Shown here one piece after another: positions 1 to 64,000 of a stretch of DNA of 64,000 nt (positions within the stretch are counted from its first letter, which is position 1; each line of letters opens with the position of its first letter). The DNA lies in NCBI GenBank assembly GCA_047495785.1, contig JBLDXI010000015.1, positions 4,960,001-5,024,000 on the forward strand. The letters are read 5' to 3'. The position numbers and the translations under genes were made by a program. The notes below the pieces were generated by a model, which did no database searches, was not told the DNA's origin, and saw only the letters and a list, made by a program, of their open reading frames with translations. The DNA comes from Lepidodermella squamata (taxonomy: Eukaryota > Animalia > Gastrotricha).

Positions 1-1073
1 CAACGGGTGCACGCAACAACACACGACAGTAGCACGCAGATAGTGGCAAAGCCTTACTAGTGCCGAGTGCTGCGATATTAATGCAATTTACAAGTTTTAT
101 ACTCGACTCATCCCCATATGCCGACTGTCGTGTCGTCATCATCACTGCCATCTTGTATGACAACTCTACAAACCACGCCCATATCAGTGTTGTTGTAGCT
201 AAATTCACTCACTTCCAGTTTGTAATATTTTCTGTAAATAATACTCAATGCTCGGCGGCGCTATTTCGCGGATGGCAGCCGGCGAGCCGCGACGAGCACG
301 TCGATGACAAAAAAACGCCTAGCAAAATATTTTAGCGCCGCTTTTCGCCCAATGACGCTGTATTTCTAATGAAATGAGCGCCACCCCGCGCGTTTTTTTT
401 CGACTTTTATTATTTATTTAGCTTCCTTTTATACGCATTTTTATGGCTCATCGGCGGAGATAACAACGCGCTTATTTTCATTGGACGGCGCAATCGCACT
501 TTATATTATTTAGGGAAGTGTTAAAGAAATGAGTCCGCTAAACTATCCGTCTTCCATTTTTCACTCCTCAGGCCAAATGAGCAGTCATTTCGGGTCATGT
601 CGACGTCGCTCTCGCCTGTCCCAATTCAGCGTGTACTACTTTCATTCAGCCTGGCATATAAGCTAGTTGCGCCATGATTGATGATTAATTTTTAAAAACA
701 CGTAAATCGTTTGCTTTCGTATTGCGAAAGAAAAGCCTAGAGTTTACACCTCTCGGCTATTATTTATGAGCGTCGCGGAGCCGTCTTTTGCCTATTCCGG
801 CATTTTGACTGTTGTTGTCGTTATGCTATCAGCGCGACACAAATCAATGGAACTCGCCACCTCTTACTTTTGTTTTACACATTCGCCTTTCTAGAAGAAA
901 AATTGCTCCTTAATAATTTTAATATTATGTGATTAACGCCGCTTGATTCGCATGGGTTCGGACAACGCACCTACTACACTTGTTGAGTAAAATTTGCATA
1001 AAAAGTTGGCGCTTAACATTAATTAGCTCTATACCTATGACGAATAATTTTTTTATTCTACTTGTTTGTTCAG

Positions 1074-4000
1074 GTTTCAAGTGAAATGGTGAATGCAGGC
1101 GGCCGCGGTTCGAACAGCAATTTACAATCGCTAGGTTCGGCCGGTGTAAATGGCGCTCTAATGGCGCCGGCCAATGTCACCACGTCGACGGCGTCGGTGA
1201 CGATGGGAAACGGCAACACGTCAGCCTTCACGTCTCAGCACTCAGCCGGTGGCGAGTTTTTCTACTTCGACGACGACCTGCGCGACTTCTCGTCCGCCGG
1301 CGACTCGGCGGCGCAACCGGTGCCCGCTGCTGCCGAGCTCATCGCCGCCGACGTCGACGTCGAGTCGATCGAACGGCTGCTCGAGCGACTACGGCGCGCC
1401 GACATGGCGCACGGCCAGCGCCAGTCGGCCAAGCAACACGACGCCGGCAACGCGGCGGCTTTACAGGCCTTATTAATTGCTCATCGGCAACAGGGTGATC
1501 GAAATTCGTCAGCGGCGCAGCAGCACCAGGGTCTCGTGGCGACGAATAGTAACAAAACGGCGGCGCTGGCACTGTTCGGCGTCGGAGGCCAGTCGAAATC
1601 AGACTCGTGCCTTGCCGGCAGCCGGTCGTCCCCGGACACCTACGGCTTGTTATCAGGGTCGACGGGTAACGGGGAAATCGGCGTCTCCGGCCGGGAGATG
1701 TCCATGTCATGGCCGCTCAACGACTCCGCAATCGTTTTCCGCCAATACCCCCTCTTCGCCGACGACACGGCGCTGATGCTGACCTCGTCGATGCTGGCGA
1801 CGGATCAAAACGTTGCCGCAACCGTGGCCCAGGCTAAATCAGCGGCAGCAGCGGCTGGTGTCACAACGGCAGCGCTGTTACAGGCGCATCGGCGGCAGCA
1901 GCAACAACATCAGTTTCTGCTGCAACAGCAACTTCAGGGCCACGGTCAAGGCGTGACGCTGAGCACGACCGGCTCGATGACGCTCAACAGCGAGCTGATG
2001 GACGTGCTTTCGCGCAAGCACAACTATCGGCTGACTTTCGCTGGCAATGCAGCTCACCAGGGCCAGACGTCGCAACACGCCATCGGAAGATCGGGCATGC
2101 ACGACTCCCTAGCCAGTGATCGATCTCACCTGAGCCGCGGATCGGCCGCTGATTTCGCTGACTTTTACGCCGGTTCATCTGCCGCTGCAAAGGCTGCGCT
2201 TCTCAAGCGGTTGCAGGTAAGCACTCTCGTAAAAAAATCATAATGGAATAATTAAACTTGTTCAAATTAGGACGATCTCAATGCTCGCTGCGTAAATATT
2301 ACTTACGAAAAGATCAAGAACCAGCTGTTCGGGCAGAATAACATTAATACAAACACGGTTACTGTGTCCGAAGCTGTTCCGGCTGCGGGTCGCGAGTTGC
2401 CAGCGGTCGAGAATGTAAATGTCTTCCAGCCTATCGAACGCGCGCCTGCCGTGCCTTCGCACCCACCACTCAAACCAACGTCCTCGACCGGTACTCGTGC
2501 CCCTGTGGCTCTGCTAGCAGCCGGCCGGCGGAGTCGCAATACTAGTGAAAATTGCGGATCTCCAGCGACGGACAACAACTCGGCCGATGACCAAGGGGAA
2601 CAGGCGGCTGAAATGCGCAACAGCCTGCGCATTGACAGCAGCGATTTGGAGGACGAAGAGGAAGACGAGGAGGCACAGCCTTCGTCGTCCAACAAGACCG
2701 AGGTGAACAAAACCGACAGCGATGAGGTCGCAGATCGGAGCCGGAAACAGCGGCGGACGCGGCATCACGTTCGGTCGAAAACCATAGGCGCAGCTGTCGA
2801 ACAGCCGGCTGCGGCCGAAATGCGGCGGCGCACGTCGAGCGAAACGCGCAGTTCGTCGATGCCGTTGTCGTCTCAGGTCAACGCCGGCTGCATTACTGCC
2901 TGGCGGGCCCGCTCCGCAAATCAGGTGGCGAAAACCGAACAGGGCAGTGAATGCGCTCGTGAGCTGCAATTCGCTTGGCCAGTGCCGAAAGCAGCTCGGC
3001 AATCAAAGCGGCCGCAATCACGGCGGCAGACCCGGGAAGTCTCGCCAAAGACAGAGAAGAAAGCGACTCCACCGGCGAATTCGACCCGACAATCGCCAAA
3101 ACAGGGTGCTTCTGTCGATGAGGACGATGAGATGAGCGGCACTACGCGGTACCACAGCCCGAGCCCAGTCAAAACTGTGTCAGCTGCTCCTGCGAAACCG
3201 GTTCAAAGCAAAGCAGCGGCTCGGCCCGTCTCGGTGTCACCGAGCCCGTCTTCATCGTCTTCATTATGCGCCTCGGCATCTTCTTCCTCGCTTTCATGCT
3301 GCGAAGATGATGACAGGCACTGGCACCACCACTCGAGACAACGGCATCATCGACGGTGTCATCATTCGCATCGGCACCACTCCTCGCCGCCCAGCAAGGC
3401 TGCGAACCAGTGTGCCTCGTGCCAAACCATGGTGCCTAACTCATCGACCAGCGTGGCGACGGCTAATTTACCGACAGGACCTGTCGTAAATGCCGAGTCA
3501 CCCCTCCCGCCTGTTATGGGTACCAACGCGTCGCCGGGCGCTTGCTCGTCTTCGTCTTACGCGACCGTGGCCAGCCATCAGAGATCGCGCCATCCGACGC
3601 AGATCATGGCGGCGAATTTCATCCCGCCGCCGTTATCGACAGCAACTTCGTCGGCGCACCACGCTTCGCCTCAGTTGTGCCAGCACCACGGTTCTTGCCT
3701 TTGCCTCGCCTTTGCTCAAGTTTGGCACTCTGTGCTTGCGACGCACGCCGCTCAGACCGGCGGCGCCTCTTCTGTACCCAGCTCATGCGCATGCACCCAT
3801 CAGCAGCAGGCGCACCCGCTCAGCCGGTTGACGCAAAACCTGCCAAGCGCAGCTTCACCCGTCACCGCCTCACCGCCGTGTAAAGCTCGCCACAGCCACA
3901 CCGGGCATCGACACTCATGCCACCGTGGCCACCACCGGCACCGGCATCACCGCTACAGTGACGCAGGGCCGGCCGCGGAAGTACTTCGAACGATAGGCAC

Positions 4001-6590
4001 CCAGTTCCCGCCGCCGCATAGCGATTGTGCTACTCAAACGCCGCCGACGACATCGCCACAGTTGGCGGGGCGTACTAGCAGTGCCGAGAAATCGCCAGAT
4101 CGCGGCAGCCGTGGACCCGTTGCGGTTATCTTCGACCCGCAGAGTCACACCTCGTCGGACGTTACCAGCCCGCCCGATACGGCGACGACCACGGCCGGAT
4201 CGCCGCCAGTCATCAAAAGCTACTTTTTTACATTTCGCTCGATGCCGAATGTGAACTTCCTGCGCGCGCCTACTGATGCTCGGCAACAGCGGCAACAGTG
4301 GCGCCTCGACAAGGCTGGGAATGAACAGGAGGCGCAACCAGGCGATGCAGCCGACGCCAAGACGGAGGCATCCGACGCAAATGCTGTGCCATCTAAGCAG
4401 CAAAACTCGGCTAATTCGGGCATTCCTCTAAGCGCTGCGGCTATGCTCCACGGAGCCCAACCGCCCCCTCCACCTCGTCCGCCTCGTAACCACCGGCATC
4501 GCCGAGGGAGCGGCAACAACAGCGCAAACGCTCCGTCGCAACAGCAACAGCAACCGCAGCGGACGGGTGTTCATAGCAGCGGCGATTCAGGCGCAAGCTT
4601 GGCCTCGTATTCAGTCGACACCGCGTCGCTGTCTCGGTCGCCTCGTTTCACCGAAGAGGAGAGCGGGATCGCCGGCATGCATCCTAACCAGCAACAGAGC
4701 CCTCCAGGTATGTTGGTCGAACAATGCGGCCGGCGGTTGTTGCTGTTGCCTCAGAAGGCTTCCACCACCCCAGCGCCGAAAGACTCGCCAGGCGAGCAGC
4801 CGAAACCGAGTGCTGCAGCTGTTCGGCTACAACCGTGCATTGCCGAGGAGCAGCAACAAGCCACCCCAGCAGCCACCGCCCTGTTATCAGCAACAGTCGA
4901 CCTACAGTCACCCTCTTCCGCCCTCCTTCACAACCGCGTTTCGTCGTCGCCAGACGTCAAGGCGCCGCGGGAGTTGTTCACTCGCCACCAGCAGAACGCC
5001 TTCTTGTTCAACGACGACCCGACCGCCCACACGCCGTCGCCTTTCGTCAACCCAGCCCTGCGTCGCGACGAGGAACAGGCGAAAGAGCGCGTGCGTTCGC
5101 TTGGCAACGCCGTCGACGAGATCTTGCACCTGTTCGAGCCGACAACCAGCTCGGCGCCGACAGCGACGAATGCGTTCAACGCGAAACGTGCCTCGCTGCA
5201 CTACGTCGTCTACTCGGCTCTTTGCCCAAGCCTCGTGCACTTACTCAGCCACGGTTTCGCGACCGACTCTCACACGTCGCTCTTCGCCGCTGTCGTTGAG
5301 ATCATAACAACCGGCGAGGTTTCCGAGCAGTCCGTCACGCTTGTGTGCCAGGTCGCAGAAATGCGCCTGGCCGACTCGGACGACAAGAAACTGCTCGCGT
5401 TGTTCGTCGGCTTGCTCAACCTACGCTGGCTGCCTCAGTGGCTATGCGAGTTGTACCAAAACCAGGAGGGCGTGCGTCGCTTCTACGCTGAAAATGCTCT
5501 TCTCGCGGCGGCGACCAGTGGTGGCCGGGCGCTGTTCTGGGCCGCAGTCCAATCTCTGCGCCCGTTGAGCACTCTCGACCTTCAGTTGAGTTTGACCAGC
5601 GTCTTGAACCACCATGACGTCTCCAGTGGCGCTTTTCCCGCTGTAACTGCCGCGTCGACCCTGGCTTCCGCGTCGCCTCGACCGGCTGCCAGTCCTGCTC
5701 CACCCAGCCCGCATCTGCAGGCTCCGACGCCGCAACAGCGCCTGAAACACCAACTTCTATCGCCAGTCACCGCCGTGGTTGCGCCAAATGTAACGTCGCC
5801 GCAAGCTCCACTGGCGAATGCTGATGAGGTAACCATGGATGAGCTGTCCATCACGATCAAGTCACCCGTAGCGGCGGCGAAATCGGCCATCCCAACCAAG
5901 CGCCCATCTTCATCGACGGGAATCCCGTCTGCCACTACGCAGAAGAGCTCGGTGCCGAAACCGCTGCCGGCCAGTCAATTGGCGTCGCAATCGTCATCGC
6001 ATCGCAAATCGTCGCAGCACCACCAGCGCCAGGGCGAAACGGGTGAAACTGTGGAGAAAGCTCAGCCGGTCAATATCATGCCGGCGATAAGCGAGCCGAA
6101 ACCGCTTGCCGCAGCCAGCTCGACTAGCACGAGCAGTTCTGCGAATAGTGGGGTTCTTCGGCCGAGGACTAGTGGTGGTGGCGATGGTAGGCGGAGTGCG
6201 CTGCCGCCGGCGGCGCCTCCGACACCAGTATCGACACCAACACTGGGCGCGCACCCGCCTGTCACCCCGGCTACTACCCCACTCTCAGGCAACCGAGTTC
6301 GCTTGCCCTCAACGCCAATCTTTCAGCGTGGAAATTCGACGGATTCAAAGGCTAAAGCGGCAACTATGGCAGCAGCAGCAGCAACAGCAGCTGATCGCAA
6401 AACCACGGCGTCCCCGGCTTCGGTGATGGGTAACAGCAACGTGTCGACGTCTTCGCGCGCCAATCGCCAGGCCGAAGTGCCGCAATCGCTCAATAACATC
6501 ACGGCGTCTTCTTCATCTGGCTCTGCGTCGCCGTCGACTTCGCGCCGTCGCCCGCTGGCGCTGGCAACCGGCGTTGTCAAGCGCTCGTGA
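1074..6590 (+). CDS. RUN-domain protein, RUSC1/RUSC2 (iporin)-like; exons ~1074-2216 and 2271-6590; 5' end uncertain (first in-frame ATG at 1086)
   Basis: A 54-nt intron (GTAAGC at 2217 to TTAG at 2270) joins the two ORFs in frame (KRLQ|DDLNARC). The segment ~5080-5600 (LGNAVDEILHLF...LCPSLVHLLSHG...KLLALFVGLLNLRWLPQWL...FY...LRPLSTLDLQL) matches the RUSC-type RUN domain as I remember it. The rest is low-complexity S/P/Q/H sequence. Confidence 0.75.
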
Positions 6591-7496
6591 AAACGCATCT
6601 TTCGAACCACTGCGCTGTGCGCAATCTATCTACGCGTCTTCTACGTTTCAAAAACGTCTGCATCTATACAATTCTTCTCATCTCAACAGCAAAATCGGCG
6701 TGCTTTTTTTACAGAAATTCTATGTGTCGCGCTCTCTCGCAGTATTTTAATTGGTCTGTAGACGTTCCTTTCGTGACGTCACATCACCTCTCACGTGATG
6801 GCTAAAAGTTTTATCGTATTTTCTCAATCAGTGTGTTTGTTTCAATGATATGAAAAAGGAACCTGTATGGAATTATTAGAATTTTGAAACTCATACTATG
6901 TACGCGCACATCTCAACGATTTTTCACAGTATTAAAAAAATTCGAAAGCATCGGCACTCTTCATGCGTGAAGATGATGTCTGCTTTTGGAATGCGTATAG
7001 AAAAGCTAGCCTTGAGAATCTGTGCCCATCATCATCGACCGAGATAATACTCGCGATACATATTAATTTCGATTTCGGAGCGATGATGATGTTCGGGAGA
7101 GACTGTAAAAAGTTTATTGTGAGAAATGCCTCTAGTCATCAAAAAGCTATGTGTGTATCTACTTCAAACTCGACTTGAATTAATTATTCTTTATGTTCGA
7201 TCAGTTTTATCAGTTCGCGCAGACGATGTATGCCGATTTTGTGCGACTATTTTACTATTATACCGAAAAGGTCCACTCGATCATTACATTGAATTCGATG
7301 ACAATTTTGTTTCGACTTTTAAAAATAAAATCTTACAAGTAACGTTCGTTTGTTTTCATTGATTAGCCTTTACTTATGGGTTTACGGTTGAAAAAAGAGT
7401 ACCTAGGTATGGGTCGAAAACGAGATTTTATTTTGCTAAGCACAAGAAAGATAGGTATAAAGACAGCTTATAATTAAGTGGTTGTTGAAAATTTCG

Positions 7497-7973
7497 TTAT
7501 TTAGAGCTGGCAAATTTTGTCACAGCTTTGGTGCCCTCACTGACAGCGTGCTTCGAAAGCTCTCCTGGTAGCAGCAAACGAACAGCCGTTTGGATTTCGC
7601 GAGAGCTCAACGTCGCCTTCTTGTTGTAGCTGACTAAGCGCGATGCTTCGTTTGCGATTCGCTCGAAAATGTCATTGACAAACTTACAAAACACAACAAT
7701 GAAAAGTGAACGGGTGAAATTGGGAGCAAAGAACCGAATTCATTATCGCCATAGCTTTTCCTGATATTCCAATCTCGGGGTGAACTTGCTTCAGGACCTG
7801 AGAAAAGAAAAAGTGAAAGACATTGATAGAGCTTTCGCTTTACCTACCTTGAAGATGAAGCGGTTGAAAACTTCTCGATGGCGTTTACGATGGCGTTGCT
7901 TGGTGCCACTCTTACTAGTAGTGCTTTTTGCATTTTTAGAGCCTTTTGATGCAACGTTTCCCTTGGACGGCAT
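7497..7973 (-). CDS. H2B: Histone H2B, intron-containing; exons 7973-7848, 7797-7735, 7682-7497
   Basis: Spliced translation gives ...FIFK|[21 protein letters not shown]|[16 protein letters not shown]...[30 protein letters not shown], a clear H2B histone fold. AATAAA lies on the minus strand at 7427-7432. Confidence 0.95.
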
Positions 7974-8210
7974 TTTTCGATCGTTGAAAAAGTTGAAAAA
8001 TGCTGATTTTCTTCTGACGCGACGTTTTTAATCGTAAAATATCAGCACTGTTACGTTTCTGATTGTTTCGTAGACATGAATTTGATTGTTACGCAACAAT
8101 GGGCCGTATCCGCACACCCTGTTTCGATGCGTTCCTTCAAAAACCGAAAATAAACTGATCGGGTTGAAACTCCCAGGAAAGCTGCAAGCTGCTTTTTCGT
8201 CCACATTTTT
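7974..8210. promoter_or_regulatory. Probable bidirectional promoter between the divergent H2B and H2A genes
   Basis: 237 bp separate the head-to-head start codons of H2B (7973) and H2A (8211). Promoter function is inferred from this arrangement. Confidence 0.6.
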
Positions 8211-8783
8211 ATGCCTTCCGACATAATGTCCAGCCAGCCTAGGGGTGGGAAAGGAGGCAAAGCACACCAAGCCTCCGTTTCGAAGTCAAGTCGGGCTGGA
8301 CTCCAGTTTCCAGTTGGTCGGATAAGTAAGTTTTCGTTCTGTTATTGTAAGTGATATGGGCCTAATATCTATCGGCTATAATAGTTTCGAGTTAACTTTG
8401 AGTACAATTTGTTCATTTTTATTACAGCGCGATTGATGAAAAAGGGCAACTACGCCGAGAGAATCGGCTCTGGCTCTGCGGTTTACATGGCAGCTGTCAT
8501 GGAATACTTGGCCGCTGAAGTTCTCGAGTTAGCGGGCAATGCAGCGCGCGATAACAAGAAGTCACGAATCGTCCCGCGTCACATCCAATTAGCTGTGCGC
8601 AACGACGAAGAGTTGAATAAACTGCTCGCTCAGGTGACCATTGCCGAGGGCGGCGTCCTCCCTAACATCCAAACCGTCTTACTTCCCAAGAAAACGACTA
8701 CCAAGCCACCGCCAACTGGCCAAAAAGAGAAGGGCAATAAAGCTTCTACGTCAAAAGAGAAAGCAGCGAGCCAAGCGATTTAA
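8211..8783 (+). CDS. H2A: Histone H2A variant with extended C-terminal tail ending SQAI (H2A.X-like); exons 8211-8325 and 8428-8783
   Basis: [15 protein letters not shown]|[14 protein letters not shown]...[19 protein letters not shown]...[15 protein letters not shown]. Intron is GTAAGT...TTACAG. AATAAA at 8860-8865. The start could be ATG 8211 or 8226. Confidence 0.95.
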
Positions 8784-9654
8784 TGCCATCCGAAAAACTG
8801 ACTTCTACCCATTATCAAGCGACATTTGATTTTACATGAATAGCACTGATTTAACAACAAATAAAATTGTACGGAAATGAGAGGTGTTTTCATTATTTGA
8901 TGTACTACCGTAATTAGTGATGAGCAACCGTCAGTGCCGTCAAATGAGGTTGACTTAAGGCAGTGGGCATTGTGGTGACTTTGGCAAGCCAAAATTCGAT
9001 GAATTTGGCTTATCGTTAGCGTAGAGCAGAGTAGCGACCATATAGCCTGGATAAAAGGGGAATCTGTAAATGGCATGGCAGAAGTCATCGATATTATGCC
9101 GAAAAATAGATAAGGGCGTGGCAAGTGCATACACCAAATTTAGGGATCCAGCGCAAGGCTTCCCCAAAATTTGGGTTTTCGAGTTTCGCGTCTTCACTAG
9201 AGTCTCAATAATATTTTTTGCTGTCAGTTGACGAGTAATACTTCAGCCTGCAGAGCCAGTGTCGATTCCAAGTATCGGTTTTACTATTTTCCGATCTTGG
9301 AACCCAGCATCGGATGGGGAAAGATTAGTGCCAGGATGCTTAATTTTAGTGCTGGAACTTGTTCAGGCCAACGTCAACCCACTAAGCGGTACATGATTAT
9401 TTGCGGGGCCAGTGGTGTATGGTGATGAAACTGCGATGGCGTTGAAAGGCTAACCGAAAATAGAAAAATGCTGTTGAAAAAGATGATTGTGTTTCCCATG
9501 CTGAGGTGGCACTGCTTGCAAGATTTGTTCAAATGAAGTCACAAGTTTGACTCATTACGGTGATTTTATTTGTAAAAAATATTAACCACGCTTGCATCGA
9601 AGACATAATATGATGAGCACAATATTTTACTAGTTCTCCGATTCCTGTCAACTA

Positions 9655-10448
9655 TCACTTGTTATTGCCATCAGAGATTTTCTTGACTGGTCTATTCGAT
9701 TCGATTTGTTCAGGCTTTTGACTAGGCACTTTGTCGTCTGGCTCGTCAAACTGAAGCGTCGTGGCGTTGCCCAGACGCAGTTGTTCACTGAGCACTTGCA
9801 TTCTCTTCACCCTGAAAATAAATCTTCATAATAGAAATGCTTCAATAAGAATAAAATTATAACTAACGTATTAGTCCGAGGATTTGGTATATGCAGATCG
9901 AAAAGTCTGAACCGAGATGCGATAGCTGCAATTTGTTCCGGTTTCAATTTAAATTCGGTGGCCAACGCCGTAACTCTGTCTTCGGTTAGAGCAAGCGAAG
10001 ATTCTCGTCGATCAGGAGACGTCACCGCATTTTGACCAGGCTCAGTTTTGCCCTGAGCACCCGGTGGCGCGGCTCCGCTCATCGCAGGCGGCGCAACTTT
10101 CGCCAACAAATCAAGGAGTCGAGGCAGCGTGGTTTTGCCCCTAGGAACACGGCTAGGATCTGGCGGTATATAGTAGCCGAATTCCGGTTCCGAAACAGGT
10201 TCTCGCGACAATTTCGGCCGCGACTCAGCGTTGGGTGGTTCTCTCGTCGTCGGCTCAACAGAGTCGCGCAATCTAGCCTGATTAACTCGGTCAATCAGTC
10301 GTGTATCCTTTCGGTACAGCTCACTGTTCGGATCCACATCACGCTTCACCGGCTGTTTATTTTTCGGGGCGTCTAACGCTGCCTCTACACGCCGCTCAAG
10401 GTTGAAATCACGCACAGGTTTCTTCGCTCGAGCCAAAATAGCACCCAT
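9655..10448 (-). CDS. NDUFAF4: NADH dehydrogenase complex I assembly factor 4-like; exons 10448-9868 and 9811-9655
   Basis: MG...VRDFNLERRVE, KDTRLIDRV, VPRGKTTLPRLLDLL and LATEFKLKPEQIAAIASRF match NDUFAF4 motifs (RNFNLENRAE, KDEKLL, IPKGKISIVEALTLL). A GTTAGT...TTCAG intron leads into an open last exon. Confidence 0.8.
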
Positions 10449-10635
10449 TACGTAAAAAACAAAACAACACCTATATTCGAAATAATATTTAACAATTTTA
10501 TTGATACGTCGTACAGACAGACAACCCCACCACCGAGATAGATAAAGAAGTGCGGAATAATTTTATCGAAGACCCATTTATATTATATCATAAGTCGAGG
10601 AAGAAAATAATTGCTTCTTGAATAAGTTATTAGTG

Positions 10636-13306
10636 TTAGTTTTTGTCGACAATGCTGACAAGTTCGGCCAGAAGTTCCTTTTGGTCAGCGACCGGCGCGG
10701 GGCTCGACCCAGCGCGAAGTTGCTTCTGAGATGCAGTCAAGGCTTTATTGAAAATTTTAGCGGAATCAGGTTCCAGATTTTTGTTTGTCACAAGAAAGTT
10801 GACCAAGGTCGGCACAAGACGCCCAGGACAGTTCATCAAATCGCCGGTAAGTCTTTCAAAAGTTAGCGAGGCCGCGAGTAGCAACACATTCGGCAATAAC
10901 AACGGGTCACTGGCGGCGGAATCGTCCGAAATCAAGGCTTTCAGTTTTATAACTCCAGCGGCGAGACGTTCCTGTCGAATTTGGTCGACTGTAATGCCAA
11001 CCGAGGTGGCGCTAGCTCCACCCGATTTTGAACCACCCTTATTGCGGTTGGCTGAAGAGGGCTGGCCAGTGGTTAGCACCCCGCTAAGAGCGTTGGCTGA
11101 AATGCCGAGGGTGTTGAGGGCGTTTCTCGCGAAAGGTAGGCCGAAAAGAGAACGCAAAGCTTCGATAGCCGCGTCGACGTCGCTGTTCGCGAAGGCAGTT
11201 TCGAACGCGCCAATGGACTCAGCCAGCAATTCAGCCGAGTGTCCACCCGAACCAGGCTCTTTGCCGCCAAACGGCAGCGATCGCAACATTTCGACGATGG
11301 GGGTGCTCAAAGTCTCGCGAAGATGAGCAGCAACAGCACGGCGATCTCGATCGACTGTGTTGCCCGTGCCTGTTAGAAGTTGTTGGGTCACGCCTCGCCA
11401 GCACGACGCCAGGGTGACGACAAGTTTCGGCAACTCGACTTGGATGTTGGCCGTGCTTGGCGAGCCGAGCTGTTGCTGCTGCGAAATCTTGGCACTGGCC
11501 GCCGTAGCCGCCGCGTTGCTCTTCGGCGTCATCGAAGCAAGCTCGGCAACGCGCTTAGCGACAACCGAGTGAATCTGCTGAAAGACGAATGGCCGAATGG
11601 CACCTTCCGGGAAATCAGGGGCGAGAATCGTCGCGCGGTTTTTCTTCAACAGCTTGGTCAAGCGTCGACGCGAGATCCGGTATAACTTTGGAATTTGAGG
11701 GTTTGCACTTACGGCAGGTGTTGCGCCTTTTTTCTTTGATTCCGCAGGCTGAGCGCGGCCTAGAAGAATAGGAAAAAGTTAATCAAATCGCATGGTCGTT
11801 ACAATTAAATCGCTTACCTTGTTGTTTTTTGCCCCCGCGGGTGCCCGCTGGAGTACTGCCCTCCGGGGCTGGGGTATGAGGTTCTTCACCACCCGTTTCA
11901 GCGGCAGGTTGAGGTGTCAGAATAGCAGGGATAGCTGGGGTTGCAGTCAAAGCTTGTTGTTTCTTCTCGTTGATGCGAGTCACGACCAAATGGTACAACG
12001 CATCGGCGCATTTGTCGACGAGCCATGGGGCAACAGCCACTAAGCCGCACTCCTCATCGTTCTCGTTCTTCGCGTCGTGCTCGCCACCGGAGCTATCGTT
12101 TTCGTCGTCACTACTCGAATCATCGGCAAGCGATTTGCCTTTAGCACCGTGCTTTTCAACCACACTGCAGTCGATGATCTCCATCAGTTTGCCACGAGTT
12201 TTCAACAGCTGCTCGACAATGTCCATTGGTATGGAGCCGGTCGAGCCACCCAACGCAGCGATAGCACCGCTAGTATCAAACCAGCCTGCGCCTTCTTTCA
12301 GTTCTTTCTCAGTCGATGGCTTGCAGGCTTCCTCTAGGGCTGTGTTAAGACGGCTAATAGCGCTTTTCCGGATGAAACCTGAGGAGCCAACTTGAACTGG
12401 TTCGTCATTGCCCCATTCGCGCTTCACGACGTCGCCGACATCACCGACTACGCCGAGACGCTTGAGAACCGCGGCGTCGACGTAAACAGCCGATAAAGCA
12501 GAACGAGTGCACTCTTTCTGGGCCTCAGTGAAAATGTTCGGCACAAACATACGTTGCTGCAGTGAGCCAGCGAGTCGACCTGAAGATATCGCTTCATCCA
12601 TCACACTTGTCAGTAGCTTCTCGGGCAGGCCGATCTGCTGAGCATAGGCGCTGACCTTCAGCGGACGAACAGCTCCAGATAGGAACCCAACAAGTCGGCA
12701 TGTTGCTCTTCGGATGAAATTCGACGAGTAGCAAATGTCTCCGTCAATAATAGATTTGGAGCCCGCGCCAGACGGCAAAAGTTTGCGCACAAACTCGGCC
12801 GGAAGTTGAAAACGAGTCGCGAGACTACCAACAGCAACGCGTCCTGATGTTTCAAGCTCGTTTGCTATTTCAGCGCTGAGGCGGTCGCAATAATCGTTCG
12901 TGACAATTTGATCCAGGACTCGCCAACAGCGCCATTGCGATGATTCATCAGCTCGGCCTGATAGTAGTTCAGCGTCTTTAGCGGAAGTACCACAGCGCTT
13001 GATAAGTTCAGTGCACCTCTCTTCAATGACAGCGTAGTCAACGCCAAGACCATCTTGCATGTCGCTGAAAGACGCGCGACCCTCATGCATATCCAGGAAC
13101 ATTTTTATTTCGTGAAGAAGATGATCAGGCGTCACCATTTCCTTTCCATCCTTCGTGTACACTACAGACATACTGTGAGTCTTAAGCACATGGTCGACGA
13201 TCTCGATCCAGTTTCGCTCTGACAGACGCAGAGAACAACTTTGCTGCTGCACATTGAAAAATTCTTGAGCGAGCTGCTGGACAAGATCCCAGCTGGCCGA
13301 GGACAT
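10636..13306 (-). CDS. UFL1: E3 UFM1-protein ligase 1; exons 13306-11818 and 11759-10636
   Basis: The N-terminus WDLVQQLAQEF...RLSERNWIEIV...VVYTKDGKEMVTP matches UFL1 (WEEIRRLAADF...RLSERNCIEIV...TLDGKEYITP). A 58-nt GTAAGC...TCTAG intron joins the two long ORFs in frame. Confidence 0.9.
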
Positions 13307-14247
13307 GGCTTATGAGCTTTATTTATAAATATCTAAAATTATAAATCAAAATCAAAGCTACTGAATACGAAATAATCTTTAGAAGTTACTGTCCCATCAG
13401 GCCGAAGCGACAGCAGCCCGATTAGACGAAATCGACGCGAACGAGGCCGGAACATCTCTATTCTTGTTCCGATTCGGAGGAAGTCGAGCGGATTGTAGGA
13501 CGAGGCTCAACTCTCAACTCGAACAGTCGAACTCTTTCGGCGAATCGATTTTCGAATTCTAAGATAGGGGATTTGATCCTTTTAAAAGCATATTTACTGT
13601 CAACCATAATGGTGACTGTATTGTGAGACATTTTTGTAAGACTTAGTATCATATCCTCTCAACTCATGTAATTTCAATAACGTTTAAGAAATATGTTAGA
13701 GTCTGGGGCTTTAACAATAAAACGCATTCATTCATTCATTCGAATAGTTTGGCGCGTGAAACAAGACCGCTATCGGTTCCTTGCGTATAGCCTGGCCGGA
13801 GATAAGTCACTCTCGAGTCATTCGGTTCCGTTTACAGCACCGTGGCGAACCTACTTGAGGCGCTCGAGGATCAACGTCATGGACTCGGAGCTGATAGCTG
13901 ATATCCATCCGTAGATAGACACCTACAACTATAACTACTTTGGCTCCTTATGCTACCCCAGCTTTTCAAAGTCACCTCCGCCACTCCCGCCAACTATATA
14001 GGCCTTCTGGTATTAATTTGATGAAGACAGCTGAACATCACGAGGAACAGCGTAATGCAACGTAAGTTTGCCCACTCAAACAGGAACCAGGAACAAAGTC
14101 AAACCAAACCAAAAAACCTAAAAAACTTTTTCGAAAACACCCAACAGTCATCCAACAAAGTGTACCTATTTGGTATTCAAATTTCTTAAATATTAATCAG
14201 TGATCTGAATAAGCTAAAATTAGAAAATTGATCAGCAACATTTTTTT

Positions 14248-14260
14248 ATTACTTAGCAAC
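14248..14260 (+). promoter_or_regulatory. Candidate RFX X-box upstream of RSPH3
   Basis: ATTACTTAGCAAC resembles the X-box consensus (GTYRCY-N-RGYAAC). It lies ~140 bp before the ATG of a ciliary gene, and a second partial site (CCTAGCAGC) follows it. Confidence 0.4.
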
Positions 14261-14401
14261 GCGTCCTAGCAGCACGTCCTGTGTGGAAGATGAAATACGC
14301 AGCCTACCAGGCAGTGCCTTCAGCTACCACTATCTTCAGCCATTTGATTCCTAGAATCGCGCCTTGCTTGTCTATTTGATTTATCTAAAAACTTTGGCAA
14401 G

Positions 14402-15728
14402 ATGGCCGATATTATGCCAGCACATGCCGAAAATGCATATGCATTCACAAGCCAGCCGAAAGTTATCAAGAACGGCAAAAAGTATCGCGAACAGAAGCCA
14501 TCCCAAGAAGCGTGAGTTGGGGACTTAACGCACTCTTAAACATTATATAATTTCGTAATTTATTTTGGCAGGGAAAATGATAAATTCCTTTATTCAAATA
14601 TCATGTGGGATCGCCGCGTGGTCCGAGGCAATACATTCGCATTGAAAGTTCTGCCTGCGGTAAGTTATCTAGAGACTTTGGCATAGGACAGTTCATTTTA
14701 TGATCCGTAATAGACTGCCCCACCAGAGCCACTCGAGGTGCAGCGACAGCAGGAAGCTAGGCGCCGCGCGGCTGCTCGCAGGCGTGCTCAGGAGCAAATG
14801 AGACCACGCACTCCGGAAGCCGTTGATGGACGTCAACATGGTGCCGTGCAAACAGAGCTATATCTTGAAGAGCTTAGCGATCGAGTAGAGGAAGCCGATG
14901 CAGGAATTCAGACTGATGCATTTTTGGATCGTCCTCCAACCCCATTGTTCATACCTGCTAAGTCTGGAGCCGATGTGTTTACCCAAATCGAAGAGGGTGA
15001 CTTATTTGACTTCAACATTGAAGTAAGACGACATCAGCCGTTTTATATGTGCAGGTTAATATTATGTTTTTCACTTCTTAGGTAAAACCTGTACTTGAAG
15101 TGCTCGTCGGCAAAACTCTTGAGCAAGCTCTACTTGAGGTCGCTGAGGAAGAAGAGCTTGCTGCTCTCCGACGCCAACAGCGCCAGTTCGAAGAATTGCG
15201 CGCCGCTGAAGTTGCTGAGCAGCAACGATTGGAAGAACAGGAGCGGAGGAGACGCGAAGAGAAAGAGCGCCGCCTGAAGCAACTGCGAGAAGTCCGTGAG
15301 CTAGAGAAGCAGACAGCTGATAAATTGGCGGCTAAAGCATTCGCCCTTGCCTATCTCACCGACTTGGTTCCCGCCGTCTATGGTACGCTCGCTGATGCTG
15401 GATACTTTTACGATCCTGTTGAGAGGGAACTTGAACGTACCTTCCTCCCATGGCTTGGCAATGCTGTCGCCCAACGCCTTGCTGATAGCCAACGAGGTCG
15501 TCTGGTTTTGGATGGCCTTTTGCGGTAACTACTCTAGATTTGAAGATAATTTGTTCTTAATTCGCGTTTCTTTTCAGTGAAGTGGTTGAAATGCGCGCCA
15601 GAGAGTATGGTCTCGCTCCCGAAGAGCCGATTGCCCCTACCGCCGAGCAGGAAGTAGAGCAGGCGCCAGTGGACGAGGGAGTTAAACAGGAAGAAGTACC
15701 ACCCCAACCCACGGAAGAGGCGCAGTAA
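14402..15728 (+). CDS. RSPH3: Radial spoke head protein 3; exons 14402-14511, 14572-14659, 14714-15022, 15082-15524, 15578-15728
   Basis: NIMWDRRVVRGNTFA, TPEAVDGRQHGAVQTELYLEEL, QTDAFLDRPPTPLFIPAKSGADVFTQIEEGDLFDF, EVKPVLEVLVGKTLEQALLEV and GYFYDPVERELE are RSP3 hallmarks. All four introns are GT-AG and in frame. Confidence 0.95.
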
Positions 15729-16162
15729 ATAATAACTAATATTCAATGCTAATGATTAATAATTTCCCATAATGTTTGTATGTAAAATCTTATTTGCTGG
15801 GTTTAATTGACTGTCGTTAAAATCCACGGAATAAACACACAGGAATAGAAGTTTCGCTTGGTAATCAATCGCACTGTTTATTTCAGTCTTTGCCTCGATC
15901 GAAAGGCAGATAAACAAGGCGCAAACTCGTAATATTTATTATTTCTTGCTCAAAAAATTGATAAATATAAATCATCAAAAGGAGTTATATTACATTATAT
16001 ACACCGTTAGGCAAGGTTGACACTGCATTTCAAATATTTCAAATTAAAAAAAATAGCGAACAAAAAATACATGTCAAATAACATAAAGATGTAGGTAACT
16101 AAATGTTTAGAGAGTTCGATGTCAGAACCACTCGTTAGCAATATAAAATTTGGACAGTATGA

Positions 16163-19100
16163 TCAGCAAGCAGTGTATCGAATACCACCGACCCGTTGGT
16201 CCTGATTGGAGCCTTGGTGATTTAAAGCGTTGCGGTATTGAGGGTTCTGAGAAGAGTTGAGGATGGGTTGAATTTGGTAGTGAACAGCACGAGCAGGTGT
16301 ACTGGAACCATGGGATGGTGTCCCCGCGAGACTTGTTGCATGGGCCGGGGTTAGCAGAGCGGAGTTGCGGTTGCTTGAAAACGGGCTACCAGGCCGTGGA
16401 GGCTGGGCAGACACAGGCCTTGCTATCGACCTCAACGGGGTGGCATATTGTTGTTGCTGCTGGTTGGCCAATAATGCTGCTTTGGCAGGGGAGTCATACA
16501 TAGATGACCTAGTGTCCGTAACTTTAGGCTTGGGCTGGCGCTTGAGCGAGTTCGTCATTGACGAAGCGCCAGGTTTCAACTCCAGCCGATATCGAACTTC
16601 GAGATATCTCGTTTCACCGGCTCGAAGAACCAAATCCCACTCCAATTGATGCGAAGAATTCAGACGTGCCGTAAAATCGCTCTCACTCTTCGGCTTCAGC
16701 TTAGCTTTTCTCGACGACCGTACTTTCTTTCCGTCTTCAATCTGCTTGTCAATCTCTTGTAGGGCAGGCGCTTCCAGGACAAGGCGCAGGTGATTGTCAG
16801 CGGGCTTCGGGAGAGGTTCAACGATGTGCACGCGTACAACTGCTCGCTCGTGTTTATTCGTGACCCCTATTAACTGTCTGTAATAAGACCAACGCGCTGA
16901 AGCGCCATTCTTCTTTCCATCCACTTCCTCAAGCCCTTTTCTTGAGAGATTATTAGCTGATAGAGATAAGTCATGCGATCGGCTGCGAGAAGACCACTTC
17001 CAGCCGCCATTGGTTTCAGCTTGCTTCCTATTCGGGGCAGGTGATGCAATACTTTCCAAGTTTTCACTCATTTTCGTCGAAGTTAGTCCACCCCCAAGTA
17101 ATGACCGACGCTGAGGGGCTTGGTAGTCGATCGCCACCTCTGGATCTGGGCCCAACGCTACTAAGAAATCATCTCCAACGGAGACATAAGGAAGTTGGGT
17201 TCTGTAGGCGAACAACGCTGATCCACTAGCTCTGTCGTGAAAAACTGCAACGCTGCCAGCCAGCAGTGGCAGAGGCGACGTGTTTCGCAAATGGGCTCTT
17301 GCGAAAGCGGATGAAGCGAGACGTGGTGTAGCTTCGTAAGTCAGGTTGATAACTTCAAGATCATGGCATCCGACAACAAATTTAACTGGCGTGAGTGCCT
17401 GCTGACGGGCAGTTGCAATTTTGACGACAGTGACTCTGTTGTCGAATTGGTTTTTGTTAACCGGAATCTGGACAGTATTGCCGGATGAGAGCACATACTG
17501 AACGGTTTTATGCGCCTGCGGTGGGACAGCGGAGCAAGCCGACAGTACATCGGCTTCGAAGAAGATCCCACTCGGCACAGCAGCGTCGCCCTGTTCGAAG
17601 TCTTGCTCGACGTTGTTCGGCAGGGCGTAGTTCAGCTCGTTGTCATAGTCGGCCGTAGTCGGCACGAGGGTGTTTGTTGAGTGGCCGGGCGTTACGAAAG
17701 TCGCAAATGATGATGCGTGCTGGATAGGCGGGCCGCGCCGATTGCCGAGGGAATCAGGTGCATTCGAATCATTGTACATTACATACATTTGTTGCTGTTG
17801 TTGCTGTAGCAAGTTGAGCGAATTGGTGGAGTATGGCCGGAGATGGTTGGCGAGAGGACTGAGAGGCCTCGGATCCTCCGCGCCGTTAGCGTTGTTGAGG
17901 TGCCGGTATTCTCCAGGTGCGGAGAATAAGTTCGGAGTCGATAGGCCAAGCTGCGAACGATTGCTGGCCATCGATGACACCGAGTTGCGATTCCCGCGAG
18001 CGCGAAGGCTTTTAGTAGCGGCTGATGAGCCTAAAGAAGCGTTTCCTCGCACGAAAATCCTGTCAGGGGTTGGTGCTGCTGGGGCAGCGGGCGAGCCAGT
18101 TGCATGGCTAGTTGTAACATAGAGCCGGGTACATGTGCTATCATCATCGCCTTCTTTTTCGAAAAGCCTATATGCAAAAGTTGAGATTAATTTAGTTTCA
18201 ATCAGGTATAGGAAATCGCTTACCAGTCTTCCCCAGTTGACTGTGTAATAGCAACTGAGTATACCAAGGTGACGGCATGTTCATCAGGTCGAAGGCGTAA
18301 CTCGTACGAGGGACTCCAAAATGCACCGTAAACTAGTAAAAAATGTATTAATAATTATTCCGGTCGAAAAATCGTGATTCATACCTGTATAGCTAATAGA
18401 AAATGTGACTGTTGCAAACTGAGATAAAATGGAAGTAGGCGTTAGGCGCCCTTGAACTGACGTGCCGTCATCACCAGTTAGCGAAGGCGGGCTTGTGATG
18501 ACGAAATGAGAGAGCGTAAGCGCAAGAAGATGAGGCGAAGGTGCCCGCAAGTCGGCATCATTGCAAAGCGAGCTCAAGTGATTCAGCTGATCTTCCAGGC
18601 GTTCCAACTCAACATTAGTATCAGCGAGACTATCGTCAACTTTATGAGTTCTATCATCGTAAAGCTGCAGGAATCCCTGCAGCGCGTCGATAAAATGCGG
18701 CGTTGGAACAAAAGAATTTCCATGGCTTTCCTGGCCACTGTTGTTGGCTTGTTGCTGTTGCTGCTGCTGGGCGTTGTCCAGGAACTGCTGGGGGTTCGCG
18801 TAGAATGACGCTGCGTTCATGTAGTCTGGGTTCATGGGGTTCGAACCGCGGCTCATCGAATCAGCGACGCGGTCGAGAATCGTTCGTTGAGCTAGCAAAC
18901 GGTGTTTCCGAGCTAGCGCTGATTCGTAGCGCCTCCGAACATGGTTGTACTGATCGCGAAGGCTCTGCTGCTCTAACATCGTAGTAAGCGACGGTTCGAG
19001 CTTTGAAGGGTCAGAACCTGGGACAACTTGCTTAGCATTCGGGTAGATAAGCTGGACATCGTCCAGTGAAATTGGCGCGGTGCCTTTGTAATCGAGGAGC

Positions 19101-19438
19101 TCTACTCGCAACGAATCTGCTGCAAGGCATGCTCCTGGCAGTCCTCTGACGATGACATTATGGCGCCGGGTGGCAACCCCGGCAGTCGATCGGCGTGGCG
19201 AAGAGCTGCGCGCTGTTGTTGTAGAAGCATTTGTAACGTTGCTTACACTGGGCTGCTGCTTCATCGGTAGCAAAAGAGGCGAGGTTGGACGAGGCAAACT
19301 GTTTGTCCCGCTTATCGCTGGGCCGAGGTTCAAACGAACCGATGCGCGCCTCCTCACTTCGGCGAAGCCATTGAAGTAAACGACAACTTTTTCCAACGGG
19401 CATTGATCAAAGCTGATAATTTCCTCGGCTTCGTCCAT
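16163..19438 (-). CDS. DUF4140 (N-terminal) + coiled coil + DUF4139 protein (C. elegans F37C4.5-like); exons 19438-18385, 18332-18224, 18167-16163
   Basis: N-terminal LEKVVVYFNGFAEVRR...VRGLP...DSLRV. The spliced middle exon gives SYT|VYGAFWSPSYELR...AITQSTGEDW. C-terminal AFARAHLRNTSPLPLLAGSVAVF...GDDFLVALGPDPEV and LEWDLVLRAGETRYLEVRYRLE. These fit the DUF4140/DUF4139 pattern. Confidence 0.8.
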
Positions 19439-22400
19439 AATAAACACCAACAACAAAAATCCCTACAAAAAAAGAAAGAGAAACACAATCTAACACACAG
19501 GCTTGGTTATTACAGTTCGTCGACCCGACTGCGCGGCCCATCGGTAATAAAAAAGCGATTTTGGGCGGAGATGAAACAAATCTACGGGCGCCCCGACGAT
19601 GAACATTAGGTGCCGTTCAGTGAACTGGGCGAATACCAAGTGGCAGGGCGCGTGCCGGCTTTTCACTTCATATTGATGAGTGAAGTAGCTGCGCATCCTT
19701 CATCATATGGCCCATTGAGCGCACTCAAAGGCCTTGCTGTCATTAGACCGGTAATTAGAGTATTAAATAATACAAAATATTAGGAAAATGCACAAGCATG
19801 GTGCGCACTTGCATTTTTTAGATTTTCAAGGTGAGATATTATTGGCGAAACCCATATTACGCGCGTGCCAGCGTGCGATAATGATGCCCATAAACTTGAC
19901 ATACGGCTGTTGGCTCTTCAGCTAGATGGCGCGTGCGACAAGACGCGGATAAAAACAAAAACTTGCAGGAAATTTACCGCTCCGCTAGTCAGTGTTTATG
20001 ACCCGGCTATTGTAAGCGAGCAGCAGTAGTAAATTTTTTGTTTTTATTTACTAGCGCTGTGGAGCACGTGAAACAGCAGCGTTTGCGGGCCTGCACACGC
20101 ACCTCTAGTCACGTCATAACCATCTAGCCTGGGGTATCGGGTTATATAACCGCTACCTGGGAATTACATTACGGGATGATGGCTTTGTCGACGAATACGC
20201 TATTTACCTAGATGACTGGCGGCGGGGTTTATAACACACAACAAACCGGCATGTGAGTAAAAAATGCATACCATAAATTTTGTGTCAATTAGCGCAGCAC
20301 ACGCGAGGCGTAATAAGGACCCACACGTAGCTTGACTTTGACAAGCGCGATCTTTTCTCTCATCAGCTAATAATTATTGGCGACACTTTAATAATAATAT
20401 ATGACACACGTTTGGCGAGCGCGATATCATCGCATAGGCGCGAGGAGGTTGTAAACTAAGGCCTCGAATTGGGCGGGTGCAACATACATCATGATTGCTG
20501 CTGTGTATATGACTAGAGATGAATGATGAAAAAAGCAGCATCACAGTAAGCAAAGGCGTTAGCTCGGCCGCGCGACAAGTGACAAAGATTCGTCACGTAG
20601 GGCATCGTATGCACTTGTGGTCGAGACCAAAGGTAGGTATAGGGATAACCACTATATGTAATAGTTGTAGAATATTAGGGTTGAATAAACAAAGCCACTA
20701 CCTTTAAATTAAACAACCGAGCCACCGCTCAAGATGATGTGGTTATATACCCGTGTATGATGAGAAACACGAGCTTCTTGCAAAAAAGTTCACAAAAATT
20801 AAATAAACCGACCACATAATACATCGTCAGCTTATAGTTTTTCCTAATCTATTGTTCAGGGATTACTATTTCAACGCGGGTTAAGAGAAGCCGATTAAAC
20901 CTCAAGAACATTGTTCTTTTTTAAATCGTAGAAAAGGGTTCAAGGGGAAACCTGATCGTGGCTTCCTCGGTGCGTCCCAAAATTCGTTCAGGCGGGTATA
21001 CTTATTGTTCGGAATACGCAGTATTATCGTAACTTCAATAAGAAACAGAAACACAATCCATGTTGTATTGGCCTATAAACGTGTTGAAGACAAGCCTTCA
21101 TAACATCCCCATCAGTATATGTGTTCAGTTCGTTCTGTTTGAGTAGCTTACCTTCATGTTTTATCTTTACGCCTTAAAAAACTACGTTTGACATGGCGGA
21201 AGCAGCTGTTATGAGGTAAAATAAACGTAATACCGGCATGTTTAGTCTTGAAATTATCATGTAGTGTTCCGAAGCTCCTCCGTACAGTAGCTTTGTTCAT
21301 CAAACACGACTCGGATGAGGTAAAAAATAACGATCTACAACGTACGATAACAGGGAAAAAACACGCAAAAAGCGGCAGCCTAGCATTTGCACCGTGTTTT
21401 TTGTGGCTCCGCGGAGTTAGCTCCGTAGGTTCGTGAGATGAATGTAGTCGGGAGTACCTACACACAAGCGGACGTGTAATGATAATCTTATTACCGAGGG
21501 TTCTCAATCGGGCCAAGTAATAAGTTGCGGGCGGTGTTATTAAAAATCATTAATAGGGCCAAGGATGATGATAACGATGATGAAGATGACCGGGATTCCT
21601 ATATCCAAACATTGTGAACGAGAATAATTATGACCCGCATGCAGCTGTAAAAATACCAGTGATTTATTTTTAGGCGTGCGCACTCGTTTCCTGGTTGTTA
21701 TTTACGCCGCGCCCAATCGCGCAGCCGAAATGTTGTTTTCGCGCGATACTAACTATATTAAGCTCATCATCGTCATCGAATAACGCGAGAGGCTGGCCAT
21801 TATGGTGGATGCCGGCCAGAATAAATGGCCGCCATTATTGTTATTGTTGCCTTCACGATATGTGATGATTGTGATGGAAACCGGGTGGGTAAACTCGCAC
21901 CAACACACATAGATCGAATTTTGCAAACGAGAAAAACAAAGTTATCGCTGTTAATTATTTTATTTATTGAATATAATAATTATGAGATGTTATAATGATC
22001 AACTTTTATTACTATTATTACACTGAAAAGGTACTTGCAGCATGTAACAACAACAACTGCTTTTAGAGAGCCAATGCTCTGAACGTAGCAACCGCCATCT
22101 GTCTGGTCTAACAAAAATCGAACGCAAAGATTGAATCGGTCTGTACAAAATGAGCGCGTTTGGTGAAGCTGTACAGTCGGCGATTTTAAATAATAAGTGG
22201 ACAACAACAATAACAACGAGATTATAATAAGATTTTGCATTTTTCAACAAATAAGACCGGTTTGTTTCTGGGCCGTTTTCAAATACACAACGTGCAGCAG
22301 CAACTTTTCACGAGACACAACAAAGTTTCAGGTCACAGACAAGCATATAAGCGCACTGATCGGCGAATCGCCTCGTCTCGTCGACGTCAAGTCAGGACAC

Positions 22401-22801
22401 AACTTACGATAAAAAAAACAGCCCAAGATGGCGTAGATGTGCACTGTGAGAGAGCATTTCTCATTAAATTAAGGTGGAGATTTTTGGTTGGACAATAACA
22501 CACGAGATTGATGAGGACACACGCTTCTACATGGTGAATTATTTTGTCATTTTTTCATCAGCAGTTGTTGTAACTTAATATTTTACAATAAGCGCCGTGA
22601 GTCTGCCAGACTCGCTCATTATCATCGTCATCATCGCGAATAAAAAATCGTAATTTCAATTTTAGCAATGATAAAAATTTAAACTTAAAGACTTGACACA
22701 AATTAAAAGAAATTTACAAAGATAGTATTATATCAATCCGGCTGTTGACTCTTTTTGAAAACATAGGAATCTGTCACATTAAAAAAAAGAAACAATCTGC
22801 G

Positions 22802-25800
22802 CTACATGTCTGTGCTGTGCACGTGCCGCCGTGTCGCCGCCCGCTGCCCTCCCGCCGGCGCCCGTTGTTGCGGCATATGCGGCGCCGTCTCGACGGGCGG
22901 GTGTTCGCCGCGGCGCCACGACTGGTAGCCGAGGAACAGCGGCTTCTGGCTGCGGCTCATCATCAGCACCTGACTGCCCATCCACTTCATCGATACGTCT
23001 ATCGTCGACGGCGAGCCTACGTCAGGTCGCTGGCGGCTGCAAGTTGGCGACGACGACGACGAGCACGTGGCCGATGTCGATGTCGACGACGAAGCGGTTG
23101 ACGCGTCGTGGCGACGATGGCGGCGCCGCAACACGACAAAGGCAGCCGACAGACCGGCGCCAGCTACCACAAGCACGGCGCAAAGAATAGCCGGTAGTAG
23201 AACTTCAACTGTAAGAAAAAACCGCAATTATAGCCAAAAAAATCAAATTCTTAAATTTGCTTACATTGGTGAATCTTTCCAGCAATCATATCAGCGCCAG
23301 GCCGAGGCGCAGCCATGAGGGCTGGTGTTCCTGGCAAGGCAGTGCTGGTCGGGCATTCGTATGTCGGGTCGCTGATAGCTATACAAAAACGTACAATTTA
23401 GCAATTGAATCGAGAAAAAAATGAAAATAATGACTTACTGAGATTGTAGCCGAATGGGCGGCATTCAAAGCCGAGGTCAGGGAAGGCGCGGCGCTCTTCG
23501 GGCAACGCAACGCGGAAGCCGTCGCGGCACCGGCAAACTCCGCCAGCGCACTCCTGGTCGTACCAACCGAAGTAGCATTCGTCGGTGGCGGCGCAACGTT
23601 CGCCGAGCAGCGCGTAGCGTCGACCGGGTGCTGTAGCCGTTGGTTTGCAGCGCCGACCGTCACTAGCCGGTTCCCATTGCGACACGCAGCTGCACACGCC
23701 CTGCGCCGAGCAGTACGAACTGAACGCGCCGCACGTCACCGACTCGTCGCAACGCTGGTTGAGCTGCGACGTCGGCAGGCACTTGGTGCGCTTCTCGTTC
23801 GGCCAGAAGCCGTCGGCGCAAACGCAAGCCGGCGAGAAGCAGTTGCGCTGCAAGCAGTCTGAGTTGGCCGGGCACATGGTGTTTTCATTGCACGGGCTGT
23901 AGACCTTCTCCTGCTCGTTGTAGACGTAGGCCTCAAGCGCCGGCGATTTGAGCTTCGGACGCAGGCGTGCAAAGCTGGTCGGCTCTCCGACACGCACCGA
24001 CGAGTGGTAGGTTGGCTCTGAGATGGTGTCGACGAGCAGCGACTCCGCAACACGGTCTGATGAATCGCCGTAAGGAATGACGGCTGGACCAGCGGCGTCG
24101 TAATGCACACCGACCATGTCACCGACGAGGGCGAGGATCTGCGATTCAGAGTCAACGTGGTACTCGTTGATGCCAACTTGCGTCGTTACAAACGAGTTGA
24201 AGCCGACAAGCGCGTATTGGTTGTTACCGACGCGGCGCCAAATGTCGAAGTAGACGCGGTGGCCAACGGGTTGGCGGCTGTCAAATCGCCACCACTTGAC
24301 GAGACCAGAGCACAGAATCGGCTTAGACACGTAGATCTCGAGGTTGGCAGATGTCTTCGTGTACTGGACCTCGGGCAGCTTGAACCAGTTGCATTTGACG
24401 ATGGGCACGCAGCGTGGGATCGGCGACCAGAAACCGTCCGGCTGGCACGTGATCGTTGCTGTTGAGTCGGTGCGAACTGCGCCGAGCACGCCCGTGTCAG
24501 TCGGGCCGTCCATCGAGTAGCCAGGCTTGCATGTGTAGGTGTAGCGAGAGCCCTGAATGACATCTTGCCCGCTGATGTCGGCGAACGAGATGAGTGGCGG
24601 CGGTCCGCAATGAACATAGGTTGCCTGGACAACGGCTTGCAGACTGGGGATGCGCCATTTCTTGTACAACGGGCCTGTCATGTCGATGAGGCCGTTCTGG
24701 CCGAGGATTCGCGTGTGATCAATGTCCTTGGCATAACCGTCGAACAACTGCTCGCGGCTCCAAGGCGTTGGGTCGACCTCGGAAGCGTGCGGGATGACCA
24801 TGAACTCTTCGGGCAGTTTCGACGAGTCGTAGTGAATACCGACGACGTAGCCCTTCTTGACAACAATAGTCTCGTAGTCCTTGACGACGTATTCTTCAAG
24901 GCCGACACGTGTTGTAACGATTTTGTTGAAGCCGACGAGCTGGAACTCGTGCTCGTTGATGGGCTGCCACACGCCGAAGTAGACGGTCATTCCGAAGCGG
25001 CGGCTGTAGTAGCGCCACGCCGTAACCGCACCGTCGCAGTTGAATGTCATCGTGGTGAAAATCCACAGATAAGAACCGACTGAACGGAGAGCCAGTGGTG
25101 GCGGGTCGAATCCTGCCTTGCATTGCACTGTAACCGGGAAAATAAAAGCAATATTAACATCAGATTCTCACAAATCCTGCAATCGCAGCGATAAGGCACT
25201 CGCAAAACTGAAACATGCGCTTTTTGAGCAAAAACACGCTGAATAGGCGCGCATCAATCATTCGAGGCAGGAAAGTAATTTGAAGCTCAGTTGGCGGCAA
25301 ATAGTTTCAAACAAGAGAATCACGCAGAGAAAACACTCTATTTACCGTAAGTTGTGGTAGCTGAAAAATAAATTAATTCATTAGGACGATCGTGAATTTT
25401 TCGTGCCTAATTCTTGCCACTATATGGGTAATGGGGGACCAGATGGAAATCACTGACGAATGCAACCGCGCGCGTTTTTTTCATCAGAAGAAACTTTACC
25501 CTTTGGCTGGCAAATGGGCGCCGTCGTCCATTGGCGCGTGTCGCTTTGGCACACAGCAACTTCGGGGCCAAGTCGCGAGAAGTTGTCGTAGCACTGATAG
25601 TGCGCCGAATCGCCCGCGTCCGTCGTTCCCTGGTCGAGAACGTAGCGGCCGTAGACAACAGGCGGCGGCAGGCCACATCCAGACATGACTGCATTGCCAA
25701 ACAGATGCGAAAGAGAAGAAAGAAAAGCCAAACGTTAAGCACAGATGAAGACAGCCAAAAAGCGGGGGAAAAACTTACACATAGCATTAGCGACAAGGGC

Positions 25801-28800
25801 GGGTGTCCTGCGCTGCTTTTTCACCGGCCGTTTGAATGAGAAGTAGATGAAACGACGCAGTTCTTCAACAAGCGCCGTATGGTTGATGGCGCGGTCGTTG
25901 TAGTCGAAAAGCGGCGTGCCTGGCGAGTCGAATAAAACAGGCATGGACGACATGTTACCGAGCGCGGCTTGGTCCGGCTGTGGGATGGCGTCGAAGTACG
26001 GAATGACTCCGTCGTTGATCACGTCCTCGTAGTGAATACCAACAAAGTAGTCGGCATCCACCATGATGCGCTCGCTCTTCGGCACTTCGTACTTCTGCAG
26101 GCCAGCGCCTTGCACGAAAACGCGGTTGGAGCCGATCAGTTGGTACAGATCGGCGCCAACTTTGCGCCAAATATCGAAGTAGACAACGGTCGGTGTCGAG
26201 CTGGTAGAGTAGAAGTCCCACCGGTTGATGATACCCTTGCACGCGAAAGTCATCGTAGTGAAGGCATTCAACCACCGGCCCGACTGCTTGCCCGATCGGC
26301 TGAGCAGCGACGGCGAGTAGCCGGCCGCGCAATCCGGAGCGTCACCAGCTAGATGAGGGGAAATTCAAGCGAAAAAATTCAAGTCATGCCACTCAGAGCG
26401 ATAGAATTTTTTTTAAGCAAATATCAAGCAAAGAAGAGAAAGTAAGAAGCGTTTCACACAAAGCGGTTTAAAAGCTGTTCAATTAACGCGGATCGTCGGT
26501 TTGATTTAGCGGAATATTGCTCAGGTACCACAGGCCCCATGGGTTTTGAAATTTAGACTAAAAACATGACTTACCAGTGCAGGTTGGCAATTGAGACCAG
26601 AGCCCTGAATCTTGGCATACGACATTAGCATCGCCGATCATGCGGAAGCTGGGGCGGCACGTGTAGGTGATCACTTGGCCGATCGTCGAGCTCGCCACAT
26701 TTGTGTTGGGATCAGCGTCACGAATCTTCGGCGCCGGGCCGCAACTAGCCGTCGATTTAACGGTCAGTTGAACAGCCGGAATTCGACGTTTCACGTTTGA
26801 GCCGAGTGAGAACCAGCCCTGGGTTTGCAACGCTCGCTTTATCGTTGGGTCGTACTCAGGCTGGACATAGCAATCGTAGAGATCGGACGGCTGGAACGGG
26901 CCGGAATTGACCTCGTCCGCCCACGGTATGACAGCAGTAGAGCCAGGTTTCGAGTAATGAATACCGACAAAGTCGTCCGGTTGAACAGGTACGCGTTGAT
27001 CGGGAGCTAGTTCAAGCACAACACGACCCTTTTGCGTGGCGTTCCAACGATAAGCCGTGACCAACTCGTAGCGATTCGTCATGAGACGGCGCCAGATATC
27101 GATCATAACCTCGGATCCATCGTCGCGAACGCTCAGGAAAATGATTTTATCGACTTCACCCGTGCATGCGACTCGGAGTTGTGGGCAAGCGACCATTTCA
27201 TTAGTCGGCGGCACTGATAGAACAGCATCGGAGCGGGTTGGAACGGTCGGCCCGGCTCGGCAGCGTGAATCCGGAACAGCGACGCACTCCGGTTGGTAGG
27301 GCTGCGTGAATTGACCGGCGACGCAGGAAATCAACAACGGACCGGCGTATTCGAAGCCGGGGGCGCAGTTGTAGACGAAGCTGTTGGCGACAGGGCCCGG
27401 CTGCGGGATGGCGTTGGCTACCAGGGGTGGCAGGCCGCAGCTGAGAGCTGGCGGGGCGCCCGTTGGCAGGTTGTCCGGGGCGTTGCGGAGGCCGCCGAGG
27501 CATTGTGGCGCAGGTGACCACTGGCCGTTCGGGGCGCATTCAATGTAAGGCAGGCCAACAAGTTGGTAAGTCGCGTTGCAAGCAACTGGAAGCCTTGTAC
27601 CAACGGCTGATGACCCGCTGGTCACAACTTGGCCATTAGCAACTGTTGGCGCGATTCCACATCCCGATATCGCAGCACCTGAAAAAATTGGTAAAATTGT
27701 GTTAGATACCAGTTTGAACTTGCACCCTTTTGTATCATATAACGAGCAGTTAGTTAATTATATATTAATTGTTTAATTAGATTCCAAGGCATTTTATAGC
27801 AAGACGCCGCAAGCTTGTACACATGCTCGATAATTACTTTGCGCGCCGCCGACGTTGAGTCGGAACGAGTAGAGCCGTTTCACTGGGCTGAAATTTTCGA
27901 TGCGAACGTTGCCGAAAATTCGCAACAACTCCTGAACATCGTTGCGCTCAAGCGGCGCAGTTCGGCAGTCTTGCAAATCGACAGGCTGGAATCCGTTCAG
28001 CTTCTGCTCGTTGGCGTACGGCACAGCACCGTGCCAGTCGAGGTCTTCGTAGTAGATGCCGAGGAAATCGCCAGTTTGCACAGCGAAGCGCTCGTTGGCC
28101 GGCAGTTCGTACGTCTGCTGGCCAATTTGCGTCGCGTTGATGCGGCTCGTGCCGACCAGGCTGATGGTGCCGTTGCCGTTGTCACGCCACACGCTCAAGT
28201 AGAACGCGGACGCTTCGTCAACAAGGCTCTGGTACTCCCATGACAGCGCCTGGCCTGGGCACGTTACAACCTGGGACGGGCAAACGTTCATCCAACTCGC
28301 CGGCGCAGCAAGTTCTTCCGGCTTCAGGATCAACTTTGACGGGCCGATTTGCGCCGAGCACGGTTTGGTATCCGGTATTTTCGCTGGGATGATGAATTCA
28401 CGCAAAAATTAATTCGAGGATTATTTTAAAAAATGCGCGCGCCCAAAGCTGAGAATTATTAAGGTGGATGCTCACCTACGCAAATGGGTGGCGTCGACCA
28501 GACCAAGCCTGGTAGACAAATCACCCGTGCGGCGCCGAAAAGCGTCGAATTTCCATTACACGTGTACTGAACAAACTCGCCAATTGCCGTCGAAGTTGGT
28601 TGAGCGATCAGCGAGCCTCCAGTAACCTTAGGAGGAGCCGGACACATTGGCGCAGCTGCGCAAATGAAGGCATATTATTATTTATCGATTTCAATCCAAC
28701 TCGCGAATACCCCAAAAGCGTTAATATTACACCAAAGCTTATTTTGCGTGAAAAAATAGAAACCTGCGCAAGATGGCGGCGCGCTCCATTTGCCGTCGGG

Positions 28801-31800
28801 TCCACACGTAATGGTGGCGTTGCCAACCAATGTGTAGCCCGAGCGGCACGCGACCGTTACCTCGGTAGCTGACGGACTGCCAACGATGGCCGCATTAATT
28901 ACAGTGGGCATTGGGCCACACTGAATTTCAACAACTTCACAGTTCAAACACACAGGTTAGGATTGTATTAAGGAGGAGAGTTGGGGGTTTTGTGTTACCT
29001 TGGACGTAAGCCCGCAGGAAAGGCACACGACGCAGCTGCGCGTCGCCAATAAGCACCCGGCCGTATCGTGACATTGCATCGACAATATCGGCGCGGAACT
29101 TGGGCGTCGCAGCGCACGTGTAGAAGTCGCCTGTTTGGAAGCCGTACGTGTTCTTCTGGTCAGCGAACGGAACCACGCCGTGGCGATCAGGCCGTTCGTA
29201 AAAGATGCCCACAAAATCACCGGCTTGAACGCGGAAACGGTCGAAGGTAGGCACGGAGTAAATCTAATTAAACAAAATTATCAGCTTTTCTCGTAATAAG
29301 TTGGCATGTGAATCATTACTATTCGGCCTTGGCTCGACGAGTTGTACGCGTTGTAACCGATCAATCGGTAATTAATGTCATTTTCGGAATCTCGCCGCCA
29401 TACAGCAAAGTAGACGGTAGTCGGGAAATCGGAGGCCGAGTAGAACTCCCAGCTAGCGACTTCACCATCGCAGTCGAATGCCATGTCTGGGCAGGCGTTC
29501 ATATACGTTCCAGGGTGTTCGATGGTTGTCACAGTCTTCCAATCACGCCCAGCTACGCACTGGTTCGAACCAGCTGTGGAAATCAACGACAAACAAACAA
29601 GTCAACACAAGCTCTCATTTCGAAATCGAAAGAATGTAACCCAAAAGCACAGAGTGTTGTTAGTGAAATTTGTTAAGAGTCCCAAAGTAAGAAAGAAAGT
29701 GAAAAGCAACACGTGTTTTGTTCGGGGTGCTATTAACCTGGTTGGCAATAAGGCAACGGCGACCAGTCGCCCGTCGCCAGGCAAATGACTGTGCCGGAGC
29801 CGGTGAGGTTGTAGCCGGTCTGGCACTGGAACTCGACCGTGTCACGCACGGCCGATAGACGCGTCGGGAACGATTTAACAGGCATGGCGTTCATCACCAA
29901 CGGGATCGGACCACAGGTCGCGATCGCCGTGGTCGTCCTAGTCACGAGTGGCGACTGTGTGGTGGTGATATTGGGCCCAACTAAACATGCACACACAATC
30001 ATCAGTAAGACGCATCACAATTACGATCTATTCGAGAAACCAAATCAAGTCTCAAAAATGAAGCTTACCGCAGTAGGGTGCAGTTGTCCAGTTGTTATCG
30101 GTTCCACACATAATCGACGGCTGTCCAACCATTTTAGCCGGAGGTGTGCAGGTGTAAGTCGCCGTAGATCCAACTGAAGTGGCTGCTCCAGTGAATGTTG
30201 CGCCAACTACAATAGGAATTGGCCCGCAGCCTTGTGACGCTGATAGAAAAATCAGGAAAATAATCAATACACGTTCAATGAACAACCCGAATTGAGTTAA
30301 TGTTAAACACCAAAAGCTTAGATATTAAACCCAAAGCGCGCGCGTCGAACACCCTGCACTTACGGACTACTTCGGCTTGCAAGCCGTAGAGACGCGTCAC
30401 AGATGGACCGGGGACGTTGACCTGGCCACGCATCGCGACTTGCTTCAGAATGTCACTCCGATAGATTTCAGTATCGACACAGTTATACAAGTCACTCTGC
30501 GAGTACTGACCGCGCTGGTTTGAGCTCACAAATGGTATAACACCGTACAAATCAGCTTGTTCGTAGAAAATGCCGACAAAGTCACCCTTCCGTACGGTTA
30601 TACGGTCGGGTTTGGCGATCTGTATAAGCTCCTGACCGATGCGAGTTGCATTCGCCAAATTGTACCCAACGAGGACGAAATCATTCGGGGTAGCATCGGC
30701 TTTTTCCGAGCGGCGCCAAACGCTCAGATAGACCGAGGTGCCGTCGTCCAAGATGCTGTAGAAGTTCCAACTGGCGATTTGGCCGTCGCATGGGATAGTC
30801 AAACCCGGGCAAACATTCAGCCAAGTTCCTGGCAAACCAGGCGCGCGGGTGAACGCGTAAGACGGTACAATTTGCCCGACGATGCAAGATTTCGAATCTT
30901 ATTAAGAAATTAATCCAAGTTATTAAATCCGAGAAATGGTAATTAAGCTAAACCCGAAGCGAAATAATGCAAGATAAAAACCTCTGCAAAACGGCGGGTC
31001 ACTCCACGTCAGGTTATCCTGGCAATAAATCTGTGACTTTCCAACCAGTGTGTACTCGGGACTGCATGCGTAGGTGACAATAGCACCAACTTTACGACTA
31101 GTGCCCGTTTGGGTGGCATACGGGACAAACGGGGCGTCCTGGCACACCTTAATGCCTGTATGAACAATTTATATTTCAGTTTGATTCAATGTTAACTCGA
31201 GTTATTAATGAGCGCAAGTAATCCCAAGCTTGATTTCTATTAGTATCAGGACGCCAAACGAACCAGAAACGAAAGCCTGGACTGATGGGATGCGGCGAGG
31301 GTACTCGGTTTCGACCGTAAAGTAACCCTGGGTCGACTGCTGTCCCATAATAGCTGGCGAGTACTTCTTGCTAGTTATGCACTGTACAAGGTCGCGTTCT
31401 TGGAAATTGAGCAGTTTGCTGGAGTCGACAAATGGAATGACAGGCGAATCATTGGCGCGGTCGTAGAAAATGGCGACAAAATCGCCCTTTTTAACCACGA
31501 TTCGACTCTGCGGCTCGACGTAGTAGGTTACCTTGCCGCGTACATTCGCGATGTACTTGTTGGTGCCGACTAGTACGAACCGCTCGGCATTAGGAGCCGT
31601 TCGTCGAACTACAGCCAACGTTACTTGGGTGCCGTCGGCTGCGTCAGAGTACAAGTCCCATCTCTCTATTTCGCCGTCACAGGTGAAGACAAGTCCCGGG
31701 CATACATGCAGGTCTGTGTTCGCGTCATTCGCCTTCACATTAGGCACAGGCAAGCCACCAGTGCAAAGGGCAGAGGGCGCAGCTGAATGGGTGTTCAAGT

Positions 31801-34800
31801 TACACAGTCGCAAATTAATTACTCGTAAGTGATAAATTTAGTTATTAAAATAATATTATAACCCCAAAACACTCTGAATGCGTTGATCGAAAATTAAACC
31901 GGAGGGAAGCTCTTTTCATGCAATCAAACCTTCAACTCGCGATCTTTCTGGGGCCTTTCGCGGCTTCGGCTGGGTTGTGCCATTAAGCGGCTTAGCCGTG
32001 GAAAGACTTTCCACGCACGTGACCACCCCAACCCAAACACCGCGGCGACACTCCAGTTTATTTTCGGAGACCGGGTCGAAGCCGGACAGGCAGTAGTAGA
32101 TAACAACACTGCCATCACGTGGCGCTCCGACATAATGAGGCACAGCTACACTTCCTTTGAACGTAGGCAACGGCTCGATGCAAAGTGGATCTGAAATAAA
32201 ATTGGCAAAAATCAGAATTGGGCAAGGAAACGGCATTATATCAGGGGTGAGTGATGGGCATGCTTGTTAACTATAGGGTAGAGCCATATTATTATACAAC
32301 CGCTACACCCGTGATGACTGAAAAAGCGGAGCCTACTGTTTCTGAATAAGCACGGGCTGTAAGCGAAGATGTCTTTGCGTCTGAATAGGGCATTCTGCCA
32401 ATAGGGCAGGGCCTGCGAAGCATCGCACCCCGTTCCAGGCGGTTCATCGTAGTCTTAATAAAGCATTATTTATCAGCAATTATTTGCGGTTTTCAATATT
32501 TGGCGAGTAATTTTGTCGTAATAAAGCTTGATACGTACCATCGTTGTTGAGGCGAATGTTGTTGGCGGGATTGTTTGAACGTGGCCAGGAATTAACAGGG
32601 AAATTCTTGCCACCCAGACACACAGGCAGCTGAGACCATAGGCCGCTAGCTAGGCATTGGATCACAAGTTCGCCAACCGGTTCCAGGCCCTCGTCACACA
32701 CGTACTCGGCCGTGTCTCCAGGACGGGAGACGTTGCCATCGACAGCGAACGGCAGTAGTGTCGCGTTGGCAACATACGGCGGGGATCCACAAGTAATTGT
32801 AGGCGCTCGAGGTACGCAATCAGGTGCCGGGGTCCAATGCCCGGTCGTCGTGCAATGAATATTCGAAGGCCCTTTAATTTCGTAACCCTCCATGCAAATA
32901 ACGTCGGCCCGGTCACCTTCAACCGCGGTCATTCCACTGAAATACGGCCAAACACTTCCGTGGGCAATTGCAGGCAACTCTCCGCATTGAACTGAAACAA
33001 TTGATAGACCAGTATTATTAAAAAATTATGCTGTAGATTGAAAACTCACTTTTGCAAACGGGTAGTGGTTGAGACCAAGAGCCTTTATCGGTGCAAAGGA
33101 TTGTCGCATCTCCGTTGAGCGAGAAACCCGGGGAGCAGGTTACGGTTGCTTTGTTTCCAACATGGCTGTGGTTTCCCTCGTACTGCGGCACCGCCATTCC
33201 ATTGGCAATGAACGGCATCGGGTCACAGGAACGCCGCGCTGGCTGAGGGACGCAATGCGGAGCAGTAGACCAACGCCCTGTGCCGAGGCATGTTGTAACA
33301 GCGGGGCCCACCAGGATGAAACCTGGTTGGCAAACGAAGTAGATCGAATCGCCGACAAGAGACAGCGCACGTCCGTAGAAAGATGTCGTTTGAACTGAAT
33401 TCTTAACTTCCGGACCTTCGCCACACGAGACCTGGCATGATGGCGCCTCAGACCAGGTATTGGAGTCCGAGCAAGTCACGCGGGGATTGCCGATCAGAGC
33501 ATAACCACTTAGACATTCGAAAACAACGGAATCACCTGGGTGGCTCACTGATTCGAAAAACATGGGTCGAACTACAGAATTAGCTACGACAGGGACTTCA
33601 CCACAGCCGCCACTTGATGTTCGAGAGGTGGTTTTCAAGCAGTTAGGTGTCGGCGTCCACAGTCCATTCGGCTGGCAAAGAGAAACGGCTGGTCCGTGAA
33701 GAACAAAGCCATCATTGCAGGTGTAAGTAACAGCGTCGCCTTCAATGCTCGACCGGTTCGTGTACGGAGTCGCAACTTGCGAGTTGGGTATATTGACAGG
33801 ATTACCACATGAAGTTTTACAAGTCGGCAGGAACGGGTACCAGGCACCTGAAGGGGTGCAGTGAACAATGTCTGAACCTAGCAGGGTGTAGCCACGGATG
33901 CATCTGTAGCGAACGCTGTCGTTGACTCGACTGTTATTGGCGATGAAAGTAGTCAAAATCTCGCTGTTGACGACCATAGGTGGGCCGCCGCAACCACGGT
34001 TAATGTTTTCACAAGTCGGAAGGTCCGTCCATTGGCCGGGGGTGACGCAGAAAACAAGAGACGGGCCGCGTATCTCATGCCCGGCGTTGCAAACTACCAG
34101 CAATGAGTCACCTTCAACGGCTTTCGGCGTCGCGTACATGAGATCAAGCCGAGCGTTTCCGATGGTTGGAGGTTTAGGGCAAACTGCTTTACAAGTCGGT
34201 GGGTTGGACCATTCGCCATTCTCGAGGCAAACGACCTGAGCCGAGCCCGCCATCACGAAGCCGGAATTGCACGTGTAATCCGCCGAAGTTCCGATAGGGT
34301 GGGTAAACTTGTTGAAGGAAAGAAGGTCGACCCCGGGCGCCGGTTCATTGTGCACGCGGACGATGCTGTTCGGTACCTGAGGCGGTAAGCCACAGCGAAC
34401 TTGCACTTTGCAGACCGAGCCTGGCTGAGACCACGTTCCGTCATCTTGGCAAACAACTTTCAGCGACGTGTTATCAACTGCTGATTCGTAGCCTTCGACG
34501 CAATCGTACGTGACGACTAGCCCTCGCGGTGGGTGAATCGGAATGGTGTTCAACGGCGAGATGGCAGCTTTCGGCAACATTGGAGGCGGGGGACAAACGA
34601 CTAAAAATAAGAAAAATAAATTAGGGCCAAGTCGATAGAAATCCCAGTAAAAAATTGCGTAAAACAAAGCGAAATATCACACATGAGAAGAAATATGGCA
34701 TAACATGTTCTGTTATTTCGTCCAAAAGCAGAGATAGAATAGATGGCTCAGATAATATTTTGTTACCGAAGCAGCAAGCGATATCGTTTCTTTTCGCGGG

Positions 34801-37800
34801 ATATTTTACCTTTCAATTTCTCAGCTGATTTTCACTGCAGTCGACCGGAACGCGGCTACCCGTCGGTGAGCTAAAACCTAGGTTAAGAAGCTTCCCAAAC
34901 CCGATTTCTTTTCTCTTCAACGCATTACAACAGTGTTTGACCGATTTTTTCAGGTAAATTATAAAATAATTAAATAAGAAATAAGCACCTTTGATGTGAG
35001 CTTTCCAGCTGTAAACACGTTTAACAGGTACACCAGTAACAACCACGCCACCTTGTCGAGCCATTTGGTTGTTGATATCTTGCCTGAAGGCACGTTGAGA
35101 CACGCATGACCGCAGTTCATTGGCCGAATAGCCACCCAGCGTCTGGCTGTCTCGGCTGTCAGCGAAGGGTACAACGCCAGGGCTGTTCTCGTTCTCGTAA
35201 AACAGACCGATAATGTCACCACGGCGGACGAGGATGCGCTCTCCGACCGGTACGACAGACAGTAAGGGTCCGGTTTTGGTCGCGTTGACAGCGTTGTAGC
35301 CGATCAGTTTGTACAGCGAACCCTCCTGACGCCATACAGACAGGTAAACGGGTGTCATGTCATTGCGAAGGCTCAACACCTCCCAGCGCTCGATTTCACC
35401 GTCACAAGGCACGACCTCGTCCGGGCAGATGTTCAACCAGTTGCCAGGGTCTGGCAAAACGTTGGGATTGCTTGCGTATAGCGTCGGCCCAACACTGCAA
35501 CCAGGCGATTCTGAAATAATTTTTCAATAATAATTACGCTGATTCAACTTGAAATGCGACAAACCATCGCAAACAGGCGCGTCTGACCAGAGATTTCCGG
35601 GTAAACACGTGATAGCAGAAATTCCCTGAAGTGTGTAGCCATTGCTGCACGAGTACATGGCCGTGTCGCCAATGAGGCTGTCACGGCCGCTGTAAGACGT
35701 GCGGACAGACGAGTTCGGCACGCTGGGGGGTGGTCCACAGGTTCCACGAGCTGAAATAATGATAGAAACAACGCATTAGTACATGTTAGATATTTCAATG
35801 AACCCGCGAAATAATAACCAAAAGCAATATAATACGACACCGAAATTTCCCAACAAGCTCTTCGGCGACTCAAAAGCCTCGACTCGGGTCAAACCTTCGC
35901 AACGTGGTGCCGGCGACCACTGTCCGTTGGCATTGCAGACGATGGTGTCAGGTCCACGAATCGAGAATCCGGGCAAACAGCGGAATCGAACGACAGAACC
36001 GATTTCCGAACTTTCACCGAACTGAGACGAGTTCGACACGGTCGGAATAGGGCCGCAAGTCGGAACGGCCTGGATGTAGGCCTTCCACTCATAGACGCGG
36101 CGGACGTTTGGATCGATAAGTGTGACGTAGTTTTTGTTTCGCATCTGTGACGACACTTCGTAGCCAAACATGCGAATTGAGATGCAGTCGACAACGTCTG
36201 ACGCGGCGAATGTCCGTCGGTTATCCATGGTGCCGTACGGCACGACACCCCGCGAAAATTCTGAGTCGTAGTACAAGCCGAGGAAATCGCCAGGCTGTAC
36301 GTAGATTCGCTTATCCGCCGGCACGTCGTAGACAATGCGTCCGATGTTAGTCGCGTTGACGACGTTCGAACCGACCAGATAGAAATTGTTCTGGCCAATG
36401 CGCCGCCAAACGCCGAGATACACCGAGCCAGAGTCGATATTGGAGTAAAACTCCCACCGGCTCAATTGGCCCGAGCACTGGAAACTAACGGACGGGCAAA
36501 TGTTGAGCCAGTTGCCTGGGTCGACCAGCTGCTGGGTGGGCGGGTTTGACCCCGTTAAAACCCCAGCGCCAGCTGTGCAAGCGGTCGATGCCAGGCAAGT
36601 CGGTGGTTCGGACCACGTTCCGCTGTTAAGGCAGGTTACCGATAGATTACCCGAGGGCGTCCCTCCTCCGATACAGGTATAAGAAACCATGTCTCCTGGT
36701 CGCGAGTCACGACCCGACCACGACAAAGCAGTAACCTGTCCATTCGCGACAGCAGGCGCTTGTCCACAAGTCGATGAAGCTGTGAATTTTCAATTCAAAA
36801 CGGAAAATGTTTAAAATCAGCCCGATAAACAACAACGTGAATCCCGCGCGCGTTTTCTACACCAAAAGCTGGGTCTACCATTCTACCTGAGCAAGTTGGG
36901 AAGTCGCTCCAGACACCCTGTTGGGTGCACGTGATAGTCGTCGGGCCGCTGAGCTGGTAACCGGGCGAACAGCGAACATTGATGACAGCGCCCAGCTTAT
37001 TACTGGCGCCACTGACCGCGCCGCCTCTGATGTCCGGAATCGGGCCGCAGTCAGTTGGACTACCCGGGGCAATGAAGCCTTGAACGCTGGGTATACGACT
37101 GACGAAATTTGTTGTAGCTGTCAAGTAGCCGACGGTGTTCATCGCCCTTTGCACGTCAACTTGGTTGAGCGGGAAATTGAGGCACTGGTACAACTGGCCC
37201 TGGGTGAATGGGCCGAGGTTGTCGGGTGCCGCGAAAGGGATGACACCAGTTCGGAACTTGTGGTCGTAGTAGATTCCCACAAAGTCGCCCGCATTAACGT
37301 AGATTTGTTCGTTTTCGGGTACAACGAATCTGATGAGGCCGAGACGCGTCGCGTTGTAGACGTTATAACCGACCAGTTGGTACTTGGACGGCGACGTTGT
37401 GCGCCAAACTGACAGGTAAACAGAGGTACCGTCGTCACGTACGCTTTGAAACTCCCAGCGCGTAACTTTTCCCGAGCAAGTGAAGTTCATTTGTGGGCAA
37501 AGATGGGCCCACGTCAGGGGTACGTGCAGCGTTTTAGCTGGCACGGCGTACCCAGTCGAGCACGATTTCGGCTGTCCCTCTTCCAACAGGCCTGAATTGT
37601 TTTTTTGTCAAATATCGGTTAAAATGTGATTGGTCAACAAAGAGCGATTCGACTGACGACGACCCCAAGCAAACAAATAATATGGTGGAGAGCTAAAATG
37701 TCGAAACTTACCGACGCAAACAGGTAGGTTGAACCAGAGTCCTGATTGAAGACACGTGACTGTCTCACTGCCTTGCATCGAGTAAGACGGGTTGCAGGCG

Positions 37801-40800
37801 TATCGAACAGTTGATCCGATCGAATTACCGCTCGATGCCGCGATGTAGCCGTTCGGAAGAGGCGGAGGCGGGCCGCAAGTTGTTGGCGTGTTTCCTGCAA
37901 CAGAGCAAAGGATTTGTTAGATTATTGCTCAATTATGAAACCAGTGAAACCCGAGATGGCTTCTAATAAGCCGTTATAATAGGTAAACCCAAATGCAAAA
38001 TGGTGAAATTTTCTACCTCCTTCACGCGGATTTGTTGAACCTTATAAAGTAAAAATGTTCGGATAGAATTGGGTACTTGAATTTGGGATGGAAAAATGAG
38101 GCGGCTCATTCTTCTCGTTATACTAACCGACGCATTGCGGCACGGGTGACCACTGGCCAGAACTCATGCATGTAATGATATCACTGCCTCGCATTTGGAA
38201 AGTCGGGTTGCACGTGTACTTGACATTGGAGCCGGGAGCATTGCTGCTGCCGGGTGTAGCCACGTAGCCATTTGGAATCGTTGGCGGCTGGCCACACGTC
38301 ACAGTGTTTGCTATAAAAATCATCGCAATCCCGATTAGAATTCATCGAAACAAAACTAAGGCTCAATTCTTCCCATAGCAACCTTAGATTTGCGTGATAT
38401 TAAATTATTTTGTAAGTGTTATTAACCCAAAAGCAAAAGTTTTAAGAAGTAGCGGGATCCCGAGGCACTGAGTGTTAATTACGCTGGCAAGTTGGGGCTG
38501 GCGACCAGGTGAGATTTGACTGGCAGGTGATGTATTCGGAGCCGACGAGCCGGTAGCCGTCGTTGCAGCGGTACATGACGCGAGAGCCGACTTCGGTGAG
38601 CTCGCCGAATGAGGCGGCGTTGTTGACGAACCACGGCGCCCCGCAGTTACCAGGCTTGCTGGGCACGCAAGCCGGAACCGCAGACCACGTCGAGTCAGAA
38701 CGGCACGTGACACTTTCCGACGAGGTCAACTGGTAATTGGGGAAGCACTCGTAGACAACAAGTTGCGTTGTCTGCAGCTTGATGCGGCCGTTAGCAATGG
38801 CTGGCGCTGGTGGGCAGGGCATGACAATGGCGACGCATTTAGGCGGAGCCGTCCACTGCGCACTCGATTGGCAAGTGATCGACCCCTGGCCATCGAGGCG
38901 GAACCCGCGCTGGCACGTGTAGCCAACCACAGTTCCAATGGCGCTGTTCGTTGAATTGGCATCAGCGTTTGTTACGACTGGCGGTGCGCCGCAATTTCTT
39001 GTCGGAGGCGGCGTGGTACCGACGGGTAGGCAAGACGGGAAAGGCTGTTGCCACAAGCCGCTAGAGCACGAAATCGCCGCCGGACCATAGAGGTAAAAGT
39101 CTGAGGTTAAGCAGGCGTAGGTCGCTCGTTGGACGGTGTTCGAAAAAGTGGCGATGTAGCCATTATTAATGTTAGGTGGGGCGCCGCATGAGCCAGCCTG
39201 TTGGCAAGTCGGCATTGTTTCCCACTGAGTCCCGTTTTGACACCGTATCACCGGCTTGCCGACCAAAACGTAGCCGGTGAAACACTGGTACAATGTTTGA
39301 GTAGTGTTAGTCATGACAATCATTCCGTTGGGAATATCTGAAGGAGCGCCGCAGTTGCGACGAACGCAAGACGGCGCCGTAGTCCAAGATCCATCGGCTT
39401 GACACGTTATGGTTTCGGAACCGACTAGCATCCAACCAGGGGCGCAGCTGTAGGTTGCAGTCGAGCCGACGCTTGACGAGTCGCCACGGCTCACCGAGTT
39501 GGCGACGAATGGGACAGCCGGGCAGGCGACAGAAACGCATCGTGGGGATGATGTCCACGTCCGAGTCGCCGGGTTGCATTGCACAGACTCGGGACCGGCA
39601 GCGAATGAGAAGCCTTGGTTGCATTTGTAAACGACAGCCGAATTATTCTGGCTGGCAATCGCTGCGTTCGGTACGGTCGGAGCAGTACCGCATGGCGATC
39701 CACTGGGGACACAGCGAGGCACGTCAGACCATGACCCGGTGTTCTGGCAAGTCACCGCAGCACTACCAACCAGGGTGTATCCGGCGGCGCAGGAGTACTG
39801 GAAAAGCGAGCCAACGCCTGTGTCGGAGCTAATCGGACGACCAGCTCCGTTGGTGAGTTGAGGCGGCTGGCCGCAATCGCGAACGCACGACGGCAGTTGA
39901 GACCAAGTTCCATTCGTCTGACAAACGATGTAACCCATACCACGCATGAGATAGCCAGTCTGGCATGTATAGCTGACTACAGAACTGGCAGTTCGAGCTG
40001 TCGAATTAGCGTTGCCGTTAGGTACCGTTGGAACCGCTGGGCATGTGGTGGCACCGACGCAACGTGGCGGCGTCGACCAGGTTCCAGTGGTTTGGCACGT
40101 GACTCGGTCATTACCGACCATCGAATAGCCGGCTTGGCATGTGTAAGTTAGCATCGAGCCAACAGTGGTGGCTGATCCACCGGCTGGGTTCGTCCACATC
40201 GAGTTCGGTACGGCTGGCGGGGTTCCGCAGTCACGTTCGCAGCGAGGAGCGTTGGACCAAGTGCCGTTCGAAAGGCAGACTATCGTCGACGGGCCGACTA
40301 CAGCGTATCCAGTTAGACACTGGTAGCTGATGTAGGTGCCAAGGGTAGTTTGGGACGAATTTGCAGTAGCAGCTGGGACTTGTGGCACTGATGGGCAGGA
40401 AACAGCCGGAGCTGCCGGGGTGCAAAACGGGAGTTGGGACCACTGGCCATTCTGCTGGCAAACCGACTGGCGTGGGCCTTGTAGTACATAACCTGATAGA
40501 CAAGTGAAAGCCACGGACGCGCCAATGTTATTCGCTGTCCCGATAGCAGCACCATTCGTGATGGATGGTATCGTGCCGCAGGTTGATCGCTGTTGGACGA
40601 CGCACGACGGAATCGGAGACCAGCGGCCATCGGATTGGCAAACCACGGTGTCATTACCGACTAGGGTGTAACCTACATCGCATTGGTACTTCAGCACAGC
40701 GCCGACGAGGTTCGAAGATCCAATGACGATCGCAGACGAAACAATCGGGATGGTCGAGCAAGATACGACAGACGTCGTTGCTATTATCAGGAAATCAACT

Positions 40801-43800
40801 CAAGTTAATTCAGTGTTAAGAGCGGCATAGCCACTTTACGCGATATCAAATCCGTTGCGTTTACTCGCTGTATAAACCCGAAGCGTGAAGCGTCAATTTG
40901 GGAGCGTAGAAACAAAATAGCATGTTCAATTAATAAAAAGCGGGTGGGACATACCTGTGCAGGTTGGCGGGGTGCTCCAAGAACCGTTCGGTTGGCACGT
41001 GATTTTGTTATTGCCATTTAGCTTGAAGCCGTTCGAGCACGCGTAGTAGACTGAAGATCCGAGCACGGTGGCTGAGAATTGCGGCTGGGCGTTCGATACC
41101 GTCGGCGGCAGGCCGCAGTCGACCTGGCACGTCGGCGGCGTCGACCACATGTTGCTTGTCTGTTGGCACACGACCTGCGCGTTTCCGATCAGCGTGAAGC
41201 CGACGCGGCACGAGTAGAACGCAGTTGCGCCAGGCTGTGTGTTGTCGAACTGCACATCGCCGTTAGCGACCGGTGGCGGGCGACCGCAGCCCGGGGCCGC
41301 GGACGAGGCGGTGCACGATGGCGGCGACGTCCAAGTGCCGGAGCGCTGGCAGACGACGGTTGAGGCGCCTTGAAGTTGGTAGCCGACGCGGCACGAGTAG
41401 AGCGCCGTTGATCCGACTTTGCTAGCATCGAACTGAACATCGCCATTTGTGATCGCCGGCGGTCGTCCGCAGTCGACCGTCGAGCCGGTAGTTGTCGAAG
41501 CTGAAGAGGCAAGCGGTGAACACAAAACGAATTAAAGCGGGTAAGGTTAGGAACAGTTAGGCAAAACACAACATGACAAAACATATAAGAAGCGATAGGA
41601 AGCATAATGTAATAAAGCGGCAAGTAAACATAAGCGGACCTTGGTGACAGATGGGCGGCACGGACCAGCGGCCGTCCGGCTGGCAGCGGATGACAGGATC
41701 CCCAAGCATTTCATAGCCCGGTTGGCAGCGCCACGTGATGATGGCGCCCACCGAAGTGCGATCGCCAAAGTGATCAGCGTTCGGCACTTCGGGTATCGTA
41801 GAGCACATGACGGTGGCTGAAGCCCGATAAGTAACATAACATTATTAGTAAGTGCATAAATCCCAAAAGCAACAAATAATAAAATTGCACCGAAATATTA
41901 GCAAAAATGACTCACCGACGCAGGCTGGCGGAGTTGACCAGGTGCCGTCTGATTGGCAAACCGTTGTAGCCGGGCCTTGCAGGGCGTAACCAGCCTGGCA
42001 CGTGTAGGTAACACGGGCGCCAAAGCTCTGGTTTTCCCCATTCGAATTCGAGTTCGGAACAGTTGGAGGCTGGCCGCAACCGAGTGGAACTGAAGTTCAA
42101 ACAATTCATTAGCACTCACTCGTCCAGCTTAATCATTTAATCCGACACTTACCACAGGTAGTTCCTTGTTGTCGAGATTTCCCTGGATCGCAGACGCAGA
42201 CCGGGTTGACAGATGCCTTGGTGCACATCAGCAAAGCGTCGCATTCGAAGTTCTTCGAGCAAGCGTCGCCGAATGTCTTGCGACGAATCGTCGAACAGCC
42301 CCATTTACGAGCCGATCGGCGATTCGCCTCGCGCCGCACGCCAGTGATTTGCGTAAAGATCCAGCACTGTCCGTTGTACGGGTTGAAGTACGAAATACCG
42401 CGGCACTCCTTCGAGTACTTGCAGTACTTCTCGCAATCACCAAGATTCTGCACCTCTGGGTCATTTATGATGACCGAGTCGCCGATGAGGGCGACGTCGT
42501 AGCGAAGTTCAAAGTCAGAAATCAACGGCGTGCGGCAAGTGTCCTTGCAGAACTTTAGGAAGGCCTGATAGCCGGGCGCCAAACGCACCTCGGAGCTGAC
42601 GTAGGAATAGACCTTGCAAGACCCGCGGCTGTAAGAAACGGCCATGCAGGAGGATTGCTGACGGCAGAAGTTCCAGCAGTCACTAGCCATTGGCATGGTG
42701 ATCTCACTAAAAATGCCCTTGAAAGTAGCGTCCTCGATCTTCTCCTCAGCACAATCTAGATGGTTTCAATCAAACAAAACTCGCAAGTTAACAGCTGATC
42801 TCACTTGGAATTCAGGACAAATAACTAAAAAGTGAGTATAGTTTCTATGTTTAAAGGCGTAAAGCATGCAAAGCGAAATAAGCTCAAGTAAGAATAAAAG
42901 CGAGTGGGTGGCCGAATACCTTGCCGAATGACAGCCCGTGCGAGGGGCAGGTTGGCGTTTCGCTGGCGTAGACTCGGGTGCGCTGAGATAATTCGTTCGG
43001 CCTCGATCGTCTCGTGGAAGATGGGACCGGCAACAATGTCGGAAAGTTCGGTGTCGGAGAACGGCCCGACACCGGACTCGAAGAACGGGATGACGCCCTT
43101 GTTGGCGCGGCGGCTGTAGTGCACGCCGATGACGTCGCCTGAGCGCACCGGGATCTGATTCTCCTCGGGCACCTTATAGATGTTTGCGCCGCGCTTTTTC
43201 GGCTTCACGACGTTGTAGTCGACAAGTTCGTACTGGTTGAGCCCGCGTGGGCGCCACACAGCGAGAAAAGCAGCGGGCACGGAGCCGTTGCCAGCTACCG
43301 GTGCCGTGTTGAAATACTCCCACTCCTCAATGAAGCCGTTGCATTTAAGCGGTTCCGACGAAAATATTGTCAGATGTGCACTTGGCGGTTTAAGGCCATC
43401 TACAGGCGCTAGGGGCTTGCCCCAGTTACACGTGCTCGCTATATTTTAAAGCAATAGGTAAAATGTTAAGTCAAGCGTCAAGGAAAGCATTCTGTCGTCT
43501 TTTAAACGGTTAAAATTGCGTGCGCTCGGAAAAATTGTTACTTTCAAGCGTGCATTTTTTCAAACATGCGAAAGCAGTCACTTTTTACACATAATAACAT
43601 ATCAACAGATAAAGCCGAACGAACCTGATTCCATGGCGCGCAGACACCGAGGCGGCTGTGACCAGCTGCCAGAAACTTGGCACAACACCTCGGGAGCGCC
43701 TTGCATTTCGTAGCCGGTGTTGCACGAGTATATCACCCGGGCACCGATCGTTCGCTCGTAGTTCAGCGGGGCTAACGTTGCGCTGTCAACACGAGGCGCA

Positions 43801-46063
43801 TCGCCGCAGTTGACACCTAGAACGAATGTTACATCGGTTAATAATCAACAATAAAAAATCAGAGATCGAAAGTCAAGTGAGAAAAACAGCTATTAAAAGC
43901 ACATCAATAATCCCACAACTCTACATGTTGTCTAAATCTGTTGAATGAAATATTTGTCTAATCTACATTTTTGTAACAAACACACACGGAAAACGTTAAA
44001 ATAGGTTTAGGTGAAAGCGAAAATATTGTATAAAGCAATGTAAGGGTTTAGGGATAGGTGCAGAATAGTTAGACTGGGTTAAGTTCCGGGCAGACCTGTT
44101 GCATCTGACTGAACGGCTTGCTTTGGCACATGAGCCCGAGGCTTTGCCAGCCTCATCGGCTTGGCATGCTCAACACTCGGGCGCATTTGCTGCAGAAAAT
44201 CTGTTACACCAATTGATTTAAAGTTAACACGGTTAAATGATACTAGAAATAATGACTGGCAATAATTTGTTGACGCTCAATGATTAAAAAATAGGTATTT
44301 TGATTATATCGAACCTGGGCAGGTGTAGAACAAAATCTGGAACTGATCCATGGCAATATCACTGTACGAGGCACCTCCGACAATGCCTTCGAATGAGATC
44401 ATGAATTTCTAAAAGTGAAAAATTCGATTCGATATTATCCGAGAGGTAGGCTGAAATAACTTACGTTGATGTCGTTCGGAAGGTCTGAGAGCGCAAGATC
44501 GGGCACAGAGGCTTGAAGCCACCGATCCTGTTGCGAACCCGACTTCTCCCATAGAAGCTTTTTCGCCTCGCCGTAATTGAGATAGACATTCAACGTTCCG
44601 ATGGTGTTGCCGTACATGTGATAGTAAAAATGAACATTGAAGCAAATGGCGCGGCCTCGCATTGTTGCGGTTTCGAAGGCAGGGCTCGTCAGAACGGCGC
44701 GGTCGAGCAGATTGCGGCGAGTCGACTCAATGTATACGAAGGCGCCGTTGCCATTGATGTCGCCATCAGGGCCAGTGCCAGTTGTCGGCGTCGCTCCCGT
44801 CTGCCACGACCAGTCGAAGATGTCGGCATCTTTCATCTGCGAGAACCCGCACAGAGACTCATCGAATGAGCAGGAAAAATTGCCAACAACCGACGCCGGG
44901 CCTTCGACGTCTGGGCAAGTGCCAGCTAAGACGAAAATGTCATCGATTGCAATGTGGGAGTTTGTTCCGCCACGAATGCCGTCGTATAAAATTTGGAAAG
45001 AGCCGGATATCTCCAGGGTACGTTGATAAAAGTGCCACATGTTACCCAGCGATTCGCCGCCAAGCGTGGTCAAAGTTGCAATTTGCCCTGAAGTCTTTTG
45101 CTTAACACGCAACGATCCGATCGCAGTGCCGAACATGTGGTAGTAGAACTGAAGGCAGCAACGCGAAGTCGGGCACGAGATGTCACCCGAAGACATCGAA
45201 GTAACAGAGCCGTCCATGCCTTGGGCTGAGTTAGTATACATAAAATAGCCATCTTTACTTTTCAAGGTGTGGTCGATCGATGGTCCAGTTTGGGAGGTGG
45301 GCGGGAATCCTTGAGCTCGGGCCCATGAGAAACCGAACTGCTGATCAGGTTGAATCGCAAAGCCACAAGTGTCCTTCTCGAAATCGCAGCGAAACACTAC
45401 GTTGCCAAGAGCCATAACAGCGATCAACGCTGGAATTTGGTTGTTTGTTTCGGACGTAGGCGCCGCTAACGAGCCGCCAGCCGCTGCTAATGAAGCTTCC
45501 AAGTCACCATGAGCCAAATCAATACGCGCTACATCCGAATAATCGACGGTAGTGAACGGGCCTGGTTCGGCCTTGCTGAAGTAGGGTATGACTCCGACGG
45601 CGCCGTTTAGGCTGTCGTAGTGGTAGCCGATGCAGTCGCCTCGGCGCACTGCGATGGGACCACCAGACGCGTCACCGAGCGGCACGTAATTGTGGCCGAA
45701 CTTGTTGGCGAAGACACGAGTCGACGCCAAGCGCCGATACCGGTTGACACCGGTCGGCCGCCATACGTCCAGGTACATTACCGTATTATCACTAGTAGTA
45801 CTGTAAAACTCCCATTGTTGCACTGCTCCGTCGCAGTCGAACGTTAAATTCGGGTATATAAACAGGCCTCGCAGCGGCCTGACTTGAGGGTTGCTTTCAA
45901 TCCGCCGTCCGGCGATGCAAACACTTTCACCTGGAAAAAAACTCGAAACTAGAGGTGGATTCGATTTTCAATTGAATTACGTACCTGAAACGAGAATAGA
46001 TTGCCTGAATTGCGCCAAAAACGCGCACAAGGCAACAAAGCCGAGAGATATCCTCGTTAACAT
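22802..46063 (-). CDS. Giant (~6,100 aa, hand-summed) type I membrane protein: signal peptide, 13 copies of an unassigned ~160-aa domain, ~46 Sushi/CCP, 2 MAM, 2 PAN/Apple, EB/EGF-like modules, TM helix and short cytoplasmic tail; ~37 exons
   Basis: Signal exon 46063-45985 (MLTRISLGFVALCAFLAQF...). I traced a chain of GT-AG, frame-preserving exons down to the TM exon 23208-22802 (VLLPAILCAVLVVAGAGLSAAFVVL-RRRHRR). The Sushi pattern C-xx-P...Y/F-x-C-xx-G(Y/F)...C...W-S-xx-P-x-C recurs throughout. One candidate linker exon (~32453-32337) is uncertain. Confidence 0.85.
23439..23900 (-). other. About three membrane-proximal EB/EGF-like Cys-rich modules
   Basis: PCNENTMCPANSDC...CVCADGF, LNQRCDESVTC...CSCVSQW and LGERCAATDEC...CAGGVCRCRDGF. 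Confidence 0.65.
32600..34600 (-). repeat. Second tandem array of 10 Sushi/CCP modules
   Basis: Eight units in exon 34600-33050 and two in exon 32991-32539. Confidence 0.9.
38483..42089 (-). repeat. Tandem array of 18 Sushi/CCP modules, 13 of them in one 2.3-kb exon
   Basis: Counted from repeated four-Cys/Trp Sushi units in exons 42089-41916, 41816-41640, 41500-40955 and 40780-38483. Confidence 0.9.
42153..42755 (-). other. Two PAN/Apple-like modules plus one EB-like Cys module within the giant receptor
   Basis: DCWNFC...CMAVSY...CKVY and DCEKYC...CRGISY...CWIF fit the PAN pattern C-xxx-C...C-x-x-x-S-Y...C-x-L/I. They are followed by FGDACSKNFEC...C...CVCDPG. Confidence 0.75.
44315..45400 (-). 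other. Two tandem MAM domains within the giant receptor
   Basis: CDFEKDTCGF...W...TGPSIDHT...GYFMY...CLQFYYHMFG..IGSL...IAIDDI, then CSFDESLCGF...FDW...TGP.GD...FVYIES...FYYHMYG..IGTLNV...W...DIAMD. Confidence 0.9.
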
Positions 46064-49000
46064 AATCGCCAACGCGTTAGTTAACACACAGCAATTACCA
46101 TTCAGTGCTGCGTAAAAAATTTCTAGAAAAATAAACCAAATTTTTTTAAAGAAGCGTCGTCGAATAATGTCTCGAGCTGGGCTGAACAGTGGCATCGGCA
46201 CATCAACCGGTGATGCCTTGGCTTATGTTGATTTACTACCAACTAACTGGCCATCATCAGCGGCCGCGCGGCTGACCTCTGCGCGAGAAGTTATTAGTAG
46301 GCACCTTGCCGCAAATTCTTGCGCTCTAATGCCGTGCGCGAGGTGCCTTTGCGGGTTGGTTAAGTAGCCGAAGCGGAAGTGAACGGCGATAGCGCGCAGA
46401 TGATGACGGCGAAGATAATAATATTTATCGCAGAGATAACTCGCATTCCGCACTATCGCGACAACAAATTTTATCGCATCCGTCTTCGCACCGCATAAAC
46501 ACGCGCGAGTCAAGGTAGGTATACAGCAGCAGCTGATAGATAACACGTCGCTCTTCGTCGGCATGCAACAAGTTGCGAACAAGTCAGTAGTAGCGCTGAA
46601 AGATCAACCGCAGACAAAAAGCCGCGCGGTCAACAAAAACACAGGCGAGAGAGGAGATTCTGGCGAAAAAAACAGCCGCCGTTTCAGGTCGCGGCGTTTC
46701 GGGCGTGCGAGCGAGCTCGCGGTTGTGGCCGCCGTTTCGCCACGCGGCAAACAGCTAAAATCGAGACAAATATATTGATGAAGGCGATCTGAGTGAAAGA
46801 CAGCACGATCGGCAAATATTTGACGTGAAATAACTTCACAGAAAGTGTCCTCGCGCACCAACTTCCTAAACGCGCGTGCGCATAGACGTCTTTAACGCCA
46901 GCTATTAAGCGCCATCATCTCCCCCTCTCTCTCAGCTCTCTCCGCTGCCACAGCCACTATTGGCAGTCGAGCGAGTAGTAGCAGTAGTTGTGAACGACAG
47001 CAAGCAAATTTCGCTCTAAGGCCGCCCACTCATTGACGTTTGCCACTGCGCTGCCACGGTGGATGCTTCAGTGGCAAGGAGTGAGTGAAAAACGCTGAAT
47101 GAAAATAAACACAGCGTCGGTGGTTAGAGAACGCGTTTGCTCAACGCGTGGGTTCATTCATCGCGAGGCTAACTGCAATAACTTTGCATCATCGGCGCGC
47201 AAGAAAAAAAAATCTGTTAATTTTCAAGGCGTTGAACTGTAAGAAAAAAAGTGAACTTTCGGGCGAAATTGCGGCATAGCCACCAGGTGATAATTGCGAA
47301 GAATGTGTCAGAGGGCGGGCGGCAGGGACATCGGCCGGCTAGGACGACAGCGCTACAGCGTGTGACGGGCCTGGCGCGCCACGCCGTTTTGGCTAAACTC
47401 GGGCCATTAAGGTGGCGGCGGCGTTGGCGCCGTCAAGCATATCTTGTCGGCTTATGTGCTTACGCGGCGGCGGAAGCTCGGGCGGCAGCGTGTGTGGGAA
47501 CGCTCGGACTCGAAGGCATTTTGACACCAAACACACGCCGGCTAACAAGCGCTGTGACAAATTTTCAATAAACCAAATAATCCTGAGGGTATGCAAAACA
47601 AAGACGATGAGGCGAGGTGGGCGGAACGGAGGGCCCGCATCCGTCCGGGCACCGAGGGCGCGGTTGTTTATCGAACGGCCACTGGCAACACGCGTAATCG
47701 CGAGTGGCACTACCGCTGTTGCTCTGGATTAAACAGCTGGTGACGACGATACGCCCGTCGTCAACGGGGAGCGCACCACCGTCAAGGGTGTTTGTGTTGT
47801 ATGTACTGCGTATGATGAGGGGCGCCTCTGCTCATCGGCGCCGCTGTCGCCGTGGCCGGCAGCAGCAGCGGCGGGCGGCGGCGGCGTTGATGTGATTGCC
47901 GCCGTGCGTGCAATTTGGCTGTTGTATGCGCAAACGTAATAAGAAGCGTTACAACAAGAGCATCACGAGAGATTTCGGACGAAAGTAAAGTATGCGGACG
48001 GATGATGACGACTCGGCTAATAGAGTGGGCGCGCCGGCCGAGCCCGAGCGTTGACTCTGTGACCGAAATCGCCGTCGTCGTCGTCGTCGCCGTCGCCGTG
48101 GTCTTCGTCTTCGGCGCCGCGCCAGCCACGTCCACACCGCCCGGCAACAGGTAGGGTATACGACGGCTATAGAACGCAGTAGCAGCAGCGCGGGAAACAA
48201 ACACAACAGATCAAACACCTTGTGCACACAGCGAATCCCTGCCCGCCGGCAGCACGGACGGGCGCGCATCCTCAACGCGCATCCACGTTCGTATTTGCAG
48301 AATCTCGTGCGGGGGCTTAATTAGAATGTTTACCGAGCGTTCAAATTACCACGCTTGTCCATTCTGCAGTTGCCGCAAGAGATGGCTCTTGCGTTGCAGA
48401 GGAGTCGCCAAAGCTAAAATATCGTTGCCGAGGTAACAGCGATCAGCCGCGCACGAGGCACGCCGTCGTTCGCGTAATCACGGCCTGATTTGAGCGCGCG
48501 CGCTGCAATAAAAATGGGGGCGGCGCAATCGAAGCCAAGCGCAACAAGCCAACACACACGCGCTCACTGTTTGACAAAATGACGACAAAAAGGTGCCATC
48601 AAGATCACGTCAAGACGTAATTGATACCACGAGCCGCAGCAGCATTACGTCGTCGGTTCGATGGAAATCAAAAATGCGCGACAATAAATCGAGACGCCGC
48701 GAAATGTCACATTGCTCCTTTTGCGAAATGCCAACGTCAAATAAACAATGCCAAAAATCCACAGTGGCGACACGGGCGCGGCGTTTCTTCTTCGCCCCTC
48801 TATTATTATATTGTTGTTGAATAAAACATCAGCTCGACGATTTTTGTCGGCCGTGCGCAACGCGGCAGTGACGCGCTCGCAAACAAATCCGAAGGCTGTT
48901 ACCGAATTGCACGCGGCAACAATACCAGGCAACATCAACAAAAAGAAAGAGAGTGACTTGAAATAACGGGCGCGTTTATTATCCTGTGTCGGAAATAACA

Positions 49001-49217
49001 ATAAAGCAATGGCTATATAATTACTAACATGAAGCTAAAGGTTTTCTGTATTTTTTCAGCATTATTCCAGACAAATGAACAACAATTTCGTCTGGATACC
49101 TGAAAATCTTCAGCAAGAATTTTACAGGTTGTGCGCAGACAATTGTTCGCTTTGAGCTAATCCGAAAATTCGGAGGTTCATAGGGACACTAAATGCTAAA
49201 AGAATGTGTATTGAATA

Positions 49218-50163
49218 TCAGTAGTTGGAGCAAAAACGTTCGACCCTCCGAAACAGTCGGCAACGCTGCGCTGATGAGCCGCTCGATCGACCTCGTGAGA
49301 CCGAGTTCGAACGCAACCGTTGCACCGACACTTGTTTGCCGTTGTTGCAGACTGACCAGCTTGCAGCCTCGTACTCACAGCTCGGAGGCGTCGCAACCAC
49401 CTGTTGGTCCTCCGATGCATCAGCTGTTTTTCTCTCGGCCTCTGATGGCGCATTGATCGAGGCGAGAATCTCACGGTCGTCGATCGTTGCCAAATTTTGA
49501 ACGATGCAGTTGCGGGTCTGGGTATGGCTATCCGAGCACTGCTTGTTGATCTGGAGCGGCGGGCGGTTCCGCGACGGCGTCTGCCGGGCGTTTTTCCCCG
49601 CCAATGAGTCCATGACTTTGTTGCTAACAGCCACACCGTACATATAAGCGTCGCTCGTCGCCGAAGGCCGGAGTCGGCTGGGATTGTCACTTTTCAAGCT
49701 ATCAAAAATCAACTTTCCGATGCGGATTTGCTGCCCCTCCCTCGTCGAATTTCCGACACTTGTGCATCTGCTCCAGCTTTTTAAAGAATTTTAGGTTAGA
49801 CTTAAGTTTCTAAGACAGAGATTTTTACCTCCCGTAAGCGTACTGGCAAGATCGCGCTGATTCTCTTCGAGAGGCTAAACAATTGCAAGAATTAATAAAA
49901 AAAAATTGAAGTAAAAAGGAGTTAATTACACGATTGCTTGTGATACGACTGAACCGATATTTGACACATTTCGAACGTCGTTATCGGGTCAGGTATGAGA
50001 AACACGGAGCCCTGACCTCCCACAAAATCTTCACCTAGAACAAAAACGATACTCTTGCTATCATAATAAAGATTTCATGGTATTAACCTGTGAACTGAGC
50101 CTGTGTGACACCGCTCCACGCTAGACCAGCAAAAATGAAGAGGAAGCCAACTGATGGCGTCAT
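49218..50163 (-). CDS. Secreted pleiotrophin/midkine (miple)-like protein; exons 50163-50088, 50034-49930, 49874-49829, 49776-49218
   Basis: Signal peptide MTPSVGFLFIFAGLAWSGVTQA. Two PTN/MK-type units: CQYAYGSWSRC...QQIRIGKL...C.....TRNC and CEYEAASWSVCNNGKQVSVQRL...C...RRVERFC. All introns are GT-AG and in frame. Confidence 0.65.
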
Positions 50164-50840
50164 TTTCTCGTTGAAAAAGTTCACGTCATTGAGAAAATGC
50201 AGGAGCATGCGCGGTTTTTCATCTGCTAGTTTTTGGCTATTTACAGTGATGCAGTATAATTTCAGCAAGCTACATGCTATAAATAAATAATAACAATATC
50301 GCGGAAAGAAAATTTTTACGTCGGCAATATAGTTCACAGCAGGGTTGATTAGCGCAATGTATGCAAATTCGAATTCTAGCGCCAAAAATTTAGAAACCCC
50401 ATGCCGTTCTAGGCCAGTAAACACTCATATAGTAAATATCACTAATAAATACAGGCAATTACGCTTCGGAATTGAATTTTCTAACATCGCAGAAATAAAC
50501 TGCCTCAGGGAGCAAGTGGCTGTTTACGCATTAGCGTGATGCGATTACAGTGTGTCAAAACCCTGCGGATAAGCAAAGGTGATACTCGGAAAAAACACGA
50601 TAAAGGCGTCATTATCATTTATTGTTTTATTTTTCGAATTCACATACAAATTTCTGGTTGAAAAAGAACGTAAATAGTTAAGGCATCAAATGCATCGGTC
50701 GGTATCTTACGCAAATTCATACATACATACAAAGAGAAGCACTCATCGGGCATTTTCATAGACATGATAGAACCAATGCTGTTGCGTTGCTAGAATACCA
50801 AGCAACAGGTAAAGCAAATAAATATTTCATCGTGGTAAAA

Positions 50841-53066
50841 TCAGGCGCTTTTCGGCTCGATGACCGCGCCGATCGGTGGCGCCTCGAACGAGTTGTGGCG
50901 GTGGTGATGGTGGTGGTGGCTGCCGTTCGCACTCGTCATGCGAAACTGCTTCAGGCGAGTCTGCAAAGTCGTTCGCTCAAGACGGATGCGTTCGAGTTCG
51001 CTGAGAAGCTCGCGATATCTGTTAACAAAAATGAATAGTCACTTAGAAAATAGTCTGCGAAGCGTAACAGAGCTGAATAGTATCAAGAGGTCATCGCTCA
51101 TAGTCTACAAAGCTAATTTTATACGACATGGAATTTAAGCGCTATAAGTTTATTTCCAACCTTTCGCTTATTTTCCATAACCATCTTCAGGGATACATAA
51201 AAAGATCGGATTTTCGCATGAAGTTGAAATTATAAAATTAAGGCGGATATTTTAAATTAGTGAACCTTAATGAAAGGACGAAACAAATGGGACTGCCTGG
51301 TCTTAGAAATGTTGGCGATACGGAAGCTGAAGCCAATTATGAAAAAACAAACGGATTCGATTAAGGCGAAACTCGTCACGGAGCTCATCTTTCATGAGAA
51401 GTGTAAGCGTACCAAGCGGAAAAATATTCACTAAATATAGACGAATTCACTGGACCTGATTTAGGCTTATAATCCTCACTATCACTAATTTAAAATATCC
51501 GCCTTAATTTTATAATTTCAACTTCATGCGACAATTTAATCTTTGTACGTATCCCTGAATTTCATCAATCGTTTGACGTTGGCTATCAGACATGGAATTA
51601 ATTTAAAATTACCGTAGAGCCAGTTGCTGGTTTCGAGTTCGGAGTTGTTCCAGCGGCGGGACGAGCAGCTGCAGCTGAGAGCTGTCGCTAGTAGCACTGG
51701 TTATACTCGCCGAATCGTTTATGGGCAGCAGAGGCTGCAAAGACGAAGCAGATGCCGACACGGCTTGGCTGGTCAGCAAGCTATTGATCGCCAGCGTAGT
51801 CGCCGGATTCGGCGGCAAGGGCGGAGAGGCGGTAAGCGAAGCTTGCCTGTGTAAAATTAAAACCTTAGAAAAATCAGAATAAATTGTTAAAAACACAAAC
51901 TGTTGCTGTGGGGGACGACGAGGAGGTGGTGGGGGAGGAATTTGAGCCGGTAGAGCGGGAGCAGGTCGAACTGCGAATGGGTAAAGAGCCGAGGCGGGTG
52001 GCCGGTCATCAAAGGAGGCCAAGTTGGAAGCCATTGAGCTAGCGCGGGAGGGAACATTGCTTGGAAAAGCGAGATTTTGCTGAGCCGCCTCATTTATCGA
52101 CTCTGTGGTTGCGTTCGGCCAAGGCTCTGTAGCACTCGTTGCAGCTGGATCGGTTGGGGGAAGTGCCACTGGCGCTGCAAAAAAAACCAATTCAAGTCAA
52201 AGCTGCATTAAACAGCTAAGTCACTTACCAGGCCTGAGTGTCGCATCCGAAGATTTGGTACCACTAACCGGCTTTTTGGGTGAGCGATTGAGATAGGCTG
52301 GATCGCTTGCGATTCGATCAGCAATTTGCAGAGCACTCTGTAGTAACTCAGCCGGCAAAATCGCAGGGAGATTGACACCGTTGCGAACGGCAACGACTAG
52401 ATGCATTGCACAGCAGAACTCGGTGATATTAAGTGCACCGTCAGCATCCAAATCTGACATGGCCCAAATCTCAGCAAGAACCTGGTTCGGGAGTTCAGAT
52501 CGCACGAAGTATTGTTTGGCTAGCAATCCGGGAATGAGACCAAGCAAATTAGGCTGCAGTTTGGAGAATTCTCGAAGATAGTAACGGCGTTGCTCTTGCG
52601 TGATGTTCCAAACACTGTGAGGTTTCGCACCTTCAGCGGGATCCACAACAGCCGACTCGCCGTCTTCACCGTCGGTTTCAGCTTCGAGGAGCAGAGTTGC
52701 GCCGCTTAGAGCTGTGATCGTTCCACCCCTTGCGCCGCCTAGTCGCTTTTTAGAACCTCTGCGACGCTGCGCTGCATTCGAGGAGGTGTCTGTGGTGGTA
52801 GATGCATCTTCTGAATCAACTTCATCTTGCTCTTCTTCAAGTTCTGACGATGAAGATGAAGCTCTCATTGATTCGGGGAAGAGTAAAGACGACCGGGCGG
52901 ATGATGCTGATTCCGCGGGTTCAGGACCAACTTTCGATAAAGCATCGCCGGGAAGACCAGCTAAACCATCTTTATCAGCTGTGAACATGTTCCACCACAA
53001 ATTCGACGTCGAGCCATCGGGAAAACCTGGCTGCTGTTGCTGCCCTGGAGACGTTGGATTGAACAT
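50841..53066 (-). CDS. RalBP1-associated EH-domain protein (REPS1/REPS2-like); exons 53066-52229, 52174-51901, 51846-51613, 51018-50841
   Basis: WNITQEQRRYY...F..LQP...GLIPG..AK.YF..S.LP...L..IW..SD.D.DGAL...EFC.AMHLVVA..NG..LP matches the REPS-type EH domain. It is followed by a Pro-rich region (PPPPPPRR) and a C-terminal coiled coil (LRTRNQQLALR|YRELLSELERIRLERTTLQTRLKQFR). Confidence 0.85.
51186..51559. mobile_element. MITE-like non-autonomous element (374 bp) with ~78-bp terminal inverted repeats, in the last REPS intron
   Basis: 51186-51263 (TTCAGGGATAC...CGCATGAAGTTGAAATTATAAAATTAAGGCGGATATTTTAAATTAGTGA) is the near-perfect reverse complement of 51482-51559. There is no internal ORF and no clear TSD. 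Confidence 0.8.
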
Positions 53067-56000
53067 TATGTATTATCAGAATCTAAGAAAAGATAATATC
53101 AATTAGTCCTCAAGCAAGTCTACAGTGTTTTCGCACAGCGGCAATCGACACACGCGAATAACAAAGTATGTGGTAGTAAGCTGAGATGACAATCAAAATC
53201 CGTAATTTCAAGATTCTAGTAGACGCAATTTCTATTTGTCCAATAATTGGGGATATCCGACTATCAGAATGTCATCATGCTTTTGATCAACACGAAGCCG
53301 TCTCAAAATTAAGTCGGTAATGCCGAAAACGCGGCGCACCATACGAGCAGGCACGATGAAGGCTGAAGGCGTCTTCAATATGAACTAGATTTCGCAGCTC
53401 TTCAAGAAACGAATGGGGCTAACTGGACGAGTGGATGAGAAATGCGGTTTTAGGATAACTAGCGGTTAGCGCAATTGATTTATCATAATCAAGCACTAGA
53501 ATGAGCAGTTTAGAATCATCCTATTAATCATAGCTGACATGGCGAATGAAGTGAAAAATATAATATTGAAAGAGCTGGCTGATGTAATAAACTACTCTAT
53601 TTTGTTCGAGGGCGCCAGCGACCAGCGACATCAGCAAAATCGAACAAGAGAGCCTCTGTTTCAGATACGTGCTTCCTCACGGTGAGCACGTGAAGCAATC
53701 AAGGTTTCATCGGATTTGCCGATTCCTCGAGCGATCGGTCTGCAGCTGGTCTTCTTACCCTCGTCAAAACTTTTCAAAGCGAAAGCTAACTTGATTTTCA
53801 AAACCTGCGTGGTCAAGACTACAATGGCGCATCGATCAGCACAGGTGCACACAACGGTTTATATAAACGGGATCAATAAGAAGTTTCCGAGGCTCTAATC
53901 GTGCGCTGCGTATGTCATTGTCCTAACCTGGTCGTGCACAACTGAACTTTCACTACGCCTGAAATGCGCATTTTTGGCAATCTGAACAAAACTTAAAATT
54001 CTTCTCTGCATTCTGTATAGCATCCATCGAAATGGCTGCTCAATTGGGAACTGGGAACAAATTTCGTTAAAGCTGACGGGCCAAGTCTACATTTTTCAAA
54101 CCGATGTTAACACCTCTCGCTGAGATAATCAAGTGTTAATCATAGCTATCAACGAGGCGATTGGTTAACAACGCATACGTATGGTCAGTTTAAAACAGAC
54201 AGCACATCTCTTTCACTTTCTCAGTTTGATCGTAAACGTCACGTTTCCTTGACTATTTACTGGAAAGTTCAAGAGGAAAGTGCGGGATACAATATGCCCA
54301 AAATTGAATCGTCCTCTGCCTACATGCTTAAATCAACTGAAACTGCAACAGGTTATTACGCCCTTTCTGTAGCCAAGAAACAATCGTAATCCAAGAATCG
54401 GTCTGAGAGGGGAGCCGCTACTAAACGGCATGTGCCGGGGGACCTAGGAAAACTCTTCTACCAACGAAATTGGAGGAGCAACCCAACCCCCACCCAGTCA
54501 AACGTCTCTGCAAGCGGCTACTTCAGATCAGTGAGCAGCCGTTTTGGAGCATCAAAACATCAGCATAATGCATAAAGCATAAAGCAAAATGCTTCAAGCT
54601 CCACCGGCGTATGCATCCAGTGAACTTATTAGTAATTTTTACTGTTGCTGTTGGCTGTGATGCGGACCGAGTACTAATTTCGAATTTCCAAGTCCCTGGA
54701 CATGAGGTTGTCGCCGGAAGAAAAAAATCGAGATCGATTTTGCAAAAGGCACTGACTTGAAGGTCATAATTCATAAAAATAAAAGCCACATTTTTAGTAT
54801 TAATATGTCATAAAAAAGATTTTAATCATGTTTCAGAGACAAATATTGTCCACAAGACTAAGTAATATTTGTTTAGCCGCAGTAAAAGAAAATATGTGGG
54901 AACCGAGTCGGCACTTGTGGCCCCAGCAGGCTCAGTCCCTAGCCAACAGGCTCAGCATCATTCGCCAAGCAAGGTGTCATTCTCCATTTTCTGCTCAGTC
55001 ATGTGTCAGAATTGAGAAAACTGCTATCAAAAGATTATTTCGTCGTTAAAAGTGTCATTCATCGAGAAGTCCCAACAAATTGTTTGCAAAAATCAAAATT
55101 TTGAAAATGAGCCTACATGGAATTGCACGATGGAAAGTTCCATGCTGTCCATGGTGTTATTTTTGTAAAATTTTGCATGCGGAATAATTCGCCAAGTTTG
55201 GCTGGACATGCTCTGTTCCAGCTATAAAAGTCTGCAGAAAACGCGCAAATGAAATGCCTTTGTTAAGCCAGACCTAGTCAACACGATGAGGCCAAGGAAG
55301 ACTAGGGTTGTCCATCTAAAGTTTAATATCAGGTTTTGCGGCTCACTCACTCATGATATTTGGATGAAATCTGAGCGGATGTTGGCATTTTGATGAACTG
55401 AAAAGTCCGCGAATTCCATTGTTAATAGACACTTGAAAAATAATGGCACCTTTAATAACGGAGAATCTTTCGATTTTTATCCAATCCTAATGAACGGCTG
55501 CGCGACAAAGTCGATAATGATTTTTTTATTGATTGGCGAATGATTTTGACCCCGTTGACAAAAGCAATGAGCTTCTAAGTTGCTACTGATTTTTTGGAAA
55601 TGATGGTTTTTTGGAGACATAGATAGATTCTGGCTGTTTTGGAACATGCTGCTGATTCAAATTTTAGATCGACAATAATAATAAAAGTCATAGCACAAGA
55701 GCGCTTTATACCCGAGCGTGTACTTGCTCGGTTTGGTGCTAATATTCTGATGGGATAATCAAAGATAAAAATCAACAGCTTTTATTCTGCTCTAAAAAAT
55801 TTAAGTCTTGTGATCAATCTAGTATTTTTATGTGCGTGTCGTTTGCTTGCCTTCTATCCGGTTTCCTTCAATAGGAATGAACGTTGCCCCAAATTCTTGT
55901 CCTCATGTAATCGGGACATCGGGAGAGAACTGACCGAGAAACTCGTTAGGGTGACACAAACTGCTTTTCATTCAATTCATAATTACTGGAAGAGTACATA

Positions 56001-57706
56001 GTATGTATTTTATCGCGTATTTTATGTGAGATTTGTTATCGCGGTCGAACAGAACACGCAAGCGGTAGTTTGAAACATGATCATAAAAGGGATCAAAGGT
56101 GCCAATTAAATCTTGCAGCTTGCAGGTAACAATTTTCTTAAAGATTCTCGAAATTGTGTTCACCTAATCAGTCAAAAATCGAACGATATCGACATATCGA
56201 CATGGTATGTTGACATAAGCCAGATTTCTCGAGCAGTTGCAAGTTCGAAAAATCGCATGCTTTCTATCGAATTTTTGGAAGGAAAATTAGGAGGATGAAA
56301 TAAACTTTCACGTCCCGGTTGCAGCTGATAAACCGCTCCTTTTGTTTATGAGATTGACAGTTATCAATGATGGAATTAGTAGGCGACAATCACCGGCGCC
56401 TAAAAGAAAAGCTGCACATCAGAATATATTATTTCTGAACTAGGCGCGAGCTCACATCTCAGAATTACTTCGCACGGATCACCAACGCGATCTGTAATTT
56501 CTATCTTTGTGGTTCATAAGCAAGCGATAAACTCTTCTTATAAAGAATAATGTACTTATTTTCTGGCCGTAAAGGAATTTGTGGCTGACACATCAGGCTC
56601 TTTCTTGTTAGGTGTTTTGCCGAATATAGTCGATGATTTCAAGATGACGACTGATCGTGACATTCGGGACACGAATATCGAAATCGATGTATATCAAGGC
56701 TCATTGCAAAAAATTGTCAAATGAATTGATGATTAATCATTTAATTTAGTTTTATCATGTGTCTCATATGGGATTTTGAATTCCTCAGGCCTATTTCTGC
56801 GCTGATTTCTTCACATTTGGCAGTTAAAATTCGAATATTTGGATATTTAGGAGGCGCATCCTTATCAACATTTTTACGCCTTATTTCGCGAATATTTTGC
56901 CCCCTTTTTGCAACAGTAGCGTAGCAGCAAAGCAAGCAAAGCACGTGCGCGTTTCGCATAGCTGTTGCGCAATTATTGGGCGCGTGTCAAGCGCGTTTTG
57001 CGGCGCAGCGTTCCAAGTCGTTGGAAAAAATACAACGTCAACATTACAAACAGCTAGCACATATCATAAGCTGTGATTTTGTTAAAACAAGTCAGCACAA
57101 AAAAGTGTGATTCGCTATTGTAAGTTTCCATCTCCGCGTTATATTTTCACTAATAACCATTTTTTGCTTCATCATCGCCACAGCAAAAAATCTTCGATCG
57201 ATATTGCATCTACTTGTTGGTTGTGTTGTGGTCAAGTCGCCTTCTGCTTTTCAACACACATCATTAAATTTATCACTTGATTGCCGCGCCGTCCAGCAAT
57301 CAAGATTTCGTCATTAAAGCGAGAGATAGACCTATCAATAAAAAAAATAGTGGAACAGGCTTGTGTGGTAAATTGTTTACAACAGCCTCATCTTCGTGTC
57401 AGCGATAACTAATCTATAGCCTTTTTGTTTCGTTCGCATCTTGGTTTTCTTGCCGATTATCAATTCTATTTCTTCTTTATCAACGCGTCATCATAATTAC
57501 TATTCTAATTATTCTAAACCCAAATTATTACAAATATTCTAACCTATTGTTAAACTTGTCTACTCTTGTTCTATCTCCGTTGATTTGTGCTACTGATTTG
57601 TTTCTAAAAGAGTCTGGAATACCACCTATTCTGATTCGGTGCCTCACAAACACAAACGTTTTAAAAGCTTGTTTCTTGTAAATCTAACAAATATCCTGAA
57701 TACAAA

Positions 57707-60700
57707 ATGGTATGTTTTAGCCCGGTTTTCTCGACTTTTTCTCTCAATTTTCAAATATCAATTGCAGTCATCTGTGAATTGTGAATTATCGGAAAACATT
57801 TCATCATCGTCAGCGAACGGCGGGCAGCAATCATCGGCATCGGCTGCTCAGTCATCTTCGTCATCATCGCCGATTCAGTCGCAAAAATCGCTGCTTTCAA
57901 GCCGTCACTTGTCTATGGACCCGATGTCGCACTCGACGCCGACGAACCCGAAACTCGTGTCAAAGGTGATCGGACCACTGCCGGCAAACACCAACTCGTC
58001 GTGGCCGAGCAGTGGCCAGCAGTCGTCAAATTCTTCGAATTCTTCCTCTTCGGGCACTGAGCAGGACATTAATTCACTCGATCAATGGGTTTATGCTCCT
58101 AGCGGCGCGACGAACAACAGTTTTTTGAACACTAGTGGCTTGAATAACACGGCTCAAGAATCTGCCACTTCCAATTCTTTCAGCAAATGTAAAATTAAAA
58201 AATTTCATATGCATTTTTATTATCATTTTTTTTCAAATTACAGCGTGGAATCAAGACGTTTCGATGATGAGCAGAATTATGGGAAACAGCAGCATTGTGA
58301 GTGACGAAAATTTTAATTGAAACGATTGATAATTTTCACTCTGAATAGCTTGGGAACACCAAATTAAACGATTCCGGATTCATAGACCATCCAGTTGCGC
58401 CGACCAATTCACCGCAAACAGTTGGCGCTGATGATGGAAAGTCGCGAGCGTTCTCGGGCTCTGCAACGGCACAGTCGTCCACAAATTTTAACATCAATTC
58501 GCTGTACGACGCAATCGTGCGCTGCCCGCCCGTCGACCAGGCACAGTCGGCTAGTAATAAGACAACGCCGACAAACAAGCCGCAATCAGGTCAAAGCAAT
58601 GCTGGCTGCATTGGCATGAACAAACCCAGCGAAGGACCTGAGTAATTATTGCTGCTGATTTTATTTCATCGTAAAATGTCGGATTTCTGTCGTGATTTCA
58701 GATGCACTTCTGATGCCTTCAGTTCGATGGCCGCTCTGCTGTACAATCTCGACAGCAATGGTAACTGCAGCAGCGAAAATTCTTCAGCGCGTCAACGTGA
58801 TGGAGACACGATCAACAGCAACAATGCACTGGATTCAGCTGAACAGGTATTAATATCTATCGTGACGGCTTTTTTCAATTCATAGCTCTACTGTTTTTTG
58901 CTTGTTTTTTCAGGCTTATCAGCAGTTGAAGTTCAATGCTGCTGTTGGTTCGATGGTTGGCAATGCGGCTTCTTCACCTCAACCGCAATCTCAGCAACAA
59001 CGACTTGGCCAACAGCCGTTGACTCCGCTCCAGTATCTCCAGCTTCAAAAGCTCCTGGCGTCGACAAATGCCTTCGCTTCGCCGCAAACCTCTTCCTCTT
59101 TCAACAACAATGCAGTCAACAATCTGTCGCATTTCGGCAACCAAGGCGGGCATGGAAATATGTTGGGAAAGACGAATTCGTTTCCGAACATGATGATGCA
59201 GCAGCAACAGCAACAGCAGCAGCAATCCAATCCGTCTTGGATGTCCCCAGCGCCGCTCAACCGCCAGTCTGGCAGTCGCCGCCCGCCGTCTGTGCCGCAA
59301 TTGAATGCGAATGCGCTGTCGAACATCGACCCTAAAATGCTGGCAGCGATGCTGAGCGGCCAACAGCGATCAGGCGGCAATTCTGCTTCGTCGTTGCTCG
59401 CGTCGCTGCCGCCTCAGCTTGCCGCTTTCGCCGCTTCGAATGGCTTGCGCGCTCGAGCCAACTCTCCGCTGGAGGAGGCGTATGCCCGCAACGCCCTTGC
59501 CTACTTGCAGCAGCAACAGCAGCAGCAGCAACAACAACAACAGCAACAACAGCAGCAATCTCAGCTGTTTTCAGTCGAAAACCCTGGCCGCACGGGTAAC
59601 ATGATGCGCGAGTCGTCGTCGATGACGCTACAAGGCAACAACTTCCATGGCCATCAGGACCAGCTGTCTTGGCTGAACGCAGGCGGCAATGGAAGCGCTC
59701 CCAATCGCTACATGATTGGAAATAGCGGCGCCAGTCACTCGGCCAACGCTGGCAGCGGTTCCGGCTCGCAGTCGTGCGGCGCTTCGTGCGAACATGGCAA
59801 TCACGGCAGCAGGGGTCACGCCTCAGCGCAACAATCGTCTTGCTTGCCAGCGGTAATTTTTTGCCATATTCTTGCTATAACGTCGCCGAATTTGTAGTTT
59901 GGAACACAGACTGACGATCCCGAGCTCAAAAAGGAGATCTGCAAAGTGTTCGCCTCGGATCACAAAACCAAAGCTCGCATGCGTAAGTTTTACATTTTAT
60001 AGCGAAATTGTTTGAAAAGCAACTGATTTACTTATGTTGTTTCCTTCATTCATTTTTAATCTGAGACCATTTTTCGATCAGCATTTATTTTTGCAGCCGA
60101 GACTTATTCCACGCCGGGAGGCCAGTCCCCGCCATTCGTGCGCTGGATCGGCCGTCGCCAGGAACCGGTCAACATGCACGGCGGCGTTTCGAGCAAAGTT
60201 TTCCTCGGCGGCTTGCCTTGGGACATCACCGAAGAAGAGCTGCTGGAAACTTTCGCGTCGTTCGGTGCTGTTTCCATCGAATGGCCGAACAAAGATCATG
60301 TCGAACGCGCGCACGGCAAGGGCTATGCTTATGCCGTCTTTGCCGATTCCAAATCTGTTGTCAATCTGCTGAATCGTTGCCAGAAAGAACGCGCCAAAGA
60401 CAACGAAAATATTTGCGAATTCTTCTTTGGCTTCTCGCGCCGTCACAGCAAAACCATGCAGGTATGTGATTTGCTGTGGTTTGAGTTTGTCTTGCATTTT
60501 ATTCCAATTTTTTTCCAGATCATTCCGTGGTTTACTGCTGACAACGAATGGGCAATTGATGCTAGTTACCTGTCATCGTCTACTTCAATTCAGTCCAACG
60601 GTTCGAACGGCGCAGTTGGTACGACTACGCCCACGAATGGCGGCTCGCCTGCTTCCGGAGCTGTTCAACACGGCACGAGGCTGACGGCTTTTGTCGGAGC

Positions 60701-61394
60701 CCTGCACGGCCAGATGACGGCGATGATGTTGAAAATCATTTTCGAAGACAAGTTCGGTAAGGTGGTGTCGGTGTACCTGGACACGGACAAGCACAAGTAC
60801 CCAATCGGGTCGGGGCGCGTGGTCTTCGCCGACCCGAAGGCCTTCCGCCAGGCCATCGAAGCCGGCTTCGTCGACGTGCAAACGCAGCACATTTTCAAGC
60901 GCATTCAAATCGATCCGTATCTCGAGGAGCAGGCGTGTTGGATGTGCAATGGCTCGCGCCCGGGTGACTACTTCTGCCGCAGTTTCGAGTGCTTCCGCTA
61001 CTTCTGCCCGGAGTGCTTCTACGACTTCCACGCGAAGATCGAGCTGAGCCGCAACACGGTTGTCACCGGTCACGTGCCCATCGCCCGCAGCACGGCGTCG
61101 ACGCGCAGCGGCAACGGAAATAACGGCGGCAATGGCTCGCAGATGAGCAGCGGCTCCAGCTCACGCAGCGCCAACTCGCCGAATTCTGTCTCATCGAACG
61201 GCCAGTTGAACGGCCACACAAATGGCGGCAATATGCTCGGCCATCGCCACTTCGTGCACATGCAAATGGATCGTGGCTCGTCGAACGGCAGTGGATCTTC
61301 GGTTAGTCCTGTCATTACGACGCCAAGCAGCAGCAGCAACAGCAACAACAGCAACAACAGCTTTGCTGAATGGGCGCTTGGCGATGCGCACTGA
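57707..61394 (+). CDS. CPEB1: Cytoplasmic polyadenylation element binding protein, CPEB1/Orb subfamily; exons 57707-57709, 57768-58188, 58244-58296, 58349-58641, 58702-58846, 58914-59852, 59898-59982, 60097-60461, 60519-61394
   Basis: RRM1 SSKVFLGGLPWDITE...EWP...KGYAY; RRM2 FVGALHG...DTDKHKYPIGSGRV.F; IQIDPYLE followed by the ZZ finger C..C...FCRSFECFRYFC..C...H...H. PWDITE, GALHG and KYPIGSGRV point to CPEB1/Orb rather than CPEB2-4. The N-terminal exons splice in frame but are less certain. Confidence 0.9.
59508..59558 (+). repeat. CAG/CAA repeat encoding 17 consecutive Gln in CPEB
   Basis: Direct reading of 17 mixed CAG/CAA codons. Confidence 0.95.
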
Positions 61395-61474
61395 AGTGGT
61401 GATCGCTTTCGAAAAACTCCACCTTAATGTGACTACTGCTGTAATTCCGGTGATTCTTTGCGCTTGTTATGGCG

Positions 61475-62744
61475 TGTAAATACTGTAAATTTTGCGCGCG
61501 TGATCAATCCTCGCCCCAGCTGACGGTATTGCTGATATCTACCTCATCGTTCACTGCTGATATAATTTGTTTTGTTATCGACGGCAACAAGTTGTCGGAC
61601 AACGAGAGAATCTTTTAGACCTTTTACTCCGAGTTGACCGGTTATTATTGATTGACATCAAGTTTTAGTCGCTGTTTTGTTTTCTCCCGCAAAAAAACGT
61701 TTTGCCGCTACCATGCGATTAAAGTATTCTTGTGGTTTTTGCTCTTTGCTCAAGACAGGCTGCTTAGGCGTTGCAATATTGTTTTAGCTCAATTCTAACA
61801 ACTTCTTTGTACTGAATCTTGACGTGCCGTGATTATTTATCTGTTTTAAAGCATCGCCTATGTAATTTATCAGCTCTACCTCTACGGAACGCGGAAACGC
61901 TGCTAGTTTTCGTTGACTAAGGCTTTAGAGACCCGTTTGCCCTAAACCGATCTGAGGACATTTATTTATTGTATATACACTTATTCTGTTATAATCTTCG
62001 TCCTTTCAAATGTCTTCGTCTGTTTTGCCTTTTTATTTGCGCTGTTTTCGGTTAAGTCTGAAAGTATTTCTCGGTGATTTAAGTTGCAGGTGATGGAAAC
62101 AATGCCTTCGAATCTGCGTCATTTTAATTTCCCCCCTGTTGTTCCCTGACTTATTTTCTTTTTGCGATTGGGTTGAATTGTAAAAATTTGTAATGTTGTC
62201 TTATATTATAACGCTGTTATTATTATTATTACTATTATTATATTGTAATCCTTATTAATCTTGTACCAAGCTGAAAACGCAGAATACGGCTGAGACATGT
62301 CTTATTATATGTTGTTCGTTGTTGTATTATATATTAATTGTTTATTGAAATTATATGATGATCACCTCGATATTCTATGCAAATTTTGGTCGATTATTGC
62401 GATTTTGAGCGCGGCATCGCAAGGCGGATTCGCGTCTTTATTGTTAATTGACGAATGGTCGATGGATTTTGTTGCCACTCATCCCAATCGCAATTATCGG
62501 CTGCTTCATCTGCTTTCGCGCTTGACTCGCGCTCACGTTGTCAGTATGATGGTAGTTGGCGGCGACTCTGTGTGCTTTTTGAAATTCTTTGTGATCTATA
62601 TGACAAATTGCTTATATTCTATGATTATTGATTCTAAATTTACGCTATATTTCTTCCGGTGTAATTCGGATATTTTAGTTTTGAGGCGGACATTTATTTT
62701 TGACTTTTGTGAACTGACAGTATGCAAAGTGATGTGTGTAAATA
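61475..62744 (+). promoter_or_regulatory. U-rich putative CPEB 3' UTR with Pumilio elements and CPE-like motifs
   Basis: TGTAHATA at 61475-61482, 61970-61977 and 62737-62744. TTTTTAT at ~62030 and TTTTAAT at 62122-62128. The extent of the UTR is not known. Confidence 0.5.
62217..62240. repeat. Imperfect (TTA)n microsatellite
   Basis: ttattattattattactattatta. Confidence 0.7.
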
Positions 62745-64000
62745 ATGTCAAGTATAAGTTTCAGGTGGTTTAAATCATAAACCGTTGAAAATCTATAAAA
62801 AAATCGGAAAATTTGGAATTTTATGAGTGTTAAAGTTTTCTGTTGTTATGGTTACTCTAAACCGCTCGTCGAGTATATTTCGATGTTCGTCTGTACTTTT
62901 ATCAACAGCACAAGGTTAAAAATCGTCATCTTCTTCCTTAAACTCGAATGAGTAAGAAAAACCATGTCTCTGTAATTTAAGGCGGCACTGTGTCATCTTT
63001 TATTGTTTTACGAAAAAAAATCTGTGCGATGTCCAACGCATGTTATATTAAAAAAATATTACCTCTTCCTCTCTGTAAATTCTCTCTACGCTGCTGACAC
63101 ATTGCGGAAACACTCTTCACGATTGCAAATTTCTGATTTCCGTCGATGACAAAGAACCTTATGGGGTTTGGATAAAGAAGTCGAACTGAAAGATTATATT
63201 CTATTCTCAGTGATTTAAGTCCTAATCTGATGAAATATATACTATATATAATATAATATACTATATTTAAGACGTCTTATTTACTTGAAAGTGATAGTTA
63301 TTCAAATAAAACGCAACCAATAGGCATTTCGTTTGAACTTTCACAATGAAAAAGTCGCCGGTTATAATTTGATGTCCCATGTTATCAAATGCCAACAACT
63401 TGGAACGAAGTCCCCCTCCCAGGTTGTGTGACCTATATTGTTTGACTGTTCTCGGCCACAGGGTTCGAAGGAACAGGTTGTCACGGAAAATAAGCTGCCG
63501 GAAAATCATGCTTTTTTGCCGTGGCAAGTGTAACCCCATTTCCAGTCTCCTGAGGTGACGCAAAATGCCGACCGAAAATTCGCATTTACACAAACTTGAG
63601 GTACATCTACAGGTTAAAGTCGATGCCAGGATTTCCAGTCAGACGTCATTCGAGCGTTTTACAGTACGAATTAAAAAATATTTTTGGAATGGCGCAATCC
63701 CCCTATCTAAGAGTCAGTGGGATAGGAGAAAAACGTTATATTCTACGTTACCCTAACGTCAGTGGAAAAACGAAGCTGATCGTTCTACGTTCTACGACAT
63801 GCGAGGACACGCTATCGAGCGCTGTCCTAAAATATCCTCAAAACAAACTGCAAAACAGGTGTGCGAAACAATTAATAAGGGCAATTTAAACGGAGTCGAT
63901 GATTTTATTTTTTAATACAGAAATCGCATGATGGTACAAGATAACTTTTAGCAAAAAGCTCTTAACAGTTATGTGTGACAAGGAAACGTGATTTGCATTT

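What the first reader, a model, noticed from the sequence alone, without database searches (positions are those of the whole stretch)
23915..45920. Thirteen copies of an unassigned ~160-aa extracellular domain alternating with Sushi modules
Seen: 13 homologous segments at approx. 45920-45415, 43435-42925, 37565-37070, 36580-36075, 35500-34990, 31770-31265, 30890-30365, 29560-29000, 28365-27850, 27265-26755, 26335-25780, 25125-24625 and 24395-23915. They share the consensus C-xx-G...F-x-C-x-G-x-(V/I)-xx-W-(E)-F-Y-S...V-Y-(L/F)-x-(V/I)-W-R...Y-x-L-V-G-x-N...G...Y-x-V-P...R-I-x-V-xx-G-D-F-V-G-I-(Y/H)-Y...G-V-(I/V)-P-(F/Y)...R-(I/V)-P-S-(L/V)-x-A-x-V. This is not CUB, FA58C, Ig, FN3, C-type lectin or vWA as I know them. 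Inference: a beta-sandwich with exposed aromatic residues, loosely reminiscent of bacterial DUF4082/carbohydrate-binding modules, and possibly a ligand- or glycan-binding unit.
Basis: partly seen in the sequence, partly recalled or inferred. Interest (0 to 1): 0.9.

Follow-up and report, generated by a model that had tools for sequence, protein, structure and literature searches.

The report
Unnamed beta-sandwich domain in giant receptor
A 23-kb animal gene encodes a giant cell-surface protein with 13 diverged, individually conserved copies of a ~170-residue disulfide-bonded beta-sandwich domain that Pfam does not model; the domain has a lectin-like fold, so it probably binds something outside the cell, but its ligand is unknown.

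Summary
Exactly 13 homologous ~170-aa segments lie on the minus strand at the stated places; copy 8 is split by a 62-nt intron. Paralogs are 22-43% identical. None matches Pfam, PHROGs or any PDB sequence.

The copies sit in one gene (46063 to about 22805): signal peptide, D1, 2 MAM, D2, PAN, about 40 Sushi modules interleaved with D3-D13, EB module, transmembrane helix.

The family is large: 1369 representative clusters from molluscs, nemerteans, annelids, echinoderms, hemichordates, a choanoflagellate and some bacteria. This genome has at least 150 matches.

An orthologous locus keeps copy order at 70-92% identity with saturated synonymous sites. In a second DNA sample, 20 of 21 variants are synonymous.

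Glycan binding is inferred, not shown. The scan had noted the same domain elsewhere in this genome (s1-410458, s1-422896).

The parts
45985..46063 (-). Exon 1: start codon and signal peptide. It joins in frame (phase 1) to the D1 exon across a 54-nt GT-AG intron (45984-45931).
   Evidence: Met followed by a hydrophobic stretch, GTACGT donor, polypyrimidine tract and AG acceptor; the reading frame continues into D1. No RNA evidence.
45401..45919 (-). Domain copy D1. It has only the C3-C31 cysteine pair.
   Evidence: E 5e-53; ortholog 70.6% identical
44438..45388 (-). Two MAM domains
   Evidence: PF00629, E 3.9e-54, 2 stretches
42918..43436 (-). Domain copy D2 (C3-C31 pair only)
   Evidence: E 2e-54; ortholog 70.1%
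42136..42696 (-). PAN/Apple region
   Evidence: PF00024 / PF08277
37716..42078 (-). First long run of Sushi/CCP modules, about 19
   Evidence: PF00084, 3 stretches in 40929-41525 and 11 in 38478-40697; Cys/Trp pattern count
37059..37568 (-). Domain copy D3 (four cysteines). This is the copy that was modelled.
   Evidence: E 4e-67; ortholog 78.3%
36061..36585 (-). Domain copy D4
   Evidence: E 6.5e-67; ortholog 83.7%
34987..35505 (-). Domain copy D5
   Evidence: E 1.8e-62; ortholog 85.8%
31919..34667 (-). Second run of Sushi/CCP modules, about 11
   Evidence: PF00084, 8 + 2 + 1 stretches
31259..31777 (-). Domain copy D6. No counterpart was detected in the ortholog locus L004.
   Evidence: (E 1.3e-60)
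30359..30892 (-). Domain copy D7
   Evidence: E 4.8e-66; ortholog 77.1%
28994..29565 (-). Domain copy D8, in two exons (29565-29317 and 29254-28994) around a 62-nt intron
   Evidence: D8 was not in the profile yet scores E 1e-24 and 2e-22. Ortholog 82.9%.
27845..28366 (-). Domain copy D9
   Evidence: E 7e-60; ortholog 84.8%; 10 of 10 variants in run X1 are synonymous
26750..27268 (-). Domain copy D10
   Evidence: E 1.5e-62; ortholog 91.7%
25861..26337 (-). Domain copy D11 (C3-C31 pair only). Its C-terminal end may continue in the next exon.
   Evidence: E 4.6e-50
24619..25128 (-). Domain copy D12 (C3-C31 pair only)
   Evidence: E 4e-53
23914..24399 (-). Domain copy D13 (C3-C31 pair only)
   Evidence: E 6e-49
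23401..23900 (-). Cysteine-rich EB/EGF-like modules next to the membrane
   Evidence: PF01683 EB, E 1.7e-10
22805..23227 (-). Exon with the transmembrane helix (about 25 hydrophobic residues followed by RRRHRRH) and a Ser-rich cytoplasmic tail
   Evidence: read directly from the translation. No Pfam match. The exact 3' end of the gene was not determined.

Best explanation
The 13 segments are real, independently conserved copies of an extracellular ~170-residue beta-sandwich domain. The domain carries one invariant disulfide (C3-C31) and one optional disulfide (C24-C129).

The copies are strung along one giant type-I membrane protein of roughly 5,500-6,000 residues: signal peptide, D1, MAM x2, D2, PAN, about 40 Sushi/CCP modules interleaved with D3-D13, EB modules, a transmembrane helix and a short tail.

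The domain belongs to the structural group that holds bacterial DUF4082, the PHR domain, the Cwp84 'lectin-like' domain and several phage tail or capsid surface domains. It forms its own sequence family, which Pfam does not model. That family occurs in many invertebrate phyla, in a choanoflagellate and in a few bacteria, and is expanded to at least 150 matches in this genome.

Most likely mode of action (inferred): each domain is a binding unit for a glycan, another surface polymer or a protein. The Sushi modules act as spacers that present the 13 non-redundant units as a multivalent adhesion or recognition receptor.

Shown here: homology of the copies, the predicted fold, a reading-frame gene layout that is supported by homology but has no RNA evidence, purifying selection, and the family's range. 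Inferred: binding, the nature of the ligand, and multivalency.
For: Copies: profile hits at 13 places only, including the left-out copy 8.

Fold: AF2 pLDDT 92.7, pTM 0.89.

Sequence links to DUF4082: family member P0074 scores PF13313 E 6.2e-6, 26.7 bits. hhalign of its subfamily against DUF4082 gives E 2e-4, 33% identity over 67 columns. The window copies against that subfamily give probability 99.75%. ESM features rank Lectin_like, PHR and DUF4082 clusters at 0.86-0.88.

Extracellular setting: signal peptide; MAM, PAN, Sushi and EB modules; a transmembrane helix. C24 and C129 are present together in 31 domains, absent together in 45 and unpaired in only 3. An N-x-T/S sequon sits at the same place in 7 copies.

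Selection: ortholog locus L004 keeps the same order; orthologs are 70-92% identical against 32% for paralogs. pN is 0.07-0.22 while pS is about 0.82, which is saturated. Columns that vary among paralogs are still 72% identical between orthologs. Of 21 variants in DNA run X1, 21 are at third codon positions and 20 are synonymous.

Range: 1369 representative proteins at E<=1e-3. Named hosts are Haliotis, Babylonia, Bulinus, Tubulanus, Lineus, Owenia, Patiria, Ptychodera, Glandiceps, a choanoflagellate, Ca. Entotheonella and a deltaproteobacterial MAG. The bacterial copies match at hhalign probability 98.2%.

Company: the domain co-occurs with C-type lectin, SUEL lectin, F5/8C, ApeC, LamG, AbfB and CUB domains.

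Literature: the PbeAcXE CBM-like domain, a fold neighbour, supplies three sugar-contacting residues (PMC9105624). The Cwp84 domain is a putative carbohydrate binder with bound Ca2+ (PMC4089489).
Against: No binding was tested and no ligand site can be pointed to. The family-wide conserved residues (W38, W55, R56, G77, D95, G98, Y101) lie in predicted strands and may only hold the fold together.

The fold group also includes protein-binding PHR domains. The Cwp84 paper itself says that its domain lacks the usual sugar site and may do something else (PMC4089489).

The sequence link to DUF4082 is weak. PF13313 finds nothing in this genome. hhalign probabilities are 16-46%. The bacterial members of the family show no link to DUF4082.

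There is no RNA evidence: no RNA run holds the gene. The exon joins are inferred from reading frames, apart from the two introns read directly.
Confidence: 0.7

Rival explanations
1. The domain is a protein-protein interaction or homophilic adhesion module, or a rigid spacer, and not a lectin. In this reading the receptor works like a giant adhesion molecule whose D modules contact proteins.
Against: The family keeps company with lectin-type domains in other proteins (C-type lectin, SUEL, F5/8C, ApeC, LamG, AbfB). Most other fold neighbours are CBMs or phage surface domains that meet polysaccharides.
Confidence: 0.25
2. The domain is already described under another name in a resource that could not be queried here (InterPro, CDD, SMART, PANTHER, CATH/Gene3D), or it is simply a divergent DUF4082. 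In that case nothing is new beyond an annotation gap.
For: One family member nearly reaches the PF13313 threshold (26.7 against 28.4 bits). The fold neighbourhood is the same as DUF4082's. RefSeq names for members are only generic or borrowed ('uncharacterized', 'polycystin-1-like', 'perlecan-like'), so a structure-based signature could exist unnoticed.
Against: No window copy matched Pfam-A meaningfully, and of the 35 family members from other organisms that were scanned only P0074 came near a relevant family, DUF4082, below its cut-off. PF13313 finds nothing in the whole genome. The precomputed Pfam fields of the homologs are empty. Full-text search for DUF4082 gives two incidental mentions and no paper on an animal domain of this kind.
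Confidence: 0.15
3. The repeats are decaying or unexpressed sequence (a pseudogene array or an assembly artefact) and not a working gene.
For: No RNA run was found.
Against: All 13 copies have open frames. The order is conserved in another organism at 70-92% protein identity with saturated synonymous sites. Of 21 within-species variants, 20 are synonymous. An independent DNA run covers the region without rearrangement.
Confidence: 0.01

Closest known systems
DUF4082 (Pfam PF13313), a secreted bacterial and phage domain of unknown function
   Same: It has the same predicted beta-sandwich with the same set of best PDB neighbours. The N-terminal ~70 residues align strand for strand (G-x-I-T-x-aromatic-x-aromatic-Y, then L/V-W, then a G-rich turn, then P-I-x-V-x-x-G) at hhalign E 2e-4 to 1.6e-3. 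One animal member scores 26.7 bits on the Pfam model. Both occur as repeated modules in large secreted proteins beside Ig-like or cadherin-like modules.
   Different: The window copies and the whole genome give no PF13313 hit. The window domain is about 25 residues longer, has one or two disulfides, an N-glycan sequon and the GDFVGI-Y / GVIP motifs, and has a helix in its C-terminal third. DUF4082 has its own NGxLxxL...NYW tail. The function of DUF4082 is itself unknown.
Cwp84 'lectin-like' domain (PF18560; PDB 4ci7) of Clostridioides difficile
   Different: Sequence identity is 6% and there is no Pfam hit. Cwp84's Ca2+ site and propeptide contact could not be checked here. Cwp84 has one copy fused to a protease rather than an array in a receptor.
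PHR domain (PF08005; MYCBP2/Highwire, BTBD1/2)
   Different: PHR is cytoplasmic, has no disulfides and binds proteins. There is no sequence match.
Phage and virus surface domains (cyanophage A4 capsid protein 9jwb_Z, PBCV-1 8h2i_bG, Bxb1 tail-tip 9d93_Pa, phi812 baseplate 9euf_0) and esterase CBM-like domains (7tog, 9kqz)
   Different: Identity is 6-10%. There are no sequence hits by PHROGs, tblastn or Pfam. The biological setting is different.
CSMD- or SVEP1-type Sushi mosaic proteins, in which a second module alternates with CCPs
   Same: The architectural logic is the same: a binding-type module (CUB in CSMD) alternates with Sushi modules in a very long type-I membrane or matrix protein. 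This comparison rests on established knowledge of those families and was not tested here.
   Different: The alternating module here is not CUB, pentraxin, HYR or vWA, since Pfam finds none of them. No orthology to those proteins was shown.

Membership tests
DUF4082 (PF13313) | Score at or above the Pfam gathering threshold (28.4 bits) | tested here: not met
   There is no hit at E<=1 for the 10 window copies scanned singly, nor for the 8 window copies included in A2. PF13313 finds nothing in the whole genome. The best family member, P0074, reaches 26.7 bits.
DUF4082 (PF13313) | Significant profile-profile similarity to genuine DUF4082 sequences | tested here: inconclusive
   hhalign A2 vs A4: probability 16%, E 1.6e-3. 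A5 vs A4: 46.5%, E 2e-4. Bacterial members A6 vs A4: E 0.16.
DUF4082 / PHR / Cwp84 lectin-like fold group | Same beta-sandwich topology, judged by shared structural neighbours | tested here: met
   The two AF2 models share the same top PDB chains out of 48,161. The two models were not superposed on each other directly, because no tool does that.
Cwp84 Lectin_like (PF18560) | Pfam match and the Ca2+-binding residues | tested here: not met
   No Pfam hit. The Ca2+ ligands cannot be tested without model coordinates.
Carbohydrate-binding module / lectin (functional class) | Demonstrated or structurally evident sugar-binding site | not testable with these tools
CUB, FA58C, Ig, FN3, C-type lectin, vWA, MAM | Pfam profile match over the segment | tested here: not met
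Sushi/CCP (flanking modules) | PF00084 match with the four-Cys/Trp pattern | tested here: met
   (E down to 6e-121 for 11 tandem modules); about 40 pattern matches
The new family itself (window copies plus homologs elsewhere) | Mutual significant profile matches over the full ~170 residues, the invariant C31-x-G33, W38, W55-R56, the G94-D95-x-x-G98-x-x-Y101 motif (of which D95, G98 and Y101 are the best conserved) and P111 | tested here: met

The most novel reading that the evidence does not exclude
The domain founds an unrecognised extracellular recognition family that predates animals; it is also found in a choanoflagellate receptor-phosphatase-like protein and in a few bacteria. This lineage has expanded it to well over 150 modules in clustered giant Sushi-mosaic receptors. 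In this reading each module has its own conserved specificity, and together they form a germline-encoded repertoire for recognising microbial or self surfaces.
Probability: 0.2. Interest if true: 0.75.

Novelty: new variant of a known kind. Interest (0 to 1): 0.55.

Why it matters
If the family really has no entry elsewhere, it is a large gap in domain annotation. About 1,400 representative clusters across at least six animal phyla, a choanoflagellate and some bacteria carry the domain, and more than 150 modules occur in this one genome. These proteins currently carry only 'uncharacterized' or borrowed names such as polycystin-1-like or perlecan-like.

Defining the family would correct those annotations. 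It would also give DUF4082, PHR and the Cwp84 lectin-like domain a eukaryotic extracellular sister family. Finally, it would provide a tractable small, disulfide-bonded, confidently modelled unit for asking what these giant Sushi-mosaic receptors of invertebrates recognise.

The fold itself is not new and the function is still inferred.

Tried and rejected
- **Family and sequence scans of the copies.** Pfam on single copies and on 47 family members gave only noise apart from P0074. PHROGs gave nothing below E 0.03. A profile search of PDB sequences gave only chance hits at E>0.3. Foldseek against the PDB gave nothing at E<=1e-3; VIA-align was needed.
- **Word-indexed protein search.** With A2 it returned 13 short unnamed fragments, no Pfam labels and no names.
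- **Looking for DUF4082 in phage Bxb1.** I looked in its tail proteins because 9d93_Pa is a fold neighbour. None was found; gp29 has no Pfam family.
- **tblastn of P0074 against phages.** Nothing below E 0.4.
- **Bacterial members against DUF4082.** Not significant. They therefore do not bridge the two families.
- **Methyltransf_FA.** I suspected this family from memory because of a similar-looking motif. It does not overlap the domain in the Owenia protein P0077 and gives no hit on the copies.
- **Naming the organism.** The UFL1-like ORF has a single unnamed 54% hit, and run names are coded. The organism stays an unidentified short-intron invertebrate.
- **Expression.** No RNA run was found. 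The only holder, X1, is DNA: its contigs cross introns without joints.
- **dN/dS.** It could not be given as a ratio because synonymous sites are saturated.


Full report
**Observation**

Twelve of them align over about 170 columns, with invariant C3, C31, G33, G77, Y101 and P111 in copy-3 numbering.

A profile of these 12 finds exactly 13 places in the whole 64-kb window, all on the minus strand. Copy 8 was not used to build the profile and is split by a 62-nt intron (29316-29255). It is still found as two halves, at E 1e-24 and 2e-22. Paralogs are 22-43% identical, mean 32%.

**Gene context**

- A start codon at 46063 opens a short exon that encodes a typical signal peptide. A GTACGT donor and a 54-nt intron join it in frame to D1.
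- Pfam finds two MAM domains after D1 and a PAN/Apple region after D2.
- Pfam also finds long runs of Sushi modules: 3 + 11 between D2 and D3, and 8 + 2 + 1 between D5 and D6. Single Sushi modules lie between most later copies, and an EB module follows D13.
- A Cys/Trp pattern count gives about 40 Sushi modules.
- The next exon (23227-22805) carries about 25 hydrophobic residues followed by RRRHRRH and a Ser-rich tail.

Together these describe one type-I membrane protein of roughly 5,500-6,000 residues, encoded between 46063 and about 22805. The joins other than the two introns read directly are inferred from frames. No RNA run was available.

**The domain is not in the libraries**

- None of the ten window copies scanned singly, nor the eight included in alignment A2, has a meaningful Pfam-A hit at E<=1.
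- PHROGs gives nothing.
- A profile of 47 family members finds no PDB sequence.
- In longer homologs, Pfam annotates the neighbouring modules but leaves these stretches blank.

**Fold**

AlphaFold2 on copy 3 with the 12-row alignment gives pLDDT 92.7 and pTM 0.89. The model has eleven strands and one helix.

|---|---|---|
| 9jwb_Z | cyanophage A4 capsid protein | 10.0 |
| 8h2i_bG | PBCV-1 capsid protein | 9.8 |
| 4ci7_A | Cwp84 lectin-like domain | 9.8 |
| 9d93_Pa | Bxb1 tail tip | 9.7 |
| 9euf_0 | phi812 baseplate | 9.2 |
| 9kqz_A | PVA esterase N-terminal domain | 8.6 |
| 7tog_A | acetyl-xylan esterase CBM-like domain | 7.9 |

**Relation to DUF4082**

- ESM features rank Lectin_like, PHR and DUF4082 clusters at 0.86-0.88.
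- One family member, P0074, hits the window profile at E 1e-19. It also scores PF13313 at E 6.2e-6, 26.7 bits against a cut-off of 28.4.
- I collected 22 genuine DUF4082 domains from Bacteroidota genomes.
- hhalign of the family (A2) against them gives E 1.6e-3, probability 16%.
- hhalign of the P0074 subfamily against them gives E 2e-4, probability 46.5%, with 33% identity over 67 columns.
- The window copies match the P0074 subfamily at probability 99.75%.
- The DUF4082 alignment folds confidently (pLDDT 90). Its best PDB neighbours are the same chains: 4ci7_A, 9jwb_Z, three PHR domains, 8h2i_bG, 9d93_Pa, 9euf_0, 9kqz_A, 7tog_A and 7tok_B.
- Against membership: PF13313 finds nothing in this genome, and the bacterial members of the new family show no link to DUF4082.

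My reading is that the domain shares a fold group with DUF4082 and probably descends remotely from the same ancestor, but is a separate family and not a DUF4082 member.

**Range of the family**

The exhaustive profile search finds 1369 representative proteins at E<=1e-3 and 241 at E<=1e-10. Named members come from several groups:

- gastropods: Haliotis, Babylonia, Bulinus
- nemerteans: Tubulanus, Lineus
- an annelid: Owenia
- a sea star: Patiria
- hemichordates: Ptychodera, Glandiceps
- a choanoflagellate
- Candidatus Entotheonella
- a deltaproteobacterial MAG

The bacterial copies are true members (hhalign probability 98.2%, E 4e-14), although they lack the cysteines.

Partner domains elsewhere include ApeC, astacin, C-type lectin, CUB, kringle, F5/8C, ShK, SUEL lectin, AbfB, LamG, SRCR, collagen, LDLa/laminin modules, and a tyrosine phosphatase with SAM and WW domains in the choanoflagellate.

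Many distant hits cover only profile positions of about 20-120. The N-terminal two thirds therefore form the conserved core.

In the window's own 121-Mb genome at least 150 places match (248 candidates), in clusters on several contigs. They include seven copies in the gene just beyond the window's end. This agrees with earlier scan notes s1-410458 and s1-422896.

**Evidence for function and selection**

- A metagenome scaffold (L004) carries the ortholog with the same order: D1, MAM, D2, PAN, Sushi run, D3-D5, Sushi run, then further copies.
- Its nine copies pair one to one with window copies 1-5 and 7-10 at 70-92% identity, against about 32% to any other copy. Window copy 6 has no detected counterpart.
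- Synonymous differences are saturated (pS about 0.82), while pN is 0.07-0.22.
- Columns that vary freely among paralogs are still 72% identical between orthologs. Each copy's individual surface is therefore constrained, and the array is old, not homogenised and not redundant.
- A second DNA data set (X1, about 1.4% different) has 21 listed variants inside D7-D9. All are at third codon positions and 20 are synonymous.
- Cysteines C24 and C129 are present together in 31 domains, absent together in 45 and unpaired in only 3. Within the window, copies 3-10 have both and copies 1, 2, 11, 12 and 13 have neither. This supports an optional second disulfide beside the invariant C3-C31 pair.
- Seven copies carry an N-x-T/S sequon at the same position.

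**Mechanism**

The following is shown:

- a secreted, disulfide-bonded beta-sandwich module;
- many diverged copies of it, each individually conserved;
- their presentation on Sushi spacers from a membrane anchor.

The following is inferred. Each module is a binding unit and the protein is a multivalent adhesion or recognition receptor. I favour glycan or other polymer ligands for three reasons:

- the fold neighbours are mostly outward-facing domains of phage particles, S-layer proteins and carbohydrate esterases;
- one of them contributes sugar-contacting residues (PMC9105624);
- the family travels with lectin-type domains.

The main rival is protein binding or homophilic adhesion. PHR domains bind proteins, and the Cwp84 authors caution that their domain may not bind sugar at all (PMC4089489). 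Nothing here discriminates between the two readings.

**Novelty**

The fold is known and the architectural logic (a module alternating with CCPs) is familiar. What appears new is the family itself. A full-text search for DUF4082 found only two incidental mentions, and I found no description of this animal domain. InterPro, CDD and HHpred were not available, so an existing signature cannot be excluded.

I rate it a new variant of a known kind, of moderate interest.

Noticed in passing
beyond the window: G000:C15:5027908-5041197 (3.9-17 kb past the window's end): Seven more matches to the domain profile lie on the same strand, in a neighbouring paralogous Sushi-mosaic gene.
   Followed up: partly
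G000 contigs C19 (853-876 kb, 2476-2521 kb, 2828-2833 kb, 3239-3251 kb, 3431-3443 kb), C55 (101-118 kb, 146-150 kb, 515-530 kb), C21, C13, C32: There are dense clusters of further copies, and at least 150 matches genome-wide. The C19:853-876 kb cluster has about 25 matches that cover only profile positions of about 2-140, possibly a shorter variant of the domain.
   Followed up: no
window 31259-31777 (copy D6) versus L004:10596-13909: D6 is the only one of copies 1-10 without a detected counterpart in the ortholog locus. It is either a lineage-specific gain here or a loss or decay there.
   Followed up: partly
P0097 (Candidatus Entotheonella), P0054 (Deltaproteobacteria MAG): Cysteine-free bacterial members of the family, with LamG or TSP3 repeats, keep the GD(F/Y)IG and (V/I)IP motifs. 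Entotheonella is a sponge symbiont, so transfer between host and symbiont in either direction is conceivable.
   Followed up: partly
P0083 (Choanoflagellata sp. UC4, 1640 aa): The domain occurs N-terminal to a tyrosine-phosphatase domain with SAM and WW domains. The family therefore predates animals and is used in a receptor-phosphatase-like protein.
   Followed up: no
window 27800-32300, run X1: The only public run that holds the region is DNA and differs by about 1.4%, mostly transitions. It is probably another haplotype or strain of the same species.
   Followed up: yes
window 11783-13306 (-): A UFL1-like ORF (its homolog carries PF09743) has only one database hit, at 54% identity and unnamed. 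The organism therefore belongs to a poorly sampled lineage.
   Followed up: partly
window 2364-6590 (+), 8409-8783 (+), 52221-53066 (-), 60138-61394 (+): These are ordinary neighbouring genes, read directly from the translations and not tested: a 1408-aa low-complexity Ser/Pro/Gln-rich ORF, a histone H2A, an EH-domain-like ORF, and an RRM plus zinc-finger ORF that resembles CPEB.
   Followed up: no
I did not examine it.
   Followed up: no

Follow-up and report, generated by a model that had tools for sequence, protein, structure and literature searches.

The window, that is, the whole 64,000-nt stretch of DNA that was analysed, carries on its minus strand a sequence that reads as one giant type-I membrane receptor, as the initial annotation had proposed. 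The gene as rebuilt from the sequence runs from an ATG at 46063 to a stop codon at 22802-22804; its 18,312-nt coding sequence has no internal stop, and all 35 introns are GT-AG. The protein starts with a signal peptide, followed by a domain denoted here as X, two MAM domains, a Sushi, a second X, two PAN domains, 20 Sushi, a region in which X and Sushi alternate, an EB-like part, a membrane span and a tail. This order had been read correctly before, as indicated both by Pfam (MAM twice, PAN_1/PAN_3, Sushi and EB) and by HMMs trained on the X and Sushi copies of the gene itself; the latter count 13 X and 46 Sushi, one of them degenerate. The features are as follows.

22802..46063, minus strand: whole coding span, 36 exons and 35 introns, 6,103 aa
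45985..46063, minus strand: exon 1, start codon and putative signal peptide (MLTRISLGFVALCAFLAQF...), then a phase-1 intron; read from the sequence
45413..45928, minus strand: X copy 1 (own-copy HMM, E 8e-30; alignment A1)
44912..45388, minus strand: MAM domain 1 (Pfam PF00629, E 4.4e-54 for two stretches)
44315..44890, minus strand: MAM domain 2, split by the phase-0 intron 44464-44409 (Pfam)
44096..44200, minus strand: probable extra linker exon, 105 nt, phase 1-1, an open frame between AG and GT
43625..43816, minus strand: Sushi 1, a single-module exon (own-copy HMM)
42920..43438, minus strand: X copy 2, a single-module exon (own-copy HMM, E 2e-67)
42153..42755, minus strand: two PAN/apple domains and a Cys-rich EB-like module (Pfam)
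37712..42089, minus strand: unbroken run of 20 Sushi, exons E7-E12, 13 of them in E10 (own-copy HMM)
37712..38310, minus strand: E11 and E12, two 183-nt Sushi exons, an apparent tandem duplicate pair
28656..41915, minus strand: introns of the central part whose sense strand has GCTT(T)(T)GG, 13 of 34 introns scanned
23962..37591, minus strand: alternating region, X copies 3-13 among 25 Sushi (own-copy HMM)
31264..31782, minus strand: E20, the exon of X copy 6
29264..29319, minus strand: phase-0 intron inside X copy 8
23439..23961, minus strand: three Cys-rich EB-like modules ahead of the membrane (Pfam EB, E 1.8e-10, two stretches)
22802..23208, minus strand: last exon, with the membrane span (AILCAVLVVAGAGLSAAFVVL), a basic stop-transfer stretch, a tail of ~110 aa and the stop codon

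The gene model is a hand-curated exon chain, checked against an orthologue and against variant data (see below). A dynamic-programming gene finder with self-trained splice matrices cut real exons into 73 pieces and was dropped in favour of this chain; an alternative donor of E18 (GTGGCA, directly after a Sushi) was set aside for the stronger GTACGT donor at 32538, both being in phase 1. The signal peptide of exon 1 is assigned from its charged start and the hydrophobic core that follows. Independent backing for the exon limits comes from the orthologue, where alignments stop at the exon ends of the model and DNA similarity extends over 58% of exon bases, compared with 8% of intron bases. The 33 exonic differences described below, which all fall on third codon positions, support the exon model as well. 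The probable linker exon, at 44200-44096 in intron 3, was spotted by eye and is proposed from peptide-level conservation, its peptide (DFL...RL.KPRAH..KQA) being kept in the orthologous intron of contig L004. A tblastx search of all introns of at least 90 nt for hidden conserved exons found none, and Rfam returned no known RNA family in 22000-47000.

The Sushi modules are tandem CCP repeats of ~60 aa with four cysteines and a conserved tryptophan, matching Pfam PF00084 down to E 1e-22. In the exon at 42153..42755 the PAN domains were recognised as PAN_1 (2.8e-07) and PAN_3 (1e-06), with an EB match under the Pfam cut-off. The cytoplasmic tail ends in T-D-M, and the orthologous contig L005 keeps the tail block IDVSMKWMG.QVLMMSR.QKPLFLGYQ together with a T-[DE]-M end.

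Domain X is ~170 aa in length, with a consensus (Cys4/Cys35, G37, W42, W59-R60, G80, G101...Y104, P114) taken from alignment A1 of 12 copies, the thirteenth copy being split by an intron. It matched no Pfam family even at E 10, and PDB sequences gave nothing usable, with only chance matches at E 0.3-0.4. The AlphaFold2 model of X is all-beta, with a pLDDT of 92.8 and a pTM of 0.89, and the domain is confidently predicted to fold as a lectin-like jelly roll. Searched with Foldseek, the PDB yielded no match to the model at E<=1e-3, and the fold was placed by an exhaustive structural aligner. The best structural matches (Z 8-10 over about 140-150 residues) are phage capsid and tail decoration domains, the lectin-like domain of Cwp84 (PF18560), and the N-terminal domains of the carbohydrate esterase PbeAcXE and of polyvinyl alcohol esterase; CBM6/32/35/36 modules and F-type lectins (fucolectins) follow at Z 5-6. 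The predicted fold thus superposes on lectin, CBM and phage-decoration jelly rolls over most of its length, while sequence identity to these families is 5-10%, with no HMM match even at E 10. Likeness of a modelled fold to lectins and CBMs does not in itself establish sugar binding.

The initial annotation called X a novel domain, which holds in so far as it belongs to no Pfam family; it is not unique to this gene, since a profile search (E<=1e-3) retrieved 1,376 representative proteins that carry it, none of which names the domain. They come from sponges, annelids, nemerteans, molluscs, echinoderms, hemichordates and some bacteria, and X is evidently mobile, being combined in polycystin-1-like, F5/8C+SUEL+VWD, perlecan-like, astacin-ApeC-CUB-Kringle and SRCR/LamG proteins, and also with REJ/PKD, VWD, LDLa and collagen partners. 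The same ~170-aa domain is found, for example, in XP_070579640.1 (polycystin-1-like, Ptychodera flava), in LOC119721398 (Patiria miniata) and in proteins of Owenia, Lineus, Amphiura and Bulinus, with profile E values of 1e-14 to 1e-32 for these named examples. The architectures of these proteins differ (REJ/PKD channel, F5/8C-SUEL-VWD, LDLa-laminin-Ig), and none of them alternates X with Sushi. The sponge Wreath domain was also considered for X because the Atlas neighbours are poriferan; it was rejected because Wreath is found in demosponges only, lies C-terminally and is spread over three exons (PMC5400394). As a domain that is widespread in animals and has neither a Pfam family nor a name, X is the main new content of the gene, and defining it would provide annotation for parts of polycystin-1-like and perlecan-like proteins and of many "uncharacterized" invertebrate proteins.

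An orthologue lies on the metagenome contigs L004/L005 and is collinear with the gene over aa 30-5938. Identity per exon is 54-94%; by region, it is 45-58% in the central Sushi runs as against 83-94% at the PAN, X and EB exons, the PAN exon 42153..42755 being the most conserved (93.5%). About 27 intron positions are common to both genes. Five introns of the window gene are missing from the orthologue, namely both phase-0 introns (the contig is contiguous from 3685 to 3692 of L004 at MAM2 and from 17386 to 17387 at X copy 8) and three phase-1 introns; conversely, the orthologue has one intron absent from the window gene and one extra Sushi in its Sushi run. Two whole exons, the counterparts of E11 and E20, are absent from the orthologue. 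E12 (80%) and E11 (54%) both match one and the same L004 site, which is the counterpart of E12, and for E20 there are only paralogous matches of <=37%, with a gap of 231 nt in L004 between the counterparts of E19 and E21. A paralogue with the same layout, at 30-40% identity, was found on the metagenome contigs L001/L003. No named protein was found to have this architecture, which the initial annotation had not recognised. A known orthologue of the same architecture had been named there as counting against its reading; this objection applies by half, as an orthologue and a paralogue do exist, but only on unannotated contigs.

The model could be an artefact in which neighbouring members of the family, two or more of them, have been joined, or it could describe a partly decayed gene, and the orthologue contig does have one TGA where a conserved Cys codon is expected. 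This reading is very improbable. Phase is unbroken across all 35 junctions, and a single signal peptide and a single membrane span lie at opposite ends of the coding span. Furthermore, open reading frames of the orthologue run across five of the window junctions, exons of the window gene span the orthologue-specific intron, the end-to-end order is the same in orthologue and paralogue, and the variation seen in the window copy is that of a gene under purifying selection.

This purifying selection was seen in a second DNA data set, consisting of genomic contigs without joints, the only run to cover most of the locus. Over 5,991 bases it departs from the window at 162 places, or about 2.7%, and all 33 exonic differences listed for 28300-30900 are synonymous third-position changes, with none being non-synonymous. 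No run recorded as RNA was found to contain the locus; another run, guessed to be RNA and from a different organism, had in common with E33 no more than 6% of that exon's words.

One further reading is that of a polymorphic self/non-self or immune receptor in which diversity resides in alleles rather than isoforms, as in sponge AF, Hydractinia Alr and Botryllus FuHC; the large modular ectodomain, the paralogue family, the rapid evolution of the central Sushi runs and this level of variation speak for it. The listed differences are the opposite of what diversifying selection would produce, at least for 28300-30900, where an excess of non-synonymous ectodomain polymorphism, as seen in allorecognition, was not found; an allelic receptor of this kind is consequently very unlikely.

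The near-universal phase 1 that had been reported is confirmed in the 36-exon model, with 33 of 35 introns in phase 1. The two phase-0 introns were also placed correctly, inside MAM2 and X copy 8; they are intra-domain and lineage-specific. Such a bias is far beyond chance for introns generally, yet it is expected for shuffled extracellular proteins: class 1-1 phase is the norm for extracellular, mainly-beta modules (PMC8001218), and the sponge AF genes show the same (PMC5400394). The initial annotation had cautioned that phase alone proves nothing, and the exon-phase pattern, being that of textbook exon shuffling in the sense of Patthy's class 1-1, is not to be taken as a sign of isoform diversity.

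The initial annotation further suggested that exons encode whole modules and could mostly be skipped without a frameshift. Skippability is borne out, since 30 of the 34 internal exons have phase 1 at both ends and can be removed in frame, and 19 exons hold exactly one module. Several exons hold many modules (E10, 13 Sushi; E17, 8 Sushi; E33, X-Sushi-X-3 EB), and more than half of all modules lie in multi-module exons; the exons measure between 94 and 2,298 nt and are mixed in content. Both lineages have lost introns between modules, so that modules became fused into large exons; this argues against selection for separately skippable modules.

The weak splice sites and shared intron motif noted earlier are indeed present. 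A pyrimidine occupies +3 in 12 of the 35 donors, and two acceptors read AAG. A by-eye comparison of 17 introns showed that five of the six weak donors among them are also weak at the same intron of the orthologue (p about 0.001 by our own hypergeometric count on this comparison). The motif GCTTTTGG is found on the sense strand, in introns only and specifically in this gene, in both species; eight of the nine copies in the whole window lie within the central introns listed above, and it recurs in orthologous L004 introns that otherwise do not align. Conserved weak donors and a gene-specific conserved motif suggest a special constraint on the splicing of the central exons. The presence of the motif does not follow that of weak donors, which by our own count in the 35-intron model occur at 5 of 13 introns with the motif and at 7 of 22 without. 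When 16 motif sites were matched against the pre-mRNA in a crude duplex scan, GC-rich exon windows came out as best partners, with no partner common to the sites.

These observations bear on the proposal that 1-1 cassette exons are skipped in a regulated manner, possibly through the motif and the weak sites, to give many ectodomain lengths and compositions. The in-frame exons, the conserved weak donors, the motif and the equal-sized duplicate pair E11/E12 are consistent with it. On the other hand, constitutively spliced modular genes have the same exon symmetry, inter-module introns were lost as described, the crude duplex scan did not point to any one docking site that could pair with the motif, and the motif does not track the weak donors. 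On balance we consider regulated skipping unlikely. Its more specific form, in which a dedicated factor acts through GCUU(U)(U)GG and the conserved weak 5' splice sites on the central exons (about E7-E29), is more doubtful still; if it were true, one gene would yield ectodomains graded in length and in number of lectin modules.

The explanation that we favour, with a probability of roughly 60%, is that the locus is a single gene encoding a giant type-I membrane receptor for adhesion or recognition, assembled from shuffled modules, and that its phase pattern is not in itself an isoform device. The receptor would belong to a lineage-specific multigene family of a small invertebrate. Its ectodomain would consist of CCP/Sushi spacers strung with the 13 copies of X, a module of lectin-like or carbohydrate-binding appearance, together with N-terminal MAM and PAN modules, and its ligands may be glycans or glycoproteins that other cells or the matrix carry. 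The short cytoplasmic tail, with its PDZ-ligand-like end, would anchor the receptor to a scaffold. The phase-1 domain-bounding introns are probably the historical footprint of class 1-1 exon shuffling and tandem module duplication; splicing would be mostly constitutive, and the visible diversity appears to be evolutionary, with whole modules and introns gained or lost between species. This explanation leaves the intron motif and the weak donors in both species unaccounted for, and these are the only features that could make the locus a useful model of regulated splicing.

Three known systems invite comparison. The gene resembles Dscam-type genes in being a surface receptor with many in-frame, module-sized exons; it differs in that, except for E11/E12 (183 nt each), it has no clusters of equal-sized, similar alternative exons. 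As to docking/selector pairing of the Dscam kind, the crude duplex scan gave only GC-rich exon windows. The sponge AF genes likewise encode large modular extracellular proteins and form a gene cluster; phase 1 is extremely predominant in them (154 of 155 introns in Amphimedon AqAF, read as exon shuffling), and they contain a newly defined domain (PMC5400394). [quoted passage not shown]

CSMD1-3 are also giant single-pass membrane proteins in which a beta-sandwich module (~110-170 aa) alternates with Sushi, with a long pure Sushi run beside the alternating part and a short tail. CSMD exons follow domain borders in phase 1. The gene described here shares the single C-terminal hydrophobic span and the short tail, but the pure Sushi run stands before the alternating part, whereas in CSMD it stands after, and MAM, PAN and EB modules are added. 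A Pfam search of every exon block found no CUB domain, and thus no repeated CUB-Sushi units; the partner of Sushi is X, with a different jelly-roll fold and in no Pfam family, and membership of the CSMD family was accordingly rejected. The suggested echo of CSMD with CUB replaced is a fair analogy in the logic of alternation, and the gene represents an unannotated architecture within the class of giant, CCP-rich adhesion receptors.

The giant Sushi-repeat receptor gene was rebuilt from stop-free blocks in the three frames, the intervening sequence and frame-compatible GT..AG candidates, from which a chain of 35 exons was curated by hand. Comparison with an orthologue added a probable 105-nt exon (44200-44096), so that the final model has 36 exons, and its CDS of 18,312 nt codes for 6,103 amino acids. 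The output of our own automatic gene finder, which over-split the gene, was discarded. All 35 introns are GT-AG and 54-388 nt long (median 114), with 33 in phase 1 and the remaining two in phase 0, and 30 of the 34 internal exons have 1-1 symmetry. The near-uniform phase 1 described in the initial annotation is reproduced, and its two phase-0 introns, one in MAM2 and one in a novel domain, match the rebuilt model exactly.

Start, stop and phase-0 introns of the final gene model
46063, minus strand: ATG start
22802-22804, minus strand: stop codon
44464-44409, minus strand: phase-0 intron inside MAM2
29319-29264, minus strand: phase-0 intron inside copy 8 of the novel domain X

Intron length is a multiple of three in 19 of the 35 introns, against about 12 expected (window 22802-46063), and retention of any of these 19 would in every case bring in in-frame stops. 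Elsewhere in the window, positions 8385-8780 (plus strand) hold an open frame that resembles histone H2A and carries a long C-terminal extension rich in Lys and Ser.

Pfam identifies MAM (two copies, E 4e-54), PAN_1/PAN_3, Sushi and EB domains in the gene. HMMs built from the single-module exons detect 46 Sushi domains, including a degenerate one, together with 13 copies (X1-X13) of a repeat of about 170 residues, denoted X. The protein starts with a signal peptide, X1, two MAM domains, a linker exon, a Sushi, X2 and a PAN-PAN-EB-like segment, followed by 20 Sushi domains, X3-X13 interleaved with 25 Sushi domains, and three EB-like modules; a juxtamembrane exon, a single membrane span and a tail of about 110 residues complete it. 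The domain layout originally proposed is thus correct. A single module per exon is the case in 19 exons; others are large fusions, namely E10 (13 Sushi), E17 (8 Sushi) and E33 (X-Sushi-X-3 EB).

Three independent checks support the exon model. First, searching with a profile of the X alignment led to metagenome contigs, of which L004 (ERZ23486787 scaffold_1568) and L005 (ERZ27333047) carry an orthologue collinear with residues 30-5938 at 54-94% identity per exon; the alignment blocks stop at the modelled exon ends. Second, nucleotide similarity to these contigs covers 58% of exon bases versus 8% of intron bases. The third check is variation in the sole public run containing most of the locus, which is genomic DNA; its contigs cross the introns without joints, and the search of public runs found the locus in no run recorded as RNA. 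Over 5,991 bases, the genomic run and the window disagree at 162 places. Of the best-supported 40 differences, 7 are intronic and 33 lie in modelled exons; each of the 33 is a synonymous change at a third codon position, which confirms the reading frame of E22-E29 and shows strong purifying selection there. The gene architecture and domain X are real and unannotated. Small shares of the probability go to an allele-diversity receptor and to a gene model joined in error. The run differs from window 28300-34290 at ~2.7% of sites, and its contig pairs fall into likeness classes of 99% or more (12 pairs), 95-99% (10) and 90-95% (5), suggesting two haplotypes or a sister strain.

Twelve contiguous X copies were aligned and share 23-41% identity with the first copy, with Cys4, Cys35, G37, G80, Y104 and P114 invariant and positions including W42, W59-R60 and G101 nearly so. 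X matches no Pfam family even at E 10, and no PDB sequence. AlphaFold2, run on the 12-copy alignment, predicts an all-beta fold (pLDDT 92.8, pTM 0.89); Foldseek against the PDB returned nothing significant for this model. Exhaustive structural alignment gave best targets at Z 8-10 over ~140-150 residues, and at Z 5-6 CBM6/32/35/36 modules, F-type lectins and PHR domains.

Structural matches of the X model at Z 8-10
Phage capsid and tail decoration domains
Lectin-like domain of Clostridioides Cwp84
N-terminal domain of the carbohydrate esterase PbeAcXE
N-terminal domain of a polyvinyl alcohol esterase

X is thus predicted to be a lectin-like or CBM-like jelly roll, a statement about fold and not about ligand. 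Its ESM Atlas neighbours, by features and by shape, are unnamed sponge and annelid clusters. At E<=1e-3 the X profile matches 1,376 representative proteins, and at E<=1e-10 it matches 242. Among the named carriers are polycystin-1-like proteins from two hemichordates, Ptychodera and Glandiceps (here X lies on the N-terminal side of WSC/PKD/REJ), an F5/8C-SUEL-VWD protein from the sea star Patiria and a perlecan-like one from the snail Bulinus; others are astacin-ApeC-CUB-Kringle-lectin proteins, proteins of Owenia, Lineus and Amphiura, and bacterial proteins from Candidatus Entotheonella and a deltaproteobacterium. In none of these named carriers is the domain annotated. This new, widely distributed domain family is the most useful product of the locus. 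The top-scoring matches all combine X with Sushi and all come from unnamed metagenome contigs, so the X/Sushi alternation looks like a lineage-specific multigene family.

A membrane-proximal block of the cytoplasmic tail (IDVSMKWMG.QVLMMSR.QKPLFLGYQ) is conserved between the window and L005, as are the final three residues in kind (T-D-M and T-E-M, respectively); the rest of the tail shows no conservation between the two. A C-terminal S/T-x-hydrophobic sequence is the class I PDZ-ligand pattern, and the tail end may anchor the receptor to a scaffold.

About 27 intron positions of the window have a counterpart in the orthologue. Five introns (the two of phase 0, plus the phase-1 introns that follow E6, E17 and E31) are scored as absent from it because the flanking exons are contiguous there, and one orthologue intron, between X10 and the next Sushi, is absent from the window. 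The orthologue has one Sushi more in its long Sushi run, and lacks two whole window exons: E11, a Sushi exon that is the duplicate partner of E12, and E20, which encodes X copy 6. A more distant paralogue, found on a different scaffold from the same sample (L001/L003), shares 30-40% identity and the same order end to end (MAM, Sushi, PAN, Sushi run, X/Sushi, EB), with far fewer introns. The picture is of a family that evolves by gain and loss of whole modules, the introns bounding them eroding over time. That introns between modules have been lost in both lineages speaks against strong selection for keeping each module separately skippable.

Three local features of the orthologue were also recorded. 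At L004 ~8213, a single codon reads TGA where the window has TGC, at the position of the third conserved Cys found in every Sushi; one contig covers the site, and a nonsense allele, a mistake in the assembly or decay of this copy could each account for it. Intron 13 (L004 10781-10849; 69 nt) is in frame and stop-free, and the metagenome gene caller therefore read through it, giving protein P0001. The counterpart of the juxtamembrane exon E34 occurs twice in L005 (11674-11781 and 12555-12662, 67% identity), once before and once after the membrane-span exon; the exon may have been duplicated locally, or the second copy may mark where a neighbouring family member begins.

Two acceptors are AAG, and 12 of the 35 introns have a pyrimidine at donor +3 (GTT.. 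or GTC..). Among 17 introns compared by eye, such donors number 6 in the window and 5 in the orthologue, with 5 in common (p ~0.001, our own hypergeometric estimate); the orthologue's GTT donors, at introns 8, 14, 21, 24 and 27, are weak in the window too. Coding constraint does not account for the shared positions, as the +3 base lies outside the coding sequence. The shared intron motif GCTT(T)(T)GG proved real and gene-specific: for GCTTTTGG, 8 of 9 copies on both strands of the 64-kb window are sense-strand in introns of the gene, and 5 of 5 in L004 are sense-strand and intronic. Both species carry it in introns 7, 9, 10, 12, 14, 21, 22, 24 and 28, which are otherwise unalignable.

Weak donors and motif-bearing regions
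44314, 44095, 43624, 41639, 38127, 35894, minus strand: +3 T/C donors
35564, 31929, 31263, 30981, 29737, 28763, minus strand: further +3 T/C donors
Window 28656-41915, minus strand: span of introns 7-28, within which introns bear GCTT(T)(T)GG
L004 6211-18890: region of the orthologue bearing GCTT(T)(T)GG

In the gene's introns the motif is not associated with weak donors. No complementary "docking" site common to its copies emerged from a crude duplex scan, and Rfam gave no match. Motif and position-conserved weak donors appear to be signs that splicing of the central exons is under a special constraint. Both splicing enhancers that ensure constitutive inclusion and regulated skipping are compatible with them. 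Substantial regulated use of the exons as cassettes is unlikely. The isoform diversity envisaged in the initial annotation appears the less likely reading on present evidence. We favour, at a probability of roughly 60%, an adhesion or recognition receptor that would be mostly constitutively spliced and whose exon structure would be a record of its assembly.

The phase argument for isoforms carries no weight: the classic shuffled extracellular modules are all class 1-1 and mainly beta (PMC8001218), and in sponge aggregation-factor genes 154 of 155 introns are phase 1, a bias that the authors of that study attribute to exon shuffling (PMC5400394). For a protein of this class, the exon pattern of the gene is an ordinary one.

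Follow-up and report, generated by a model that had tools for sequence, protein, structure and literature searches.

A short sense-strand motif repeated in the central introns of a giant receptor gene of a gastrotrich, a putative binding site for a splicing regulator

Introduction

The exon cluster of Dscam1 reportedly combines a docking site with selector sequences, as Graveley described in 2005, and G triplets in short introns are said, after work of McCullough and Berget from 1997 and 2000, to act as intronic splicing enhancers through binding of hnRNP F/H and U1. About splicing regulation in Gastrotricha, nothing is known to our knowledge. The specificity of the Muscleblind proteins (MBNL) is described as 'YGCY + GCUU', and their sites lie downstream of the exons that they activate (PMC5041496). 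In the tunicate Ciona, the Sm motif of the spliced-leader (SL) RNA is AGCUUUGG (bioRxiv 10.1101/2020.12.23.423594).

How does an intronic motif of the gastrotrich Lepidodermella squamata compare with these systems? It was first noticed in a sequence-only reading of 64,000 nt of genomic DNA, the whole of which is called the window here, and was interpreted there as a repeated splicing-control element. The motif is GCTT(T)(Y)GG on the sense (minus) strand, which is CC(V)A(A)AGC on the plus strand and GCUU(U)(U)GG as RNA. Like the Dscam1 signals, it is repeated, one per intron and in one orientation, along an array of modular exons that encode a large cell-surface receptor. With the tunicate Sm motif it shares the same 7-8 nt sequence and a similar distance from the donor. 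Like the G-triplet enhancers, it has GGG in short introns, toward their 5′ end, is flexible in position and often has more than one copy, but GGG is found in ~60% of the copies, the others having GGU, GGA or GGC, and GCUU is the better conserved half. Its likeness to Muscleblind site clusters lies in an invariant GCUU core with mostly pyrimidine context and in intronic sites, sometimes paired 15-20 nt apart, downstream of exons, a position linked to activation (PMC5041496). It differs from them by a conserved GG(G/U) after the U run, which is outside the known MBNL motif, and by an A before GC in about a third of the copies.

The host gene and its central introns

The motif resides in a giant modular receptor gene at 20559-46195 on the minus strand, for which our own Viterbi gene model predicts ~46 exons, the outermost of them uncertain; an ortholog on a metagenome scaffold (L001) is collinear with it and supports the model. 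Pfam matches identify MAM, PAN-like, ~29 sushi/CCP and EB/EGF modules in the product, and the gene also codes for seven copies of an unnamed ~175-aa domain. Its central block (27679-41915, minus strand) contains ~22-25 predicted introns, all of phase 1 except one, and two tiny predicted exons there are doubtful. Exon sizes vary between 171 and 2298 nt, sushi-only exons being mixed with exons for sushi plus the ~175-aa domain. The motif is present in 15 of the ~18 central introns of at least 84 nt and in none of the minimal introns of 54-64 nt. Minimal introns of ~54 nt predominate in the genes of the window, and most introns of the neighbouring genes are minimal. The single sequencing run found with the receptor locus consists of DNA, its contigs spanning the introns in unspliced form, and over 6 kb the sequence of these contigs departs from that of the window at more than 150 listed positions.

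All of the 15 copies that the sequence-only reading had listed turned out to carry the plus-strand match at their coordinates. Following the gene in the direction of transcription, GCTTTTGG occurs at 41863-41870 in the intron 41817-41915, whose 5′ splice site is 45 nt away, GCTTCGG at 40878-40884 in the intron 40781-40954 (in L001, GCTTTTGG stands at 7100 in the orthologous intron), GCTTTTGG at 38427-38434 in the intron 38311-38482, and GCTTGGGG at 37663-37670 (match at 37664-37670) in the intron 37592-37711, where the 5′ splice site is 41 nt away and the ortholog has GCTTTGGG at 42 nt. Further copies of GCTTTTGG lie at 36862-36869 in the intron 36780-36886, whose 66-nt ortholog has no motif, at 35818-35825 in the intron 35751-35894, whose ortholog has two, and at 34722-34729 in a 388-nt intron (34601-34988). 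Then follow GCTTGGGA at 31222-31229 (match at 31223-31229) in the intron 31156-31263, GCTTCGG at 30954-30960 in the intron 30898-30981, and a pair of GCTTTGG and GCTTTTGG, 20 nt apart, at 30310-30337 (matches at 30310-30317 and 30330-30337) in the intron 30240-30363, where a (CG)4 run adjoins the first copy. In the intron 29574-29737, the distance to the 5′ splice site is 89 nt for GCTTTTGG at 29641-29648, compared with 23 nt for the copy of the ortholog. The intron 28656-28763 again has GCTTTGG and GCTTTTGG, now 19 nt apart, at 28712-28738 (matches at 28712-28719 and 28732-28738), and in the intron 28384-28475 GCTTTGG at 28443-28449 (match at 28442-28449) is followed by GCGCGCGC.

Two to four weaker variants, absent from the earlier list, can be added: GCATTTGG at 37989-37996 in the intron 37895-38127, GCTTCGG at 34766-34772 in the 388-nt intron (so that its copies extend over 34722-34772), GTTTTGGGG at 31862-31870 in the intron 31783-31929, and a degenerate GCTTGCGG at about 27807-27814 in the intron 27679-27837, whose 5′ splice site is 23 nt away. 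In L001, the intron orthologous to this last one carries a perfect copy at 22 nt and a second perfect copy beyond it.

Enrichment and conservation

The motif exists, is restricted to introns and to the sense strand, is gene-specific within the window, and is conserved in orthologous introns. The pattern GCTT[TC]{0,2}GG gives 16 sense matches in 13 of 25 central introns and none in antisense, and 2000 dinucleotide-preserving shuffles of these introns gave 1.27 ± 1.13 matches with a maximum of 8. GCTTTTGG occurs eight times on the minus strand between 28.7 and 41.9 kb, always in an intron; the rest of the window, both strands taken together, has a single further occurrence. All matches to a position weight matrix (PWM) of at least 11.5 bits in the 64 kb are inside the central introns. 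In an unbiased k-mer scan of the window and L001, CTTTTGG, GCTTTGG and GCTTTTG were the enriched words with the widest sharing in both species, with no or one antisense copy, ranking only below rarer (CG)n runs. It is to be noted that the loose 7-mer CCVAAGC shows no enrichment over the whole window (29 found against 29.4 expected); thus, the signal comes from the restriction to strand and introns. As the sequence-only reading had it, the introns are otherwise unrelated: MAFFT alignment of whole introns found no similarity outside the motif, and therefore the introns are not copies of an introner or a MITE. An Rfam scan of the window gave no matches.

What happens to the motif when the flanking sequences diverge? 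The exons of the L001 ortholog are 64-79% identical in nucleotides to those of the window, and four-fold-degenerate sites are saturated (p = 0.645, JC distance 1.47). The ortholog has 13 sense matches, all intronic and in 11 of its 26 introns, mostly the orthologous ones, against 2 in antisense and 1.21 ± 1.04 in shuffles. Orthologous introns can be aligned between the two species at the motif alone. Since the four-fold sites are saturated and the introns align only there, neutral survival is excluded, which agrees with the earlier suggestion that persistence of the motif between diverged flanks reflects selection. In pairs of orthologous introns, ~10 have the motif in both species, ~6 in neither and 4 are discordant, a concordance that is inflated by the correlation of motif presence with intron length, itself conserved. 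A contig 98.9% identical to L001 (L009, P0152) is from the same species, and the two show 0 differences at 41 motif positions, where 1.3 were expected, numbers too small for power. A scan of JGI metagenomes found no further orthologs, and no enrichment is seen at the paralog loci L002-L004 and L006. These comparisons point to purifying selection on an element that would act at the RNA level, and strongly support the view that the motif is a repeated splicing-control element; its copies in sense orientation and in the orthologous introns make selection on it as a splicing-control site very likely.

A putative site for an RNA-binding protein

The best reading of these data, to which we give a probability of roughly 60%, is that a splicing regulator binds to these copies, which would form a cluster kept by purifying selection as sites of an RNA-binding protein. 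The median distance from the 5′ splice site down to the motif is 42 nt, 77% of the copies are in the first half of the intron, and the position within the intron differs between the species, as is expected of a protein site. Besides this flexibility and the preference for the 5′ half, occasional pairs and a Muscleblind-like GCUU core fit such a site. The motif also has the properties of an intronic splicing regulatory element in general, being strand-specific, intron-restricted and conserved beyond neutral expectation.

The core deserves attention in its own right. GCTT is the top over-represented sense 4-mer in the central introns of the window (41 observed, 14 expected) and the third in L001 (45 observed, 23 expected). 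It is in excess in the outer introns of the same gene (37/17) and in a distant ortholog, L005 (19/4), where it forms UGCUUG clusters, so that receptor gene introns of all three species examined are enriched. In the neighbouring genes, 67 were observed with 50 expected, and antisense counts are at expectation. CGCT is enriched in the window too (19/7). The base 5′ of GCTT in the central introns of the window is T in 11, C in 14, A in 13 and G in 3 cases, and the 3′ side is always U. The enrichment of YGCY and GCUU on the RNA strand is what a cluster of MBNL sites is expected to show. Because of the invariant GCUU in pyrimidine context, a Muscleblind/MBNL-type protein is the best candidate among known factors; the GG extension is unexplained by Muscleblind preference.

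How might such sites work? GCUU(U)(Y)GG(G/U) would be a cis-acting pre-mRNA element of the longer introns of the central block. An intron has one such site or two, as a rule 20-90 nt past its 5′ splice site, and a sequence-specific RNA-binding protein would most likely bind there. The bound protein may then serve as an intronic splicing enhancer or regulator acting on the upstream exon. Depending on whether the factor is present or absent, all modules might be kept or modules might be skipped in frame, which is conceivable because almost all central exons are of phase 1-1. Introns that carry the motif score no differently from the others at donor and acceptor (Mann-Whitney p = 0.64 and 0.98 in the window, 0.84 in L001); thus, motif introns have no weaker splice sites, and a simple role in compensating for weak sites is not supported. 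We also considered the motif as an alternative 5′ splice site: a GT follows the GG within 4 bases in 13 of 17 copies of the window and in 6 of 13 of L001, and as a general role this was rejected, the upstream frames being usually closed.

Alternative explanations

Is the motif simply an enhancer that any intron longer than the ~54-nt minimum of this genome would need? Its confinement to introns of at least 84 nt would agree with this, and the mostly minimal introns of the neighbouring genes make a small comparison set. Longer introns are nevertheless available in ~28 predicted introns of at least 84 nt in neighbouring genes and in 16 outer introns of the receptor gene, and they show no excess. 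The neighbouring genes, in which the sequence-only reading had not noticed the motif, indeed have just 7 pattern matches in 49 predicted introns (11.9 kb), with ~5 as the number scaled from the central-intron shuffle rate, and no PWM match of at least 11.5 bits; the outer introns have 1 match in 3.8 kb. An intronic excess is likewise absent from two contigs probably of the L001 species (L007 and L008, the gene finder performing poorly on L007). Gene specificity being judged on the window and a few related contigs, we regard a generic enhancer as rather unlikely.

Conserved short motifs in introns can also be enhancer sites at the DNA level, so that transcription factors binding here might drive expression of the receptor gene, and (CG)n runs do adjoin several copies. 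All 29 of the 29 strict copies in two species, however, have the same orientation relative to transcription, with 0 and 2 antisense matches, and they do not cluster but are distributed over 14 kb, one to an intron. This uniform orientation and spread speak for an RNA-level reading, and transcription factor sites seem to us quite improbable.

The coincidence with the Sm motif of SL RNA raises the idea that the element recruits Sm or SL-type factors to donors in a trans-splicing animal. GCUUUGG is the core of AGCUUUGG, and a place 20-60 nt past the donor fits the criteria used for SL RNAs (bioRxiv 10.1101/2020.12.23.423594). An Sm site requires a single-stranded U-rich stretch between stem-loops, but folding of 26 introns revealed no such arrangement and no common hairpin or accessibility pattern around the motif, whose mean unpaired probability is 0.33 against 0.50 in intron interiors. 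Unlike the tunicate motif, it sits inside ordinary cis-spliced introns without flanking stem-loops, and the preceding A is found in only ~30% of the copies. For Sm assembly on introns we know of no precedent. Recruitment of this kind is thus very unlikely.

Even less can be said for a Dscam-style selector, the other of the two mechanisms proposed in the sequence-only reading, in which every intronic copy would base-pair with one docking site elsewhere in the pre-mRNA, a single module being selected in this way. A series of frame-symmetric module exons whose introns have one sense-strand motif each does recall it. But RNAduplex and exact-complement searches of the pre-mRNAs of the window and L001 yielded no exact or conserved docking site: CCAAAAGC is absent from both, the few CCAAAGC or CCCAAAGC sites are exonic and at non-orthologous positions, and the best duplex sites are unconserved, GC-rich exon sequence. 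The exons do not form the array of similar-sized homologous exons that Dscam requires; with their range of sizes and different domain types, they are not interchangeable variants. At 8-9 nt, the motif is also shorter than the selectors of Dscam1, and it is nearer to the upstream exon, by its 5′ splice site, than to the downstream one. Of the two proposed mechanisms, the RNA-binding-protein site fits and the selector, which we consider to have very little chance, does not.

Least credible is that the motif persists neutrally from introns duplicated along with the exon modules, or results from a mutational or insertional bias: the central block did arise through internal duplication of sushi and ~175-aa-domain modules, but internal repeats are 31-40% identical in protein and the ortholog 84%, so the duplications are far older than the species split, neutral sites between the two species are saturated, the introns have nothing else in common, and the spread through exon duplication that had been suggested is an insufficient explanation.

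Significance

Beyond a cluster of sites for a splicing regulator, it might even be possible that the motif is a dedicated splicing code mainly for this one gene, by which a single factor, reading one site in each module intron, would set how many of the ~15 frame-symmetric modules enter the receptor or the order of intron removal, and its identity with the Sm motif of SL RNA could even link the cis-splicing of these donors to the spliced-leader machinery; this is speculation that we hold to be doubtful. Still, if the regulator sites are confirmed, they would make a clean natural case of a short intronic code that a single gene has kept in more than 10 introns despite saturating divergence. Being short, strict and repeated, the motif lends itself readily to minigene tests and to pull-down of its putative factor. 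As no more than a constitutive enhancer, it would still help to explain why these introns exceed the minimal ones of ~54 nt. With frame symmetry in almost all central exons, a large adhesion-type receptor could have its modular length controlled through these sites.

The receptor gene and its introns

About eight animal genes lie in the window, and the motif copies described here belong to one of them, a giant modular receptor gene on the - strand. The long ORFs and splice sites of the window served to train a small Viterbi gene finder, which predicts ~46 exons for this gene at roughly 20.6-46.2 kb; the gene models are home-made, and the ortholog described below supports the central block well, but not the gene ends or some tiny exons. 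Pfam finds MAM, Sushi and EB modules. It gives no match for an unnamed, cysteine-containing domain of ~175 aa, which is encoded by seven exons (27838-37591, -; for example 36064-36594), is interleaved with sushi domains, and matches 336 representative proteins with E of 0.001 or better. Among its conserved pieces are CP..F.C.G...WE, VYLSVWR, LVG.N..NAT, GDF.GIYY and GV.PF, and the seven copies are 31-40% identical pairwise at the protein level. Intron length is bimodal across the window's gene models, with a sharp minimal class of 52-64 nt in most genes and longer introns besides. The central block (27.7-41.9 kb) is unusual in that its introns are mostly 84-390 nt; nearly all of them are in phase 1, so that the exons between them are frame-symmetric.

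A strand-restricted intronic motif

Every one of the 15 copies listed in the sequence-only reading was found at its place, and further variants, all on the - strand, can be added at 37989-96, 31862-70, 34766-72 and, in a degenerate form, near 27807-14. In the sense of the pre-mRNA, the copies share the consensus GCTT(T)(Y)GG(G/T), after which T-rich sequence such as TTTAATA often comes. The loose form CCVAAGC shows no enrichment over the whole window (29 found vs 29.4 expected); thus, the signal lies in its restriction by strand and intron. For the form GCTTTTGG there are eight - strand copies, each in a central intron, and just one more elsewhere in the 64 kb on either strand. GCTT[TC]{0,2}GG has 16 matches in 13 of the 25 central introns and none on their antisense strand, while 2000 dinucleotide shuffles of these introns gave 1.27 ± 1.13 (maximum 8). 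A PWM built from the copies, which is circular for its source copies and informative on the remaining window, finds no score of 11.5 bits or more in the latter. The outer introns of the receptor gene have one match in 3.8 kb, and the neighbouring genes, in whose introns the motif had not been noticed, have seven in 11.9 kb (49 predicted introns) vs ~5 expected by scaling from the central-intron shuffle rate, so that within the window this observation holds.

Of the 18 central introns with a length of at least 84 nt, about 15 contain the motif; the minimal introns have none. As had been described, the introns bearing it otherwise look unrelated, and they cannot be aligned to each other. The median position is 42 nt 3' of the 5' splice site, 77% of the copies lie in the first half of the intron, and some introns have paired copies spaced by 15-20 nt.

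The one public run that covers the locus is of DNA. Its contigs cross the introns without joints and carry more than 150 listed differences from the window in 6 kb (27850-33849), and so represent a second haplotype or strain; among the differences listed, a minority of all, none hits a motif core.

Conservation in an ortholog

A protein-representative search with the ~175-aa domain as query led to a protein (P0001) encoded on an ENA metagenome scaffold, L001, which is collinear with the window gene and largely shares its intron positions. Exon nucleotide identity is 64-79%, and the proteins of one 885-nt exon are 80% identical. At four-fold-degenerate sites the difference amounts to 64.5% (Jukes-Cantor distance 1.47), which means that neutral sequence has been randomised between the two species; in orthologous introns nothing is alignable except the motif. 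On its sense strand, L001 carries GCTTT(T)GG or GCTTTCGG 13 times, in every case within an intron (11 of the 26 central ones), vs 1.21 ± 1.04 (maximum 5) in shuffles. About 16 of 20 orthologous intron pairs agree in motif presence or absence. Several pairs have their copies almost equally far from the 5' splice site (41 vs 42, 23 vs 22, 26 vs 34 nt), and in others the copy has shifted within the intron (for example 89 vs 23 nt). When k-mers with an excess in both species were sought without bias, the words obtained were sub-words of the motif, with essentially no copies in antisense, and (CG)n runs.

Spread with exon duplication, the other origin once considered, is insufficient: internal repeats of the receptor are 31-40% identical in protein vs 84% for the ortholog, and module duplication cannot account for survival of an 8-mer. 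We conclude from these comparisons that the motif is under purifying selection, as the sequence-only reading had supposed, and that, because every copy is in transcript orientation, it is probably read on RNA, or at least strand-specifically.

Several details of these introns are to be noted. Runs of (CG)3-4, unusual for AT-rich introns, directly adjoin several copies in both species (window 30338-30346, 28434-28441, 36840-36847; L001 9664-9670, 18881-18889) at non-orthologous positions, and could be a second half-site or accessory element. In one L001 intron (11753-11775) the two copies coincide in part with CCAAAGCTTTGG, a perfect palindrome of 12 nt and a potential hairpin. At L001 16470 the gene finder took the GG|GT of a motif as a splice donor. 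The orthologous introns at window 26349-26574 (-) and L001 20158-20381, otherwise unalignable, have kept in common a different block of 13 nt, GCTTTGTGTGAAA, and the 10-mer TTCTATCGCT.

What may read the motif

Most likely, the copies are protein-binding intronic splicing enhancer or regulator sites acting on the upstream exon, since their position near the donor, in the first half of the intron and sometimes in pairs, is the typical anatomy of such sites. The exons may be alternatively spliced, and the motif may affect splicing. Among sense 4-mers, GCTT has the strongest excess in the central introns of the window (41 observed, 14 expected) and ranks third in those of L001 (45 and 23), and its excess reaches the whole receptor gene (outer introns, 37 and 17). 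For the neighbouring genes the counts are 67 and 50. In L005, a much more distant ortholog with fewer introns, the GG form is absent, and there are dense sense-strand clusters of UGCUUG/UGCUUU (6290-6535, 9330-9510, 3950-4070; GCTT 19 observed, 4 expected, antisense 0). A 139-nt central intron of the window (41501-41639, -) lacks the GG form and has six YGCUU copies (CCGCTTA, CCGCTTT, TGCTTC, TCGCTTC, CCGCTTT, CCGCTTG), in keeping with a broader GCUU-based code across the receptor gene.

Muscleblind/MBNL is reported to prefer 'YGCY + GCUU', and its sites downstream of exons are linked to exon activation, with conservation from Trichoplax to human (PMC5041496). Since the GCUU of the motif, in its pyrimidine context, equals this preference, Muscleblind may be taken as the leading candidate, as a lead only. 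However, MBNL specificity does not explain the conserved GG(G/U) extension, and A precedes GC in about a third of the copies; another factor may well be involved, or the site may be composite.

It is worth recording that GCUUUGG is identical to the core of the Ciona SL RNA Sm-binding motif, AGCUUUGG. The Sm site of SL RNAs lies 20-60 nt 3' of the splice donor (bioRxiv 10.1101/2020.12.23.423594), but folds of 26 introns lack the flanking stem-loops around the motif, which argues against a true Sm site. These folds gave no common hairpin either, nor any preference of the motif for the unpaired state. As for a Dscam-type selector, the complement CCAAAAGC is absent from both pre-mRNAs, CCAAAGC is found at a few non-orthologous places in exons, the top duplexes form with GC-rich exon sequence that is not conserved, and the exons are very unequal in size and domain content. 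A role in compensating for weak splice sites has no support, since donor and acceptor scores are equal with and without the motif, and Rfam has no match to suggest a known RNA family.

Thus, of the original interpretation, the selected splicing-control element is well supported, being conserved in L001, and the Dscam-style selector is not, as neither pre-mRNA contains a conserved docking partner. Judged from the window and a few related contigs, the copies appear to form a conserved cluster of intronic sites for a regulator that is specific to this gene.
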